The notes under the pieces are model-generated. The model made no database searches and was not told the DNA's origin. It was given only the letters and a program-made list of their open reading frames with translations. A stretch of DNA of 64,000 bases from Candidatus Microgenomatus sp. (lineage in GTDB: Bacteria; Patescibacteriota; Minisyncoccia; UBA6257; GWB1-50-10): the NCBI GenBank assembly GCA_020724805.1, contig DYGI01000001.1, forward strand, positions 175,157 to 239,156, given 5' to 3'. Position 1 is the stretch's first letter; every line of letters starts with the position of its first letter. The translations under genes were made by a program, and so were the position numbers. This document shows, piece after piece, positions 1-64,000 of this stretch.

Positions 1-2
1 AG

Positions 3-449
3 GCCATTGATCACGAAGTGGAAGGCACCCACGTGGAATTGGGGAGAAAACTTCTGAAAAAATACGGCGTGGACGAACGGGTCATTCGAGGCATGGAAGC
101 CCACCACGAGGAATACCCGTATGCAAGTCCCGAGGCATATATCATTGCGGCGGCTGACGCGATTTCGGCGGCGCGTCCCGGAGCGCGGCGCGACACACTC
201 GAGAAATACGTGAAGCGTTTGGAGACCATCGAGAAAGTGGTGAAGGAATTTGAGGGAGTGAACCAGGCGTATGCGGTTGCCGCGGGACGCGAAGTGCGCG
301 TTTTCGTGGTGCCGGAGAAAATAGACGATTTCGGCGCACTCGAACTCGCGAAAAAAATCGCGGGAAAGATACAGTCGGACGTGGATTACCCCGGTGAGAT
401 AAAAGTGACAGTCATCCGTGAGGTACGGGCAGTGGAATACGCCAGATAG
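3..449 (+). CDS. rny: Ribonuclease Y, C-terminal part (5' truncated by window)
   Basis: HD-domain tail (EAHH...AADAISAARPGARR) and RNase Y C-terminus (AGREVRVFV...YPGEIKVTVIRE). Confidence 0.95.
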   Translation, partial: AIDHEVEGTHVELGRKLLKKYGVDERVIRGMEAHHEEYPYASPEAYIIAAADAISAARPGARRDTLEKYVKRLETIEKVVKEFEGVNQAYAVAAGREVRVFVVPEKIDDFGALELAKKIAGKIQSDVDYPGEIKVTVIREVRAVEYAR

Positions 450-471
450 CTAGCATTGACGCGGGAAATTG

Positions 472-480
472 TGGTATACT
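472..480 (+). promoter_or_regulatory. Extended -10 promoter (TGgTATACT) for hup
   Basis: TGnTATACT 46 nt before the hup ATG. Confidence 0.5.
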
Positions 481-526
481 GGCGGCGGAAATCAAAGGTC
501 GGACCAGATTTTAAAAACAGCAACCT

Positions 527-802
527 ATGAAAAAAGATGGATTGGTTGAGGCAGTAATGAGCGCCTCTGGGATCGAAACGAAGAAGCAGGCGCAGATGGC
601 AGTCGAGGCGGTCTTTGACGCAATCGTGAAGACCTTGGGTCGCGGTGAAGAAGTCGCCGTGAGCGGCTTTGGAACGTTCCGCGTGGTGAAGCGCGCAGCG
701 CGCATGGGGGTGAACCCCAAGACCGGCGAGAAGATCCAGATCAAGGCATCCACGAAACCAAAGTTCCGCGCAGGGAAGCTCCTCAAGGAAGCGGTTCTCT
801 AG
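527..802 (+). CDS. hup: HU family DNA-binding protein
   Basis: GFGTF...R.G.NPKTGEKIQI..PKFRAGK signature, 91 aa. Confidence 0.96.
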   Translation: MKKDGLVEAVMSASGIETKKQAQMAVEAVFDAIVKTLGRGEEVAVSGFGTFRVVKRAARMGVNPKTGEKIQIKASTKPKFRAGKLLKEAVL

Positions 803-834
803 ATTCTCCTCAGTGAGGCCTCACCGAGGAGCCA

Positions 835-865
835 AAACAAAAAACCCCTTTCGGGGTTTTTTGTT
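835..865. terminator. Bidirectional intrinsic terminator
   Basis: aacaaaaaacccc-tttc-ggggttttttgtt between convergent genes. Confidence 0.8.
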
Positions 866-1733
866 ATTTCAATATCTTTTTCACCTCCACACTCATCTCG
901 ATGAAGGAGAGATAAGCGGCTTTCACTTTTTCAAGTGAGTTGCGTACTTCGTCGCGGATGGTGGGAACGACGACTGCTTCAGTGCTCGTAGCGACCGGTT
1001 CTGTGCTGGTTGCCGTCAACTCCGGCGATCCCCCTTCTTCCGCGATTTCGACGGGAGGAGCGAGGCGGGAGAGAAGAAGACGGTGTGCGCGTTCATACGC
1101 CTCTTTCGCGTCGCCGAGGGAAATCCGCGCGTTTTTAAGATGAGTTGAGAGCGTTTCGGTACCTCGTATCTTGGCGCGTTCCAATTTTGCGACGTCGCTT
1201 GCGATCTTCGTAAGGCGGGAATCAGCCACTTTAAGTGCGCGCGCCTGCCCGGCGACGAGAAGAAATTCTTCCGCCTCGTTCACGATCGGCGCCAACGACA
1301 CCTCCCGCCATTCCTTGAAGGATGCGGCGAGGTTTTTTACACCTTGAAGGTCGAGCGGGGTTGTGGTGGTAGTGAGTGCTCCAAACACCTCTTTGTAATG
1401 GTTTTCCGCCGCGGCAATTCCATCCTCTACTCGGGTTCGCCATGCGGCGAGTACTTCTTTCTCAATGCCTTCAAGTTCGGTGGAGAGGAGTTTCACTTTC
1501 AGCGTTTTTGCCTCTTCCGCGGAAAACTCAAGCACCTTTTTGAACGCTTGGATGCGGAGCACCAGGTCGTCTGCAAGGTTCTCGTCTTTCGCGGACACTA
1601 GATCGTCCAATTTCGTTTTCACCTCTTCGAATGCTTTTTGGACTGCGGGCGCCTGTGCAGAAGCTGTTGGTGTTGCCATCACTACCAGCGTGGAAGCGAG
1701 AAACATCGCGATGAGAAAAGAAAGGTATCTCAT
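864..1733 (-). CDS. Secreted helical hypothetical protein (third gene of ECF operon)
   Basis: Signal peptide ending ASA-QA; coiled-coil-like; ATST repeats near the C-terminus; start moved to MRYLSF. Confidence 0.7.
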   Translation of the reverse strand: MRYLSFLIAMFLASTLVVMATPTASAQAPAVQKAFEEVKTKLDDLVSAKDENLADDLVLRIQAFKKVLEFSAEEAKTLKVKLLSTELEGIEKEVLAAWRTRVEDGIAAAENHYKEVFGALTTTTTPLDLQGVKNLAASFKEWREVSLAPIVNEAEEFLLVAGQARALKVADSRLTKIASDVAKLERAKIRGTETLSTHLKNARISLGDAKEAYERAHRLLLSRLAPPVEIAEEGGSPELTATSTEPVATSTEAVVVPTIRDEVRNSLEKVKAAYLSFIEMSVEVKKILK

Positions 1734-1737
1734 AGGT

Positions 1738-2193
1738 CTATTCAAGCACTTTATCAAGGAGCACGTCTATGTCGCTCGAGGAGCTTGCAGCTTCGAGTGA
1801 AGAGAATTCCGAGGAGAGCACGGAAGAATTCAAATGGGCTCCCTCAGTTTCGGTGATTTCGGCAATGGCGGACTCAAGCGTCCGTTCAGTCGAGGCTCGA
1901 TAGGTAAGTTCCTGAAGTTCAATATTGATAGGAAGTTCGGCGAGTTCTCCGGAGAGAAGTTCCTCGTTGAGCGAGGCGGAAAGGGTGGGTTTGGCGGGGA
2001 GCGAAAAGGTTGCCACGAAAAGGAACATAAGCGCGAATGTGAGCGCGCCCGCCCATTCAAGAGAGCGCCAGGGGCTTGCGGTGATGCGCGGTTCAAGCGC
2101 GGCAAGGAGACGCGTGCGACCGTGCGCCATAAGCGCAGGGTGCGGCCTTACGCGTTTCAAAGCTTTTAGTTGTGCGGCGATGTGATTCGTCAT
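1738..2193 (-). CDS. Single-pass membrane protein, probable anti-sigma factor
   Basis: 4-nt overlap with the ECF sigma gene; short cytoplasmic N-terminus plus one TM helix. Confidence 0.6.
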   Translation of the reverse strand: MTNHIAAQLKALKRVRPHPALMAHGRTRLLAALEPRITASPWRSLEWAGALTFALMFLFVATFSLPAKPTLSASLNEELLSGELAELPINIELQELTYRASTERTLESAIAEITETEGAHLNSSVLSSEFSSLEAASSSSDIDVLLDKVLE

Positions 2194-2744
2194 GTTCTTT
2201 CGCGAGGGTTCTTTTCGTGTAATTCTTTGAGCTTTTTCAGTGCGCGGTGCTGGATGACGCGAACCGCTCCTTCCGTTTTTCCCAGCGCTTCCGCGATCTC
2301 CTTGTTCGTCATGTCGTCCACGAATTTCATGAGGAGCACGTTTTGTTGGTCGTGCTCGAGATTGGTAAGCATGACCCGGACGTGATGAAGGTCAATTGCG
2401 GTATCCACCGCTTCTCCCATCCCATCAGGTTCCGAAAGCGCCTCTTCCGGGATAGCCTCGAGGGGTGCATGGGTCCTGGCGGTGCGGTAGTGGTCGATGA
2501 CCGCGTTTGTGGCGATGCGGTAGAGCCAGGACCCGAATGGGAACCCGCGTGATTCATAACGGTGGAGATTCTGCCACGCATTCATGAATATCTGGTGGGT
2601 CAGGTCCTCGGCATCCTCCTTCTGGCGCGTGCGGAGAAGCACGAACCGGTAGATGCGGGGCATATAGAGGTCATAGAGCGCCCCAAACGAGGCCGCGTCG
2701 CCGCCCTTTGCTTTCGAAATGAGCTCTTCTTCTCTTTCCCTCAT
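2190..2744 (-). CDS. ECF-type sigma-70 RNA polymerase sigma factor
   Basis: Region 2 (DAEDLT..F..AW, SWLYRIATN..IDHYR) and region 4 (EIAEALGKTEGAVRVIQHRAL). Confidence 0.95.
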   Translation of the reverse strand: MREREEELISKAKGGDAASFGALYDLYMPRIYRFVLLRTRQKEDAEDLTHQIFMNAWQNLHRYESRGFPFGSWLYRIATNAVIDHYRTARTHAPLEAIPEEALSEPDGMGEAVDTAIDLHHVRVMLTNLEHDQQNVLLMKFVDDMTNKEIAEALGKTEGAVRVIQHRALKKLKELHEKNPRERT

Positions 2745-2747
2745 ACG

Positions 2748-2801
2748 CTAGAACGATGGCGCAAAGCGCTTTGTTTCTCTATGAATGAACGATAGCTTCA
2801 T
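2748..2801 (-). CDS. Putative 17-aa upstream peptide (MKLSFIHRETKRFAPSF)
   Basis: ATG..TAG ending 3 nt before the sigma ATG; starts 7 nt after a candidate ECF -10. Confidence 0.3.
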   Translation of the reverse strand: MKLSFIHRETKRFAPSF

Positions 2802-2861
2802 GGTGTTGTAACGTTACACGCTTCTCGTGAGCGTTACAAGCGGTTTCGGTAATAAATATAG

Positions 2862-2936
2862 CCCTTCGATGAACTCAGGGTACTTAGCCTGGCCCGCCAG
2901 TGTTTACACTGAGCAAGCGTAAGCGAGTCGAAGTGT
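2862..2936. repeat. REP-like CTTCGA..CTCAG repeat pair
   Basis: cccttcgatgaactcaggg plus inverted unit cactgagc...gtcgaagtg; same family at 16819, 39816, 46026, 55641. Confidence 0.6.
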
Positions 2937-3115
2937 GCGGGATGGGAGAGATCGGCTTCGCCTCTCGCTTCGCTCGGGCCCCTCGGTCATGAGTCCTCGG
3001 GGTCGAATGACTAGCCACCGCCTCGCCGTGCCTGCGGCACATGCTCCGGCGTTCGATTCTCCACGCGAGCCAAGCAGTTGGCTCGCTCATCCGCAATATA
3101 GAATGTACTTATTAG
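2935..3115 (-). repeat. tRNA-Gly-linked structured element with duplicated tRNA 3' end
   Basis: gtgcgggatgggaga at 2935-2949 and 3115-3129; inverted T-arm copy gttcgattctcc at 3051-3062. Confidence 0.8.
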
Positions 3116-3186
3116 TGCGGGATGGGAGAATCGAACTCCCGCTCTCAGTTTGGAAAACTGACGTTCTGCCACTAAACTAATCCCGC
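3116..3186 (-). tRNA. tRNA-Gly(TCC), no encoded CCA
   Basis: Cloverleaf GCGGGAT..TTTCCAA loop..GTTCGATTC..ATCCCGCA. Confidence 0.95.
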
Positions 3187-3274
3187 TTCTTCAGGGCTAG
3201 AATACACAATAAATCACGCGAGGTACAGGGTTCTAATTTGCCGAGGATGACGCCCGTAGGATATGATGGGCTCG

Positions 3275-3886
3275 ATGAATTTTGCGAAGCTCAAAACACC
3301 AAAAATACTGATGCGTGCCGCACTCCTTCTTGTAGGGGTGGGGCTGCTCGCGTATTTGGTGGGTTCGAGTGTGGCGGCATCGCGCCTCCCCGAGGAATTT
3401 GTGCGCGCACGTCAAAATGCCGCACTTACAAGTCAGGACATCGTGGACCTCACCAAACTCACGAGCGAACGACTTGCCGAAGTGAATCTTTTGGAGTTGA
3501 AGGGCGACATCGTGCGGGCGCTTACGGTGGTTGCAGATGCGCGCACTTCAAACCAAGCCGCCTACAGTAAGGCGTTCGAGCTTACTCAGGATCTCCAAGA
3601 GCTTGCGAAGTCGCTCGGTGGAGTCCCTTCGATAGCCAAGCAGCGGGAGGGTTCCGAGGCAGTTGCCATTGAACTTTCGCTTGTGTCCGAGTTTATCATC
3701 TATACCCAGAAGGTGGATACATTTTTGGACGCACTTGAACGCGCCATTCGTTTCAATGTTGAATCGAATCGCGCTGCTGCGGCGGCCGCACTCGACGAGG
3801 TGAACGCGAAGGTGGTCTCTATCAACGCGCTGAATAATGCGTTTCGGAGAGCCATAGGAACCTTCGACGCTCCGGAAGGGGAATAG
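3275..3886 (+). CDS. Membrane-anchored helical hypothetical protein
   Basis: N-terminal TM helix then amphipathic helices; ATG 7 nt after TATGAT (alternative start 3263). Confidence 0.7.
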   Translation: MNFAKLKTPKILMRAALLLVGVGLLAYLVGSSVAASRLPEEFVRARQNAALTSQDIVDLTKLTSERLAEVNLLELKGDIVRALTVVADARTSNQAAYSKAFELTQDLQELAKSLGGVPSIAKQREGSEAVAIELSLVSEFIIYTQKVDTFLDALERAIRFNVESNRAAAAAALDEVNAKVVSINALNNAFRRAIGTFDAPEGE

Positions 3887-3968
3887 AAGGCGTTCCCGGC
3901 GATACGGCAAAAAAAGAGCCCGCGACCTACTTGGTCGGGGCTCACACGTCTTGTTGCGCGCACCTTTT

Positions 3969-4466
3969 TCACGGACGCCTCTTCCGGCCTTCCTTACATC
4001 CGGTGCACTTCGTGGCAACGGGAACCGCTTCGAGTCGCTCTTTGGGGATGAGCTCTCCGCACGATTCACACACGCCGTATGCTTTTTTCCCCATCCTTTG
4101 GAGTAGGACTCCTACCGTCACAGGTTGATGCTCCGCATGAAGCGATTCGACACACAGAATGGTCTTCCCAAGCAACTTCTCCGCATCGAGGAGGGAATTG
4201 CAAAAATTCGCTCCCTTGTCGGATATTATTCCAGCGACCTCCCTGTCCTGGGATTCTCCCCCTCCCTCCATATGGCTGGAGTATATATTCGATTCGAAGT
4301 GCTCGCGGAGCGACGCTCCGATCGGTTCGTAGGTATCCACGGTTTCCATTTTCCTTATATCCATGAGTTTGCGGAGTCCGTGGAGTGTGGAGAGACTGTG
4401 GAACATCGTGACGCCATTTCCGCCTGATGGGGGAATGCGTGTTGCAGCTAGAGCCGTTTTACCCAT
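3969..4466 (-). CDS. TraR/DksA C4-type zinc-finger protein
   Basis: YGVCESCGELIPKERLEAVPVATKCTGC; SD GGGAGG upstream. Confidence 0.8.
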   Translation of the reverse strand: MGKTALAATRIPPSGGNGVTMFHSLSTLHGLRKLMDIRKMETVDTYEPIGASLREHFESNIYSSHMEGGGESQDREVAGIISDKGANFCNSLLDAEKLLGKTILCVESLHAEHQPVTVGVLLQRMGKKAYGVCESCGELIPKERLEAVPVATKCTGCKEGRKRRP

Positions 4467-4531
4467 GGTACCTCCCTTGATGCTTGTGATGGATAGAATC
4501 GTGAATTACTAGGCCAATGTGTAGGTGGCCT

Positions 4532-4585
4532 TCATTCGCGCCGCACGACTCCCTCCACCGCGTACTCTCGTACCGGTTGGTGCAT
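4532..4585 (-). CDS. Putative 17-aa small ORF (MHQPVREYAVEGVVRRE)
   Basis: Strong SD-like AAGGAGGGAG before the ATG; upstream of the DksA-like gene. Confidence 0.25.
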   Translation of the reverse strand: MHQPVREYAVEGVVRRE

Positions 4586-4713
4586 AGGAATCTCCCTCCT
4601 TTCCAATGAGAATTTAGGAACCTCACTTACGATACTATGCAAGACAAATGTGTCAATTATGGTAGGCACATTCAGCCTGCTGGCTTCAGTACTTCCTTAC
4701 CTTCGTGCGTCAG

Positions 4714-4784
4714 TCGGGGCGCCGAGAGTCGAACTCGGTCTACCTGCTCCCAAAGCAGGCGTACTGCCGTCATACGCCGCCCCG
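4714..4784 (-). tRNA. tRNA-Pro(TGG), atypical core bases, no encoded CCA
   Basis: CGGGGCG acceptor, TTTGGGA loop, GTTCGACTC T-arm. Confidence 0.85.
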
Positions 4785-4831
4785 TACCCGTTTACCTTAC
4801 GCACTTTTTCATTTACCATCAACCTGAATCG

Positions 4832-4903
4832 CCCCCCGTAGCACAATGGATAGTGCAGGGCTCTTCTAAGGCCTTGATGTGGGTTCGATTCCTACCGGGG
4901 GGA
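4832..4903 (+). tRNA. tRNA-Arg(TCT), no encoded CCA
   Basis: Cloverleaf, CTTCTAA loop, GGTTCGATTCC T-arm. Confidence 0.93.
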
Positions 4904-4971
4904 CAAGCAAGGAAATATGCGAAAGGCATATTTTCGAGCGCGGGCGCCTGGCCGTAAGTACCGGGGACAAG
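4904..4971 (+). repeat. tRNA-Arg-linked short element with duplicated 3' end
   Basis: taccggggacaag (4959-4971) repeats the tRNA end taccggggggacaag; internal gaaatatgc..gcatattttc hairpin. Confidence 0.65.
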
Positions 4972-4987
4972 TAAGGGAATTAATCAC

Positions 4988-5725
4988 ATGTTTTTAACGA
5001 TTCTTGGCGCAAGCATAATCGGAAGTGTAGTTGCCCTTTCTGGAGGCGCGCTCCTGTTGTGGCGCGCGGAAAAAGCGCGGAAAATCTCGCTCGTCCTCGT
5101 GAGCTTCGCGGCGGGCGCACTTCTTGGCGCGGCGTTCTTCGACCTCCTTCCCGAGATGCACGAAGTGCTTCCCACGAGCGCGGTGTATGGAAGCGTGGTA
5201 GTCGGGATTCTCATTCTCCTTTTCTTCGAAAAATTTCTGAAGTGGTATCACTGTCACGACAAAACGGTGTGCGAGTATCACACATTCTCAAGCTCAATTC
5301 TTTTTGGCGATGCGGTCCACAATTTTCTTGACGGGGTCGCGATTGCCGCGAGCTTTTTTGTGAGTGTGCCGGTAGGAATTGCCACCACGGTCGCAGTGTT
5401 TTTCCATGAGGTACCTCAGGAAATAGGGGACTTCGGCGCACTTCTCCATGCGGGTTATTCGCGGGCGAAGGTGTGGTGGCTGAACGTCGCGACCTCACTG
5501 GCGACGCCAATCGGCGCCGTGCTCGCGTATTTTTTTCTCCCGTTCTTCCAAAATTTCCTCGGTTACTTCCTTGGAGTTGCGGCGGGAGCGTTCATTTACA
5601 TTGCGGTTTCCGACTTGATGCCCGAGATTCGGCATCACGCGGCGCCGAAGGAATTCCTCCATTTTTTCATGATCCTACTCGGCATCGTATCTATTATTCT
5701 TGTGGGACTGGTAGTGCCGGAGTAA
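4988..5725 (+). CDS. ZIP family metal (Zn/Fe) transporter
   Basis: HNFLDG and HEVPQEIGDF motifs, HCH loop, multiple TM helices. Confidence 0.93.
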   Translation: MFLTILGASIIGSVVALSGGALLLWRAEKARKISLVLVSFAAGALLGAAFFDLLPEMHEVLPTSAVYGSVVVGILILLFFEKFLKWYHCHDKTVCEYHTFSSSILFGDAVHNFLDGVAIAASFFVSVPVGIATTVAVFFHEVPQEIGDFGALLHAGYSRAKVWWLNVATSLATPIGAVLAYFFLPFFQNFLGYFLGVAAGAFIYIAVSDLMPEIRHHAAPKEFLHFFMILLGIVSIILVGLVVPE

Positions 5726-5748
5726 AACCAGCAATTTGTATTTAGAAC

Positions 5749-5774
5749 AAAAAACCGCCATACGGCGGTTTTTT
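5749..5774. terminator. Bidirectional intrinsic terminator
   Basis: aaaaaaccgcc-atac-ggcggtttttt. Confidence 0.8.
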
Positions 5775-5778
5775 GTCT

Positions 5779-5930
5779 TTGTGCCGCGGGAGGGAATCGC
5801 CTGCAAGTTCCTCTCTGCGGACTCGCAGGCCGCCCCTCGGTCGCATGCGCGACCTGCGGTCTTCGATTTCCGATCACGAGTCGCCCCGCGGCTCGCTTCC
5901 CGCGTGACTGCGTTCACTAGCGTTCTCTTG
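5779..5930 (-). repeat. tRNA-Phe-linked structured element with duplicated 3' end
   Basis: 21-bp direct repeat ttgtgccgcgggagggaatcg at 5779-5799 and 5928-5948; inverted copy ttcgatttcc..tcccgcg at 5862-5904. Confidence 0.8.
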
Positions 5931-6002
5931 TGCCGCGGGAGGGAATCGAACCCCCGACGCCAGCCTCTTCAGGGCTGCGCTCTACCACTGAGCTACCGCG
6001 GC
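5931..6002 (-). tRNA. tRNA-Phe(GAA), no encoded CCA
   Basis: GCCGCGGTAGCTCAG..CTGAAGA loop..GGTTCGATTCC. Confidence 0.95.
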
Positions 6003-6120
6003 AAGTGATGAGCGAAATGTGCAAAATGAATATATCAAACTTTCCCCGCTTAATAAAGGAAGTTTGACACATCATTATTTTTATGTTTTACTCAACACGG
6101 CACATATCGGAGGAGACACT

Positions 6121-6498
6121 ATGGAAATCAATCATGGTCCAACCGTACTCGTGGTGGACGACGATGTCGCGTTTCAGGAAGTTCTCCAGTATTGGGGTTC
6201 GATGAGCGGCGTGAAAATAATTTCCGCGCTCACCACCGACGAAGGGCTCGAGAATTTCGAAGAATCGCGCCCGAATGTGATCGCAATGGATGGGCAAATT
6301 CCGGGGAGTGTGGATTCCTTGGAATTAGTGCGCATGATGCGGGCGAGAGGATTCGATGATCACATCATCGCAATCTCGAGCTACTCCGAAGTTCGGAAGA
6401 AGTTTATGGCCGGGGGAAGCAAGGAAGGATGCGACCTGGAGTGCGAGAAAGCAAACCTCACCTCCATGCTCGAGAATGTTCTCGACCTTCACCTTTGA
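6121..6498 (+). CDS. Stand-alone response regulator receiver (CheY-like)
   Basis: VLVVDDD, phospho-acceptor D in MDGQIP, IIAISS; SD AGGAGA before ATG 6121. Confidence 0.8.
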   Translation: MEINHGPTVLVVDDDVAFQEVLQYWGSMSGVKIISALTTDEGLENFEESRPNVIAMDGQIPGSVDSLELVRMMRARGFDDHIIAISSYSEVRKKFMAGGSKEGCDLECEKANLTSMLENVLDLHL

Positions 6499-6567
6499 GG
6501 TAACCATATTCCACGCGCATTTCGCGCGTGGAGCAGAAAACGCCTGGTAGGACGATTGCACCGGGCG

Positions 6568-7227
6568 TTATTTTTTTTCGGCGTGGAAGTCCACTTCTCC
6601 CTCTTCGTCCAGTTGAATTTTGTTGCCGGCCTGGAACGATTTTTGGAGTATTTTCTTAAGGAAGTGCTCGCCCGCGAAAATCAGGATCATCGTAATGAGA
6701 ATGCCGATTTCTATCTGGCGAAACACTTTTTCGGTACGAAGGTAACTGAAGCCGGAGGCAAGGAAGTATGCTATGGCGGTTGCGGAGAAAAACCAGAGCA
6801 TCACACTTGTGAGTTGGGATTTCATGAATCGCCAAAACCCCACCTTCGACCAACTTACCGCGAGTACTGCAAATATGTTCGCGGCGACGAGGAATTTTGA
6901 GATAATCATCAATTTATTGATGTTCTCCTTCACGTAGTACATGTAGAACTGTGCTCGGCGGCTATGCTTCATTTTCATGTACCACCGCCATCCGAGGCGG
7001 GTGTTCCGCACTACGCGTCCGAGAAGGTAGAGGAGCGTATCACCTACGATGAGTGAAGTTACGGCCGGAATGATGAATCCACCCCACGTGAGACTGCCGC
7101 CGACGACAAGGAAGACGGCCACGAGCACGACCACTTCGCCCTGGAAAAGGATGGCGAGCGCGATGATCCAGTGGCTCCACTCGGGGTACTGGAGCACGAG
7201 TTCGCCTAAGTTATCGAGGATTCCCAT
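6568..7227 (-). CDS. DedA/VTT-like membrane protein
   Basis: GE..V, GD.LLYLLGR, IISKF motifs and TM pattern. Confidence 0.7.
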   Translation of the reverse strand: MGILDNLGELVLQYPEWSHWIIALAILFQGEVVVLVAVFLVVGGSLTWGGFIIPAVTSLIVGDTLLYLLGRVVRNTRLGWRWYMKMKHSRRAQFYMYYVKENINKLMIISKFLVAANIFAVLAVSWSKVGFWRFMKSQLTSVMLWFFSATAIAYFLASGFSYLRTEKVFRQIEIGILITMILIFAGEHFLKKILQKSFQAGNKIQLDEEGEVDFHAEKK

Positions 7228-7275
7228 GAAATATTGCCCCCATCGGGGACCCGTACTATTATACGGGAGTCAGAT

Positions 7276-7350
7276 GGTGCCCGTAGTTCAATGGCAGAAC
7301 GCCTCTCTGTGGAGGAGGTCACGTGGGTTCGATTCCCATCGGGCACCCCA
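7276..7350 (+). tRNA. tRNA-His(GTG) with G-1 and encoded CCA
   Basis: G-GTGCCCG..CTGTGGA loop..CGGGCACC-CCA. Confidence 0.95.
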
Positions 7351-7429
7351 GTAACAAGTCGTCCTTTCGCTGTGTTATCCTTTATAGGTAAAGGGTCGAC
7401 ACACGAAAGTCGGAAACCGTATATCTACC

Positions 7430-8365
7430 ATGAAAAAGAACATTGCAGTAATTGTTATTTCGGCGGCGCTTGTGGTGCCCATGTTTGTGGGCGCACAAGA
7501 CGGCGCTACGAACGCGTCCGAAAGGGCGCGCGAAGAAGTGAAGGAATTGCAGGAAAGCTTAAAGAAAGAAGCGGAAAGGATTCGTGAGCAGGCGAAGCAA
7601 GAAACGGAACGTGTCCGTGGAGAGGTGCGCGCGCAGGCACAAAACATCTCGCCGCTCACTAAAGAGGCGGTAGAAGCGTTGAAAATGCGTAGAGAGGAAG
7701 CGCAGAAGCAGATGGAAGCGGCTCGCGAAGCGGCGAAGCAACAATTGGAAATGCGCCGTGAAGAGGCAAAGCAGCTTATGGAGACGAAGAGGGAAGAGCT
7801 GAAGCAGCGCCTGGAAATATTGAAGGATCAGAAAAAGGCGGAAATCGTAACACGTGTATACGACAAGGTGAGCGAATTGAATGCGCGCCTTACGAGCCAC
7901 TACCTTAAAGTGTTAGAGCAGATCGAAAAAGTGCTCGCGAATGTTAAAAGCCGCACCGACAAAGCGGAGACGGCGGGGCTTAACGTCGCAGCGGTACGTG
8001 CGGCAATCACGAGCGCGGAAGCAGCAATCGCCACGAGCCGTGCGGCGGTGCAGGTACAAGCGGGGAAGAGCTACTCAATAAACGTAGACACTTCCTCCGA
8101 GACAGTTGCGAGCTCCACGCTTCGTTCCAACGTTGCGGCGGCGCGTGACGCCCTGAGGAATGACCTGAACGCGGTGCGCAACACCGTGCGTGCGGCGCAT
8201 GAGGGGGTACGCGTGGCGGCGGTAACGCTCGCACAGATTCCCCGCGTGGACGACGTGGATAATGATGACGATGAGGACGACGACGAGAACGCCACATCCA
8301 CGGCAACTTCCACGCCTCCTACGACAACCTCGACTGCCACTTCAACGGCGACGAGCACGCCATAA
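7430..8365 (+). CDS. Secreted coiled-coil protein with acidic stretch and ATSTATST tail
   Basis: Signal peptide, E/K/R/Q-rich helices, Thr/Ser-rich C-terminus. Confidence 0.75.
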   Translation: MKKNIAVIVISAALVVPMFVGAQDGATNASERAREEVKELQESLKKEAERIREQAKQETERVRGEVRAQAQNISPLTKEAVEALKMRREEAQKQMEAAREAAKQQLEMRREEAKQLMETKREELKQRLEILKDQKKAEIVTRVYDKVSELNARLTSHYLKVLEQIEKVLANVKSRTDKAETAGLNVAAVRAAITSAEAAIATSRAAVQVQAGKSYSINVDTSSETVASSTLRSNVAAARDALRNDLNAVRNTVRAAHEGVRVAAVTLAQIPRVDDVDNDDDEDDDENATSTATSTPPTTTSTATSTATSTP

Positions 8366-8393
8366 GGTCGTAATACGTTAAAGACCAAATCAT

Positions 8394-8636
8394 ATGGACG
8401 GACAAAATCCAGCAATGATGCCGGAGAAAAAAGGGAAGGGGTGGCTCGTGTGGGCAGTGATCATCGCGATCATCGTGCTCGCTGCCATCTTCATCTTTTG
8501 GGAAGGGCCGGTGGCGACACCGGAGATCGGCACCGAGGACACCACTTCGGCGATCGACGCGCAACTCGGGAGCATCGATCTCGGCAATCTTGAGGCCGAG
8601 CTTGGTGACATCGACGCGGACCTGAACCAGCTTTAG
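8394..8636 (+). CDS. Small single-pass membrane protein
   Basis: One TM helix plus acidic tail; followed by a terminator. Confidence 0.65.
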   Translation: MDGQNPAMMPEKKGKGWLVWAVIIAIIVLAAIFIFWEGPVATPEIGTEDTTSAIDAQLGSIDLGNLEAELGDIDADLNQL

Positions 8637-8651
8637 TATTCGGCGCATTCA

Positions 8652-8679
8652 AGAAAACGCCCCTTGAGGGGCGTTTTCG
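8652..8679 (+). terminator. Intrinsic terminator-like hairpin
   Basis: gaaaacgcccc-ttga-ggggcgttttc. Confidence 0.65.
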
Positions 8680-8693
8680 TTTATAATATTCGC

Positions 8694-9182
8694 ATGCTTA
8701 CGCTCGAAGAAATGCTCGTTCGTCTCGCGGTTGCGGTGGCGCTTGGTGCTATTGTCGGATTTGGTCGGGAAATGGCGGGAAAAGAAGCGGGGGTGAGGAC
8801 CGACATCATTGTGGCGGCGGGTGCGGCGCTTTTCACCGTCGCGGCACTTATGCTGCCTTATCTTATTGCGAGCTCTCCCGAGCATTTGAATGACATAATG
8901 GCACGAAACAGCGGGTTCCTTTCGCTTATCGGGAATGTGGTGGTCGGTATCGGTTTTCTCGGTGCCGGCATCATCGTAAAACAAGGGGTACACGTACGGA
9001 GCGTGACCACTGCGGCGACGGTGTGGTTTGTGGCGGCGCTTGGCGTGCTCTCTGGCCTTGGGCTTCTCCTTTTCGCCGGCATCGCGGGCGTAGCACTCAC
9101 TATTCTCCTCGCAATTTTAGGGAAGATAGATCTCAAGCGTGCGCTTGCGGAGGAAGGGCACGGCGCACATCGGGATTTGTAG
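8694..9182 (+). CDS. MgtC/SapB family membrane protein
   Basis: G.GRE..GKEAGVRT, VVGIGFLGAG, TTAATVW; ATG 6 nt after TATAAT. Confidence 0.9.
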   Translation: MLTLEEMLVRLAVAVALGAIVGFGREMAGKEAGVRTDIIVAAGAALFTVAALMLPYLIASSPEHLNDIMARNSGFLSLIGNVVVGIGFLGAGIIVKQGVHVRSVTTAATVWFVAALGVLSGLGLLLFAGIAGVALTILLAILGKIDLKRALAEEGHGAHRDL

Positions 9183-9186
9183 GAGC

Positions 9187-10482
9187 ATGAAATCTTTCTA
9201 CATGGATTACGCCGCGGCGACGCCGGTGGACCCTCGCGTATTTGGCGCGATGCGTCCGTATTTTGATATGAAGTTCGGGAACCCCGGCTCCCTCCATGCG
9301 CGCGGAGCGGAAGCTCTCGCCGCGCTTGATAGCGCGCGCGAAACGGTTGCGCACGCGATAGGGGAAGATTTTCGAAACGTGGTGTTCACTGCGTCCGCGA
9401 CGGAGGCGAATAATCTCGCGCTCCGTGGCGTGGTGCGCGGGTATAAAGACTTGGGTTCAGGGTCTAGGAAAAAAAATTCTCTAACCCCTAACCCCCACAC
9501 CCTAACTCCTCGGATCGTTGTTTCTGCGGTGGAGCATGATTCGGTACTTGAAACGGCGCGGGATATGGAACATGCGGGCGAGGCGGAAGTGGTAATAATT
9601 CCCGTCGATAAAAAAGGAGCGGTGGACCTCAAGAAGCTGGAAGCGGCGCTCGACGAAAGGACCGCGCTTGTGTCGGTGATGTACGTCAATAATGAACTTG
9701 GCACGGTGCAGCCGATAGCTGAGATTGCGGAAATCGTCCGCCGTCACAAGTCGCCAGTGAATGGTTATCCGTTATTTCACACCGATGCAGCGCAGGCGTT
9801 TCTATACTACCCATGCAATCTCAAAGAACTTGGAGTGGATCTGATGACGCTCTCCTCGCAAAAAATATATGGACCGAAAGGCGCAGGCGCGCTGATATTA
9901 GGGAATAGGGTTCAGGGTCTAGGGTCTAGAAAAGAGAGTTCCCTAATCCCGAGTCACTATGCTCTAGCCCCCATCCTTACGGGGGGCGGTCAGGAATTCA
10001 ATCTCCGTGCCGGTACGGAAAATGTGCCGGCGATAGTGGGGCTTGGTATTGCCGCGGGGCTCGCCGAAAAGGAGCGCTCAAAAAACTTTACCAGAACCGA
10101 AAAGGTTCGTGATGTTTTTGTGAGCGAGTTGAAACGCATGATTCCCGGCGCGGAAGAAAATGCACGAGGGGACGCGCCGCACATCGCAAATATCGCGTTC
10201 CCGGAAGGTATATCGGCGGAGGACCTCCTCGTGCTTTTCGACCGTGCGGACATCGCAGCGAGTCCTGGTGCGGCGTGCAGCGCGCGAGCGCTCACCCTCT
10301 CTCACGTGCTCCGCGCCATAGGAATTTCGGACGAGCGCATCACGCGGAGCATTCGCTTCAGTTTCGGCCGCGGTATCACCGAGAAAGACGCACGCGACGC
10401 GGCACGCGTAATCGGGAAAATCGTAACGTCGTTACCCGTTGCGAGCGGCGTTACCTTTTCAAGGAAAAATCGTAATATATAG
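9187..10482 (+). CDS. iscS: Cysteine desulfurase (IscS/NifS class I) with two repeat-derived loop insertions
   Basis: YMDYAAATP, ATEANN, HTDAAQ, SSQKIYGPKG (PLP Lys), GAACS catalytic Cys. Confidence 0.9.
   Translation: MKSFYMDYAAATPVDPRVFGAMRPYFDMKFGNPGSLHARGAEALAALDSARETVAHAIGEDFRNVVFTASATEANNLALRGVVRGYKDLGSGSRKKNSLTPNPHTLTPRIVVSAVEHDSVLETARDMEHAGEAEVVIIPVDKKGAVDLKKLEAALDERTALVSVMYVNNELGTVQPIAEIAEIVRRHKSPVNGYPLFHTDAAQAFLYYPCNLKELGVDLMTLSSQKIYGPKGAGALILGNRVQGLGSRKESSLIPSHYALAPILTGGGQEFNLRAGTENVPAIVGLGIAAGLAEKERSKNFTRTEKVRDVFVSELKRMIPGAEENARGDAPHIANIAFPEGISAEDLLVLFDRADIAASPGAACSARALTLSHVLRAIGISDERITRSIRFSFGRGITEKDARDAARVIGKIVTSLPVASGVTFSRKNRNI
9451..9510. repeat. Inverted heptamer (TAGGGnn/nnCCCTA) hairpin, in frame in iscS
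   Basis: ttgggtt cagggtc tagg - A-rich loop - ctctaac ccctaac ccccaca ccctaac. Confidence 0.75.
9899..9972. repeat. Inverted heptamer hairpin, in frame in iscS
   Basis: tagggaa tagggtt cagggtc tagggtc taga - loop - ccctaat cccgagt cactatg ctctagc. Confidence 0.75.
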
Positions 10483-10512
10483 TAAAGTCGAAAAGGTGAG
10501 TATATTTATTTT

Positions 10513-11283
10513 ATGGACGAAAAAGTGAGAAGTTATCTCGGAGGTGCGGCGGTGATCGGTATTCTTGCGGTGTCGTATGCGGCGGTAGTGGGTGTGCGAA
10601 CGTATTCGCAGTCCATTGAACCGTCCTCTTTCCGGAGTTTTTCCGTGACGGCGGACGCGAAAGTGGTGGCGGTGCCCGATGTGGCGGCGTTCACGGCGAG
10701 CGTTATCACGGAGGGAGGTCTCGATCTCGGAGCGCTCCAGGAAGCGAATATCGAGAAAACGAACGCGGTCATTGCATACGTGAAAGATGAAGGAGTAGAC
10801 GAGAAGGATGTGAAGACGGAAGGGTACTCGGTGGAGCCGCGGTATCAGTATTACGGTTGCGAAACGGGCACATGTCCGCCCCCGCGTATTGTGGGATATA
10901 CGGTACGCCAGACCGTGTCCGTGAAGGTGCGTGATTTTGCGAAAGCGGGCGAGATATTGGGCGGCGTGGTGACGAAGGGAGCGAACTCGGTGTCGTCACT
11001 CTCGTTCACTATTGATGACCCTACCGAAGTGCAGGCCGAAGCGCGCGCCGAGGCGATTGAAAAGGCAAAAGCGAAAGCGAGAGTAATTGCGGACGAAGCA
11101 GGCTTCAACGTGGGCCGACTCCTCTCCATTGACGAGGGAGGATACGTGCCCCCGATGCCTTACTACTATCGCGAGGCATATGGTATGGGAGGCGCAGGTG
11201 ACGCGGCGAAAGTTGCCGCATCCATTGAACCGGGGTCGCAGGATGTTACCGTGACAGTGACACTTCGGTATGAAATTCGGTAA
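10513..11283 (+). CDS. SIMPL domain (DUF541) protein
   Basis: V...PDVA, AR.EAI.KAKAKA..IA, IEPG.Q.VTVTVTL.Y. Confidence 0.9.
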   Translation: MDEKVRSYLGGAAVIGILAVSYAAVVGVRTYSQSIEPSSFRSFSVTADAKVVAVPDVAAFTASVITEGGLDLGALQEANIEKTNAVIAYVKDEGVDEKDVKTEGYSVEPRYQYYGCETGTCPPPRIVGYTVRQTVSVKVRDFAKAGEILGGVVTKGANSVSSLSFTIDDPTEVQAEARAEAIEKAKAKARVIADEAGFNVGRLLSIDEGGYVPPMPYYYREAYGMGGAGDAAKVAASIEPGSQDVTVTVTLRYEIR

Positions 11284-12493
11284 AAGAGAGGTTCTTACAC
11301 TCATCGTAATTGCGGGAATAACGGGAGGCGCGATTGGAGGCGCGATGGCGCCTTCCTTCGTGTCCGCCAGTTTCCTGGACGATATAAAAACATTTTTCGG
11401 CATCCCGACGCCGGTACCCGAGGAGCCGAGTCCCGCGCCAAGTCCCACCGTACCTCTCTACAAGCCGGTCATCGATTATGAAGAAGCAGTGGTGAGCGCG
11501 GTAGAAACCGCAACGCCCTCAGTGGTGTCCATTGTTATCTCCAAAGATGTGCCGGTTATCGAACGATGCCCCTACGATCCCTTTGGCGATCTCCCTCCCG
11601 AGTTCCGCGATTTCTTCGGAGGAGGATTCGAAGGATTTTACGCGCCATGCGAGCGCGGTACCGAACGCCGTGAAGTAGGCGGCGGCTCCGGTTTCATCGT
11701 GTCTTCGGACGGGCTTGTGGTGACGAATAAACATGTGGTGGCTGACACATCCGCGGACTACACCGTATTTACGAGTGACGGAAAGAAATACGACGCGGAG
11801 GTGATAGCGCGCGATCCGTTGCAGGACCTCGCGGTTCTTAGAATCCCCGGGGCCGGATTTACGTCGGCGAAGCTCGGCAATTCCGACTCGTTGAAACTCG
11901 GTCAGACCGCGATTGCGATAGGGAATTCGCTCGGCGAGTTTAAAAACACGGTCTCGGTGGGCGTTATTTCCGGCCTTGCGCGGAACATCACCGCGTCTGG
12001 CGAAGGATTCGGCACCGAACTTATTCAGGGCGTCATCCAAACCGATGCGGCCATCAACCCAGGGAATTCCGGCGGCCCCCTTCTGAATCTCAAAGGGGAG
12101 GTGATAGGTATCAATGTGGCAACCGCCTCGGGCGCCGAGAATATCGGATTTGCCATTCCCGTAAACCGCGCGAAGCGCGCGATAGAGTCCGTGAAACGGA
12201 CCGGCACCATCGAGTCACCGTACCTTGGCATACGCTATGTGATGACCGAAGAAGGAGCGCGGGTGGGGGGCACGAAAGAAGGTCCCGGGGTTATCCCGAA
12301 TTCTCCGGCGGCTGCGGCTGGTATCCGCGCGGATGACCTTATAGAGAAAATGAATGGCGAGCAGTTGAACGAAGAAAACCCGCTCGGTGCGGTCATCCAG
12401 AAATATGGCGTAGGGGATACGGTGACGCTTACGGTGAAGCGGGGAGAGGAAACGCTCGCGATTCCCGTAACGCTCGGGAAGCGTCCCGAGTGA
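11270..12493 (+). CDS. HtrA/DegP-like serine protease with PDZ domain
   Basis: TNKHV, DLAVL, IQTDAAINPGNSGGPL triad; C-terminal PDZ. Confidence 0.93.
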   Translation: MKFGKREVLTLIVIAGITGGAIGGAMAPSFVSASFLDDIKTFFGIPTPVPEEPSPAPSPTVPLYKPVIDYEEAVVSAVETATPSVVSIVISKDVPVIERCPYDPFGDLPPEFRDFFGGGFEGFYAPCERGTERREVGGGSGFIVSSDGLVVTNKHVVADTSADYTVFTSDGKKYDAEVIARDPLQDLAVLRIPGAGFTSAKLGNSDSLKLGQTAIAIGNSLGEFKNTVSVGVISGLARNITASGEGFGTELIQGVIQTDAAINPGNSGGPLLNLKGEVIGINVATASGAENIGFAIPVNRAKRAIESVKRTGTIESPYLGIRYVMTEEGARVGGTKEGPGVIPNSPAAAAGIRADDLIEKMNGEQLNEENPLGAVIQKYGVGDTVTLTVKRGEETLAIPVTLGKRPE

Positions 12494-12500
12494 GCATTAG

Positions 12501-12587
12501 TCCCGTTAGAAGTCGCGCTCGTCCGCGATTGTACTCAATCGGGACGAGTCCCTCGCGGGACCGCTGACGCGGCTACTTCTAACGGGA
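12501..12587. mobile_element. MITE-like element, TIR TCCCGTTAGAAGT, flanked by (A)TTAG duplication
   Basis: attag|tcccgttagaagt...acttctaacggga|ttag; same TIR at 48536-48654. Confidence 0.75.
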
Positions 12588-12614
12588 TTAGCACTCGAGG
12601 TATGGTATTGCTAA
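12588..12614 (+). promoter_or_regulatory. CIRCE-like HrcA operator upstream of clpB
   Basis: TTAGCACTC-N9-TATTGCTAA (2 mismatches to consensus GAGTGCTAA). Confidence 0.75.
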
Positions 12615-12637
12615 TTCATCGATTTTCGCTATCATAG

Positions 12638-12695
12638 AAGGGCATAGGGGATAGGGTCTAGAAATTTTCCTAACCCCTAAACCCTAAACCCTAAT
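12638..12695. repeat. Inverted heptamer hairpin in clpB leader
   Basis: aagggca tagggga tagggtc taga - aattt - tcctaac ccctaaa ccctaaa ccctaat. Confidence 0.75.
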
Positions 12696-12699
12696 TCTC

Positions 12700-15345
12700 A
12701 TGCCAAACTTTCATCGTTTCACCCTAAAAGCACAGGAAGCGTTGCAGGCGGCACAGGAACTTGTGGCGCGGTTGAATCATGGAGAGCTGAAAGGGCTTCA
12801 CCTTCTTGCTGCGCTTCTTGAGGATGAGTCGACGCTCGTGCGTCCGCTTCTCACACGCGGCCAAGTGGATCTCGCGTCGCTTGAAACGGAACTCGACACA
12901 AAACTTGCCGCACTCCCGAAGATAGTTTCGGCACATGGTGCGGTGGGCCAACTTTATCTTTCAACCGAGCTTATGCGGGTGCTTGACCGCGCGGCGGAAG
13001 CGGCGCGGCGGCAGAAAGACGATTTTATTTCGTGCGAGCACCTCGTACTCGCACTCCTCGAAGTTCCGGGGCCCGCGTCGGAACTTTTGACACGAATGGG
13101 AGCTCGCCGCGACACGCTTTTTCGCACGCTCGCGGAGCTTCGGGGCTCCGTACGGGTTACCGACGAAACGCCGGAGACAAAATTCCAGGTGCTCGACAAA
13201 TATGCGGTGAACCTTACCGATAAAGCGAAAGAAGGAAAGCTGGACCCGGTTATCGGACGCGAGAATGAGCTTGAACGGGTGATGCAAATTCTCTCGCGCC
13301 GCACGAAGAACAACCCCATCCTTATCGGTGAACCAGGCGTGGGGAAAACCGCCATCGTGGAAGGATTGGCGCAGATGATCGTGGGCGGGAACGTTCCCGA
13401 ATCCCTGAAGGAAAAAGAGATCGTGATGCTCGACATCGGCTCGCTCATCGCCGGCACAAAATTCCGAGGAGAATTCGAGGATAGACTGAAGGCATTTTTG
13501 AAGGAGCTCCAAAATGCTCAAGGGCGCATCATCCTTTTCATCGACGAGATCCACATGATCGTAGGCGCCGGTGCCGCGGAAGGCGCGGTGGACGCCGCGA
13601 ACCTTTTGAAACCCGCGCTCGCGCGTGGCGAGCTTCACGCGATAGGCGCGACGACGTTCAAGGAATATCAGAAGCACATCGAAAAAGACCCCGCGCTCGA
13701 ACGCAGATTCCAGCCGGTCACGGTGGAGGAACCGACCCTCGAGGATTCCATTTCCATACTTCGGGGACTCAAGGAAAAATACGAAACGCATCACGGCCTT
13801 CGTATCACGGACGATTCGCTTGTGGCGGCAGTGGAACTTTCGGCGCGTTATATCACGGACCGATTTCTTCCCGACAAAGCGGTAGACCTTATCGATGAGG
13901 CGGCAGCGGCGCGGCGATTGGAATCCGACAGCGTACCTTCGGAACTTTCCAAAGTTCGCAAAGAACTTACGCGCCTCGAGATCGAGCGCGCGGCGCTCGA
14001 GAAGGAAGGGACGAAAGGTCCGCGCATAAAGGCGTTGCAAAAGGAAATTGCGAAACTCAAAGAACGCCACGAAGGACTCGCGGCGGAATGGCACACCGAG
14101 AAGTTGGTGTTTGAAAATCTTCACACGTCACGGAAGAAAATCGAGGATTTGAAACGGACGGCCGAAAAAGCGGAACGCGAGGGAGATTTGGAGAAGGTAG
14201 CTCAAGTTCTCTACGGCGAATTGCCGGAGGCGGAAAAGCAATACCACACGTTCGAGCGACGGTATGCGGGCGCGTCGAAAAAGCCCGCGAAGGGAAGCAA
14301 AGTGCCGCATTTCATACGGGAAACGGTGGAGAAAGAAGATATCGCCGCAGTGGTAGCGCGGTGGACCGGTATCCCGACCGCGAAGATGTTGGAGTCCGAA
14401 CTCGAAAAACTTTCTCGCATCGAAGACGTGCTCGAGAAGCGTGTGGTGGGACAGCGTGAAGCGGTCTCGGCCGTGGCGCGTGCGCTCCGCCGCTCAAGGG
14501 CGGGACTTGCGGACGAGGATAGGCCCGCGGGCTCATTCATGTTCCTGGGGCCCACCGGGGTGGGAAAAACGGAGCTTGCGCGCACTCTTGCGGAGTTCAT
14601 GTTCAACGATGAAAAGGCGCTTATCCGCATCGATATGTCGGAATATATGGAGCGACATGCGGTCGCGCGCCTCATTGGGAGCCCTCCGGGATATGTGGGG
14701 CACGAAGAGGGGGGACAATTGACCGAGCTGGTACGTCACCGGCCCTACTCGCTCATCCTTTTCGATGAGATAGAAAAGGCGCACCCCGAGGTCTTCAACA
14801 TTCTTCTCCAGATGTTGGACCACGGGCGTTTGACCGACGGCAAGGGGAAGCACGTGAATTTCAAGAACGCCATCATCATTCTCACTTCGAACGTCGGGAG
14901 TGAGTATTTCCGCGAGATGTCCGGGGTTGGTTTTGCGGCGGCGAACGAGGAAGAGTTCCTTCTTAAAGAAGAGCAATTTCGTGATAAGGTATGGGAGGCC
15001 CTCAAAGACACTTTCAAACCGGAATTTCTGAACCGTTTGGACGAGGTGGTTATATTCAACGCGCTTTCGCCGAAAGAAGTGGCGCGCATCGTAGATATCC
15101 AGCTCGCGCGTCTTGGGGTTCGGCTTGCGAAAAAAGGCATCACGCTTGCGGTGCGCCCGGAGGTACGCGAATATCTTGTGGCGCACGGATTCGACCCTGA
15201 TTATGGCGCGCGTCCGGTGAAGCGCCTCATCGAAAAAACCATCGTGGATGCGCTCGCGGACCGGATGGTAAAAGGCAATGTACCCCATGGAAAGAAAATT
15301 ACCGTTTCGCTTACCAAGTCAGACCGCGTGGCGGTCATCGGCTAG
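12700..15345 (+). CDS. clpB: ATP-dependent chaperone ClpB
   Basis: Clp N-domain, two AAA+ modules (GEPGVGKT, GPTGVGKT), long coiled-coil middle domain, 881 aa. Confidence 0.9.
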   Translation: MPNFHRFTLKAQEALQAAQELVARLNHGELKGLHLLAALLEDESTLVRPLLTRGQVDLASLETELDTKLAALPKIVSAHGAVGQLYLSTELMRVLDRAAEAARRQKDDFISCEHLVLALLEVPGPASELLTRMGARRDTLFRTLAELRGSVRVTDETPETKFQVLDKYAVNLTDKAKEGKLDPVIGRENELERVMQILSRRTKNNPILIGEPGVGKTAIVEGLAQMIVGGNVPESLKEKEIVMLDIGSLIAGTKFRGEFEDRLKAFLKELQNAQGRIILFIDEIHMIVGAGAAEGAVDAANLLKPALARGELHAIGATTFKEYQKHIEKDPALERRFQPVTVEEPTLEDSISILRGLKEKYETHHGLRITDDSLVAAVELSARYITDRFLPDKAVDLIDEAAAARRLESDSVPSELSKVRKELTRLEIERAALEKEGTKGPRIKALQKEIAKLKERHEGLAAEWHTEKLVFENLHTSRKKIEDLKRTAEKAEREGDLEKVAQVLYGELPEAEKQYHTFERRYAGASKKPAKGSKVPHFIRETVEKEDIAAVVARWTGIPTAKMLESELEKLSRIEDVLEKRVVGQREAVSAVARALRRSRAGLADEDRPAGSFMFLGPTGVGKTELARTLAEFMFNDEKALIRIDMSEYMERHAVARLIGSPPGYVGHEEGGQLTELVRHRPYSLILFDEIEKAHPEVFNILLQMLDHGRLTDGKGKHVNFKNAIIILTSNVGSEYFREMSGVGFAAANEEEFLLKEEQFRDKVWEALKDTFKPEFLNRLDEVVIFNALSPKEVARIVDIQLARLGVRLAKKGITLAVRPEVREYLVAHGFDPDYGARPVKRLIEKTIVDALADRMVKGNVPHGKKITVSLTKSDRVAVIG

Positions 15346-16018
15346 CGCGCTCGCCCTCGCGCTCATTTCGCTTTGGCTTGCGGCCGGGGAATTCGGGGTC
15401 GGCTCATTTGTCCTTTTCGCGCTTGCGCTCGGCGCATTGACGCTCCAATTTTCAGAATGGCGTCGCGTGCGATTCTCGTGGTATGCGCTTACGCTGGTGA
15501 GCGGTATATTGTTTTCTCGCGCGACCCCGATGCTTATGGCGCCGTGGTTCGAGGCGGCGCTTGTGGGCGCGCTTAGCGCACTTCTTTTTCTTTCCGCCGC
15601 GGCGCTTCGTGATCCGCACCGTATCATTCCCCGCGTGCTTACCGTGACGCTCACGCTCCTCGCCGCGTTCCTCTTTTTCCGCGATTCATCGTGGCTCACA
15701 TTCGCGGTGTTTATATTGGTTACGGCACTCACCGCACGCGATGAGGCGCGCTCATGGGGCGCGCTTCGGGTGGGGGAAGGGAAGCTCATGGGCGCCGCGG
15801 TGGCGCTTGTGGGCGCCGAACTCGCCGCGTTCATCGGTTTACTCCCCCTAGGGTCCGCGCGTGCAGCGGCGCTCGCCGCATTCGTGCTTCTTTTGGTCCG
15901 CGAGGGGCTTTCCGAAGCCCTCCAAGGCGGACTCCGCCCGGTGGTCCTGTTCCGCGGTCTCGCCGTGTTTTTTACGTGCGCGGTGCTTCTCTTTGCATCA
16001 GTACATTGGGGAGTCTAG
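15287..16018 (+). CDS. Multi-pass membrane hypothetical protein
   Basis: About 8 hydrophobic segments; overlaps the clpB 3' end; start uncertain. Confidence 0.65.
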   Translation: MERKLPFRLPSQTAWRSSASALALALISLWLAAGEFGVGSFVLFALALGALTLQFSEWRRVRFSWYALTLVSGILFSRATPMLMAPWFEAALVGALSALLFLSAAALRDPHRIIPRVLTVTLTLLAAFLFFRDSSWLTFAVFILVTALTARDEARSWGALRVGEGKLMGAAVALVGAELAAFIGLLPLGSARAAALAAFVLLLVREGLSEALQGGLRPVVLFRGLAVFFTCAVLLFASVHWGV

Positions 16019-16043
16019 GGACTAGGGGATAGGGTATAGTGAA
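16009..16043 (+). repeat. G-rich heptamer array, left flank of four-helix-bundle gene
   Basis: gggagtc tagggac tagggga tagggta tagtgaa. Confidence 0.8.
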
Positions 16044-16046
16044 AGA

Positions 16047-16406
16047 GTGAAAAGCCACCGGGAGTTGGAAGTTTGGAAAAGAAGCATGGAACTCGTAAAG
16101 AAAGTCTACGAGCTTACCAGTAAATTTCCCCCATCAGAGACGTGCGGAATCATAAGTCAAATCCGCCGTGCCTCCGTTTCTATTCCTTCGAATATCGCAG
16201 AAGGATATCAGCGTGGCTCTCGAAAGGAATATTTGAATTTCATAAGAATCTCTTTTGGATCTGGTGCAGAGCTCGAAACACAGCTTGAGTTGGCAAAAGA
16301 GCTTTCGTTAGCGCCCTCGAAGGATTTTGAGGTCCCAGAGCAACTTCTCAATGAGGCTATGCGGATGCTGAATGGACTTATCCACAGCCTCGCTTCTAGG
16401 CCCTAG
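16047..16406 (+). CDS. Four helix bundle protein (23S rRNA IVP-like / Avd-like fold)
   Basis: L.VW..SM.L...Y.LT..FP..E...SQIRRASVSIPSNIAEG, S.GS..ELETQL. Confidence 0.92.
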   Translation: MKSHRELEVWKRSMELVKKVYELTSKFPPSETCGIISQIRRASVSIPSNIAEGYQRGSRKEYLNFIRISFGSGAELETQLELAKELSLAPSKDFEVPEQLLNEAMRMLNGLIHSLASRP

Positions 16407-16428
16407 CCCCTATACCCCAGTCCCTATC
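16394..16428 (+). repeat. C-rich heptamer array, right flank (inverse of left flank)
   Basis: ttctagg ccctagc ccctata ccccagt ccctatc. Confidence 0.8.
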
Positions 16429-16484
16429 TTCTTCCGTAACTACGAGGGGGATTTCTTCGTTTTATCTGATGAGCGCGGAAAAAC

Positions 16485-16513
16485 TTGAGTTTTTCGGCGT
16501 TTCCTAGTACCTT
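16485..16513 (+). promoter_or_regulatory. Candidate sigma-70 promoter for the surface protein gene
   Basis: TTGAGT-N17-TACCTT. Confidence 0.45.
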
Positions 16514-16536
16514 AGTCAGTAGACAGTGTCCGTAGC

Positions 16537-16665
16537 TTTCAGTGTGAGGCTGAAAGATATGGGACCGGGAGAAAGTGCCGCAGAACGCACGAAATGAACG
16601 TTCCGCGGTGTCGCCTTATCGTAAGGCGGGCTTTCTTTCGTGGTTCCATCACCCTCGCACCGAAA
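16537..16665 (+). ncRNA. Predicted multi-stem structured RNA / 5' leader
   Basis: Nested pairings cagtgtgagg/cctcgcaccg, atgggacc/ggttccat, gagaaagt/gctttctt, gccgcagaacg/cgttccgcggt, cgcctta/taaggcg. Confidence 0.5.
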
Positions 16666-16818
16666 TGCGAGGTTTTCTGTTTTTTCCAATCAATATCGTC
16701 CTTTTCCCGTCCTCCGTGCCTCCGATCCTCACTAGGTTGGTACACGTCGAAACAGGGTGGGGGAAGCATCCAGAAACTCGTAAAGGTCGAAACATACGAA
16801 AATATGTTTGGTCGATTA

Positions 16819-16860
16819 TCCTTCGACAGACTCAGGATAACCCTGAGTGAAATCGAAGGG
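16819..16860. repeat. REP-like CTTCGAC..CTCAG repeat pair
   Basis: tccttcgacagactcagga-taa-ccctgagtgaaatcgaaggg. Confidence 0.7.
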
Positions 16861-16874
16861 TTACAACTACAGAA

Positions 16875-19800
16875 ATGAACAAATCATTCAAGAAAGTTGC
16901 GTCCATAGGGCTCTCGCTTTCAACAGCGGTGTACCTCTTTGGAGCCGCGGCGATTCCTGCAGGGGCACAAACCACTGCGGATCTCCAGGCCCAAATTGCG
17001 GCCCTTTTGGCGCAGATCAATGCATTGCAATCCCAACTCGCGGCGCAGTCTGGCGGTGGTGCCGTTGCGTCTTCGTACAGTTTTACCCGCAACCTCACGG
17101 TGGGTTCGACTGGCGCTGACGTGCGTGCCCTCCAACAGTGGCTGAACGCGAATGGGTATCAAGTTTCCGCGAGCGGCGCCGGTAGCCCCGGCAACGAGAC
17201 GCAGTACTTCGGTCCCGCGACTCGCACAGCCCTCGCAAAGTATCAGGCAGCGGTGGGAATTTCCCCTGCGGCAGGGTACTTCGGTCCTATCACTCGCGCA
17301 CGCGTAAGCGCCGCGGGCGGTACGACCACCCCAGGCACGGGGCCGGTGGTTATCCCTTCATCGGGTCTCCAGGTGAGCCTCGCGTCTGACAGTCCTTCCG
17401 CGGCCGTGGCGCCTCTCGGTGCCGCCGGCGTGGTGTTTGCGAAGTTCAATGTGGCCGGCAGCGGTACGTTGGACGGCATCACCTTCAAGCGGATGGGCGT
17501 TGGTGGCACCGGCGACTTCGCCGCAAGCGGTATTTACCTCTACGAGGGAAACACTCGCTTGACGACGGGCCGGAGCATCAACTCCACGAGCCACGAGGTC
17601 TCGTTCCTTAACCTCGGTCTTTCGATCTCTGGCGTGCGGACCCTCTCGCTTGTCGCGGACATTTCGTCCTCCGGCCAAGCGGGGAACCGCAACCACTTCG
17701 AGTTGGTCTCCGCGTCCGGTACGCCGACCCCTTCGGGGACGGTGATCGGCCGTGATATCACTCTCGCGGGCCAGTCTGTCGGAAGCGTCACCGCGACGAG
17801 CGGTGCGGCACCTTCCAACCCCAAAGTGGGTCAGGTTGGCGCCAAAGTCGCCGAGTTCATGCTTCAAGCAGGCTCGACGGAAGACATTGAGATCCGCCGT
17901 ATTGCACTCACGGAAGGCGGCTCCATCGCGAACTCGTACCTCACGAACTTCCAGTTGAAGTACGCGGGGAACGTAATCGCGACGGCCTCCGGTGTGGGCG
18001 CGAAGGATCTTGTGTCGTTCGAAATGGCGACCCCGTTCCTCTTGGAAAAGGGTCAACAGCGCACGTTCGAGGTGTACGCTGACATCGGTGGTGGCGCACG
18101 TTCGGCAGACACGATCGTGTTCTACTTCGACAGCAAGGCGGACATCTACGCGATCGGTAAGACCTACGGATACCCCGTGGATCCGACGATCACCGCGCTT
18201 GACGCTACTTCGGACGGTGACACGCTGACCCTCTCGGGCGGCGACATCACCATCACCTTCAACGGTCCTATTGCGGGCGACGTAGCGCTCCGCGGTCAGG
18301 ATGTGACGGTGTATGACTTCACGATTGCGTCCCTCAATAACATTGAGATCCGCAACCTTCGTTTCCACGCTACCACGACTGGTATGACGGCGAACGAAGG
18401 CTTCACGGATTTCAAGGTATGGGATGCGACGGCGAACAGTGTTGTCACGAGCGCGACCGACGTTACGACCTCGACGGATGTGACCTTCACGGATGTGTTG
18501 AACATCAGCGCGGGTCAGTCGAAGAGGTTTAAGGTGACGGTGGACATCGACTCGGACAACGACGACACGACGGACACGCTCCTTGTGTCGCTCCTTGCGT
18601 TCCAAGCGAACGACATTCGGAACTTGGACAACAACACGTACGTGGCAACCTCGGTTATCGTGCCGAACAGCACGGTTTCGGGGAACACGATGACGGTGAA
18701 GGCGCCGGCGTTGGACATCCAACTCTCGGCAACGCCGTCCTCGCAGACGTATGTGAAGGGTACGCAGAACGTGGACTTGGTCGGGTTGAGCTTCCGGGCA
18801 GTATCTTCAAATGTCCGCTTGAGCTCGGTCCGCATCACAGCAACCGCGTCCTCGGGCACCCTGACCTCGGGCGAAGTCACCAGCCTCGGCCTCTACGACG
18901 GCGCGAGCTTGGCGGGGAACTCCACCGTAGAATCGCTCGACACGTCGAACTTGAACGCGACGTTCGACAACATCAACGTGGTTATCCCGATGGGTACGAC
19001 GAAAGTGTTCACCGTTCGCGGTAACATCTCGTCCGACACCACGGTGGGTGACACGTTCTACTTCTACCTCGCGACTGCGACAGCGAACGATGTGACTGCC
19101 TACGACTCCGAAGGGAACGCGGTAAACCTCCAAGGGACCGCGGCGAACTCCGGTGGTACGGTCATCGCATCGGTGGCGAACGTGGGTGACGTGACGGTGG
19201 CGAAAGCCGCCGACGACTCCGACTCCGAAGCCGGCATCATAGTGGCGGGTCGTGAGCAGACGCTCGCGAAGTTCCGCTTCACGGCGGCGAACGAGGCGGT
19301 GACAGTGAACAAGCTCCAGCTCCTTGTGGTGCCGACGAGCTCCGCAACGGCCACTTCCTCGGCTTCGGCTGATGAGGTACCGGTGGTGAAGCTTTACGAT
19401 GGTTCCAACCAGATCGGTAACACGTCCGGGTACACGGTCCAGGCATCGGGTGACAACTCCGGTGTCGTCGTGATCGAGAACCTCGGATGGGGTATCGGTA
19501 AGGATGCTTCGAAGACCCTCACGGTAAAGGGAGTGTTGAACTCCACTTCCGGTGGGGCGGACTCTGGCGCTTCGGTGTACGTAAGCGTGATGAGCTCCGG
19601 CTTTGAGGCACAGGGCGCGACAGCGAAGGACACCACGATCACGGCTGCGACGGCAAACCAGAAGGTGGTCTACAAGACGAAGCCCACCATCTCGGTTGCG
19701 GCAGGCGACACTACGCTTACGACCGGCCTCCGCAAGGTGATGAAATTCACCGTGGCGGCGGACTCGGCTGAGCAGGTGGCGTGGAAGAAGATGCAACTTG

Positions 19801-20303
19801 CGGTTTCGATGACTGGCGCGACCATGACCGCGGCCTCCGCGGCTCCTGGCACGACCGGCACCATCCAGATTAAAGAGGTTGGTGCGTCTTCGAACCTCAA
19901 CGTGGCAACCGGGTACAGCGGCTCGACCGCGACTGCTTCGACTACCGACGCAATCGTGGGCGGCAGCACTGGATACGTGACCTTTATCCTCAATGCTGAG
20001 GAGGTCATTCCGGCGGGCGGCAGCAAATCGTACGAGGTTTATCTCACGTTTGCGAACCTCACCTCCGGTTCCGGCAACTCTTCCGCGGTGGTGAACCTCC
20101 ACCGTCAGGAATCGACGGTGGTAGCCGCAACGACGTACGCGAATGCTGAAAACAGCGACGCGAACGGCGTTGAGAACGGTTCACCTTCGTTCATCTGGTC
20201 CGACTACTCGACTGTGGGGCACAGCGAGGCGACGTCGGCCGACTGGGCGAACGGCGTCTTTGTGAAGGAACTTCCGTCTACGTCCTTCACGCTCTCGAAC
20301 TAG
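16875..20303 (+). CDS. Large secreted surface protein with N-terminal peptidoglycan-binding-like domain (S-layer-like)
   Basis: Signal peptide; FTRNLTVGSTGADVRALQQWLN..YFGPAT..AL..YQ..G.FGP.TR domain; repeated beta-rich S/T/G/A-rich domains. Confidence 0.8.
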   Translation: MNKSFKKVASIGLSLSTAVYLFGAAAIPAGAQTTADLQAQIAALLAQINALQSQLAAQSGGGAVASSYSFTRNLTVGSTGADVRALQQWLNANGYQVSASGAGSPGNETQYFGPATRTALAKYQAAVGISPAAGYFGPITRARVSAAGGTTTPGTGPVVIPSSGLQVSLASDSPSAAVAPLGAAGVVFAKFNVAGSGTLDGITFKRMGVGGTGDFAASGIYLYEGNTRLTTGRSINSTSHEVSFLNLGLSISGVRTLSLVADISSSGQAGNRNHFELVSASGTPTPSGTVIGRDITLAGQSVGSVTATSGAAPSNPKVGQVGAKVAEFMLQAGSTEDIEIRRIALTEGGSIANSYLTNFQLKYAGNVIATASGVGAKDLVSFEMATPFLLEKGQQRTFEVYADIGGGARSADTIVFYFDSKADIYAIGKTYGYPVDPTITALDATSDGDTLTLSGGDITITFNGPIAGDVALRGQDVTVYDFTIASLNNIEIRNLRFHATTTGMTANEGFTDFKVWDATANSVVTSATDVTTSTDVTFTDVLNISAGQSKRFKVTVDIDSDNDDTTDTLLVSLLAFQANDIRNLDNNTYVATSVIVPNSTVSGNTMTVKAPALDIQLSATPSSQTYVKGTQNVDLVGLSFRAVSSNVRLSSVRITATASSGTLTSGEVTSLGLYDGASLAGNSTVESLDTSNLNATFDNINVVIPMGTTKVFTVRGNISSDTTVGDTFYFYLATATANDVTAYDSEGNAVNLQGTAANSGGTVIASVANVGDVTVAKAADDSDSEAGIIVAGREQTLAKFRFTAANEAVTVNKLQLLVVPTSSATATSSASADEVPVVKLYDGSNQIGNTSGYTVQASGDNSGVVVIENLGWGIGKDASKTLTVKGVLNSTSGGADSGASVYVSVMSSGFEAQGATAKDTTITAATANQKVVYKTKPTISVAAGDTTLTTGLRKVMKFTVAADSAEQVAWKKMQLAVSMTGATMTAASAAPGTTGTIQIKEVGASSNLNVATGYSGSTATASTTDAIVGGSTGYVTFILNAEEVIPAGGSKSYEVYLTFANLTSGSGNSSAVVNLHRQESTVVAATTYANAENSDANGVENGSPSFIWSDYSTVGHSEATSADWANGVFVKELPSTSFTLSN

Positions 20304-20330
20304 TACCGAAAGGTATTCGTTTGGAAAGCC

Positions 20331-20356
20331 AAAAAGGGCCCTCACGGGCCCTTTTT
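20331..20356 (+). terminator. Intrinsic terminator
   Basis: aaaaagggccc-tcac-gggcccttttt. Confidence 0.85.
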
Positions 20357-20376
20357 GTTTCTGCTAGAATGGGCGT

Positions 20377-22656
20377 GTGCTGAAAGTCGCAAAATGGTGT
20401 CTTTTTCTTACCGCGCTCACCCCTCTCATCATTACGAACGAGGTTTATTTTCCCTTTGTGTTGGGAAAGATGGTGTGGTATCGGTCGCTTACCGAGCTTG
20501 CGCTCGCGCTTCTCTTCGGGTGGCTTGCGTGGGCAATCATCACGAAACATGAAGTTGCAACGCCGCTCCTCCCTGGTTTCACGCGGGTTAAAGATTTTCT
20601 TAAGAGCCCCACTACCGTGGCGACGCTCGTTTTTTTTGTTTCTTTGGCATTAAGCGTCATTTTTGCGGTGAACGGATACCGCGCATTTTGGGGAGACATC
20701 GAACGCGCCGAGGGATTTTTCGGCATGCTCCACTATCTTGGGTTTGCGGTCGCGGCACTTCTCCTTTTTGAGCGGAAGGATTGGACAACTTATTTCAAGT
20801 TCTCAGTGGGGGTAGGATTTGTCCTCGCGTTCTACGCGTTTCTCCAATGGGCAGGCGTGGAATCGTTCCCGTTCGCACGCCCCTCCCAGCCACGTGCAGA
20901 TTCATTCATAGGGAATGCCGCATTCCTTGCGACTCACATGTTCTTTTTCGCGCTTTTCGCCTGGTTTCTTACGAAGGAGCCGTCCAAATGGTGGCGCATC
21001 GCGGCATTTCTCGCGATTCCGGTCAGCATACTTATAATGTTTTTCACTGGTACCCGCGGTGCGATACTCGGTGTCGGCGCGGCCATCGTTGCGTTCCTCG
21101 TCGGCGTGCTCATTCGGAGCGAGCGATGGCGAGGAATTTCGCTCCGCATGGGCGCTTCCGTTTTGCTCGCGGTGATCGCGGTTGGCACGGTTGGTTTTTG
21201 GGTAACGCGTGACGCGGCTTTATGGCAGAAAGTTCCCGGGTTGGACCGGCTCGCGCGTACCGCAACACTCGATAAAGCCGACGCATCCACGCAGGTGCGG
21301 CTTATCACTTGGCGCGTTTCCTGGGAAGCATTCAAAGAAAAACCCGTGTTCGGGTGGGGTCCCGAGAACTACCTTGTGGCATATGAAAAGCATTACGACC
21401 CCGACTACGCCATTTATGGAGAAACGTGGCTTGACCGTGCGCACAACAAATTTTTTGACCTTCTTGTAATGCAAGGAATTGTGGGTGTGCTCACGTACAT
21501 TGCTCTTATAATTACGCTCCTCGCCACCGCATTTCGCCGCACAAAACATCTTTTCGTGCCGCTCTTTGTGTTTGTGGTCGGCTATAGCGTTCAAAACTTG
21601 GTGCTTTTCGACCAAATCGTCTCGTACGCGACATTTTTCGCGCTTCTCGCGTTTGTCATTCACGAATCGACGCCGCTTGTGGGCGAAGCGGTTGTACCCG
21701 TTTCTCCAAGAGCGCGATTGGGTATTGCAAGCGGAGGAGTGGTGCTCGTCGTATTGATGGGAATATCGCTCTATGCATGGAATGCGATGCCGTATGCGCA
21801 GGCAAAAGCGCTTTTGGAATCCCCGAAACTCGGTGATATTCAAAAAGTGATTGGACGCGTGAAAGATGGTTTTTACCCCTACAACTTCGCGCAGTATACC
21901 CTGCGGGGGCAGGCTATCGACACGGTGTACCTCGACCAGTTCTTTTACCACGAGCCCTATCGCACGAAGGAGAGTTTCAAGCCGCTTGGCGAACTCCTTC
22001 TTGAAGGAATGGATGAGATCATCCGGCGCGAACCATACGATGTGCGCATTATGCTCCGCTATGTGGAAATGCTCGATGCACTTTCGCGCGAGGACGAATC
22101 GCTCTACCCGAAGATGGAAAGCGTGCTCCGTGTGGCGCGGGAAATCGCGCCTCACCGACAAGAAGTGCTCTATCACCTTGCCGCAAACCTTGCGAAGCAG
22201 GGGAAGGTCGAAGAAGGGCTCGCGGTGGCTCGCGAGGCGGTCGCGCTTTCTCCCGAGGTTCCCCGCGCTCATTTCTATCTTTCGCTCATTCTTGCGGCTG
22301 CCGGAGAAGACGAAGAAGGCAAGCAAGAGATCCTTCGTGCGGAAGAACTTAGCCCCGACTTCTCCGGATTCTTGAGCCATGACCACAATACATTCATGAT
22401 GCTCTACCAAAGCTGGGGAATGCGCGACAAAGTGGCCGCGCTTGCGCTCCGGAGCGCTCAAGGGCCTGTGCGGTTTTCGTTCAATACTGAGTATTACTAT
22501 TTCGGGCTCGGTTTTTTCGCGGAACAAAGAGATGCCGAGAGTTTCATCGCGATTGCCGATTATCTTAAAGAAATTGATAAAGGGAATGCGGAAAGCTTGG
22601 ATATACTTATTGATCTTGCGCGTAATGGTAATTGGAACATTATCGAAACATTATGA
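20377..22656 (+). CDS. O-antigen ligase / O-oligosaccharyltransferase-like (Wzy_C) membrane protein with C-terminal TPR-like domain
   Basis: GN..F, TGTRGA, R..TW...P.FGWGPENY, DRAHN motifs; about 12 TM helices. Confidence 0.85.
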   Translation: MLKVAKWCLFLTALTPLIITNEVYFPFVLGKMVWYRSLTELALALLFGWLAWAIITKHEVATPLLPGFTRVKDFLKSPTTVATLVFFVSLALSVIFAVNGYRAFWGDIERAEGFFGMLHYLGFAVAALLLFERKDWTTYFKFSVGVGFVLAFYAFLQWAGVESFPFARPSQPRADSFIGNAAFLATHMFFFALFAWFLTKEPSKWWRIAAFLAIPVSILIMFFTGTRGAILGVGAAIVAFLVGVLIRSERWRGISLRMGASVLLAVIAVGTVGFWVTRDAALWQKVPGLDRLARTATLDKADASTQVRLITWRVSWEAFKEKPVFGWGPENYLVAYEKHYDPDYAIYGETWLDRAHNKFFDLLVMQGIVGVLTYIALIITLLATAFRRTKHLFVPLFVFVVGYSVQNLVLFDQIVSYATFFALLAFVIHESTPLVGEAVVPVSPRARLGIASGGVVLVVLMGISLYAWNAMPYAQAKALLESPKLGDIQKVIGRVKDGFYPYNFAQYTLRGQAIDTVYLDQFFYHEPYRTKESFKPLGELLLEGMDEIIRREPYDVRIMLRYVEMLDALSREDESLYPKMESVLRVAREIAPHRQEVLYHLAANLAKQGKVEEGLAVAREAVALSPEVPRAHFYLSLILAAAGEDEEGKQEILRAEELSPDFSGFLSHDHNTFMMLYQSWGMRDKVAALALRSAQGPVRFSFNTEYYYFGLGFFAEQRDAESFIAIADYLKEIDKGNAESLDILIDLARNGNWNIIETL

Positions 22657-24590
22657 GCGGACCGGAAGCTTTTCCATTTAAAATAGCGCGAGGGTTTCTC
22701 TACCTTTCGGCGCTTTATGTGGCGATTGTGACGCCTTCCACTCTTTTCCCCTTCATTGTGGGAAAGTACGCATGGTTTCGCGGTACGGTGGATTTGGCGC
22801 TTATCGCGTTCGCGCTCGGTCTCCTCTTTTACGATGCGAAAGGAGAATGGGGGATGCGGCTCAAAGAAGTTTTTCGCAAGCCGCTTGTTGTTGCGGTTGG
22901 AATATTTACACTCGCATTCCTTCTCGCGGGATTTTTCGGTGTAGACCCTGCGATGTCTTTCTGGTCCAACTTCGAAAGGGGAGAAGGAGGTATTCAACTG
23001 CTCCACCTTTTCGTGTTTTCCATGCTCCTCGTCGCTCTTTTTCGTGACGAGAAAGAATGGCGTCGTTTTTTTGTATGGGCGCTCACCGGCGGAGCGCTTT
23101 CCATTCTTTATGGATTTTTTGCCGCATGGGACGTGCCCGGGTTCATAGGTGCGCGATTCGCCGAGTCGGGGTTTCGTTTTCAGGCATCCATCGGTAACCC
23201 CGCGTATGTGGCGGCGATGGCGATATTTTTGGCGTTCTACGTGGGGTATCTCCTTTGGTCCCGGTATCGCACGCGGCTTTTTGTTTCTGTAGGGGCATGG
23301 GCATTATGGGGTCTCCTTGTGTTCTTCGGGGCGGCCTTTATACTCGCCGCGACCCGCGGGGCGTTCCTTGGATTTCTCGCGGGACTACTCGTGGGGACGG
23401 GGTATTTCGTGTTTATGCACCGCGCATGGCGGAGATGGTTTGTGGCGGGAGCGATAGCCCTTGTCCTTACGGTCGGGACAATGGTGTTCTTCAAAGATTC
23501 GCAGTTCGTGAAGTCGATTCCGGGGTCGCGTATTTTCGACATATCGCTCACTGCGGAAACTTTCCAGCACCGGGCGATTATGTGGGGCATGGCGCTCGAA
23601 GGGTGGAAAGAGCGCCCGCTTCTTGGGTGGGGACCGGAAAATTACATTCAAGTATTTGATAGGAAACTGGATCCCGCATATTTCAAGCCGGCCGAAGGAT
23701 TCGGTGCATGGTTCGACAGGGCGCACAGTATTTATTTCGACTATCTTGCGGAGACGGGAGCCCTCGGCTTTCTCGGGTTTGTAGGCATATTTGCGGTGCT
23801 CGGAGTGCACCTGTTTCGCCGAGAAGAAAAGATGGAGGAATCCATGCTTCCGCGTGCGCTTATAATTGGCGCAATCGTGGCGTATCTCGTGCAAGGCATC
23901 GCACTTTTTGACGTACTTCCCATTTACTACAATCTTTTTGTGGTGCTTGCGTTCAGCGCGTTTTATTTTTCATCTCCAACCCTGAAACCTCACGCTTCCG
24001 TTTCTCTATCGTTTCTACGCACCTTTTTTGGCGTCATTCTTATATTATTGTCCGCGGCATCGCTCATTTTTGGCGTATATGCGCCAGTATCACGAGCGCG
24101 CGCCTATATTGGTGCGCTTCAGACTATGTCTTCCGTGAACAGTATTGAGGGTTTCAAGGCTCACTTTAACCCTGCAATTAAGCATTGGTCTCCGGTGGGA
24201 GGAGAAGAGGTGGTTAAATTTCTCGGAAACGATATTTTAAATATCATCGCGGGAGGGAATCAGGACGAGCAAGGGGCGCGGGCGCTCGTTACTTATATTG
24301 AACCCTATATTTTCAAGGACAATGTGCGCCATCTTATCCTTGGAGGAAACCTCTATAAGGTGCTTTGGGAAAAGTATGGGAAGAGGGAAGATGATTATCG
24401 GCGCGCCGAAGGGTACTACGCGGCGGCGTTTCGCATTGGCCCCGGACTTCCGCCGGTGCTTTATTCCTTGCTCGATCTCGCGCTGAAAGGCGGTGAAGCG
24501 GAAAAGGCGCAAGCAGTGGGGGCAGAAATTCTCCGTTTGTGGCCTGATGCGGCGGACGTTGTGACCGCGCTCCAGTCTACCTCCGAGTGA
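22653..24590 (+). CDS. Second O-antigen ligase / OTase-like membrane protein
   Basis: GNPAY, ATRGA, RPLLGWGPENY, FDRAHS; ATGA overlap with its paralogue. Confidence 0.85.
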   Translation: MSGPEAFPFKIARGFLYLSALYVAIVTPSTLFPFIVGKYAWFRGTVDLALIAFALGLLFYDAKGEWGMRLKEVFRKPLVVAVGIFTLAFLLAGFFGVDPAMSFWSNFERGEGGIQLLHLFVFSMLLVALFRDEKEWRRFFVWALTGGALSILYGFFAAWDVPGFIGARFAESGFRFQASIGNPAYVAAMAIFLAFYVGYLLWSRYRTRLFVSVGAWALWGLLVFFGAAFILAATRGAFLGFLAGLLVGTGYFVFMHRAWRRWFVAGAIALVLTVGTMVFFKDSQFVKSIPGSRIFDISLTAETFQHRAIMWGMALEGWKERPLLGWGPENYIQVFDRKLDPAYFKPAEGFGAWFDRAHSIYFDYLAETGALGFLGFVGIFAVLGVHLFRREEKMEESMLPRALIIGAIVAYLVQGIALFDVLPIYYNLFVVLAFSAFYFSSPTLKPHASVSLSFLRTFFGVILILLSAASLIFGVYAPVSRARAYIGALQTMSSVNSIEGFKAHFNPAIKHWSPVGGEEVVKFLGNDILNIIAGGNQDEQGARALVTYIEPYIFKDNVRHLILGGNLYKVLWEKYGKREDDYRRAEGYYAAAFRIGPGLPPVLYSLLDLALKGGEAEKAQAVGAEILRLWPDAADVVTALQSTSE

Positions 24591-25344
24591 GCTGTGAGAG
24601 GGAAAGAATGGTGCGGTATGCGGTCATCCCAACACTTCCCGATATTGCTAACCTAAAAAGAGCGCGTGTTCGCGGCGGTGCAAATCTTTTGAGCTCGTAA
24701 CGATCATCGCCCTGACTCACACGCCCCGGTCTCATGGTGAAGCAGGCCCCAATACCCACACTTTTTGCTGTCCGTACCGCGTCGGCGCTGTATTCACCGA
24801 ATGGCCATGCAAGGTATCGGGGGGTGGTGGCGGTTTCTTTTTTTATAATTTCCAATGATCTTTTGAGATCGTCCTCGCTCTCTTTCGGCATGCTCGCGGA
24901 GTGATTAATATGACGGTGACCGTGCGATTCAATAGCGACGAGCGGTTCCATAGCCTTGATCTCTTCCCACGTCAGGAACTCCTCGGAGTATCCATGTTCC
25001 ACTATCTCTCGGAACGCCGCGCGATACCCTCCAGTGAAAGGTTTTCTCGGTTGCGTGAGGTGGCGGTTAACGAAACTCGTTGGCGCGAAAATAGTTGCCG
25101 GCACTCCGAGCTTTTTGAGAATTGGGTATGCGTAGAGAAAATTATCTGCCCAGCCGTCGTCGAAGGTGATCGCAAACCCATCCTTTTCCAGCCTTAACTC
25201 GCCCTTCGCAAAAGCCACCACCTTTTCCAGGGTGAGGGGGATAAATTTTTCTTTCAGTTTTTTTATCTGCCACTCGAACGTGTCGGGGTCCGTGTGGTGG
25301 CCGGGATGCACGCGGTGATAAGCGAGAACCAGTACTTTACTCAT
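24577..25344 (-). CDS. Polysaccharide deacetylase family protein
   Basis: LAYHRV, ITFDDG, SHGHRH, AWPFG. Confidence 0.9.
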   Translation of the reverse strand: MSKVLVLAYHRVHPGHHTDPDTFEWQIKKLKEKFIPLTLEKVVAFAKGELRLEKDGFAITFDDGWADNFLYAYPILKKLGVPATIFAPTSFVNRHLTQPRKPFTGGYRAAFREIVEHGYSEEFLTWEEIKAMEPLVAIESHGHRHINHSASMPKESEDDLKRSLEIIKKETATTPRYLAWPFGEYSADAVRTAKSVGIGACFTMRPGRVSQGDDRYELKRFAPPRTRALFRLAISGSVGMTAYRTILSLSQLTRR

Positions 25345-26459
25345 GATTTTTTAGCCAGGATGGCATCGTATATTCTCTCGAGTTTTGTTATATAGGTATC
25401 GATCGTAAATTCATCATTTACCATCTTTTTTCCTCTTGCCGACATCTGTTCTCGAGATTTAGGGTTCCGGATCATGTCCTCAATACCCTGTTGTAGGCCC
25501 CGAACGGAGCAGGGAACAACTGCCGCGGCTCGAGAAAAGACGTCTCGACTCGATAACGTATCGGTAATGATGGTAGGGACTCCAAGATACATAGCTTCGA
25601 GCGTCACCAAGGAAAATGATTCCATCCGCGAGCTTACTACAAAGAGATCCATGAGCGATATCCAGACCGGAACGTCTTTTTGATGGCCCGCAAACATCAC
25701 TTTATTTGATATTTCTAATCGCCGTGCCCGCTCTTTCAGCTCGGTAGTTTTGGGCCCGTCGCCAATGAGCATCAGGAAGGAATTGGGTGTCTTTTCCAAT
25801 ATCCGCTTAAATGATTCCAAGAGCAAATCGTATCCTTTTTCCCACGACATTCTCCCCACCGACCCGAGAACGAAGGCGCGGGGAGGCACGGAGAGGCGGC
25901 GGCGGTATTCCTCCTTGTCGAACTCTTTCGGTAACAGGAGACGCTGGGGATCAACCGCATTATGGAGAACGAACAATTTTTTTCCAGTCGATTCGGCCAC
26001 GCGCTTCAAATGCTCCGCTTTTTCTTCAATGGTCGCTATGAAGGCACCGACGAGCCACCGGTTAATGAAAAATCTCACGATCTTTCTCGAAAGCGGTTCC
26101 GGCATATCCGGGTTATGAACGTGCGATATCACCGGAATGCCGAGTCCGAACACCCCCATGCTTCCGTAAAAATCGCTTGCGAGTTGATGGGTGTGCACGA
26201 TGTCGGGTTCACACTCTTTTATGAGGCGTCTTACCGCAGAGATGTTCCCGAAAACATTTTTTATATTTCCGAGTCCCAAACGGTAGTATTCGATGCCCCC
26301 ATCTTCCAGCTCCTGTCCCATGGTGCCGTTCCCCATAAGTGAGCACACCATAGGACGGTACCGCTCGCTTTTTGCAAGGGTTTTGGCGGTATCCACTACC
26401 ATCCGTTCCACGCCTCCGGGGTCGAGAGTCGCGGTTATGATAAGAACGTTTCGTTTCAT
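25341..26459 (-). CDS. Glycosyltransferase family 4
   Basis: GGVER, GR...KG, ESFSLVTLEAM; start set at MKRNVL. Confidence 0.9.
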   Translation of the reverse strand: MKRNVLIITATLDPGGVERMVVDTAKTLAKSERYRPMVCSLMGNGTMGQELEDGGIEYYRLGLGNIKNVFGNISAVRRLIKECEPDIVHTHQLASDFYGSMGVFGLGIPVISHVHNPDMPEPLSRKIVRFFINRWLVGAFIATIEEKAEHLKRVAESTGKKLFVLHNAVDPQRLLLPKEFDKEEYRRRLSVPPRAFVLGSVGRMSWEKGYDLLLESFKRILEKTPNSFLMLIGDGPKTTELKERARRLEISNKVMFAGHQKDVPVWISLMDLFVVSSRMESFSLVTLEAMYLGVPTIITDTLSSRDVFSRAAAVVPCSVRGLQQGIEDMIRNPKSREQMSARGKKMVNDEFTIDTYITKLERIYDAILAKKS

Positions 26460-26491
26460 ATCCTCGTGTTTAATGTGTATAGTGTAATCCA

Positions 26492-27706
26492 ATGGAAAGT
26501 AATACCAAAAGGTACCGTATGGCCTTTTTGACCGGCCAGCCCATCGTCGATCAAGCTCCGCTATTTAGAAAACTTGCCGAGCATCCTCGCGTGGATCTGA
26601 CCGTCTATTTTTGTTGGGATACCGGCGCGGGTGAAGTGTCGTTCGATAAGCAGTTTGGCGTGGCGATCCGATGGGGCACCCCGCTCCTTGGGGGATACCT
26701 ACACAAGTTTTTGAGGAATTTTTCCCTCAAACCTTCCGATTCTTTTTGGGGGCAGGTAAATTTTGGCATCATCGTTGAGCTTTTCAGGAACCGCTACGAC
26801 GCCATCGTCATTCACGGATGGAACTCGTTCACTTATTGGTTGGTGTTTCTCGTCGCCCCCGTGTTGGGAGTTGATATTTTTCTCCGAGGCGAGAACCCAT
26901 TCAATCAAGAGATTCTGAAGTCTTCATGGAACTTAAGGATCAAGAGAGTCGTATTGGGGTGGTTATTCCGACGGGTAAGTGCCTTCCTTTACCTCGGAGA
27001 AGAGAACAAGAAGTTCTATGAATATTATGGAGTCCCAGCGGAAAAGTTGTTCTTTACTCCCTACGCGGTCGAGAATGATCGGTTTTTTGAACAGGCGCAG
27101 CTGCTACGAAGCGATAGGGAAAAATTGAAGAAAGAAATGGGTTTGTCGCCGGAAAGCGTGACCATCCTTTTTATGGGGAAACTCATAGACAAAAAAAGGC
27201 CTTTTGACGCAGTGAAAGCGTTGGAAATTCTCGCCAGTTCCTTTCCAAACCTACGCCTTTTAATGGTAGGTGACGGCTCACTCCGGCCGGCGCTTGCACA
27301 ATACATCACCGAGAAGAATTTGCGACAAATCGAACTTGTTGGATTTAAAAATCAGACTGAAATTCCCAGGTATTATGCGGTCGCTGACATTTTCGTGTTG
27401 CCATCCGGACCCGGAGAAACGTGGGGGCTTGTAGTGAATGAGGCAATGAATTTCGGCCTTCCGATTGTGATCTCGGACATTGTGGGGTGTGGTCCGGATT
27501 TAGTCCGTGACGGAAAAAATGGTTATCGGTACCCAATCGGGAACATAGAGGCGCTTGCTAAATCTTTAGAGAAACTTATTGAGAGTAAGGAAAGGCGTGA
27601 AGCGTTTGGGATAGAGTCACTAGAAAAAGTACAAGAGTATTCTTATAAAAAAGACATTGAAGGAATTCTGGAAGCGCTAGATTTTAGTTATGACGGAAAG
27701 AGGTAA
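26492..27706 (+). CDS. Glycosyltransferase family 4
   Basis: GKLIDKK.P, ETWGLVVNEAM. Confidence 0.9.
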   Translation: MESNTKRYRMAFLTGQPIVDQAPLFRKLAEHPRVDLTVYFCWDTGAGEVSFDKQFGVAIRWGTPLLGGYLHKFLRNFSLKPSDSFWGQVNFGIIVELFRNRYDAIVIHGWNSFTYWLVFLVAPVLGVDIFLRGENPFNQEILKSSWNLRIKRVVLGWLFRRVSAFLYLGEENKKFYEYYGVPAEKLFFTPYAVENDRFFEQAQLLRSDREKLKKEMGLSPESVTILFMGKLIDKKRPFDAVKALEILASSFPNLRLLMVGDGSLRPALAQYITEKNLRQIELVGFKNQTEIPRYYAVADIFVLPSGPGETWGLVVNEAMNFGLPIVISDIVGCGPDLVRDGKNGYRYPIGNIEALAKSLEKLIESKERREAFGIESLEKVQEYSYKKDIEGILEALDFSYDGKR

Positions 27707-28775
27707 TCTAAAAATTTTTCTTGTCGGTGACGTGCCACGACATGATGTAACACACGCCCAAAAAAGAGCGTTTGAAAGACTTGGATGTGAGGTCATCATC
27801 ATGGATCCCTCACAATATTATTTTATTAAATTATGGAACAGAGTTTTGAACCGATTTCTTGCCACGCTCGTCCGCTTTAAGAAGGAGTTAGGGATAAGGA
27901 TTTACTTCGGAGTTAAGAAACTGAACGAGGAAATCATAAAGGTTGCACAGGAAACCAAACCGCATTTTATTCTCATCCATAAACCAGTGCTGATTGAGCC
28001 TGGAACTGTAGAGAATCTTAAAAAGCTTGGCACAAAGGTTTTTACGTATTTTGCCGATGATATTCAGAATCCCTTAAGTGTGTCGCGGCGCCTTTATAAA
28101 GCGTTACCTCTATACGATGCCCACTTTACGAATAAGTCACACCAAATCGAGGATTTAAAGAAAATGGGAGGGAGAAAGGTGTTTTTTGTGTCGGCATCTC
28201 CCGACCTCGATTTTTACTATCCTGAGAAAATTTCCGAAGAAGAAAAAAAGAAATTGGGAGCCGACCTAGTCTTCATAGGGAATTGTTATGAAAAGTATAG
28301 AGCGGAGTTTTTAGAAAGGGTTTGTCGGTACGGATATAACATAAAAATATATGGTAGTTTATGGGATCGGCTCTCTAGCTGTAGATGTTTAAGGAAAAGT
28401 GGTAGCCTAATGTTGAGACCCGCGGAGGGGGACGATTATAGGCGGGTTATGAATTCCAGCAAAATAGCAATTGCACTTTTAAGTAAAATGAACAGAGACC
28501 AGCATACTCGTAGAACCTTCGAAATTCCTGCATGTGGTACTTTTATGCTTCACGAGAGGACACCAGAAGCAGTCAGTTTTTTTAAAGAAGGCGAGGAGGC
28601 AGAGTTTTTCAGTTCTTTCGATGAGTTGATAAAAAAAATTGACTACTATCTTAAACACGAGAAAGAACGAGGCAAAATAGCTGTTGCTGGCCTGAAGAAA
28701 GCGAGATCATATAAGTATTCATACCTCGCCAATGCCCAGAAGATGTTAAACGTCTACAAAACGTTAACGAAATAA
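27690..28775 (+). CDS. Glycosyltransferase (CgeB/Glyco_trans_1_2-like)
   Basis: DLVFIG, RTFEIPACG.F.L, IDYYL.H..ER..IA. Confidence 0.8.
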   Translation: MTERGNLKIFLVGDVPRHDVTHAQKRAFERLGCEVIIMDPSQYYFIKLWNRVLNRFLATLVRFKKELGIRIYFGVKKLNEEIIKVAQETKPHFILIHKPVLIEPGTVENLKKLGTKVFTYFADDIQNPLSVSRRLYKALPLYDAHFTNKSHQIEDLKKMGGRKVFFVSASPDLDFYYPEKISEEEKKKLGADLVFIGNCYEKYRAEFLERVCRYGYNIKIYGSLWDRLSSCRCLRKSGSLMLRPAEGDDYRRVMNSSKIAIALLSKMNRDQHTRRTFEIPACGTFMLHERTPEAVSFFKEGEEAEFFSSFDELIKKIDYYLKHEKERGKIAVAGLKKARSYKYSYLANAQKMLNVYKTLTK

Positions 28776-28778
28776 ATC

Positions 28779-29537
28779 ATGGAAAAGCAAAAAAGCGGCT
28801 ACAGAAATTTTCTTTTTTCCCGATACGTGTCTTCGGTAGTGAGGCCAGTTTTTGGCGAAACCTCGCTTAAAGAGATAGAACGGCAATTTCCAGTTTGGGA
28901 AGAATATTTTGGTCGTTTTTTTCCAGAAAATTCGGGAGTTGCGATTCTCGATCTTGCATGCGGCTACGGCTCCTTCATATTCTGGCTTCAGCGGAAGGGT
29001 TATCAAAACACCGAGGGTGTGGATATTAGTGATGAACAGGTGAATTATGCGAGAAAATTAGGAATTAAAGGGGTAACAAAAGGGGATGCAAGATTTTTTC
29101 TTGGCGATAAACACGAGAGATACGACATAATAGTTGCTCGAGATTTTATGGAACATCTCAATAAAGAAGAGGTGATAAGGGTGAGTTCCTATATCTTGAG
29201 TGCCTTAAAACCAGGAGGAATATTTCTCATGCAGGTTCCGAATGCAGAAAATTTAATGGGAGCGCGCTATCGTTATGGAGATTTTACCCATGAGGTAGGG
29301 TTCACTTCTCGATCAGCTCGTCAAGTACTCCTCGCTTCGGGTTTCAAATATGTGAGTGCATATCCGCAAAGACCCGTTATACGCGGCATAAAGTCCTTTG
29401 TAAGATATTTACTTTGGAGGGTAGTGGAGTTGATGTTGCACTTCTATCTTATAATCGAAAGCGGATCATCCGATGCTTTTTTTACACAAGATATTATTGT
29501 CAAGGCAGACAAGAGCGAACGGAAAAGCGAAGAGTAA
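28779..29537 (+). CDS. Class I SAM-dependent methyltransferase
   Basis: ILDLACGYG, GVDIS, EHL, LKPGG. Confidence 0.88.
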   Translation: MEKQKSGYRNFLFSRYVSSVVRPVFGETSLKEIERQFPVWEEYFGRFFPENSGVAILDLACGYGSFIFWLQRKGYQNTEGVDISDEQVNYARKLGIKGVTKGDARFFLGDKHERYDIIVARDFMEHLNKEEVIRVSSYILSALKPGGIFLMQVPNAENLMGARYRYGDFTHEVGFTSRSARQVLLASGFKYVSAYPQRPVIRGIKSFVRYLLWRVVELMLHFYLIIESGSSDAFFTQDIIVKADKSERKSEE

Positions 29538-29539
29538 AA

Positions 29540-30445
29540 ATGAAAAAAAAATTTATCGTAACAGGTGGGGCTGGATTTATAGGCTCCCATTTAGTAGATG
29601 CTATCATTGCGCGCGGTGACGAAGTGATTGTCATCGACAACCTTGCTACGGGGAAACGCGAGAACGTAAACCCAAATGCAAAATTTGTTCGAGTAGATAT
29701 TCGCAATTTTGAAGAAATCTTACCGCATTTTCATGGCGTAGATTTTGTGTTTCATGTTGCGGCGCTTGCGCGCGTTCAACCCTCTATAGAGGAGCCAAAA
29801 ACATTTCACGACGTTAACATTACTGGGACCCTTAATGTTCTTCTTGCTGCGAAAGAAGCTGGGGTGAAGAGGGTGATATATTCAGCTTCGTCGTCGGCGT
29901 ATGGAGATCAAAAAACCATGCCGCTCCGCGAAGATATGCCCGCAAATCCTTTGAGTCCCTACGGACTTCAAAAATATGTTGGGGAAATGTATTGCCGATT
30001 GTTTTCTAGAATATATGGCTTGCAAACTGTGAATCTGCGATATTTTAACGTTTACGGAGAACGTCAGCCGCTCGAGGGGGCATACTGTCTCGTGATGGGG
30101 ATTTTTATAAGACAGCGGCTTGCGGGCAAGCCGATGACTATTGTTGGCAATGGAGAGCAGAGACGCGATTATACCAATGTTGCGGACGTAGTAAGCGCCA
30201 ACCTGTTGGCTGTCGAGAGTAAAAACGTTGGTAATGGTGAGGTGATTAATATCGGGCGAGGTAGAAACTACACTGTTAATGAAGTGGCCGCAATGATTGG
30301 GGGGCCGACTACTAAACTTCCGCCACGTATAGAACCAATAGAGACTTTAGCAGACAACTCACTTGCGCGAAAACTTCTTAGGTGGGAGCCCCACATCAAC
30401 TTACCAGAGTGGATGGTGTCATACAAAAAAATAGTAGGACTGTAA
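29540..30445 (+). CDS. NAD-dependent epimerase/dehydratase (extended SDR)
   Basis: TGGAGFIGS, SSSAYG, YGLQK, RYFNVYG. Confidence 0.92.
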   Translation: MKKKFIVTGGAGFIGSHLVDAIIARGDEVIVIDNLATGKRENVNPNAKFVRVDIRNFEEILPHFHGVDFVFHVAALARVQPSIEEPKTFHDVNITGTLNVLLAAKEAGVKRVIYSASSSAYGDQKTMPLREDMPANPLSPYGLQKYVGEMYCRLFSRIYGLQTVNLRYFNVYGERQPLEGAYCLVMGIFIRQRLAGKPMTIVGNGEQRRDYTNVADVVSANLLAVESKNVGNGEVINIGRGRNYTVNEVAAMIGGPTTKLPPRIEPIETLADNSLARKLLRWEPHINLPEWMVSYKKIVGL

Positions 30446-30455
30446 CACTCCCACG

Positions 30456-31133
30456 GTGAATATAGAAAAATTCCGAAACAAGCAAGGGAAAATTTGGCTT
30501 AACGTTGCCTCCTCGGTTTATGCTTTGGCTGAGTTTGTTAATTTAGACAACAGCGTATTTCTTCAATTTTCAGACATACTTTATATACTGCGCCCCCTCA
30601 TCCCTGGAAAGTATCATGAATGGATTACAAAGTATAAAAATTTAAAAAAGAGCAAGCTTTTTTTAATACACGACTGCCGAAAACCACTTCCTTTCCCAAA
30701 CTCTTCCGTGGACCATGTATTGTGTTCGGATTTCCTCGAGCACGTCTTTCCAAAGGAGGCGGAAGAAATTGTCGGTGATTTTCACCGGGTATTAAAGGAT
30801 GGCGGTACATTGCACATCGTGGTGCCAAACCTCACGTGGATGGTTGAAGAATATCTAGAAAAGAAAAAGAGCAAGACGTCGAACGCCGCCGATTGGTTTA
30901 TCGCAGAAACCATATTAAGTCGAAAAACTCGAGGTTCCTTAAAATATAGAATTCTCGAATTTTTTGGCGCCTTCGGGTTGCAGCATTACTGGATGTACGA
31001 CGACGATTCCATGAAGATGTTGCTTGATAAATTTGGATTCAAAATAGTGGAGGAAAAAAATTTTCCAAGCAAAAACTATCGTGCTGGTATAGATTACAAA
31101 AGCAAGGCCGTCGAAGTCTTTGCTCAAAAGTAA
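30456..31133 (+). CDS. Methyltransferase type 11-like protein
   Basis: PLPFPNSSVD....FLEH, RVLK.GG...VPN. Confidence 0.75.
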   Translation: MNIEKFRNKQGKIWLNVASSVYALAEFVNLDNSVFLQFSDILYILRPLIPGKYHEWITKYKNLKKSKLFLIHDCRKPLPFPNSSVDHVLCSDFLEHVFPKEAEEIVGDFHRVLKDGGTLHIVVPNLTWMVEEYLEKKKSKTSNAADWFIAETILSRKTRGSLKYRILEFFGAFGLQHYWMYDDDSMKMLLDKFGFKIVEEKNFPSKNYRAGIDYKSKAVEVFAQK

Positions 31134-32246
31134 TCACCGGATCATTTTGAGGTATTTATTGGCCGCTGCTTCCACCGAGAAGAATTTTGCACGCTTGCAC
31201 AGCTCTTCGTGATTTCTTGGGCTGCTCATAGCTTCTTTAATAGCTTCTGCCAAGGCGTTTATGTTTTTGACTGGCACGAGTCTCCCAAATCTCCCGTTAT
31301 CCAGTGCTTCCGCGGGTCCCGTAGGGCAATTAGTTGCGACGACCGGCGTACCGCACGCCATGGCCTCTACTAGTACATTGCCCAACCCCTCGTATATAGC
31401 GGGATGCACAAATACTTTTGAGCGCGCCATGTAAGCGTATGGATTATCGACAAATCCAGGCATCGAAACATATTTCTCGACACCGAGATTTCCGGTCATT
31501 TCCTCAAGTTTTTCTCTTTCTTCTCCTTCGCCTAAAATGATGAGCCGGAGATTTTTTTCTCTTCTCAATATCGAGAATGCCTCTATAAGATTTGCGAATC
31601 CTTTTGATTCCGATAGGGAGCCCACACCAATTACCACGCCCTCGGATGATTCACTAAAAAACGGGTGCGAAACATCTTCACGACATTTTTCGTACACTTT
31701 TTCGTCGATGATTGGGTTGTAAACAACTTGCACGCGTTCCTGCGGTATTTTGGCGCATTTTGACAAGTCGTCCGCTATTCCCTTTGATGCTGCAGTAATG
31801 AAGTTTGCGCGCGGGTACAAGAGTCGTATCAATAAATGCATAACTCGCTTTCTTATCAATCCCCGTATGGAGAGCGAGATGAAGTTTTGTTCGCTTATTA
31901 TCAATTTCGTCTTTATTCCCGAAATAGCTCTTGCGACGATGGCGATTAAGTTACATTTGTTCATCGCAGAAATAATCACGTCGGGGCTTTCCCTACGTAG
32001 ATAAAGAGAGAATGGAAGGAGGCTTTGGGGCACACGGAACCTTTTTACTAATGGATTGAAACTAACGACCTCTATTTTCTGAGGAACCTGTTTCAAATAA
32101 GGGCCTTCTTTAACGATGAGAAAAAAACTCACTTGGTGCCCCTTACTATGGAGACTCATTGCTAAGTGAAGCATTGCTTTTTCCGCACCACCACCCCCCA
32201 ACGAAGTAAGGAAAATAACAATTCGTTTTTGTGTTGTAGACGCCAT
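31134..32246 (-). CDS. Glycosyltransferase family 4
   Basis: GGGAEK, NPY.YM, EGLGNVLVEAMACG. Confidence 0.9.
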   Translation of the reverse strand: MASTTQKRIVIFLTSLGGGGAEKAMLHLAMSLHSKGHQVSFFLIVKEGPYLKQVPQKIEVVSFNPLVKRFRVPQSLLPFSLYLRRESPDVIISAMNKCNLIAIVARAISGIKTKLIISEQNFISLSIRGLIRKRVMHLLIRLLYPRANFITAASKGIADDLSKCAKIPQERVQVVYNPIIDEKVYEKCREDVSHPFFSESSEGVVIGVGSLSESKGFANLIEAFSILRREKNLRLIILGEGEEREKLEEMTGNLGVEKYVSMPGFVDNPYAYMARSKVFVHPAIYEGLGNVLVEAMACGTPVVATNCPTGPAEALDNGRFGRLVPVKNINALAEAIKEAMSSPRNHEELCKRAKFFSVEAAANKYLKMIR

Positions 32247-32342
32247 AAATTTTGAGGTTAGTTGACTATATTGCAAATCTAATTTATTTTACATAAAGCA
32301 CAAGAATAAACCAACAGCCAATAACTTTGGAGGGCGAGTCTC

Positions 32343-33848
32343 ATGCAAGAACGAATTTGTCTCGTGATCCCGCCTTCCACATTTCTTCTGGATGAGCGGG
32401 TGTTTATGACCTTGGGTATTTTGAAGGTTGCTGCAGTGCTCGAAAAGACATGGAAGGTGGATGTGTTGGACCTCTCGGGTATTGAAAACTACGAAGAGGC
32501 GATGGCCGACTACCTTGCGCGGTTTGATACGACTGTATTCGGCTTTACTGCAACAACCCCACAAATGCCCGCAGTCAGTCGCCTTTCCCGCGTTATGAGG
32601 AGTCTTCGTCCTAGCTCAAAGCTAATTCTCGGCGGACCCCATGGAACGTTGGTAAACGCGGCGCACCGAAGAGAGAAGAAAGATGGCATTCGGGGGAGAG
32701 CAACAACAGCATTCGAAGGGCTTCTTGAGCTTTTCGATGTGGTGGTTGCAGGAGATGGAGAATATGCGGTTTTCGAAGCTCTCAAGTCCACTGCGCCGCG
32801 CCTCGTTGATGCTGATGATCCAGCATCAAGCTTGTTCCTGACGGACACAGCTTTGGACGAAACGCCTTGGCCAGCTCGCCATCTCGTGGATGTGGGAAGT
32901 TATCATTACTCTATTGAAGGGGAACGCGCATTGAGTCTTATCGCTCAACTTGGATGCCCCTTTAACTGTGGTTTTTGCGGAGGAAGAAACTCACCTTTTC
33001 TTCGAAGAATCCGTACGAGGACCACTGAGAACATCGTCGCAGAAGTCGAATACCTCTACAAGCAATATGGGGTAAAAGGCTTCATGTTTTATGACGATGA
33101 GTTGAACGTTTCCCGCTCCATGGTGGACACGATGAATCAACTCTCCAATCTCCAGAGTAAGTTGGGAGTCGAATTTCGCTTGCGTGGGTTCATTAAGTCA
33201 CAACTATTTACTGATGAACAAGCAAGCGCGATGTATCGTGCGGGGTTCCGGTGGATATTGGTAGGTTTTGAATCCGGTTCCCCGAGAATTTTGCGGAATA
33301 TCGACAAGCGAGCGACGCGCGAGGAGAACACGAGGTGCTTGGAGATCGCGAAGCGCCACGGTCTCAAGGTGAAAGCGCTTATGTCGATTGGACATCCTGG
33401 AGAATCGGAAGATACCATTCTCGACACGCGTAATTGGCTACTCGAGACGTCACCTGACGATTTCGATGTAACGATTATAACTGTCTATCCAGGAACTCCG
33501 TACTACGACAAAGCCGTTCTTCACCCGGATCGCCCTGATACGTGGGTCTACACATTCGAAGGAGATCACTTGTATAGCCGCGAGGTTGACTACCGGACAG
33601 TGGCTGAATACTACAAAGGAGATCCTGACGGAGGTTATCAGGCGTATGTTCACACCGACTTTCTTACCTCGGAACGTATCGTTGAGCTACGCGACTTCGT
33701 TGAGAGAGATGTTCGGAAAAAACTGAACATACCCTTCAATCCAAGTGCGGCGGCTCGACGGTACGAACATTCGATGGGTCAAGCAGGAACCATGCCATCG
33801 AATATTCTACGCTCGTCCGCTTTCAAGATTTCCAAGAGCCTGGTCTAA
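32343..33848 (+). CDS. B12-binding domain radical SAM protein
   Basis: N-terminal cobalamin-binding region (ILGGPH, GDGE), CPFNCGFC, GFESG. Confidence 0.88.
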   Translation: MQERICLVIPPSTFLLDERVFMTLGILKVAAVLEKTWKVDVLDLSGIENYEEAMADYLARFDTTVFGFTATTPQMPAVSRLSRVMRSLRPSSKLILGGPHGTLVNAAHRREKKDGIRGRATTAFEGLLELFDVVVAGDGEYAVFEALKSTAPRLVDADDPASSLFLTDTALDETPWPARHLVDVGSYHYSIEGERALSLIAQLGCPFNCGFCGGRNSPFLRRIRTRTTENIVAEVEYLYKQYGVKGFMFYDDELNVSRSMVDTMNQLSNLQSKLGVEFRLRGFIKSQLFTDEQASAMYRAGFRWILVGFESGSPRILRNIDKRATREENTRCLEIAKRHGLKVKALMSIGHPGESEDTILDTRNWLLETSPDDFDVTIITVYPGTPYYDKAVLHPDRPDTWVYTFEGDHLYSREVDYRTVAEYYKGDPDGGYQAYVHTDFLTSERIVELRDFVERDVRKKLNIPFNPSAAARRYEHSMGQAGTMPSNILRSSAFKISKSLV

Positions 33849-33922
33849 GTACTGACCAGGCTCCTTTTTATGTTATTTGTGTAAAAAGTGCGTTTTTATT
33901 TCATGCGTGATACTTTAGAATT

Positions 33923-35125
33923 ATGAAAATTCTTCATATTGTTTCCACATATATCCCCGCCTATCGCCGTGGGGGACCCATTGCAAGCGTTCACAATATG
34001 AATAAGTGGCTCGCAAAGAAAGGCGTTGATGTTACGGTGTACACTACCGATATCGATATTCCAAAGGGGAGCGTAAGGCTTGGAGAAGAAGTGAATGTGG
34101 ACGGAGTGAAGGTATGGTACTTCCCGCTAACGTGGAAGACGTGGCAGTACGCGTACGGTATGCACCGCGCGCTTGCCGAAAGCGCAGGAAATTTTGACAT
34201 CATGCACATCACGTCCACCTTTCTCGCCGCTTCCACGCTTGGCGCGTATTATGCGAAGAAATTCAAGGTTCCATACCTCATTTCGCCGCGCGGCAATTTA
34301 ATGAAGGAACCCCTCTCAAAGGGCGTTCTCAAGCGCTTTAAAAAATCGCTTTATCTTCTTCTTGTAGAGAAAAGAAACCTTATGGGGGCAGCGGCTATAG
34401 ATTTCACTGTAGAAAGCGAGAAGCGGGAATATCTTGAACAAAAACTTCCCCCAGTGAGAACACTGGTTCTTCCGAACGGGCTCGAAGTGGAGCACGTAGG
34501 AAGGAGAAACGATAATCCACAAGAAATCAAAAAAGTTTTTTGCGAGCAATATGGTTTGCCGGAATCAGCACGCATCGTTTTGTTTCTCGGAAGGATAACG
34601 TGGATAAAAGGGTTCGATACGCTCATACCCGCATTTGCAAATATCGCACGCAAGGCACGCGACGCATTTCTAGTAATCGTGGGGCCAGATGAAGGAGGAT
34701 ATGAGAAAACGGTGAAAAAACTAGTGGCCGAGAATGCATTACACGAGAAGGCCATTTTCACGGGAATGCTTACTGGGAAACAAAAAGAGAACGCGCTTTA
34801 TGCGGCCGATGTTTTTGTGCTTCCTTCATACTCGGAGAGTTTTGGTATGTCCGCGATAGAGGCGATGTCTCTCGGAGTGCCCGTGGTGGTAACTACCCGT
34901 GTAGGCATTGCGCCGGATATCGGAAAAGTGGGGGCCGGGCTGGTAGTGGAAAAAGACGATCGGCAGCTAGCGGATGCAGTACTTTCGATCCTTGGAGATC
35001 CATCGCTCGCACAGCGTATGGGAACGAAGGGGAGTGAATTGGTTTCGCGAGAATTCGACGCTTCACGGTTAGCAGAAAAATGGATCGAAACCTATAATGA
35101 ACTCGCTTATCATGAACAACGGTAA
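33923..35125 (+). CDS. Glycosyltransferase family 4
   Basis: GGP, LFLGRI..KG, ESFGMSAIEAM. Confidence 0.9.
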   Translation: MKILHIVSTYIPAYRRGGPIASVHNMNKWLAKKGVDVTVYTTDIDIPKGSVRLGEEVNVDGVKVWYFPLTWKTWQYAYGMHRALAESAGNFDIMHITSTFLAASTLGAYYAKKFKVPYLISPRGNLMKEPLSKGVLKRFKKSLYLLLVEKRNLMGAAAIDFTVESEKREYLEQKLPPVRTLVLPNGLEVEHVGRRNDNPQEIKKVFCEQYGLPESARIVLFLGRITWIKGFDTLIPAFANIARKARDAFLVIVGPDEGGYEKTVKKLVAENALHEKAIFTGMLTGKQKENALYAADVFVLPSYSESFGMSAIEAMSLGVPVVVTTRVGIAPDIGKVGAGLVVEKDDRQLADAVLSILGDPSLAQRMGTKGSELVSREFDASRLAEKWIETYNELAYHEQR

Positions 35126-35918
35126 ATTGGACGTTATAATCCTTACGAGAAACGAGGAGAAAAATCTCCCGTACGCGCTTGAGAGCGTGAAGTCACTCAA
35201 AGTGAAGGTGTGGGTGGTGGACTCGGGTTCAACCGATGGAACGGAACGAATCGCCAAGGCGGCGGGCGCCGAGGTCGTCTCACACACCGAATATGTGAAC
35301 CAGGCACAGCAGTTCAATTGGGCGCTCGATAACCTCCCTTTGGAAGGGGAGTGGGTATTGCGATTAGATGCTGATGAATGGCTCACACCCGAACTCGCTG
35401 AGGAAATAAAGGACACAGTTGATAGCGACCCTCCGGTTAACGGTTATTACCTGCCAAGGCGCGTGTATTTCATGGGCCGATGGATGCGCCATGGCGGATA
35501 TTACCCCACGTGGATATTACGACTTTTCCGCCGCGGGAAGGCGCGCTCCGACAATAGACCTATGGATGAGCATATTGCGCTTTCAGAAGGAGTTGCCGAA
35601 CGGCTTACCTGTGACTTTGCGGACGAGAACCGGAAAGGACTTTCGGAGTGGGTGCGCAAACACAACGATTATGCTTCGCGCGAGGCCGTCGCCGTTCGGG
35701 AAGGGAATGACGGAGAGAGCGGGCAGAAGAAGACTATATACTACCGAACCCCGCCATTTTTGCGGGCACTCATCTACTTTTGTTATCGCTACTTTTTACG
35801 ACTCGGGTTTTTGGACGGAATTCCAGGATTAGCGTTCCACTTCCTTCAGGGTTTTTGGTACCGGTTCTTGATAGACGCAAAACTTTACGAGATGAAAAGA
35901 GAATCGCGCACCCATTAA
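35112..35918 (+). CDS. Glycosyltransferase family 2
   Basis: NEE.NL, VDSGSTD.T, LDADE. Confidence 0.9.
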   Translation: MNNGKLDVIILTRNEEKNLPYALESVKSLKVKVWVVDSGSTDGTERIAKAAGAEVVSHTEYVNQAQQFNWALDNLPLEGEWVLRLDADEWLTPELAEEIKDTVDSDPPVNGYYLPRRVYFMGRWMRHGGYYPTWILRLFRRGKARSDNRPMDEHIALSEGVAERLTCDFADENRKGLSEWVRKHNDYASREAVAVREGNDGESGQKKTIYYRTPPFLRALIYFCYRYFLRLGFLDGIPGLAFHFLQGFWYRFLIDAKLYEMKRESRTH

Positions 35919-35924
35919 TTAATC

Positions 35925-36893
35925 ATGAACAACTCTGTCAGCGCCATTGTCACGGTTTATAACAAACAAAATACCATTGCCAAAACACTGGAGTCTTTAT
36001 TGTCCCAACCTTCGAAGTTTAAAGAAATAATTGTTGTGGACGATGGGGGTACTGATGGCTCCGCCGAAATCGTAAAGAAATTCGCGGAGAAGCATAAAAA
36101 TATAAGATATGCTTTTCAGAAAAATCAAGGCGTGGCTTTATCGTTGAATGCGGGGTTAAGAATGGTAAATACCGATCTTGTCGCGGTGCTTGATGGAGAC
36201 GTAGCGCTTCCTGAAAATTGGCTCCCGACATTAATGTCGTATTTTGGGAACAAAGAAATTGCGGCGGTTTCCGGTTTAACAAAAACAATGAACCCAAAAA
36301 ATCTTTGGGCCGCGTTGGCTGGTTATAACGTGGAATATAGGCAGTCAAAGATAGAAGGTGAATTTGTTGACCACCTGAGTACCACCAACGTTATCTACCG
36401 GAAAGCGGTTTTGGACAAGATCGGCTTGTTTGACCCGGAGTTCAGGTATGGCCAGGATAATGAAATTAGTTATAGGATCCTGGCGGCCGGCTATAAATTG
36501 GTTCTTTCAAAGAAGACTTTCTGCCTCCATTTTTGGCCAGAAAGCTTTATGGGTTTTATGAAGCAGCGAATGCATGGCGCACTGGGTAGGGTAATGCTGA
36601 TTAAAAAGCATCCAAAAAGATTGACGGGGGATAAGGTTTCCAGTTTGCGTTATTTCTTGGAATTGCCGCTTGGATCGGCTTTTCTTTTGTCCCTCATTGC
36701 GCCCTTATTCTATCCCGGCTTTTTGATTGTGGCGGGGTTCATTATGGTTCTGATCTACCTTTTCCAATTGAGCGAGATTCACTTTTTTATCAAAAACAAA
36801 AAAGCGCTCATCGGGTTTTTTATGCCCGTTTTTGTTGCCTTACGGACGGTAGCGTGGCTCGGCGGAATTATTAAATTTTACTTGAAAGGCTAG
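35925..36893 (+). CDS. Glycosyltransferase family 2 with C-terminal TM helices
   Basis: YN, VDDGGTDGS, LDGD. Confidence 0.88.
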   Translation: MNNSVSAIVTVYNKQNTIAKTLESLLSQPSKFKEIIVVDDGGTDGSAEIVKKFAEKHKNIRYAFQKNQGVALSLNAGLRMVNTDLVAVLDGDVALPENWLPTLMSYFGNKEIAAVSGLTKTMNPKNLWAALAGYNVEYRQSKIEGEFVDHLSTTNVIYRKAVLDKIGLFDPEFRYGQDNEISYRILAAGYKLVLSKKTFCLHFWPESFMGFMKQRMHGALGRVMLIKKHPKRLTGDKVSSLRYFLELPLGSAFLLSLIAPLFYPGFLIVAGFIMVLIYLFQLSEIHFFIKNKKALIGFFMPVFVALRTVAWLGGIIKFYLKG

Positions 36894-38527
36894 GAATTGA
36901 TTTCCCCTTCGAAATACTTTAAGAATTCTTTTTTAGCCCTGTCATACCTGTCACCCCATCCCTTTGCGCTCTGCAGTTTTTCTTCAAGGTCAAGCATGAT
37001 TTTTGTGGAGGTGATGACGGAATCGATCGAGTCGCCCGGTTCATTGTTAGCAATTTTACGCGCGATAGTTTTGTACATATCCTTGTAGCTTGTCGGCTTT
37101 AAAACGCTCGTTTTTCTTATGATCCGGTTGGCGTCTTCGGAGATGTAGCGGGTGGCATCCAAAATCCTTACAATCTTTCCCGTCACTTTCAGCTCAACAA
37201 CATCTTTGGGGCCAACGCGCGGACTGCCTTTTTCGCTAAAGGTTGAGGTTAACGTGGCGCCGTTCTCCAGTTCTATCCACGTGACAATGGTATTATCGCT
37301 TAAGAGTTTAAGGTCAAAATTCTTCGGTTTGCTGAAGTTATTGAGATACAAAAAGTGGTCGATCTGATGGCACGCATTCGCATAAAAGGTGCTACGGGAA
37401 ACTGGCCAGTTGTACCAGAAGAATTCCGGTTGTTTTAACTCATAAACAATGGAGTTGTAGAAAATTGGTTCGCCGTATCGTACCCCTAGATCTTTCAATG
37501 CCCATTTGTTAAAGGGGCCGTAACGTTTTTGAAAACCGATAAAGAGGCGAGGACCTGATTTTTTGAGTGCCGCTTCTAATTCATTTAGTTCCTCGTAATC
37601 ATTTACTACCGGCTTCTCCACCAAGGCGTACGCGCCTTGATTAAGGGCATGAATAGCGAGGAGCGCGTGGAAATGATTATAGGTTGCTATGAAGTAAGCA
37701 TCTGCTTTCTCATCTTTTCGCGGGATAGGATAAGAATCCCATTTTTGAATTCTTTGCTCCAAAAATATTTCCGTAGGGTCAATCTCATGGACCGTTTGTA
37801 TATCCACGAAGGGGCGCGTGTACGGAATTATGTTGATTTTGGCGTAATTGCCGTAGCCGAACAAAATCCCGGTTTTTTTGCCGCCCTCTGCTTTAGGAAG
37901 GGAGCCCTTTATCTCCGAGATAGGCTTGGAGTTTGTGGCATCAATTATCTCCGCCGTAGCCCAGTCAGTATTTTTGAGTTCTTTAGCTACACCATCCTCA
38001 ATTTTTTCTTCGGTCTCGGGGGAAATCGCCACGCCGGAATAAACACTCCAGGCGCGAAGTTCTTTCCACCAACCGTTCTCCGTCTTTTGGCCCGATAGCG
38101 GCACGTGTAGAATTTTGTCAGCACGGATCTGGGGTAGATCAGAGTGATCAACTTTAAAAATAAGTTTTTCGGGCAAGACGATTCTTTCTGCGAGTGCCGG
38201 GTGCCAAGGTGCCAAAAAGCCGACCAGATCTCCGACGGGAAAGCCGTTGTCTTCGGCAGTCTCAATAATCTCTCCAAAACCGCAAGAAATATACTTTTCG
38301 TTCCGATAATCCTCGCGGAGTCGTGACCAGGTCTTGTAGAACGTTCCTTCAAATCCCATTACGGGAAAGTAGTTCCAGAGCAAACGCAAACTTTTTGGCC
38401 GTATATGATATACGTTCTCCAGCTTTTCTAGATTCTTGAAACCTAAAACTTTTATCCGGTACTCCTTTCGGTTTTTGGGGTAATCCACAAAACCATCCCG
38501 CCACTTTTTATTGGTTAAAATTCTCAT
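36890..38527 (-). CDS. Gfo/Idh/MocA-like oxidoreductase with N-terminal extension
   Basis: GYGNYA, VEKP, GFQKRY.P, CH.ID. Confidence 0.65.
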   Translation of the reverse strand: MRILTNKKWRDGFVDYPKNRKEYRIKVLGFKNLEKLENVYHIRPKSLRLLWNYFPVMGFEGTFYKTWSRLREDYRNEKYISCGFGEIIETAEDNGFPVGDLVGFLAPWHPALAERIVLPEKLIFKVDHSDLPQIRADKILHVPLSGQKTENGWWKELRAWSVYSGVAISPETEEKIEDGVAKELKNTDWATAEIIDATNSKPISEIKGSLPKAEGGKKTGILFGYGNYAKINIIPYTRPFVDIQTVHEIDPTEIFLEQRIQKWDSYPIPRKDEKADAYFIATYNHFHALLAIHALNQGAYALVEKPVVNDYEELNELEAALKKSGPRLFIGFQKRYGPFNKWALKDLGVRYGEPIFYNSIVYELKQPEFFWYNWPVSRSTFYANACHQIDHFLYLNNFSKPKNFDLKLLSDNTIVTWIELENGATLTSTFSEKGSPRVGPKDVVELKVTGKIVRILDATRYISEDANRIIRKTSVLKPTSYKDMYKTIARKIANNEPGDSIDSVITSTKIMLDLEEKLQSAKGWGDRYDRAKKEFLKYFEGEINS

Positions 38528-38596
38528 AAATTTCGTTTCAATATATCAAACTCGTCGCAATTTAGCAAAATCGAAGTGTTGATTATATCCCTTGGT

Positions 38597-40516
38597 CTAC
38601 GCGAACCATCGGTCGTACCACAAAGAAAGCGTGACAAGGTTCCAGAGACGGAATGCGGAAGAAGCGTCGCCTGCGTGGTGTGATTGTGCCATTGTTTCTA
38701 CGTAGCCATAGTCGAGCATTTTCTGGTTTCGAAGTTTTGATGAAAGGATTATCGAAAGAAGCGCTTTCGAGGTTTTTGTGCCTGGCGTGAACCAATGTGC
38801 CATTGGGGTCCAAAACCCCTGCTTTTTGCGCCAAATAATTTCGCTCGGGATAATTCCCTCAACAGCTTTTTTGAGAATGTATTTAGATTCACCCCCCCTG
38901 ATTTTAAGTGAAGTGGGGATATCGAATGCAAGCTCCACGAGGCGTGTATCCAAAAACGGTACGCGGCCTTCCACTGAATGCGCCATGGTCATGCGGTCGG
39001 CGCGGGCGAGAAGCAGTTCAGGAAGGCGATGTTTCAGTTCGGTGTAGGTGAGGCGCGCGAGGAATTCTTGGCGGGAAGGTGCTTTTTCCATTTCGCGATA
39101 CCACCCGTCGATCACTTCGTAGCTCGAACGGTTATTAAGAAGTTTGGCGAAGTCAGGCGTTATTAGTTTTTGTTTTTGGAAATCGCTCCAGGCGATTGCA
39201 AGTCCCCAGAACGGTTCTTGATGTTCCGCGAGCCGCCGGAGATACTCCCTTTGGAAATCGAAGCGGGGATGATGGAGTAGGACGCTCGCGGAAAATACTC
39301 CCTTACGTACCAGTGCAGGCAGCTTTTCGAGCCATCGCCACCACCGTTCGTAGAGCCGGACCGCCTGAACATACTGGCCATACCCAGTAAAGAGTTCGTC
39401 TGCACCTTCGCCTATCTGCACCACAATAACTCCATTCTCCCTCGCGAGCTTTGAGAGCCAGTAGAGCGGAATTGAGACGTGATCCCCGTTCGGATCGTCG
39501 AAGTGGTAAGCATGGTGAGGAAGGTATTCTTCCAGGTGCTTTTCGTCGATAAGAATTTCGTGCGTGCGCGCGCCGAGCCGTTTCGCCACTTCTCGGGAGT
39601 AACGGAACTCACTTAAATTTTGGAATCCTTTAGAAGCGACGGAGAACGTTTCCACGGGCCGCCCCAACACTTCGCTCATGATTGAAGCGTTCGTGGAAGA
39701 ATCAATCCCGCCCGAGAGAAAGCATCCGAAAGGGACGTCGGAAACCATCTGGCGGCGGATGGAGTCGCGGAGAAGCGAACGAACTTCGTCTATGTATTCA
39801 CCTTCTGTTTTGGGAGTTTGTCCTGAGTTTGTTGAAGGATTCCAATACTCGGTTTCATTGATAGTTCCTTCGGGAGAAACGATAAGCATATGTCCCGCAG
39901 TGAGCTTTTTAATGTCGCGAAAAAGAGTGTGCGGTGCCGGAGAAGCCGAGAAGGTGAGAAAATGCGATACTCCTTCTTCATTCAATTCACGTTTTATATC
40001 TGGGTGCGCGAGAATGGCTTTGATCTCGGAACCAAAATAAAGACTGCCGCCCTCCACGCAATAGTAGAACGGTTTGATGCCCATATGATCCCGTGCGGCA
40101 AGAAGTGTTTTTCTTTTTTCATCCCAAATAACGAATGCAAACATGCCGTTCAGGCGCTTCACGAATGCAGGGCCCCACGCGAGATAAGCATTCAATATCA
40201 CCTCTGTGTCGCCTTTCGAGCGGAAAGAGTAACCAAGAGTCTCGAGTTCTTTTTTTAACTCCTGAAAGTTATAGACCTCCCCGTTGTAGGTTATCCATGC
40301 ACGTTCCTTCGCATCGGTCATCGGCATGTGTCCGGCGGGTGAAAGGTCTATGATTTTCAACCGACGTGTACCGAGGCCCACCTTCCGGTCGGGCGAAAGA
40401 TATACTCCGGCGTCATCGGGGCCGCGGTGTACGAGTGTGTCACGCATGGCGATGAGTGTGCGCTCATCCACGCTTTTTGAATTTTTAAAGTGATATATCC
40501 CTGTAATGCCGCACAT
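38597..40516 (-). CDS. asnB: Asparagine synthase (glutamine-hydrolysing) family amidotransferase
   Basis: MCGI N-terminus, HRGPD, LSGGIDSS, GEGADE, EGRVPFLD. Confidence 0.92.
   Translation of the reverse strand: MCGITGIYHFKNSKSVDERTLIAMRDTLVHRGPDDAGVYLSPDRKVGLGTRRLKIIDLSPAGHMPMTDAKERAWITYNGEVYNFQELKKELETLGYSFRSKGDTEVILNAYLAWGPAFVKRLNGMFAFVIWDEKRKTLLAARDHMGIKPFYYCVEGGSLYFGSEIKAILAHPDIKRELNEEGVSHFLTFSASPAPHTLFRDIKKLTAGHMLIVSPEGTINETEYWNPSTNSGQTPKTEGEYIDEVRSLLRDSIRRQMVSDVPFGCFLSGGIDSSTNASIMSEVLGRPVETFSVASKGFQNLSEFRYSREVAKRLGARTHEILIDEKHLEEYLPHHAYHFDDPNGDHVSIPLYWLSKLARENGVIVVQIGEGADELFTGYGQYVQAVRLYERWWRWLEKLPALVRKGVFSASVLLHHPRFDFQREYLRRLAEHQEPFWGLAIAWSDFQKQKLITPDFAKLLNNRSSYEVIDGWYREMEKAPSRQEFLARLTYTELKHRLPELLLARADRMTMAHSVEGRVPFLDTRLVELAFDIPTSLKIRGGESKYILKKAVEGIIPSEIIWRKKQGFWTPMAHWFTPGTKTSKALLSIILSSKLRNQKMLDYGYVETMAQSHHAGDASSAFRLWNLVTLSLWYDRWFA
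39816..39840 (-). repeat. REP-like repeat in frame within asnB (NPSTNSGQ)
   Basis: atccttcaacaaactcaggacaaac on the minus strand. Confidence 0.55.
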
Positions 40517-40519
40517 AAG

Positions 40520-41995
40520 TTATTCCACCGAAAGACCACGCCTTTTTATGACCGAAAGTAGCTCAGAAAGAAGCGCGTCACGGAGAAGATGAAGAGAGGC
40601 AAGGTAAACCGCAGCGCCTATCGCGATGGAGAAAACAACGTGAAGCCCCACAAGGTCGGATAGGAACACCGCTCCGGCCATTATGGCAGCGGAGGATACA
40701 ATGCGCGTAAGGTAAGGCAGTATCTTGAAGTCGAGGATGCGCCGCGAGCGCCACCACATGAAACCGTTATAGAGCGTTTGCGAGCTTATAGTGGCAACAG
40801 CAGCTCCCATAATGCCGAAGGGTGGGATGAGAATGAAATTCAATCCCACGTTCAGTACAGATACGCCGAATATAGCTGGCGCCAATTTCCCATGCTGGTC
40901 GTGTGCAAATATAAAATTTCCAAAGAATGCCCCAGGAAAGACCACGAGGACGGTAAGTATGAGAATTTGGAATATGAACGCCGAAGGGGCATAGTCAGCA
41001 CCGTAAAGAAAGGAAATAATGGGGGAGGCGAGAAGTACGCCGCCAACCGCGAGAGGAACCGCGATGAGAAAGACGATCCCGAGTGCGCGCTCCAGAAGGG
41101 CTCTCTCTTTGTCGCGGAGGCCTTGCCCGATGAAGCGAGCCAATGCGGGGAAAATGGCTCCTGAAACGATGCCCGAGATGGTGTAAAGCACCTGAACTAT
41201 CTTTTGTGCGGCCGAATAGAAGCCCACGTCGGAAGCGCTACGCCACCATCCGAGCATTACAAGGTCAACATTAAGCATAAATGCCCCTACGAGCGTGATG
41301 AGCGCCATAGGGATGGCGGCTTTTGCAATAGGACGTACCAGTTCATGTGCGAATGATCGAAGAATAGTCGAGAACTCTCGGCGCAGGATGAAGATCGAGA
41401 CAAATGCTCCTGCCGCTGCGCTCAACACATAGGAAGCGGTGAGCGCGCCCGCGGTAGCGGAATAGGCGAGCGCGGCAAATCCCGCCCCCGTGATGACCAC
41501 GTTGGTAGTGGTGGTGACCAACGCTTCGAGCTCCATTTTCTCTTTTGCGCGGAAAAACGCATTTCCGAATTCACGAAGGCCGTCGGCTATCGCAAGAATA
41601 GCTACAAAAGGAATGAGAGGAAGAGCCGCTTCTATCTTTGAGAAATGAGGGGCGACGAAAATGATTGCGAGCGCGGTAAGCGCGAGGAGCGCAAATTTCA
41701 TCCAAAATACAGTCGCAAAATATCGTCCGCTTTCTTCCGGTTTCTTAGCGACCTCACGTGTGAGAATGGATGTTACCCCGACATCAGCGAAGACAGTGAA
41801 AAACCCGGCAAGACCAAGCACATATGAAAATACTCCATACTCAGCCGCGCCAAGGATGCGCGCGGCGTAGATAATAATGATTGCCCGGATAAGGCGACTT
41901 CCTACCTGGCCGACGGAGAGCCACACTATATTTTTTACTACCGTCTGGCGCGTGCCCGCGTTCGTGAATAAAAGCTCTTTAAGTTTTTGCACCAT
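40520..41995 (-). CDS. Wzx-type oligosaccharide flippase
   Basis: KN..W, ARILG..YG, D..MLG...VG.YSAA, LIP.FGI.GAA.AT; about 12-14 TM helices. Confidence 0.9.
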   Translation of the reverse strand: MVQKLKELLFTNAGTRQTVVKNIVWLSVGQVGSRLIRAIIIIYAARILGAAEYGVFSYVLGLAGFFTVFADVGVTSILTREVAKKPEESGRYFATVFWMKFALLALTALAIIFVAPHFSKIEAALPLIPFVAILAIADGLREFGNAFFRAKEKMELEALVTTTTNVVITGAGFAALAYSATAGALTASYVLSAAAGAFVSIFILRREFSTILRSFAHELVRPIAKAAIPMALITLVGAFMLNVDLVMLGWWRSASDVGFYSAAQKIVQVLYTISGIVSGAIFPALARFIGQGLRDKERALLERALGIVFLIAVPLAVGGVLLASPIISFLYGADYAPSAFIFQILILTVLVVFPGAFFGNFIFAHDQHGKLAPAIFGVSVLNVGLNFILIPPFGIMGAAVATISSQTLYNGFMWWRSRRILDFKILPYLTRIVSSAAIMAGAVFLSDLVGLHVVFSIAIGAAVYLASLHLLRDALLSELLSVIKRRGLSVE

Positions 41996-41998
41996 GCT

Positions 41999-43312
41999 CT
42001 ACGAGTGGTTAGTAAAAATATATTTCACAGTTTTCAGGATTATAAGGAGGTCGAGGAATACCGAGCGGTTCTTCACGTAGTAGAGGTCATATTTCAATTT
42101 CTCATACGCCTCATCCAAAGATTTGGAAGGGCGATAGTTGATCTGGGCCCAACCGGTAAGGCCCGGTTTCACCACGTGGCGCATGGCGTAGTGGGGAAAC
42201 TTCTCGTACTCACGCACAAGCCCCACATTCTCAGGGCGCGGACCGGTGAACGAAATATCGCCGCGGATGATGTTCCACAGTTGAGGAACCTCATCTAAAT
42301 GGGTTGCACGCAAAAAGCGGCCCACCGGAGTGATGCGCATGTCGTTCTCCTCGGTCCACAATGGTCCTCCCGCGCCATTCTTCATCGTGCGGAACTTGTT
42401 CAGAATGAACGGATGCCCCGCCTTTCCCGCGCGTTCCGCACGGTAGAGCGCGCCGCCGCGCGAGGTAAGCGCAACCGCAAGCGCGGTGAGGAGCGAGAGA
42501 GGAATGAGTATTACAAAGAGGGCGATGCCAAGCGCAACATCCAAAATCCTTTTTATGCGGTCGTAGAACGGGCGCCGCGGCGAAATGTTCTCAATAAACC
42601 ACTCCTCCGAAAGGTCTTCCAAGGGAACTTTTTCGAATACCGCTTCGTAGAATTCCGAAAGCGGAACGACGTTCACTTCGTAGGGGATGATGCGGTAAAG
42701 TTTGCGCGCGGTTTCTTCGTCCCGCGCGAGAGAAGGGTCAACCACCAAAAGTGCGAGCCCTTTGGTTTCCGCGAGTGTTTTGAGCGTATTCTCGCTTCCT
42801 GTGTCGAGCGTTTCGAAATGGTGTGCGATGCGATACCCGAGGTGAGGGGAACGTTTCACCTCTTCCGCAATTTCCGTGATGCGCGGCGAAGTCCCGACGA
42901 ATACTACCGGTACTGCGGACGCTCGGAACCGCGCGCGGAGCAGTGCGCGCCATCCGTAGGCGAGAAGCAGTATGAGACCAGCGAAGAGTGCAAGGTTCGT
43001 TTTCGGCGTAAGAAGAAAATAGTCGGGGAAAAGATAGAATGCGCCCATGGATACCACGCCCGCAATGACCACCGCGAGCGTGACAGCGCGAAAGAGCACG
43101 AGTGAGGTAAGGAACGTGCGGAGGTGGTAGAGATCGAGGAGGTAGAACGTGAGGAGAAATACGAGGAAAACGGGCAAGAACGGACCGCGGTGTGTGGCGT
43201 ACGAGGCGCCTAATTTGCCCGCCCCGTAACGGACAAGAAGCGCTCCCGCGAGCGCTCCATAGAGGATGAGAATATCCCCCACGAAAAGAAGTCCCTTCTT
43301 CCAGCCTGACAT
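41999..43312 (-). CDS. Polyprenyl-phosphate sugar-1-phosphate transferase (WcaJ/WbaP-like)
   Basis: KRILD, KFRTM, LDEVPQL.N...G..S..GPRPE, KPGLTGWAQ. Confidence 0.92.
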   Translation of the reverse strand: MSGWKKGLLFVGDILILYGALAGALLVRYGAGKLGASYATHRGPFLPVFLVFLLTFYLLDLYHLRTFLTSLVLFRAVTLAVVIAGVVSMGAFYLFPDYFLLTPKTNLALFAGLILLLAYGWRALLRARFRASAVPVVFVGTSPRITEIAEEVKRSPHLGYRIAHHFETLDTGSENTLKTLAETKGLALLVVDPSLARDEETARKLYRIIPYEVNVVPLSEFYEAVFEKVPLEDLSEEWFIENISPRRPFYDRIKRILDVALGIALFVILIPLSLLTALAVALTSRGGALYRAERAGKAGHPFILNKFRTMKNGAGGPLWTEENDMRITPVGRFLRATHLDEVPQLWNIIRGDISFTGPRPENVGLVREYEKFPHYAMRHVVKPGLTGWAQINYRPSKSLDEAYEKLKYDLYYVKNRSVFLDLLIILKTVKYIFTNHS

Positions 43313-43319
43313 TAATTAC

Positions 43320-43354
43320 TAGAGTATAGGGTTTGGTGATTAGGGTCTAGTGAA
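43320..43354. repeat. Single-arm TAGGGnn heptamer array
   Basis: tagagta tagggtt tggtgat tagggtc tagtgaa. Confidence 0.6.
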
Positions 43355-43367
43355 GAAAATGCAGGGG

Positions 43368-43395
43368 TTGACTTTGTGTCGGCAGAACCTACGAT
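43368..43395 (+). promoter_or_regulatory. Candidate sigma-70 promoter, leaderless DsbA transcript
   Basis: TTGACT-N16-TACGAT, ATG 7 nt downstream. Confidence 0.55.
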
Positions 43396-43402
43396 AGTCC
43401 AT

Positions 43403-44230
43403 ATGGATAATCAAATCACGGCCGAAAGCGGAACAAAGAAGCGCGACGTATTGCTCCCCGCGAGCATCGTTATCGCGGGCGTGTTGGTCGCAGGGTCGGT
43501 AATTTGGGCGGTAGGGAAAAATGCGGAAGGACCTTCGCTCGGCGCAGGAATAAACGCACCTGCAGGTCCGGACGTTGCTTCGATGAGTGCGGTGAACGAG
43601 AGCGACCACGTCCGTGGAAGCCGCGATGCGAACGTAGTGATGGTGGAATATTCGGACTTCGAATGTCCTTTCTGTAAAAGGTTTCACGATACGATGAAAG
43701 GCGTGCTTACTTACTATGGTAATGACGTCGCGTGGGTCTATCGGCAGTACCCCATCGAAGGACTTCATACAAAGGCGGTACGGGAATCCGAAGCGTCTGA
43801 ATGCGTCGCCTCACTTGGAGGGAACGATGCATTTTGGAAGTTTGCGGACCGCATTTTTGAAGTGACGCCGTCGAACGACGGACTCGATCTTTCTCTTCTG
43901 CCGGATATCGCGGAGTACGCAGGAGTGGCGCGCAGTGCATTCACCACGTGCCTTGAAGGAGGTACGCACGCAGGGACGGTTGCGGCATCGGTTGCGGAAG
44001 TGGAGCGCTTGGGAATAAGCGGTACTCCCTATATCGTATTCATTTCGAAAAAATCAGTGGACGCCGAGAATTTCAAATTCCTTGCCGAATTGAATCAACA
44101 GTTCGCCCTGCAATACCCGGGACGCCCCGTGCCGTTCGTGGTGGACGAAGAAAGTGGTCGCGTAGGTATGAGCGGCGCTTTTCCCCGGGATCTTATCGGG
44201 CAGATCATCGATGCGTTGCTGAAAGAGTAA
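43403..44230 (+). CDS. DsbA family thioredoxin-fold protein
   Basis: TM anchor, EYSDFECPFC, GTP cis-Pro motif. Confidence 0.9.
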   Translation: MDNQITAESGTKKRDVLLPASIVIAGVLVAGSVIWAVGKNAEGPSLGAGINAPAGPDVASMSAVNESDHVRGSRDANVVMVEYSDFECPFCKRFHDTMKGVLTYYGNDVAWVYRQYPIEGLHTKAVRESEASECVASLGGNDAFWKFADRIFEVTPSNDGLDLSLLPDIAEYAGVARSAFTTCLEGGTHAGTVAASVAEVERLGISGTPYIVFISKKSVDAENFKFLAELNQQFALQYPGRPVPFVVDEESGRVGMSGAFPRDLIGQIIDALLKE

Positions 44231-44234
44231 GCGC

Positions 44235-44399
44235 ATGAAAGATATATTGTGGGCATTTGTGGTGGGAGGCGGATGGATCGCGATATCCCCGTGGCTCCTG
44301 GGGTTTCCCTCGGAAAGTTTTGGCATGTGGAGCAACGTATTGGTGGGCGGGCTCATCGTTATTGGCGCGCTCTCTTTGATTGCCCGGAAGGAACCATAA
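44235..44399 (+). CDS. SPW-repeat small membrane protein (54 aa; absent from ORF track)
   Basis: MKDILWAFVVGGGWIAISPWLLGF...WSNVLVG; SPW motif. Confidence 0.7.
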   Translation: MKDILWAFVVGGGWIAISPWLLGFPSESFGMWSNVLVGGLIVIGALSLIARKEP

Positions 44400-44428
44400 A
44401 GGTCGGAAGCCGTTTGTTGCCAGTTTTT

Positions 44429-44551
44429 ATGTACACGTGTCCTGAGTGCGGCTATGCCTCCGAAGAGAATGGGAAGTGCCCCGCCTGCGATGTGACGATG
44501 GTGCGCAGCGACGAGGGTGAAGTGGAAGAAGAGGATAAGGAGGAGGACTAG
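44429..44551 (+). CDS. Small Cys4 zinc-ribbon protein with acidic tail (40 aa)
   Basis: MYTCPECG.....GKCPACDV; AAAGGTCG leader motif upstream. Confidence 0.65.
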   Translation: MYTCPECGYASEENGKCPACDVTMVRSDEGEVEEEDKEED

Positions 44552-44565
44552 CGAGAATTTTTCAT

Positions 44566-45495
44566 ATGTACGACCTCATCATCATTGGCGGCGGCCCCGC
44601 CGGTGTTGCTGGCGCGATTTACTCCGCCAGAAAAAAGCTAAAGACCATAATCATCGCGGAAACCTTCGGCGGTCAGTCGCTCGTTTCCGCGTCCGTGGAG
44701 AACTGGATAGGGACTACGAAGATTTCCGGGCTTGAACTCGCCGAGATGTTCAAGGCGCATCTCAGGGCGCAGGAAGAATTGGAAGTGAAGGAAGGCGAGA
44801 GAGCGGCTGCGATCGTCGAGAAAGGCGACGGTTTTCTTGTGACCACACAGAAAGGAAGCGAGTACGAGACGAAAACAGTGCTTATGGCGACCGGAAGTGT
44901 GCGGCGCAAACTTGGAGTGCCCGGCGAGCGAGAGCTTGAAGGAAGGGGCGTGGCATATTGTTCCATTTGCGACGCACCGCTTTTTGAAGGGAAAGAAGTG
45001 GTGGTGGTGGGTGGCGGGAACTCGGGTCTTGAAGCGGTGGAGGACCTTCTGCCGTATGCGCGGCACATCACACTTATCCATAGGGGAGATTCGCTAAAAG
45101 GTGACCCGCAGACTCAAGAGCGGGTGCTTGCGGACAAGGGAAAAGTGACGATGGTGTTGAACGCGGAAACGCTCGCGATCGAGGGCGACACGTGGGTGCG
45201 CGGTATCCGGTATCGCGAGAAGGAGTTCGGCGAAGAGCGGACACTTGCGGCGGAAGGGGTATTTGTGGAGATTGGGCTCGACCCCGCGAGCGCGCTCGTG
45301 AAAGAACTTGTGGAAACGAATGCGCAGGGAGAGATAGTGGTGGACCCACGAACGCAGGCAACTTCTCGGAAGGGGATGTGGGCTGCGGGCGACGTGACGG
45401 ATGGGAAATATCGTCAAAACAATATTTCCGCGGGCGATGCGATAAAAGCGGTGCTCCACATTTACGAAAGCTTGCGCGTATCGGGTGTGGTATAA
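44566..45495 (+). CDS. Thioredoxin reductase / AhpF-like FAD oxidoreductase
   Basis: GGGPAG, CSICD, GGGNSG, AAGDVT. Confidence 0.9.
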   Translation: MYDLIIIGGGPAGVAGAIYSARKKLKTIIIAETFGGQSLVSASVENWIGTTKISGLELAEMFKAHLRAQEELEVKEGERAAAIVEKGDGFLVTTQKGSEYETKTVLMATGSVRRKLGVPGERELEGRGVAYCSICDAPLFEGKEVVVVGGGNSGLEAVEDLLPYARHITLIHRGDSLKGDPQTQERVLADKGKVTMVLNAETLAIEGDTWVRGIRYREKEFGEERTLAAEGVFVEIGLDPASALVKELVETNAQGEIVVDPRTQATSRKGMWAAGDVTDGKYRQNNISAGDAIKAVLHIYESLRVSGVV

Positions 45496-45531
45496 TCTCA
45501 ACAACAAACGGTCGAAAAATAAACGCAATCC

Positions 45532-45927
45532 ATGAAAAACAATAAAGTTTTGATCTGGGTCGTAGTGGTACTCGCGGTCGCGCTCATCGGGGTCGTGGGA
45601 TGGCAGCTTTGGGGAAGTGGATCCCCGCTCTACGCGGTATATCTCACCACCGGCGATCTTTATTTCGGGAAGCTTGTGCGCGTTCCGTACTTTGGATTGG
45701 AGAACGTATATCTTCTCCAGGTGAACGCGGCGAACCAAGAAAATCCCGTGTCGGTGCAGAAATTCACGAACGTGTTTTGGGGACCCGAAGACTTCGTGAA
45801 GCTGAACCGGGACGAAGTGGTGTGGATGACGCGCGTGTCGGATGGGAGCCAACTTACACAGGTGATTCGCGCGAACCCCGACCTTATTCCGTCCGCGGCC
45901 GGAGGGTTTCCACAGGTGACGGAATAA
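45532..45927 (+). CDS. Membrane-anchored hypothetical protein
   Basis: N-terminal TM, YAVYL..G..YFGKL; TGnTATAAT upstream. Confidence 0.7.
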   Translation: MKNNKVLIWVVVVLAVALIGVVGWQLWGSGSPLYAVYLTTGDLYFGKLVRVPYFGLENVYLLQVNAANQENPVSVQKFTNVFWGPEDFVKLNRDEVVWMTRVSDGSQLTQVIRANPDLIPSAAGGFPQVTE

Positions 45928-45958
45928 ACTCCAGCAAGGGAATAAAAGAATATCGCAC

Positions 45959-45984
45959 GCCAAAGCCCTGAAAGGGGCTTTTGG
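45959..45984 (+). terminator. Terminator-like hairpin
   Basis: ccaaagccc-tgaaag-gggcttttgg. Confidence 0.5.
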
Positions 45985-46013
45985 TTTCCCTTTTGCTATC
46001 ATGAAAGAGCAAC

Positions 46014-46499
46014 ATGCGCGGAAATGTCCTTCGACCCTTCAATGAGCTCAGGGTCGCCCTGAGTAATTCGAACGGGCGGCGGCATGCGGGACAAGCGACT
46101 CTTTCGTTCATTCTCCTCGTATCCGGAGTTATCTTGGAGGTGGCGATTGCGGGGTCGTTCGTGGCGTACTTTTTCAGCGCGTCGGGGTATGGGGAACGCG
46201 TGTCCGCGCGTGCACTCGCCGCGGCCCGCGCGGGAGTCGAAGATGCGCAGATCCAGATCGCGCGGAACAAGGAATATGGAGGCGGAAACACGGTAAGCTA
46301 TTCGTTCTCGGTGGGCGATGACGTGGCCGAAGTGACCGTATCGCGCACCACCGATTCCGGTGCGAACACCTATGTGTACACGATCACCGCGGTGGGAACC
46401 GCGTTCACACGAGAACGGCGCCTGGTAGCGACCATGGCGGTGAACCGAACCACCGGGGTAGCGCGCCTCCAAGGACTCTCCGAGCAAAGCGTTGATTGA
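46014..46499 (+). CDS. Type IV minor pilin-like (PilX-type) protein
   Basis: G|QA followed by hydrophobic helix, A..AA.AG.EDA motif, C-terminal beta strands; REP-like repeat at 46026-46078 in its N-terminus. Confidence 0.6.
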   Translation: MRGNVLRPFNELRVALSNSNGRRHAGQATLSFILLVSGVILEVAIAGSFVAYFFSASGYGERVSARALAAARAGVEDAQIQIARNKEYGGGNTVSYSFSVGDDVAEVTVSRTTDSGANTYVYTITAVGTAFTRERRLVATMAVNRTTGVARLQGLSEQSVD

Positions 46500-46509
46500 G
46501 CCAGAATTA

Positions 46510-48009
46510 ATGAACTCCATTTCTCCAAAATTTCGAAGGTTTCTTGAATGGCTTGCATCCACGCCGCGGGTGGGCGCGCTCCATCTTCAAGGAACCACCG
46601 TGTCCTATCTTCGGTTGGACGGCACCACCGAGGCATTTTCGGTGAAGATGGAACCGGGGTGCCTTGTAGGTGGCCACATTATGGACCGCGGGAAAGTGCT
46701 CGCGGCGTTCACGGAATTACGCGCGCAGCTCGATGGCGGGCAAGGGAAGAAAGGAGAGGGAAGGGTGGTGGTAGTGATGCCCTCCGAACCGGTATACACC
46801 CAGGGGGTGCGCATCCCGAACGTGGGCGAAGAGCGTCTCGAGGAATCGGCGTCGCTCAACCTCCAGATGGTGTCGCCGATGGGCCGCGACGCCGCGTACA
46901 TGAGCTACGAGCTTTTGGAGGGAGGAAGCGAGCACTATGAGCTCTTGGGCGCCTTTGTGGATCGGCGAGTAGTGGACGAATTACGCGCGGTACTCGAAGA
47001 AGCGGGATTCTCGCCTATCATTTTTGAATTTTCCAGTTTGGCGCTCGCGCGTCTCATGACGCGCGTGTTGGGACCGCGGGAATTCGCGTCGCTCGGATTT
47101 TACCTTTCCTCCGACGGACTGGAATTTTTCATTGTGAAAAAAGGAAAGCTTCACTTCAGCTATTTCCACTCATGGGCATCCATCCAAGGAGGAGCGCGAG
47201 AGATTTCGCGAGAGCTTTTTGACGAGGTAGTGACCCGGGAGGTTCAGAAGGTGGTTAATTTCTCGCTTGGAAAATTCAAGGAAAGACCACGGGAGGTGGT
47301 ACTGATGGCGCCGGGACTCGAAGAAGAAGTGAAGGGTCTTCTCACGGCCCGATTCGAGCTTGCCGTAACCCAACTCGAGGTGGGAGGAGGATTCACGCCC
47401 CCGTGGTATGTGGTGCTCGGGGCGGCGCTTCGCGCGAAATCGGACCTCGCGCGCGACGACGGATTGAACCTTGCGCCGCTTCCCTCGCGAGAACTTTTCT
47501 TTGAAGAGCAGGCGCTGGGTTTCGTGAAATTGTGGCGGAACATTGCGATAGGCGTGCTCGGGCTTTTCCTTTTGTTCTTCGCGGGGAGCGCGTACTTTCT
47601 CCATCGCACCGAGGCGAATGTGGGTACCCAACTTTCGGAATTCACCGCGCGTTTCAATGAAAGCGAGCTTACCAAGCTCACACGGCAGGCGGAGGAGTTC
47701 AATGCACTCGTACACTCGGCGACAGCGGTTGCCGAATCGCGGGCGCCCTGGCATCTCATGCTTCGCACCCTCGAGGAAGTTATGAAAGACCACGACGTGG
47801 TCCTCGATCGCATCGAAATAGGGGGTATTGGGAAGGGAGCCACGCTTGTGGCGCGCGCGCTTTCGAACGATAAACTACTTTCGTTCAAAAACACGCTTGC
47901 TGAGACCCCGGGCTTCACCGGCGTGAATCTTATTGTGGCTCAGATAGCCACCCTCGAAGACAACACGGTGGGGTTCACTGTGACGTTCACGCCCGTGTTT
48001 GAAAAGTAG
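46510..48009 (+). CDS. PilM-like / PilN-like fusion, type IV pilus assembly
   Basis: Actin-like ATPase-fold N-terminal part, central TM, coiled coil and PilN-like C-terminal domain. Confidence 0.6.
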   Translation: MNSISPKFRRFLEWLASTPRVGALHLQGTTVSYLRLDGTTEAFSVKMEPGCLVGGHIMDRGKVLAAFTELRAQLDGGQGKKGEGRVVVVMPSEPVYTQGVRIPNVGEERLEESASLNLQMVSPMGRDAAYMSYELLEGGSEHYELLGAFVDRRVVDELRAVLEEAGFSPIIFEFSSLALARLMTRVLGPREFASLGFYLSSDGLEFFIVKKGKLHFSYFHSWASIQGGAREISRELFDEVVTREVQKVVNFSLGKFKERPREVVLMAPGLEEEVKGLLTARFELAVTQLEVGGGFTPPWYVVLGAALRAKSDLARDDGLNLAPLPSRELFFEEQALGFVKLWRNIAIGVLGLFLLFFAGSAYFLHRTEANVGTQLSEFTARFNESELTKLTRQAEEFNALVHSATAVAESRAPWHLMLRTLEEVMKDHDVVLDRIEIGGIGKGATLVARALSNDKLLSFKNTLAETPGFTGVNLIVAQIATLEDNTVGFTVTFTPVFEK

Positions 48010-48502
48010 AGAGAAATTTTTCTGCTGTTTCACGCACCGCCGTTTCGGCGGTTTTTGACATCGGGCGCAGCACAAACCTTCCCGCAGGAAGGCGAGATGC
48101 ATCTCCCTTCGCGCTCTTAGGTAGTGAAGGTCGCACGCCGACGCGAAGGCGCCAAAATTCCTTGGTGCCGAGCGCCTTGATGACCGATTCGACTCCGTGA
48201 TGACCTGCGGCGCCACGGCCGAACATGAGGCGATAAGAGCCGAGCGGAAGATCGGAATCGTCGTGAATGAGAAGGAGTGTGGACGGGGAAGTGCGGAGCG
48301 GGCGTGCCACTGCGGAGCCCGACTCATTCATAAATGCCGCGGGAGAAAAAAATTTCGCGCGCGGGAACATTTCGGCGCCACGCGCTTCAAGCGCCTGTGC
48401 CGCGATGCGTCCTGCGTTGTGGTAGGTGCGCGCGTATTGTACACCCGGATTTCCGAGCCCCACAATGAGCCGTATCGTCTCCGGCTTGAATTCGACTTTC
48501 AT
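47987..48502 (-). CDS. pth: Peptidyl-tRNA hydrolase
   Basis: LIVGLGNPG..Y..T.HNAG, FMNESG, HDDSDL, GHHG, RLRVGV. Confidence 0.93.
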   Translation of the reverse strand: MKVEFKPETIRLIVGLGNPGVQYARTYHNAGRIAAQALEARGAEMFPRAKFFSPAAFMNESGSAVARPLRTSPSTLLLIHDDSDLPLGSYRLMFGRGAAGHHGVESVIKALGTKEFWRLRVGVRPSLPKSAKGDASRLPAGRFVLRPMSKTAETAVRETAEKFLSTFQTRA

Positions 48503-48535
48503 TATCGCTAGAATTATCGCATATTTTCGCATGAA

Positions 48536-48654
48536 TCCCGTTAGAGACAACTAAGTGGTATGTTTATATCTCACCAAATTTACACCACTATGCTTAATAG
48601 AAAAGCCGTGCGGCTCAGCCACGGTCGCCTTGAGGCGACCTACCTCTAACGGGA
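48536..48654. mobile_element. MITE-like element, TIR TCCCGTTAGAG, flanked by (A)TGAA duplication
   Basis: atgaa|tcccgttagag...ctctaacggga|tgaa. Confidence 0.75.
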
Positions 48655-49193
48655 TGAAAAAAGCCCTTTGGTCGCTTTTCGAGGTTCTTCAGACGGTGGC
48701 AATCGCGGTGGTCGCCGTTTTTGTGGTGCGCACATTTATTGCTCAGCCCTTTCTTGTGTCCGGCGCTTCGATGGAACCGACATTTTCGAACGGGGATTAT
48801 CTTCTCGTGGATGAGCTCACATTCCGCTTCCGGGAGCCGGCGCGCGGTGAGGTGGTGGTATTTCGTTATCCCGGCGACGACCGTTCTTTTTATATCAAGC
48901 GCATCATCGGTCTTCCGGGTGAGCGAGTGATGATTAGGAATGGAACCGTGTCGGTGACGAAAGACGATGCGGAAGTGGTGCTCCCCGAGCCCTATATTTC
49001 CCAAACCCTTACTTCGGGCGACATCGACGTGATGTTGGGAGCGCACGAATATTATGTGCTTGGCGACAACCGCGGATTCAGCTTCGATTCGCGAAGTTGG
49101 GGGCCGCTTGGAGACGACCATGTGGTAGGACTTGTACGCATGCGTCTCTGGCCGCTTTCATCCGCGCTCGCGTTTTCCGCGCCGACCTATTAA
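48654..49193 (+). CDS. lepB: Signal peptidase I
   Basis: SGASMEPT, YIKRIIGLPGE, GDNR..S.DSR.WG. Confidence 0.95.
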   Translation: MKKALWSLFEVLQTVAIAVVAVFVVRTFIAQPFLVSGASMEPTFSNGDYLLVDELTFRFREPARGEVVVFRYPGDDRSFYIKRIIGLPGERVMIRNGTVSVTKDDAEVVLPEPYISQTLTSGDIDVMLGAHEYYVLGDNRGFSFDSRSWGPLGDDHVVGLVRMRLWPLSSALAFSAPTY

Positions 49194-49198
49194 CGATC

Positions 49199-50512
49199 AT
49201 GCCAAGCACAAAAAAACCTTCAGAAAAAAAATCCACAAAGCGACCCGCAAGTGTTCCTGTGTTCCAGAGCGTGAAAGGAATGTCCGACGTTCTTCCGAAA
49301 GAAGAGGGATGGTGGAAAGCGTTCCACGAAGCGGGGATGCGCACCGCAGAACTTCACGACTTCCACCTCATTGAAACGCCCATCCTCGAGCCCGCGGACC
49401 TTTTTGAGAAAGGAGTAGGAGCGTCGACCGATATCGTGGAAAAGCAGATGTACACGTTCCGGACGAAAGGAGGGGACCGGGTAGCGCTTCGCCCCGAAGG
49501 AACGGCATCGGTGATGCGCGCATATCTCGAGCACCATCTCGGCTATTTCGCGTCGCCGCTTAAAGTGTTCTACGAAGGGCCGATGTTCCGCTATGAACGC
49601 CCTCAAGCAGGGCGCGAGCGCCAATTTCACCAATGGGGTTTTGAGGTCATTGGAGACGGAGACCCGGTATACGATGCGGAGGTTATCCTCGCCACTATGG
49701 CGCTTTTTAAGGAGCTGAAAAGTGGCCCATTAGTGGTGAAGATCAATTCCATCGGATGTAAAGTATGCCGCGCTTCATATCGGGAGAAGTTGAAGAACTA
49801 TTACCGCGCGCGAGAGAAAAAGTTGTGTAAAGATTGCACGCGCCGTTTGGAAAAAAATCCCTTCCGCCTCATGGATTGCGAGGAAGAAGACTGTAAAGCG
49901 CTCCGCGAAGAAGCGCCCATCATCCTGGATTATCTTTGCCAAAGCTGTAATACGCATTTCAAGTCGGTGTTGGAGCTTGTGGAAGAGAACGGCATTCCTT
50001 ATGAGCCGGATCCTTATTTGGTGCGGGGATTGGATTATTACAATCGTACCGTGTTCGAGGTGTGGAGCCCGAGTGCGGGGAGCGCGCTCGCGGGTGGAGG
50101 TCGCTACGATTATCTCGCGGAGATACTCATGGGACGGTTGGTGCCGGCGGTCGGCGCCGCAATAGGGATAGAGCGCGCAATCTCATTCTTAAAAGGTGCG
50201 ATGCCGACCCCGCCACGGAAAGAACCGGTGCGCGTCTTTTTTGCGGCGGTGGGAGACCAAGCGAAAAAGGCGAGCTTGAGACGAATGGAAGAATTGCGGA
50301 GAGCGGGCGTGCCGGTGGTGGAAGCGCTCGGGAAGCGTTCACTCAAAGGCCAGCTTAAAGTGGCTGATAGACTCAAAGTGCCTCTCGCACTCATCTTGGG
50401 GCAGAAAGAAGTATTCGAAGGTTCGGTGATCGTGCGCGATATGGTGACCGGCGCGCAAGAAACCGCGCTCCTCGACCGTTTTGTGGAGGTGGTCAAGAAA
50501 CGGTTGCGCTAA
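49199..50512 (+). CDS. hisS: Histidine--tRNA ligase
   Basis: LRPEGTA, FRYERPQAGR.RQF.Q, LVRGLDYY, GGGRYD. Confidence 0.96.
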   Translation: MPSTKKPSEKKSTKRPASVPVFQSVKGMSDVLPKEEGWWKAFHEAGMRTAELHDFHLIETPILEPADLFEKGVGASTDIVEKQMYTFRTKGGDRVALRPEGTASVMRAYLEHHLGYFASPLKVFYEGPMFRYERPQAGRERQFHQWGFEVIGDGDPVYDAEVILATMALFKELKSGPLVVKINSIGCKVCRASYREKLKNYYRAREKKLCKDCTRRLEKNPFRLMDCEEEDCKALREEAPIILDYLCQSCNTHFKSVLELVEENGIPYEPDPYLVRGLDYYNRTVFEVWSPSAGSALAGGGRYDYLAEILMGRLVPAVGAAIGIERAISFLKGAMPTPPRKEPVRVFFAAVGDQAKKASLRRMEELRRAGVPVVEALGKRSLKGQLKVADRLKVPLALILGQKEVFEGSVIVRDMVTGAQETALLDRFVEVVKKRLR

Positions 50513-50514
50513 TA

Positions 50515-50549
50515 TTGACCCATTACCCATTACCCATTACTCTTTACCA
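50515..50549 (+). repeat. Heptamer array (ATTACCC) before rpsU
   Basis: ttgaccc attaccc attaccc attactc tttacca. Confidence 0.55.
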
Positions 50550-50554
50550 TTGTT

Positions 50555-50782
50555 ATGGCAATCAAAGTAAGAAAACGCGAAGGAGAGAGCGTAAACACGC
50601 TCCTCTATCGGTTCAATAAACGGGTGCAGCAAAGCGGCCTTGTGCGCGAAGTGCGCAAGCGCCAATTTCGCAAGCGTGCAGAGAACCGGACCAAGCGCAA
50701 AAATTCAGCGCTCTATCGTCGCGATAAAGAAGTAACGCTCTCGCACGAGAGAAAGTTGGGACTTGCCAAGCGCGAACGATGA
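50555..50782 (+). CDS. rpsU: 30S ribosomal protein bS21
   Basis: V.KREGES...LL.RF...VQQSG...E...R.F; position before yqeY. Confidence 0.8.
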   Translation: MAIKVRKREGESVNTLLYRFNKRVQQSGLVREVRKRQFRKRAENRTKRKNSALYRRDKEVTLSHERKLGLAKRER

Positions 50783-51243
50783 CCCTCTTTGAACGGATAA
50801 CGGCGGACGCTGCAAGTGCGGTGAAAGGCGGCGATGAAGCGCGCCGGGACACGCTCCGTTTCCTTCTCTCCTCACTCCACAACCGCGCCATTGAAAAACG
50901 CGGGAAAGGGGATTCAGAAGCGCTTACCGATGAGGATGTAATGGGAGTGGTGGAACGGGAAGTGAAAAAGCGCAAGGAAGCAGCGGATCTTTTTGAAAAA
51001 GGGGGCCGCGCGGAAAGTGCGGCCAAAGAGCGCGCGGAGAGCGGAATACTCGAGGAATATCTCCCCGCGGCACTTCCCGAGTCGGAGATCGAACGGTTGG
51101 TAGATGAAGCTATCAAATCAACCGGAGCCTCGAGCGTGAAGGACATGGGCAAGGTAATGGGCGCAGTGATGAAAGCCGCGAAAGGCGCCCGGGTTGATGC
51201 TTCCGCGGTAGGCGCGAAAGCGAAGGAAAAATTAGGAGGATGA
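50779..51243 (+). CDS. GatB/YqeY domain protein
   Basis: KKRKEA...F..GGR, E..YLP, KDMGKVMG. Confidence 0.92.
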   Translation: MTLFERITADAASAVKGGDEARRDTLRFLLSSLHNRAIEKRGKGDSEALTDEDVMGVVEREVKKRKEAADLFEKGGRAESAAKERAESGILEEYLPAALPESEIERLVDEAIKSTGASSVKDMGKVMGAVMKAAKGARVDASAVGAKAKEKLGG

Positions 51244-51743
51244 TAACGGTTGAGGCCTCGCGTGCTCGATTTCGCCCCGTCGCACGGCGCGTCCGACAGG
51301 CGGCAAGAAAAGCGCTCTCCCGGCTCACCAAACGCCCTGTTTATGTGGGTGTTTTTTTGGTCTCCGACAAGGAAATGAAAGCCATGAATCGCAGCACGCG
51401 TGGTAAGAACAAGTGTACGAACGTTCTTTCTTTCCCCGACGGCGGCGCCTTTGTGGATTCGCCGCGGAAGCTGGACAAGGTTATGCCGCATCCGGAGCTC
51501 CCCCGCGGCACCCGCGCGCTCGGCGAGATATTCCTCGCGCCCGATTTCATTGTGCGAAAAAAAGAGGATATCGAGTTTCTCCTCATTCACGGACTTTTGC
51601 ACCTTTTTGGATATACGCACGGGAAGGCGCGTGATAGGATAGAGATGGAAAGGAAAGAAGACGAACTGTATGGCGTATACGCTCACAGGATTGGACGTCG
51701 GTTCGAGCACGGTGCGCGCCGTGGTCGTCGAAAACACGCGTGA
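51240..51743 (+). CDS. ybeY: rRNA maturation RNase YbeY
   Basis: N...RGK..TNVLSF, HGLLHL.GY.H. Confidence 0.9.
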   Translation: MITVEASRARFRPVARRVRQAARKALSRLTKRPVYVGVFLVSDKEMKAMNRSTRGKNKCTNVLSFPDGGAFVDSPRKLDKVMPHPELPRGTRALGEIFLAPDFIVRKKEDIEFLLIHGLLHLFGYTHGKARDRIEMERKEDELYGVYAHRIGRRFEHGARRGRRKHA

Positions 51744-52893
51744 CGGCACGTTTCTCGTGCGCCACGCGTTTACCCGCCCCATGGCGGGTTTCCGACGCGG
51801 GGTCATGGTGGATGTGGAAGATGCGACCCATGCGCTTCGTGAAGTGGCGCTTGAGTTGAAAAAAGTAGGGAGGCGCGCGATGACAAACGTTTTTGTGAAT
51901 GTGGCAAGCGAGCACGTGCGCGCGCGGCTCTCGCGCGGCATTGTGGCGGTAGCGCGTGCGGACCAAGAGATACAAGACGAAGACATCGAGCGGGTGATAG
52001 AAGCATCACGCGCATTGAAACTTCCTCCAAATGCCACCGTGCTCCATTCGATTGTGCGCGAATATTTTGTGGACGATGTCGGCGACATTGCGGACCCTCT
52101 CGGGATGAATGGAAGCCGACTCGAGGTGTCCACGCTTGTGGTGGAGGCGTTCGCTCCCCATGTGAATCTTCTTGTAAAGGGACTCGATCGAGTGGGGTTG
52201 AAGGTGGGAGGACTCATTTTCAACCCGCTTGCGGCCGCAAAAAGCGCGCTTTCGAAACGCCAGCGCGAGCTCGGGTGCATTCTCATTGATTTCGGTATGG
52301 GCACTACCTCGTTCGTGATGTACGACGAGGGAAAAGTGACCCACATGAAAAGCGTGCCGGTGGGAATGGGGCACGTGACGAACGATATTGCGGTAGGGTT
52401 GAGAACTTCCATCGATGTGGCGGAACGTTTGAAGCTCGAATTTGGCGCTGCCACGACGCGCGACGTGAATCGGCGTGAAACAATCCCGCTCCACGACTAC
52501 GACCCTTCGTCGGACCGCGAAGTGACGAAGCGTTTCCTTGCGGAGATCGTTGAAGTGCGTCTCGAGGAGATATTGGGACTCATAAAAGCCGAGATACGCG
52601 GCATGGAACGGAGTTTGGAATTTCCCGGCGGGGCGGTGCTCGTGGGCGGTGGCGCAAAACTCCCCGGTCTCCCCGCGCTTGTGCGTGCGGAACTCAAGAT
52701 GCCGGTGCAGATCGGCATTCCGTACCTCGATGATTTTGTGATAGAAAATTCCGCATACCGCGAGCTTCTCGAAGACCCTCGCGCGGCGACGGTAACCGGG
52801 CTGGTGTTGTGGGGAGGAAGCGAGAGGGAGAAGGAAATCGTTCCGGGAGGAGGGGCATGGTGGAGGAAGTTGATTGGATACCTCAAGCCGTAG
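51670..52893 (+). CDS. ftsA: Cell division protein FtsA
   Basis: GLDVGSS, IDFGMGTT, G..VTNDIA.GL, GGGAKL. Confidence 0.95.
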   Translation: MAYTLTGLDVGSSTVRAVVVENTRDGTFLVRHAFTRPMAGFRRGVMVDVEDATHALREVALELKKVGRRAMTNVFVNVASEHVRARLSRGIVAVARADQEIQDEDIERVIEASRALKLPPNATVLHSIVREYFVDDVGDIADPLGMNGSRLEVSTLVVEAFAPHVNLLVKGLDRVGLKVGGLIFNPLAAAKSALSKRQRELGCILIDFGMGTTSFVMYDEGKVTHMKSVPVGMGHVTNDIAVGLRTSIDVAERLKLEFGAATTRDVNRRETIPLHDYDPSSDREVTKRFLAEIVEVRLEEILGLIKAEIRGMERSLEFPGGAVLVGGGAKLPGLPALVRAELKMPVQIGIPYLDDFVIENSAYRELLEDPRAATVTGLVLWGGSEREKEIVPGGGAWWRKLIGYLKP

Positions 52894-52915
52894 TACGCTT
52901 TTCATACGATTGCTT

Positions 52916-54172
52916 ATGGCAAAGAAACGACGCACAAAGAAGAAAGTTCCGCCGAAAAAGATGGCGGTACCCCGCGTGAAAAAAGGGAAGGGCACGTTCA
53001 CGCGCATTAAGGTGGTGGGCGTGGGCGGCGGAGGAGGGAATGCGGTGACCCGCATGATGGCGGAGAGCGACCGCATCCGCGGCGTGGAATTCATTGCGGT
53101 GAATACCGACGCGCAAGACCTCGACCACGCGAGCGCGCATCGGAAGATATATATCGGGCGCGCACTCACGCATGGGCTTGGCGCGGGAATGAATCCGGAA
53201 ATAGGAAAGCAGGCGGCCGAGGAAAACCGTTCGGAACTTGGCGAAGCGCTTGATGGTGCGGACGTTATTTTTCTCACCGCAGGGTTCGGGGGAGGCACCG
53301 GCACCGGCGCGCTTCCGGTGATTGCCGAAGTGGCGCGCGAGAAGGGAATTCTCACACTCGCGGTTGTCACACGTCCGTTCACTTTTGAAGGTGGCCAGCG
53401 GATGACCATTGCGAACGAAGGTCTCGCACGTTTGAAGGATAAGGTGGATGCGTTGGTCGTTATTCCGAACGACCGGATTTTCAATATCATCGATAAAGAC
53501 ACTTCGGTGACTCGCGCGTTCGGTCACATCGACGACGTGTTGAAAAGTGCGGTGAAAGCGATTGCGGACCTTGTGAATGTGCCCGGCATCATCAATATCG
53601 ATTTCGCCGACATTAAAACGACGATGAAGGATGCGGGAACGACTTTGATTGGCATTGGCGTGGCTTCCGGTCCCGAACGGGGAGCGAAAGCCATGGAATC
53701 CGCCATCAATTCGCCCCTCCTCGAAACCTCAATGGAAGGGGCGCGCGGGCTACTTTTCAGCATCTCGGGCGGGCGCGACCTCAAGATGGCCGAGGTGCAC
53801 GACATTGCAAAAGCGGTGGCAGGGAATTTGGACCCTGGGGCACGCGTTATTTTCGGCGCATATTACGATCGCGGACTCTCCGAGAAAAGCATCAAAGTGA
53901 CGGTGATTGCGACCGGTTTCTCTGGGAGCTGGTCCGGAGGAAGCCGCCTTCCTCTCCAACCGCTCTTCGTGAAGGATATGGCTTCTCCCCCTGCGAGAGC
54001 AAAAAAGGAAACGCCGGCGGACTCACCAGCAGGGATGCGCGCGTCCGTCGGACGGGGAGTGGTCAGGGAAACAGATGAGGAGGCGGAGCGGGAAGAGCCG
54101 GCGTCTCCCGCGCCATCGAAAGAAGATACGTGGGATATCCCCGCATTTCTACGGAAGAAAAAAAGGAGATGA
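52916..54172 (+). CDS. ftsZ: Cell division protein FtsZ
   Basis: GGGTGTG tubulin motif, NTD.Q.L, C-terminal DIPAFLR. Confidence 0.97.
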   Translation: MAKKRRTKKKVPPKKMAVPRVKKGKGTFTRIKVVGVGGGGGNAVTRMMAESDRIRGVEFIAVNTDAQDLDHASAHRKIYIGRALTHGLGAGMNPEIGKQAAEENRSELGEALDGADVIFLTAGFGGGTGTGALPVIAEVAREKGILTLAVVTRPFTFEGGQRMTIANEGLARLKDKVDALVVIPNDRIFNIIDKDTSVTRAFGHIDDVLKSAVKAIADLVNVPGIINIDFADIKTTMKDAGTTLIGIGVASGPERGAKAMESAINSPLLETSMEGARGLLFSISGGRDLKMAEVHDIAKAVAGNLDPGARVIFGAYYDRGLSEKSIKVTVIATGFSGSWSGGSRLPLQPLFVKDMASPPARAKKETPADSPAGMRASVGRGVVRETDEEAEREEPASPAPSKEDTWDIPAFLRKKKRR

Positions 54173-54173
54173 T

Positions 54174-54198
54174 AAAAACCGCCCCCAGGGCGGTTTTT
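54174..54198. terminator. Bidirectional intrinsic terminator
   Basis: aaaaaccgccc-cca-gggcggttttt. Confidence 0.8.
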
Positions 54199-54221
54199 GT
54201 GTTTGCACTGGATATTTCGAA

Positions 54222-54370
54222 GTGTGCCTCCTGAAGGGGATCTCCTTCGCCTCTCGGCGCGCCGGCGCGCACTCGGGCTAGGCACCGCCTCGCGTGCCGT
54301 TCTTCTGAACGGCACAGTCTCCGGCGTTCGATCCCTGCCGCGCATCGAGCAGTCGATGCGCTAGTTGGTG
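54222..54370 (-). repeat. tRNA-Lys-linked structured element with duplicated 3' end
   Basis: gtgtgcctcctgaaggggatc (54222-54242) vs gtgtgcctcctgcagggatc (54368-54387); inverted T-arm copy at 54326-54338. Confidence 0.8.
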
Positions 54371-54443
54371 TGCCTCCTGCAGGGATCGAACCTGCGACCG
54401 TCTCCTTAAAAGGGAGCTGCTCTACCAACTGAGCTAAGGAGGC
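54371..54443 (-). tRNA. tRNA-Lys(TTT), no encoded CCA
   Basis: GCCTCCTTAGCTCAGTTGGTAGAGC..CTTTTAA loop..GGTTCGATCCC. Confidence 0.95.
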
Positions 54444-54540
54444 AGTTGGTTTTTTCTATAGTACCTGCGGATTTCGGTTTTCGCAATCGTTGGCACGTGC
54501 CCCGCGAACTTATACGAGTGGAATAAATTTCTCTCCGAGT

Positions 54541-54568
54541 AGCGTGGTGTAATTAATTACACCACGCT
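54541..54568. repeat. Perfect 28-bp palindrome
   Basis: agcgtggtgtaatt|aattacaccacgct. Confidence 0.8.
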
Positions 54569-54653
54569 GTCATATGCAGTGGGCACATGAGAGGAGAGTT
54601 GAAAATGAAGGAGCGGTATAGCACAATAGGAACGCACTTTTAACAGTGTGTAT

Positions 54654-54725
54654 TCCCCGGTAGCTCAATGGTAGAGCGCCTCGCTGTTAACGAGTGGGTT
54701 GTAGGTTCGAATCCTACCCGGGGAG
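54654..54725 (+). tRNA. tRNA-Asn(GTT), no encoded CCA
   Basis: TCCCCGGTAGCTCAATGGTAGAGC..CTGTTAA loop..GGTTCGAATCC. Confidence 0.95.
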
Positions 54726-54880
54726 CAAGCGAGTGAAATGTAAAGCCGCCGTAAGGCGGTTTTATATTTCCGAGCGCAGCCCCCGGGCATCTGAGCGAAG
54801 CGAGGATACCAGGGGAGCACGGGCGCTTTTGTTATTGAAACGAGGCGAACCCGGGCAAGCGTAGCGCACCCAGCGGAGCA
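54726..54880 (+). repeat. tRNA-Asn-linked element with two degenerate copies of the tRNA 3' end
   Basis: taccaggggagca (54807-54819) and acccagcggagca (54868-54880) vs tRNA tacccggggagca. Confidence 0.65.
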
Positions 54881-54955
54881 AAACAAAAATATCCTGCCTT
54901 GTGCGGCATCCCCATAGGTCGCCGTTTTTTCATACGAAGGGTATAAAATGAGAAC

Positions 54956-55996
54956 ATGAAAGATGATTTTTCGGTGGCGAGGGTGACCGCCGAGCATAAA
55001 GGCGCCTATCGCGTGAAGAACGAACGAGGCGATTTTTACGCCACGATTACGGGCGCATGGATGTTCCGCGCCTCTTCGCGGGAGGATTATCCCGCCCTGG
55101 GTGATTGGGTAGCAATCACCGAGCTTGGAAACGAACGCGCGGTTATTGAGAAAATCATTCCGAGAAAAACGATTATCAAGAGGAAACGCGCCCGCGCGGA
55201 CGAGGTGCAGGTCATCGCGGCGAACGTTGACGTGGCTTTCGTGGTGGAGTCGGTGGACCGGGACTATAACCTGAACCGGTTTGAACGGTATTTCGCCCTG
55301 GCGCGCGACGGGGGAATACAGCCCGCCATCGTGCTCAATAAAACCGACCTCATCTCATCGGAGGAACGGGACGAAAAGACGGCTGAGATAAAACATAGAT
55401 TTCCTGACGTTGACGTGATCCTGACCAGCACGGTGAATGACGAGGGACTTTCTGCACTCCGAAATTATATAGAGAAAGGGAAGACCTACTGCTTTTTGGG
55501 CTCGTCGGGTGTGGGGAAGTCCACGCTCATCAATAAACTGCTCGGGAAGGACACTATTAAGACGGAGCGTATCAGTACGGCGACGGGGAAAGGGAAACAC
55601 GTGACGACGGCGCGGCAGATGTACTTTTTGGAGAACGGCAGTTCGACTTCGCTCACCGCAGGCGGCATCGTGATAGACAACCCCGGGATGCGGGAAGTGG
55701 GGATGGCGGACACGGGAGAAGGCGTCGACGATTTCTTTGGCGAAATAACCGCGCTCGCCGCGCAATGTAAATATGTTGACTGCACGCATATGCGCGAGCC
55801 CGGGTGCGCGGTGCGCGCGGCGGTGCAATCCGGTGCGCTCGATGAGGCGCAATATTCCAACTATCTCAACCTGAAAAAAGAAGCCGCGTATTATGAGATG
55901 AACAAATCGGAGAAAAGAGAAAAGGACCGGCAGTTTGGGAAATTCATCAAGCGGGCGAAGGACGAGTTAAAAAGAATTGGGCGGGGAAATTTGTGA
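54956..55996 (+). CDS. rsgA: Ribosome small subunit-dependent GTPase A
   Basis: Circularly permuted GTPase (NKTDL, GSSGVGKST, G.H.TT, DNPG) plus C...DC.H..EPGC zinc site. Confidence 0.93.
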   Translation: MKDDFSVARVTAEHKGAYRVKNERGDFYATITGAWMFRASSREDYPALGDWVAITELGNERAVIEKIIPRKTIIKRKRARADEVQVIAANVDVAFVVESVDRDYNLNRFERYFALARDGGIQPAIVLNKTDLISSEERDEKTAEIKHRFPDVDVILTSTVNDEGLSALRNYIEKGKTYCFLGSSGVGKSTLINKLLGKDTIKTERISTATGKGKHVTTARQMYFLENGSSTSLTAGGIVIDNPGMREVGMADTGEGVDDFFGEITALAAQCKYVDCTHMREPGCAVRAAVQSGALDEAQYSNYLNLKKEAAYYEMNKSEKREKDRQFGKFIKRAKDELKRIGRGNL

Positions 55997-56023
55997 TACG
56001 ATTTTTCATATGAATATAATCAA

Positions 56024-56059
56024 AATAAGTCTCATAGGATGAATAGGTCTAATACGTGG
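56024..56059 (+). repeat. Nonamer array (AATAGGTCT-like)
   Basis: aataagtct cataggatg aataggtct aatacgtgg. Confidence 0.5.
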
Positions 56060-56112
56060 GAAACAAAAAACACCCCTCGATACACTTAGGGCGTTTTTTG
56101 TTTTAAGAATTG

Positions 56113-56370
56113 TTAGGACAGGTGGTTCGATACGAGCTTGGTCATCTCGAACATATTGACCGTCGCCTTGCCGCCGAACACTTCCTTCAACTTCGCGTCA
56201 GCGTTGATGTTCCGCTTGTTCGAAGGGTCCTGCAGGTTGTGCTTCTTGATGTACTCCCAGAGCTTCTTCACGACCTCGGAGCGGGGCATCGGACCCTCGC
56301 CGACCACTGCCGCGAGCGCTGCATCCACCTGCATCGGCTTCATGAACGCGGAATTCGCTTTTCCTGGCAT
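56113..56370 (-). CDS. Stand-alone SWIB/MDM2 domain protein
   Basis: LAAVVG..PMPR.EVVKKLWEYIKKHNLQDP.NKR.I.AD..L..VF..MFEM.K. Confidence 0.92.
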   Translation of the reverse strand: MPGKANSAFMKPMQVDAALAAVVGEGPMPRSEVVKKLWEYIKKHNLQDPSNKRNINADAKLKEVFGGKATVNMFEMTKLVSNHLS

Positions 56371-56449
56371 AGGATTATCTATAAATGTATGTTGGGTGAC
56401 CTTTATACAAGGGTAGCAAATAAGGGGGAAATAGCAAATGGCGGAGGTT

Positions 56450-57469
56450 TCATAGGTATTTCCCTGCAATGACTCGGAAAAGCTTTTCGGCGTAGATCTC
56501 GTTCAGCGGTGCCGACGGATGGTTGTCGAAGCGGTTGATGGTAAAGTGGCCATCCGGGAAGTTGGAAAGAATCTCCTCCTCGTAGTTGTGGGTCACAAAG
56601 CCAATATCTTTCGCCGCCGTCTCCGCCTGGCGAACCGCCGCAAGATATGTGGCAACCCGTTCGTCCGGGTTCGCATAGTCAACCGGCCGGTCGAAGTAGA
56701 CGCTGTGGTTCAAGACCGCGAATAGAGGAGGCGGCAACCGCCGTTCGTCAGAAATTTTCATGATGCCATTCAGGGAATCGAGGAACACGTGCCAGTCGGG
56801 CGAATCTTCAGTATAAGACTCCCTTATCAAACTTAACCACGACGGGGTGCGTCCCAACTTTTCCTCGACACTGAAGAAAGATTTTCGGAAAAGCCGGCCC
56901 CAGTAGTAAAGTTTTGCGTCGGTGGAGGCATTGAGAACAGACGACAATAGTTTAGTGTCGGTTGGCGGGAGACTTCCGTTTCGGTTGTTGCACTGTGTGT
57001 CGTTTGAGACATATCCGACGACGATGAGATCCGGTTCCACTGCGGAGATGTATTTGGTGAGCGTATCAAACTCGGCTTTCGTGCACGCACCTTCCCTGCC
57101 GAAGTTTACCACCTCAAATTTTTTACCCAACGCGGTTTCGTTCAGTTTGTGTTCCAAAATGTTCGTGAATCGCTCTTCAGGCGCGAGGCCTGTACCGAAA
57201 ACGAAAGAATCGCCGAGGACCATGATACGGTATGTGCCATCGGGTTTCGGGATCTCAAAATCACGGTCGCGGAACCCCAACTTATTGAGGATCACGGGAT
57301 GACCCCACGTATAGAACGTTTCGCCGATTCTGCCGTTCGGCAGGATGGTTTCCGCGTCGAGCGCCCTCATGCTCCAATCGGTTACGTAAAAGAGCGACAC
57401 GACGAGCGCGAGGCTGAGGGTGGTTTTGAGCGCAAGCACTTTGAATCGGTCACCTGCCATCATTTTCAT
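56450..57469 (-). CDS. SGNH/GDSL hydrolase family protein
   Basis: N..GFRD, LGDSF, VNFG, ND, DNHP catalytic blocks; N-terminal TM. Confidence 0.85.
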   Translation of the reverse strand: MKMMAGDRFKVLALKTTLSLALVVSLFYVTDWSMRALDAETILPNGRIGETFYTWGHPVILNKLGFRDRDFEIPKPDGTYRIMVLGDSFVFGTGLAPEERFTNILEHKLNETALGKKFEVVNFGREGACTKAEFDTLTKYISAVEPDLIVVGYVSNDTQCNNRNGSLPPTDTKLLSSVLNASTDAKLYYWGRLFRKSFFSVEEKLGRTPSWLSLIRESYTEDSPDWHVFLDSLNGIMKISDERRLPPPLFAVLNHSVYFDRPVDYANPDERVATYLAAVRQAETAAKDIGFVTHNYEEEILSNFPDGHFTINRFDNHPSAPLNEIYAEKLFRVIAGKYL

Positions 57470-57518
57470 ACTACATCAAGTCGCTTGCTGCGTGAGCGAC
57501 TTATTTTTTGATACCATT

Positions 57519-57986
57519 ATGATAATGACAAAAAAGTTATTGATAGCGGCAGGAGTCGTGATAGTGCTTGGGGTGGCGTACTGGCTTATCTCTCCACTCT
57601 TTATTGATGTTGAGGTGAGCGAATCATTAACAGACATTGAAGTGGATAACGCGGAAATGGCCCAAGCGCCTGAAATAGTAAGGCAAGGGACCTTCGTGTC
57701 GCTCGCAGGGCACTCCGCGGAGGGCACCGCGACCCTCGTGAAGGCGGGGGAGAAGTACTATGTGCGGTTCGAAGACGACTTTGAGATGACGAACGGTCCC
57801 GACCTCTTCGTCCACTTCGGGAAAAACGACGCCTATGCCATTGAGGCACGCCTTGGGGCCCTGAAGGGGAACATCGGGAGCCAGAATTACGAGGTTCCGG
57901 AGGGAATAGACCCTCTCCAATACGAGGATGTGTGGGTGTGGTGCCGGGCTTTTGCCGTGCCGTTCGGGAAAGCTACCCTCAAATAG
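57519..57986 (+). CDS. DM13 domain protein
   Basis: G.F...H..EG, NGPDL.V, LG.LKGN.GSQNY, VWCRAF..PFG.A. Confidence 0.88.
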   Translation: MIMTKKLLIAAGVVIVLGVAYWLISPLFIDVEVSESLTDIEVDNAEMAQAPEIVRQGTFVSLAGHSAEGTATLVKAGEKYYVRFEDDFEMTNGPDLFVHFGKNDAYAIEARLGALKGNIGSQNYEVPEGIDPLQYEDVWVWCRAFAVPFGKATLK

Positions 57987-58026
57987 GTCTAATAGGCCCG
58001 ATAAGAAGAACAGGTCTGATGGGAAG
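57982..58026 (+). repeat. Nonamer array (AATAGGTCT-like)
   Basis: aataggtct aataggccc gataagaag aacaggtct gatgggaag. Confidence 0.5.
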
Positions 58027-58155
58027 TTGACCGTGGCGCTAAAACATCGCGGAATTTTTTGTTGTCCACTATTGACGGTGTATTGAGGGGAGGGATAGGG
58101 TATACCCACGCAACTTAAAATCACTCATATCAATCAGAAAGGTAGGTGAAAACCT

Positions 58156-60888
58156 ATGGAAGCAACGAGAGAGAGCACTCCCACAACGGCGAGTGCACAG
58201 AAACGCGGCAACGGGGTGCGCGGATTGAAATTTTCGCGCTACTTTACGAAGCCGAACATTCATCCGTTCGATCAAATCGAATGGGAGAAGCGCGACGCCG
58301 TCATCACGAACGAGAAGGGTGTGAAGGTGTTCGAGCAGAAGGACGTGGAGATACCCAAAAGCTGGTCCATGACCGCGACGAACGTGGTCGTGTCCAAATA
58401 TTTCCACGGTGCGCTTGGAACTCCTGCACGCGAAACGAGCGTGAAGCAGCTCGTCGAGCGCGTGGCGAAGACTTATCTCGCATGGGGGAAGCGTCGCAAC
58501 TACTTCGCAACCGACGAAGATGCCGAGATCTTTTACCAAGAGCTCGTGTATCTCCTGGTGAACCAATACATGGCATTCAACAGCCCTGTGTGGTTCAACG
58601 TCGGCGCGGAAGAGAGGCCGCAATGTTCCGCGTGCTTCATCAACTCCGTCCAAGATTCGATGGAATCCATTTTGGATCTCGCGAAGACGGAAGGCATGCT
58701 CTTCAAGTGGGGATCGGGAACCGGTTCGAATCTTTCCACGTTGCGTTCTTCAAAAGAACGTTTGTCGCGTGGTGGCGTTCCTTCGGGTCCGGTCTCTTTC
58801 ATGCGTGGATATGATGCGTTTGCGGGTGTCATCAAGTCGGGCGGCACGACACGTCGCGCGGCAAAAATGGTCATCTTGAACGCGGACCATCCCGACATCA
58901 TGGATTTCATTCGTTGCAAAGCGGATGAAGAGAAGAAGGCGTGGGTGCTGATCGACAATGGATACGATGGTGGATTCAACGTGCCGGGCGGCGCGTATGA
59001 CACCATCGCGTTCCAGAACGCGAACCACTCCGTCCGCGTGACCGATGAATTCATGAAGGCGGTCATCGAGGACAAGGAATGGATTACCCGCGCCGTGACG
59101 AGCGGCACCGAGGTGGAGAAGCTCCGGGCGCGCGACATGATGCGCCAGATCGCCGATGCGGCGTGGATATGCGGAGATCCCGGCATGCAGTACCACACGC
59201 TTATCAACGGTTGGCACACGTGTCCGAACACCGCGCCCATCAATGCCTCCAACCCCTGCAGTGAATATATGTTCTTGGACGATACCGCTTGCAATCTGGC
59301 GTCCTTGAATCTCATGATGTTCCGGCGGAAGAACGGGTCGTTCCACGTCGAGAAATTCCGGCGCGCGGTATGCATTACCATCACCGCGATGGAGATATCC
59401 GTGGACAATTCCAGCTATCCGACTCCTCGGATAACGGAGAATTCCCACGAGTATCGACCGCTTGGACTCGGCTACGCGAACCTCGGCGCGCTTTTGATGG
59501 CGCGGGGATATGCGTACGATTCGGACGAAGGGCGTGCGCTTGCGGCGGTGATTACTTCACTCATGACCGGCGAAGCGTATGCGCAGTCGGCGCGGATTGC
59601 GGAGGTGAAAGGCCCATTCAACGGCTTTACGCCAAACCGCGAACCGATGCTTGCGGTGCTTGCGAAGCACTGTGCACATGCCGAAGGCATCAACGCGACG
59701 CTCGTGCCCGCAGATCTTTGGGCCGCATCCGTGGAGTCGTGGAAGACCGCGATTGCGATCGGCGCCGAACACGGAATCCGAAACTCGCAGGCAACAGTTC
59801 TCGCACCCACCGGCACCATCGGTTTCATGATGGATTGCGATACGACCGGCGTGGAGCCCGACATTGCGCTTGTGAAGTACAAGAAGCTCGTGGGCGGCGG
59901 CTCGATGAAGTTGGTGAACCAGACGGTTCCGGAAGCGCTTGCGAAGCTCGGATATGACGAGGCGCAGGTGCAGGATATCATCGGGTACATCGATGAGCAC
60001 GACACCATCGAAGGGGCGCCACATCTGAAGCCGGAGCATCTCCCCGTGTTTGACTGCGCGTTCAAGCCCGAGAAAGGCGAACGCTCCATTCACTACATGG
60101 GACATGTCCGTATGATGGGTGCGGTGCAGCCGTTCTTGTCGGGCGCGATATCGAAGACCGTCAATATGCCGAATAACGCGACGGTGGAAGATATCGAGAA
60201 CGCATACCTCGAAGCGTGGAAGCTGGGGCTCAAAGCCATCGCAATCTATCGCGATGGTTGCAAAAAGACCCAACCGCTTTCCACGTCGCGTGATACGAGC
60301 GGCAAAGTCGTTCCGAAACCGGTGCGCCGCCATCTCCCGGATACGCGGGAATCGGTCACGCATAAGTTCTCTATTGTCGGTCACGAAGGATACGTTACGA
60401 TCGGCATGTTTGAGGACGGCTCTCCCGGTGAGATGTTCATCACGATGTCCAAGGAAGGTTCCACCATTTCGGGCCTTATGGACTCGTTCGCGACCCAGAC
60501 CTCCATTGCGTGGCAGTATGGCGTTCCACTCGATGTGATGGTGAGGAAGTTCAGCCACGCTCGGTACGAACCTTCGGGATTCACTACCAATCCGGAGATT
60601 CAGATCGCCAAATCGATTACCGATTATATTTTCCGCTGGCTCGGGAAATATTTCGGTGTTGAGGAGGAGACCATGCGTGAACAGCCGACTCTCGCGAACG
60701 GAGCGCCTCCTGTGCCTCCTGTGCAGGAACAGGCGAAAAACGTCACTGAAGAACAGAAAGCGCATGAACATCGCGTTTTTGTTCAGCAAGCCGACGCGCC
60801 TCCGTGTTCCGAATGCGGCGCCATCATGGTGCGTGGCGGCAGTTGTTATAAGTGTTTGGAATGCGGTTCCACTTCCGGATGCTCTTAA
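58156..60888 (+). CDS. nrdJ: Class II (adenosylcobalamin-dependent) ribonucleotide reductase
   Basis: FNSPVWFN, SACFI, SNPCSE, APTGTI, C-terminal TSCPD-like domain with Cys-rich end. Confidence 0.93.
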   Translation: MEATRESTPTTASAQKRGNGVRGLKFSRYFTKPNIHPFDQIEWEKRDAVITNEKGVKVFEQKDVEIPKSWSMTATNVVVSKYFHGALGTPARETSVKQLVERVAKTYLAWGKRRNYFATDEDAEIFYQELVYLLVNQYMAFNSPVWFNVGAEERPQCSACFINSVQDSMESILDLAKTEGMLFKWGSGTGSNLSTLRSSKERLSRGGVPSGPVSFMRGYDAFAGVIKSGGTTRRAAKMVILNADHPDIMDFIRCKADEEKKAWVLIDNGYDGGFNVPGGAYDTIAFQNANHSVRVTDEFMKAVIEDKEWITRAVTSGTEVEKLRARDMMRQIADAAWICGDPGMQYHTLINGWHTCPNTAPINASNPCSEYMFLDDTACNLASLNLMMFRRKNGSFHVEKFRRAVCITITAMEISVDNSSYPTPRITENSHEYRPLGLGYANLGALLMARGYAYDSDEGRALAAVITSLMTGEAYAQSARIAEVKGPFNGFTPNREPMLAVLAKHCAHAEGINATLVPADLWAASVESWKTAIAIGAEHGIRNSQATVLAPTGTIGFMMDCDTTGVEPDIALVKYKKLVGGGSMKLVNQTVPEALAKLGYDEAQVQDIIGYIDEHDTIEGAPHLKPEHLPVFDCAFKPEKGERSIHYMGHVRMMGAVQPFLSGAISKTVNMPNNATVEDIENAYLEAWKLGLKAIAIYRDGCKKTQPLSTSRDTSGKVVPKPVRRHLPDTRESVTHKFSIVGHEGYVTIGMFEDGSPGEMFITMSKEGSTISGLMDSFATQTSIAWQYGVPLDVMVRKFSHARYEPSGFTTNPEIQIAKSITDYIFRWLGKYFGVEEETMREQPTLANGAPPVPPVQEQAKNVTEEQKAHEHRVFVQQADAPPCSECGAIMVRGGSCYKCLECGSTSGCS

Positions 60889-60978
60889 CGGCCACCTTCC
60901 TGATTCATTTCATCCCCCCGAGGGGCGACATCCGTCGCCCCTCTCTTTTTTCTAAAAAAGTGATATAATGCCCGTAAT

Positions 60979-61062
60979 ATGTTCGCCCATCTCGAGTTTT
61001 GGGTGTTCGTTATCGCGGGACTGCTCCTCGCATACCTTGGCTATACCGCGTTTGTGAGCTGA
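60979..61062 (+). CDS. 27-aa single-TM small protein (MFAHLEFWVFVIAGLLLAYLGYTAFVS)
   Basis: ATG 9 nt after TGaTATAAT; wholly hydrophobic; stop 5 nt before the adaptor gene. Confidence 0.5.
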   Translation: MFAHLEFWVFVIAGLLLAYLGYTAFVS

Positions 61063-61067
61063 AACCT

Positions 61068-62666
61068 ATGCAGCACCCAGTGCCGACCCATCATCCGCAT
61101 CCCAAACGACGGCGTAAGTGGCTGTGGGTGGTTGGTGTTCTCGCGATAGGTGCGGGCGTGCTCGCCGCATACGCGTTTGGAGGAAATGAGCCGCGACCCG
61201 AGGAGGTTGAAGTGACGCGCGGCACCGTGGTGGAAACCGTGTCGGTTACCGGGCGAGTAAAGCCGGCATCGAGCGTAGACCTTGCATTCGAGCGGAGCGG
61301 AAAAATAGCGCGAGTACTTGCGAAAGTGGGGGATCGTGTAGAAGCGCGTGTCGCGCTCGTCGAACTTTCGGCCGACGATCTTCGCGCGGAAGTTCGGGAA
61401 GCCGAAGCGCAGGTTGCGACTGAAACCGCAAATCTGGAAGCGCTGACGCGCGGAACCCGTCCGGAAGAAATTACGGTGAAAAATGCGGAAGTTGCGAAAG
61501 TGGAACAGGATCTCGCAAACTATTACACCGCCGCGCTTGTGATTGTGGAAGATGCCTACGCGAAGGCGGACGACGCGGTGAGGGTGAAGACCGATGCGTT
61601 ATTTTCGAATGACGATACTTCCACACTCTCACTGACCTTCAGCGTGTCCGATTCTCAAGCGCAAGGCGATGTGGTGGACCTGCGGCGCCGTGCGGGAACG
61701 ACTCTCGGTACGTGGAATGCGGAATTGCGAAACGTGCGTGCATCCACCACGCCCTCCTCCGTTTCCGCGCTTCTTATTTCGTCGGCCACTCATCTTGCGT
61801 TGGTGCGCGACTACCTTGCCCGTGCGGTGGACGCGGTGAATTTTTCGGTGGGACTCACGCAAGCTACTGCGGATGCATATCGGGGAGATATCACCACGGG
61901 ACGTACCAATGTGGCGGCGGCGACCACCGCCGTATCTGGCGCATCACAAAACCTCGCTGCGCAGGCGCTTACCGTGGCACGGGTACGTTCAGAGCTTGCA
62001 CTTCTTACCGCCGGCGCTACTGCTGAAGCGATTTCGGCGCAGCGCGCAAAACTTCTCCAAGCTGAAGCGCGGCGGGACGTGGCGCAGGCCGCGCTCGCAA
62101 AAACCGTTATTACCGCGCCGTTCGCGGGACTCGTAACTAAGCAGGATGCGGAGGTGGGGGAGATTGTGGCGGCGAATACGCCGCTCGTGTCGCTCATTGC
62201 CGAGCGCTCACTCGAGATAGAGGCATTCATCCCGGAAGTGGACGTGGGAAAAGTGTCGGTCGGCAATACGGCGGCCGTTACTTTTGACGCATACGGAGCG
62301 GCGCGCGTGTTTAGTGTGCGGGTCGGGCAAATAGAGCCGGCCGAGACCGTAGTGGAAGGAGTAGCTACCTATCGCACGGTGTTCCATTTTGCGGATAGCG
62401 ATCGAGAGGCATATGAGCTCATAAAATCCGGCATGACCGCGGATCTTGAAATAGAGACCGCACGACGCGAGAACGTACTTATGGTCCCGTTCCGCGCGCT
62501 TCGCGAACGGAACGGCGGAGGGTGGTTTGCATATTTTGTCGGTCGCGAAGGGGCCCTCACCGAGCGCGGCGTGTTGATAGGACTTCGCGGCACCGATGGA
62601 ACCGTCGAAGTGAGGGAAGGGCTTTCGGAGGGAGATACGATCGTGGCGGCCCCACCTCGCGAATAA
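61068..62666 (+). CDS. Efflux periplasmic adaptor subunit (MacA/HlyD-like) with long hairpin
   Basis: VSVTG.V, G.I..V..KVGD.V, I.APF.G, GM.A, VP..A, GL.EGD. Confidence 0.85.
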   Translation: MQHPVPTHHPHPKRRRKWLWVVGVLAIGAGVLAAYAFGGNEPRPEEVEVTRGTVVETVSVTGRVKPASSVDLAFERSGKIARVLAKVGDRVEARVALVELSADDLRAEVREAEAQVATETANLEALTRGTRPEEITVKNAEVAKVEQDLANYYTAALVIVEDAYAKADDAVRVKTDALFSNDDTSTLSLTFSVSDSQAQGDVVDLRRRAGTTLGTWNAELRNVRASTTPSSVSALLISSATHLALVRDYLARAVDAVNFSVGLTQATADAYRGDITTGRTNVAAATTAVSGASQNLAAQALTVARVRSELALLTAGATAEAISAQRAKLLQAEARRDVAQAALAKTVITAPFAGLVTKQDAEVGEIVAANTPLVSLIAERSLEIEAFIPEVDVGKVSVGNTAAVTFDAYGAARVFSVRVGQIEPAETVVEGVATYRTVFHFADSDREAYELIKSGMTADLEIETARRENVLMVPFRALRERNGGGWFAYFVGREGALTERGVLIGLRGTDGTVEVREGLSEGDTIVAAPPRE

Positions 62667-62670
62667 TCCC

Positions 62671-63387
62671 ATGGTGCTCATCGAAGCCCGCGACCTCGAA
62701 AAAACCTATTGGGACGACGGCGTGGTGACCCCGGCACTCCGGGGAGTTTCATTCGATATCAAGAAAGGAGAATTCGTAGCGATCATGGGTCCGTCGGGGT
62801 CGGGCAAGTCCACACTTCTCCATTTGCTTGGATTTCTCGACCGACCGACCAGCGGCTTGTACCGCTTTGACGGCCGCGCGATAGACGAACATTCGGACCA
62901 TGATCTCGCGGAAGTGCGAAATAGGAAAATGGGATTCGTGTTTCAAACGTTCAATCTTCTTCCACGCGCGACCACGTTGGAAAATGTAAAACTTCCACTT
63001 CTTTACTCGGGCATTCCGGAGAAAAAGTGGAATCATATGGCGGAGGAGGCCATCGAAGCGGTGGGGCTTACCCATCGCCTTCACCACGAGTCCTCACAGC
63101 TTTCGGGAGGGGAACGCCAACGGGTGGCGATTGCGCGCGCGTTGGTATTGACCCCGGAGATCATCTTTGCGGATGAACCGACCGGCAATCTTGATTCGAA
63201 ATCGGGTCAGGCGGTAATGAGTATTTTGGAAAAATTGAACCGTACTCGCGGTCACACCATCGTGCTTATCACGCACGAAACCTATACGGCCGAACAGGCG
63301 GAACGCATTCTTCACCTTATGGATGGGGAACTGGTGAAGGACGAAAAGGTCAAAGCGCGGCGCACGAGCGATCACTTTATAAAGTGA
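62671..63387 (+). CDS. ABC transporter ATP-binding protein (MacB/LolD family)
   Basis: [33 protein letters not shown]. Confidence 0.95.
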
Positions 63388-63410
63388 TCATTGATTATTA
63401 ATTATTGACT

Positions 63411-64000
63411 ATGGTATTTCGACGCGCCCTTGGCACCTCGTGGAAAGGTTTGAACACCCACCGAACCCGGTCGGCTTTGACCATACTCGGCATTGTGATA
63501 GGGGTGACCGCCATCATCCTCATCGTGTCCTTGGGCGAGGGCGCACAGGCGCTTATCTTGGGCGAGGTGCAGTCGATTGGGGCGAAGACCATCGCGGTCG
63601 TGCCGGGGCGCGAACCGAAAGGGCCTTCGGATTTTTTAAGCACCTTCACCGACTCTCTGAAGCAGAAAGACATTGATGCGCTCTCGCGCACCACGAACGC
63701 GCCGCATATTTCGAGGATCATGCCGATCGTTTTCGGAAGTCAGAGCGCATCGTATGGCGGAGAGACCTATCGCCCTACCATCTACGGCGCAACGCCGCTC
63801 TTTGCGGACATCTACAATATTGCGCCTGTGGAGGGGCGCATCTTCAATGATGATGAGGTGAGGGGGTATGCGGACGTAGTAATCATCGGAAATAAAGTGG
63901 CGGAGGAACTCTTTGGGAACGAAGAGGCGCTCGGGAAAAGGATACGGATAAAGGAGAAAAGCTTCCGCGTTATCGGCGTGTTGGGCGCCGCCGGCCAATC
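63411..64000 (+). CDS. MacB-type ABC permease (3' truncated by window; absent from ORF track)
   Basis: MVFRRALGTSWKGLNTHRTRSALTILGIVIGV..II.IVSLGEG. Confidence 0.88.
   Translation, partial: MVFRRALGTSWKGLNTHRTRSALTILGIVIGVTAIILIVSLGEGAQALILGEVQSIGAKTIAVVPGREPKGPSDFLSTFTDSLKQKDIDALSRTTNAPHISRIMPIVFGSQSASYGGETYRPTIYGATPLFADIYNIAPVEGRIFNDDEVRGYADVVIIGNKVAEELFGNEEALGKRIRIKEKSFRVIGVLGAAGQ

Follow-up and report, generated by a model that had tools for sequence, protein, structure and literature searches.

Gene-less units behind tRNA genes of a Microgenomatus genome carry a host-matching antisense arm and are built like the tRNA-linked repeats of Escherichia coli

Integrative elements that occupy the 3′ ends of tRNA genes are bounded by attL and attR and, in the T-loop sublocation, restore the tRNA by means of a tail duplication beginning within the T-loop; REP/RAYT systems consist of small hairpin repeats that act as single-stranded DNA (ssDNA). 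The closest described counterparts of the units presented here are the tRNA-linked repeats (TLRs) of Escherichia coli, namely the tyrT/tyrV repeats, RtT and RrA/B/F (Egan and Landy 1978 and Rudd 1999, as cited in PMC8144298), which have been without an explained origin or function since 1978. According to the accessible text of PMC8144298, TLRs contain no genes, follow tRNA or 5S genes, terminate in 18-19 bp that repeat the 3′ end of the preceding gene, and occur in tandem copies; they are transcribed and processed, and rrA/B/F are conserved in Enterobacteriales. The same text mentions neither an internal antisense segment nor mobility, and a literature search retrieved no description of an antisense in TLRs or of such units in Patescibacteria; Rudd 1999, Egan and Landy 1978 and the figures and supplements of PMC8144298 may mention it.

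Two further systems share some features with the units. ODIRA, which generates template-switch inverted triplications (PMC11790251), yields the same direct-inverted-direct order bounded by an inverted repeat, but it operates in yeast at the kilobase scale, is origin-dependent, and involves neither a foreign shared scaffold nor tRNA targeting. The Ssn GIY-YIG nucleases with their SRM/NTS repeats (PMC11893778) likewise involve small hairpin repeats as ssDNA, and small GIY-YIG genes cluster at tRNAs in the class of our host; however, SRMs copy no host sequence, and tRNA is never mentioned in PMC11893778 (0 occurrences).

The window, a stretch of 64,000 nucleotides from Candidatus Microgenomatus sp. 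(contig DYGI01000001.1), contains seven tRNA genes, whose positions in the preliminary description were confirmed, as was the absence of an encoded CCA from the five (Gly, Arg, Phe, Lys and Asn) that were said to be followed by an element. Full elements were confirmed for Gly, Phe and Lys, each having both a distal tail copy and an antisense T-arm (Table 1). The other two are short and degenerate: tRNA-Asn is followed by a distal copy and an imperfect anti-acceptor, but lacks the antisense T-loop and a scaffold of class A, B or C, while tRNA-Arg has only a hairpin and a decayed distal copy, which carries a 2-nt deletion and continues for about 11 nt beyond the tRNA end. Since Asn and Arg fail the 13-mer test applied genome-wide (3 and 4 mismatches, respectively), the five claimed elements correspond to three full and two degenerate units. 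The antisense T-arm of the Phe unit is in register at 9/13 positions, and the hairpin behind its distal copy is likely the original terminator of tRNA-Phe. Elsewhere in the genome, the Glu(TTC) and Trp units share the 24-nt hairpin of the Gly unit. The pair of palindromic repeats behind the Gly distal copy resembles, by eye, a pair flanking a GIY-YIG gene behind tRNA-Ser at another locus (L395); unlike there, no gene lies between the two repeats of the window.

Table 1. Host tRNA genes and parts of the units in the window
Feature	Positions	Strand
tRNA-Gly(TCC), host gene	3115..3186	-
Gly unit: weak central hairpin and imperfect antisense of acceptor 3′ strand (3088-3096)	3088..3114	-
Gly unit: 24-nt hairpin between anti-acceptor and anti-T-arm	3064..3087	-
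Gly unit: antisense T-loop/T-stem, inside a 15-nt arm, 93% complementary	3051..3062	-
Gly unit: class A scaffold with two hairpins, both variable, and a predicted tandem G.A internal loop	2953..3050	-
Gly unit: distal copy of tRNA tail, 15 nt exact (2935-2949)	2935..2952	-
Inverted pair of short palindromic repeats directly behind Gly distal copy	2863..2933	-
tRNA-Arg(TCT), host gene	4832..4904	+
Arg degenerate unit: hairpin and decayed distal copy, no antisense T-loop	4905..4980	+
tRNA-Phe(GAA), host gene	5930..6002	-
Phe unit: spacer hairpins, anti-acceptor (5884-5891), antisense T-arm (5862-5871)	5862..5929	-
Phe unit: scaffold, short and divergent	5800..5861	-
Phe unit: distal copy, 21 nt exact	5779..5799	-
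Terminator-like hairpin behind Phe distal copy	5747..5776	.
tRNA-Lys(TTT), host gene	54370..54443	-
Lys unit: hairpin and antisense T-arm (54326-54338, 13/13)	54326..54369	-
Lys unit: class A scaffold	54241..54325	-
Lys unit: distal copy, 17 nt at 94%, 1 mismatch in T-stem strand	54222..54238	-
Terminator-like hairpin behind Lys distal copy	54174..54198	.
tRNA-Asn(GTT), host gene	54654..54726	+
Asn degenerate unit, no antisense T-loop	54727..54819	+
Asn parts: hairpin 54739-54766; imperfect anti-acceptor 54776-54787; then short GAA-loop hairpin		+
Asn distal copy: 13 nt, 1 mismatch	54807-54819	+
Possible second, more decayed Asn unit (read from sequence)	54853..54880	+

The duplications are not an obvious assembly artefact, since Logan contigs from runs X1, X3 and X5 read through the Gly unit and the Phe unit without any difference; these contigs are not long reads, and the runs may be the source of the window DNA, hence not independent of it. 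Joints that skip the Gly unit in X5 were set aside, as they belong to divergent contigs with unknown sequence between.

In the whole genome of the window (G000; 98.9% complete by markers), 17 of the 46 tRNA genes are followed by a 125-225 nt insert ending in a copy of their own tail, and 15 of these inserts contain an antisense T-arm. The common layout is the tail S (from about nt 57), a central hairpin, inverted S, a shared scaffold, and again S. When units were defined by the tRNA's own T-stem and acceptor 13-mer, with at most one mismatch and within 300 nt of the tRNA, this 13-mer was found behind 18 of the 46 genes, whereas foreign 13-mers appeared in 8/46 control rows, one tRNA each and mostly a neighbouring tRNA gene; the distal copies are beyond chance. 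They measure 13-21 nt and start at nt 56-61, the exact match reaching back to nt 56-57 in 34/73 units and to nt 59-61 in 35/73, and the scaffold is 79-121 nt long in 80% of units. Scaffold profiles matched this genome exclusively behind tRNAs (class A 4/4, B 8/8, C 3/3), profiles A and B deriving from other genomes and C including two units of this one. Tandem arrays are present at Trp and Val(TAC), and at three further loci (L056, L308, L336); the first copy is the better one in 7 and the second in 1 of 8 array rows, a suggestive polarity, some second units being chance matches. The ORFs flanking the units are ordinary (sigma-70, ZIP, FtsZ, RsgA).

The proposal that the element changes to match the tRNA it follows was borne out across many genomes: in 74 units the antisense matches its host at 421 of 518 variable sites, compared to 264.5 ± 9.1 (maximum 307) in 10,000 permutations of the hosts, counts that come from related, hence not independent, units and from search patterns in which some antisense T-loop positions were preset (54-57 in class A matches). 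The antisense follows A57 in 7/7 units and the rare C55 loop in two genomes (G321 and G328), and three loci (L079, L094, L071) have a near-perfect antisense covering most of the tail. Within tRNA positions 61-72 the distal copy departs from the gene in 19/73 units; at 35/35 differing sites the gene's own tail is the better partner of the 5′ strand, and where tRNA and distal copy disagree the antisense follows the tRNA 91 times versus 2. These results weaken another suggestion of the preliminary description, namely that the distal copy closes a tRNA-like domain which is maintained. A T-loop tRNA intron was likewise rejected, the proximal tail being the better pairing partner at all of these differing sites. 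The decay also bears on a very improbable explanation, RNA-mediated mobility, in which a small RNA of circular or rod-like form, resembling a T-loop intron or a retrozyme, would be reverse-transcribed into tRNA genes: an alternative predicted fold does place the entire insert in the T-loop, and the scaffold is structured on the transcribed strand, but an intron requires an intact distal exon, and in this nearly complete genome there is no RVT_1 and no Rfam ribozyme match over the scaffolds.

The scaffold shows double-sided changes in 10/15 consensus pairs, its wobble pairs are of the G.T type on the tRNA-sense strand (28 versus 3 A.C), and cGNAg triloops number 65 on that strand, 5 on the other and 17.6 in shuffles; it is constrained as a tRNA-sense single strand. 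GNRA tetraloops are enriched as well (29 versus 7.2), so that loop types do not tell ssDNA from RNA. The wobble bias is weak over the whole fold-back arm (G.T 56 versus A.C 37) and absent from the antisense:T-arm helix (9 G.T-type versus 9 A.C-type). At the gathering threshold Rfam matched only tRNAs, and at E≤10 it gave sub-threshold matches on tRNAs, terminators or loosely spanning, with no ribozyme and no RtT over the scaffolds. The G.U and GNRA bias of the sense strand would agree with a function of the host RNA, the co-transcribed trailer being a processing switch that pairs with the tRNA tail or the source of a small RNA with a tRNA-like end, as in E. coli RrA/B/F; so would the predicted tail-sequestered folds, which lie 9.5 (Gly), 5.0 (Phe) and 14.3 (Lys) kcal/mol below the forced cloverleaf, and the processing of TLR transcripts described in the accessible text of PMC8144298. 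However, occupancy varies even inside one family or genus, the distal copy decays, the antisense:T-arm helix has no wobble bias, and the central hairpin, located upstream of the antisense, is often terminator-like; such a function appears improbable.

The variation among relatives is extensive. Only 1 of 14 anticodon-matched tRNAs that are filled in the genome of the window is also filled in a genome of the same family (G257), with a different scaffold class, and at tRNA-Arg(CCG) 3 of 11 loci are filled within one genus. An empty site could be compared with a filled one, as the sequence behind the distal copy of G328 aligns with that directly behind tRNA-Arg of G056, whose terminator the central hairpins of G321 and G328 resemble. 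One scaffold is identical at Arg(GCG) and Gly(CCC) (137/137), which could reflect gene conversion. Distal decay, variable occupancy, the empty site and this identity fit a mobile cassette rather than a conserved tRNA trailer; together with arrays and covarying helices, the presence/absence and the identical scaffolds support the non-autonomous, tRNA-targeting element put forward in the preliminary description. No cargo-bearing unit was found, all 34 tRNA-linked metagenome matches lying within 177 nt of the tRNA, and no autonomous version occurs among these 34 and the 10 class A and 18 class B genome matches; of the 120 genome-contig loci about 100, like most of the 87 unlinked metagenome matches, are due to chance, the patterns being too loose. 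No circular or excised form was seen in the contigs.

The units share with integrative elements the restoration of the tRNA by a duplicated tail beginning in the T-loop, but they have neither integrase nor cargo, the 125-225 nt inserts containing no gene, and they carry an internal inverted tail within about 150-200 nt. The least probable reading, already disfavoured, is that they are decayed att scars of integrase-borne islands using the T-loop sublocation: the start of the direct repeat would fit, and the only tyrosine recombinase of the genome is encoded just past the Leu(TAG) unit, but this protein looks like a housekeeping Xer from our reading of its C-terminus, 0/107 viral-contig matches fall inside a unit, and att scars predict neither the host-tracking inverted tail nor the tight size and identical scaffolds.

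In the reading that we prefer, to which we would give an even chance, the units are gene-less cassettes, polymorphic among relatives, that were likely inserted at the T-loop of tRNA genes via an ssDNA intermediate, with host-matching arms that likely derive from copying of the targeted gene itself; the TLRs would have arisen earlier by this process. Synthesis past the tRNA tail would fold back at the terminator hairpin and copy the tail in reverse up to the T-loop; the two T-loop ends would be joined through the scaffold, by a dumbbell circle or a second template switch, and re-entry at the T-loop would restore an intact tRNA, leaving the old tail downstream to decay. Flank comparisons speak on both sides of this model. 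The 60 nt after the gene and the 60 nt after the distal copy give a mean score of 23.9 versus 15.4 ± 0.6, exceeding the 99th percentile of the null in 11/71 units, and exact repeat extensions reach 38-65 nt in 5 units; several of the long extensions, however, are re-duplicated arms of older units and not fresh terminator copies, and in 63/73 units the extension is only 0-4 nt, both of which count against the model. The failure to find a unit with cargo, or a circular or excised form in the contigs, and the poorly fitting antisense of the second Val(TAC) unit also count against it.

Later on, scaffold modules would likely swap between loci through their T-loop-matching ends. An unlikely alternative makes swapping and correction the whole process: the block of scaffold and antisense T-loop would spread by recombination or gene conversion via the near-universal T-loop, and quasi-palindrome template switching would gradually fit the arms to the host, with no dedicated enzyme. 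The hairpin common to Gly, Glu and Trp, which flanks the host-specific antisense on its outer side, the antisense arms that fit their host poorly in the second Val(TAC) unit and imperfectly in the Glu unit, the identical scaffold at two tRNAs, and the genome itself, having no reverse transcriptase, serine recombinase, IS110 or Y1 transposase, all speak in its favour. Alone, it does not account for how an empty site was first entered, for the new direct tail copy or for the boundary near the T-loop; it can, however, operate on top of the insertion model.

In the insertion model the enzyme would act in trans. Profile searches of the genome of the window found no RVT_1, serine recombinase (PF07508) or Y1_Tnp, the last a difference from REP/RAYT, and no DEDD recombinase (PF01548), by which an IS110 bridge-RNA element was discarded; no repeat-flanked gene for a cognate nuclease or transposase, of the Ssn/SRM or REP/RAYT type, was found there either. 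Co-location weakly points to a small Ssn-like GIY-YIG single-strand nuclease as the leading candidate, 15 of 29 small GIY-YIG genes being no more than 350 nt from a tRNA and some sitting in partial tRNA duplications. On the other side, the antisense T-arm is absent at 8/8 loci with a tRNA followed by GIY-YIG and at 5/5 such loci of another set; one genome with young units (G021) yields nothing for GIY-YIG at E≤1e-12; in G257 small GIY-YIG genes are more numerous, and units fewer, than in the genome of the window; and neither of the two small GIY-YIG genes of the latter is at a tRNA unit.

The preliminary description, which recognised no described family, was only partly right: no Rfam family matches, but the architecture is that of the TLRs as given in the accessible text of PMC8144298. 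This shared construction suggests that the units and the TLRs are scars left by a single, likely selfish, process of DNA copying. Three scaffold profiles gave 0 nhmmer matches at E≤0.05 in 37 E. coli loci, so no scaffold homology was detected. Unlike rrA/B/F, reported as conserved in that text, the units turn over fast in Patescibacteria-like genomes, where an empty site and a host-templated inverted arm accompany the same architecture. A broader proposal, possible but doubtful, is that of self-programming mini-elements throughout prokaryotes, in which a short ssDNA scaffold would take up the tail of any tRNA by fold-back synthesis, forming a dumbbell circle, and re-integrate at the T-loop, driven by small GIY-YIG nucleases in trans, the TLRs and rrnB T1-T2 of E. 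coli being fossils. If the mechanism is true, it would be a mobile element aimed by a guide that the target itself writes, and it would explain a noticeable part of the little non-coding DNA that these minimal genomes have. In a preprint consulted in part (bioRxiv 10.1101/2024.07.17.603846), mobilome coverage at tyrT-rttR is raised under stress, the signals at RNA genes being ascribed to RNA/DNA hybrids and not to circles.

The TLRs themselves carry the overlooked segment, so that the question can be addressed in a laboratory strain: at the Tyr, Lys, Arg, Pro and Ser loci of E. coli that were checked, there is an antisense T-stem segment that tracks its host. It usually ends at nt 59, without the T-loop, whereas units of the window type reach the T-loop. 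The TLRs also have GAA-loop hairpins, and in rrB terminator T1 is followed by an antisense of the 5S tail that involves wobble pairing.

The tRNA-trailing elements of the window belong to a real family, whose layout is an inverted triplication of the tRNA tail around a scaffold. Folding of tail plus spacer gives one long fold-back arm, made of the tRNA tail, a central A/T-flanked hairpin, the antisense acceptor, which is often decayed and sometimes separated by an additional hairpin, and the antisense T-arm; the scaffold and then a second tail (distal copy) follow. Of the five elements in the preliminary description, those at Gly, Phe and Lys are complete units, whereas those at Asn and Arg are short, decayed and devoid of the antisense T-loop. 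The genome containing the window (G000) measures 613 kb in 4 contigs and is 98.9% complete, relatives of its class ranging from 0.4 to 1.9 Mb, and the genes surrounding the window's tRNAs are ordinary. In G000, a tRNA's own 13-mer recurs no more than 300 nt away in 18 of 46 cases; a structured insert precedes it in 17 of these 18, with a clear antisense T-arm in 15 of the 17. The scaffolds sort into at least three classes, whose profiles match G000 exclusively downstream of tRNAs, and related scaffolds lie behind a tRNA or tmRNA in 13 titled genome records, 11 from Patescibacteria groups and 2 unclassified, which makes a Patescibacteria (CPR) bacterium the most likely host. Locus L083, from a Saccharibacteria genome, carries a class B unit downstream of the tmRNA gene. 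As for a possible assembly artefact, two of the units lie within re-assembled contigs and show no differences there, although these contigs may come from the source sample.

Sequence constraint was analyzed on 74 distinct units pooled from G000, a class sample, genome contigs and metagenomes, leaving out those with more than 3-4 distal mismatches, those without a locatable antisense and Gln(TTG); 73 units were used for distal copy, loops and repeat extension. A test for co-variation with the host tRNA had been proposed for both antisense and distal copy. The antisense tracks its host: of 518 variable sites, 421 agree with it, and permuting the hosts gives 264.5 +/- 9.1 (74 units). The distal copy decays, since at 35/35 sites it is the gene's own tail that fits the 5' strand better (68 units). 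Where distal copy and tRNA disagree at positions 57-64, the antisense agrees with the tRNA 91 times and with the distal copy twice (73 units; register shifts make the sites non-independent). In class A scaffolds (28 sequences), 10 of the 15 consensus pairs have changed on both sides, 4 of these ten lying in the antisense:distal helix, and there is a tRNA-sense strand preference (G.T 28 vs A.C 3). In DNA, GNA triloops form stable mini-hairpins; the units are enriched in cGNAg triloops and also in GNRA loops, so the loops do not decide between DNA and RNA.

Occupancy differs at corresponding tRNA loci, as the presence/absence comparison proposed earlier revealed. Only 1 of 14 anticodon-matched tRNAs occupied in G000 is also filled in G257, a genome of the same family, and with a different scaffold class; three tRNAs carry units in G257 but are empty in G000, and of the 11 tRNA-Arg(CCG) loci compared in a single genus, 3 hold a unit. 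The DNA downstream of the distal copy in genome G328 aligns with that directly behind the empty tRNA-Arg gene of G056, so that, for this tRNA-Arg, the original gene end has been displaced and now forms the distal copy; the central hairpins of G321 and G328 resemble the terminator of the empty site. Repeats run beyond the tRNA end more than by chance (exact for 38-65 nt in 5/73 units, 0-4 nt in 63/73), two G000 units at different tRNAs are identical over 137/137 nt, and arrays of units are present. Loci L249, L255, L290, L338 and L360 hold scaffold units with the proximal tail cut to a short remnant; a later insertion has apparently come between these units and the tRNA or tmRNA they belonged to. 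A short motif just upstream of the unit recurs in L255/L290, L338 and L360.

Template switching, according to PMC11790251, generates the same direct-inverted-direct geometry; in the units, one of the junctions, close to the T-loop, additionally holds a foreign scaffold. The favoured outline, to which we give an even chance, is that, on single-stranded DNA, fold-back synthesis would occur at the terminator and the product would be closed through the scaffold; swapping of modules that are corrected afterwards is probably also at work.

No match to an RT, serine recombinase, IS110 or Y1 transposase was found in G000, which contains one tyrosine recombinase and two small GIY-YIG genes. The latter kind of gene clusters at tRNAs (14/31 loci within 1.5 kb; 15/29 genes at most 350 nt away) and is also found inside partial tRNA duplications; the related Ssn proteins cleave ssDNA at hairpins, according to PMC11893778. 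A small GIY-YIG protein is a weak candidate for the enzyme; against it, no antisense arm was found at any tRNA-then-GIY-YIG locus, and genome G021 has units but no small GIY-YIG gene at E<=1e-12. At seven loci (L387, L388, L392, L396, L399, L402, L403) a GIY-YIG gene has the intact tRNA on one side and, on the other, a broken 5' tRNA copy that a GC-rich palindrome often interrupts.

Coordinates of individual features
Location	Feature	Remark
window:26000-40000	low-GC block, 41-50% vs about 55%	rich in ORFs (225-640 aa); may represent an acquired cluster of genes
window:54541-54568	perfect 28-nt palindrome	flanked by the tRNA-Lys and tRNA-Asn genes, which are divergent
G000:C3:106009-106518	sole tyrosine recombinase of G000	ends shortly behind Leu(TAG) unit; probably a housekeeping Xer
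G000:C3:127083-127830	tRNA-Ser(CGA)	656-nt intron called by ARAGORN in intron mode
G000:C4:103460-103880	ORF with HNH-like motif (read by eye)	directly behind tRNA-Thr(TGT)
G000:C4:104677-105150	tRNA-Trp, two tandem units of different scaffold classes	second unit: antisense matches true T-loop 13/13, own distal copy decayed
L382:838-1290	small GIY-YIG gene	between tRNA and copy of its 3' end
L395:1457-1840	small GIY-YIG gene	between tRNA and copy of its 3' end; flanked by inverted palindromic pair

The preliminary description recognised no described family, and an Rfam search of the units indeed gave no match; the kind of element is, however, already known, though unexplained, as the tRNA-linked repeats (TLRs) of E. 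coli, defined in PMC8144298 by repetition of the last 18-19 bp of the gene upstream, with function unknown. In K-12, 76 distinct tRNA contexts included 14 with a distal copy, one of these rows reflecting a repeat that runs through a neighbouring gene. Like the window's units, the E. coli units at Tyr, Lys, Arg, Pro and Ser have, besides the distal copy of the gene end, a host-tracking antisense T-stem segment (L367, L404, L405, L422, L423, L432 and L375, K-12 loci covering TLRs/rrnB), but scaffold homology between the two was not detectable; the window's units therefore work like TLRs rather than being members by demonstrated descent. The antisense arm, the triplication geometry and the mobility were not found in print by the literature search, the original TLR papers lying outside it. 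At E. coli rrB, an antisense to the tail of 5S, with wobble pairing, was read by eye behind T1; the rrnB T1 terminator sits where the units have their central hairpin, and this antisense comes next.
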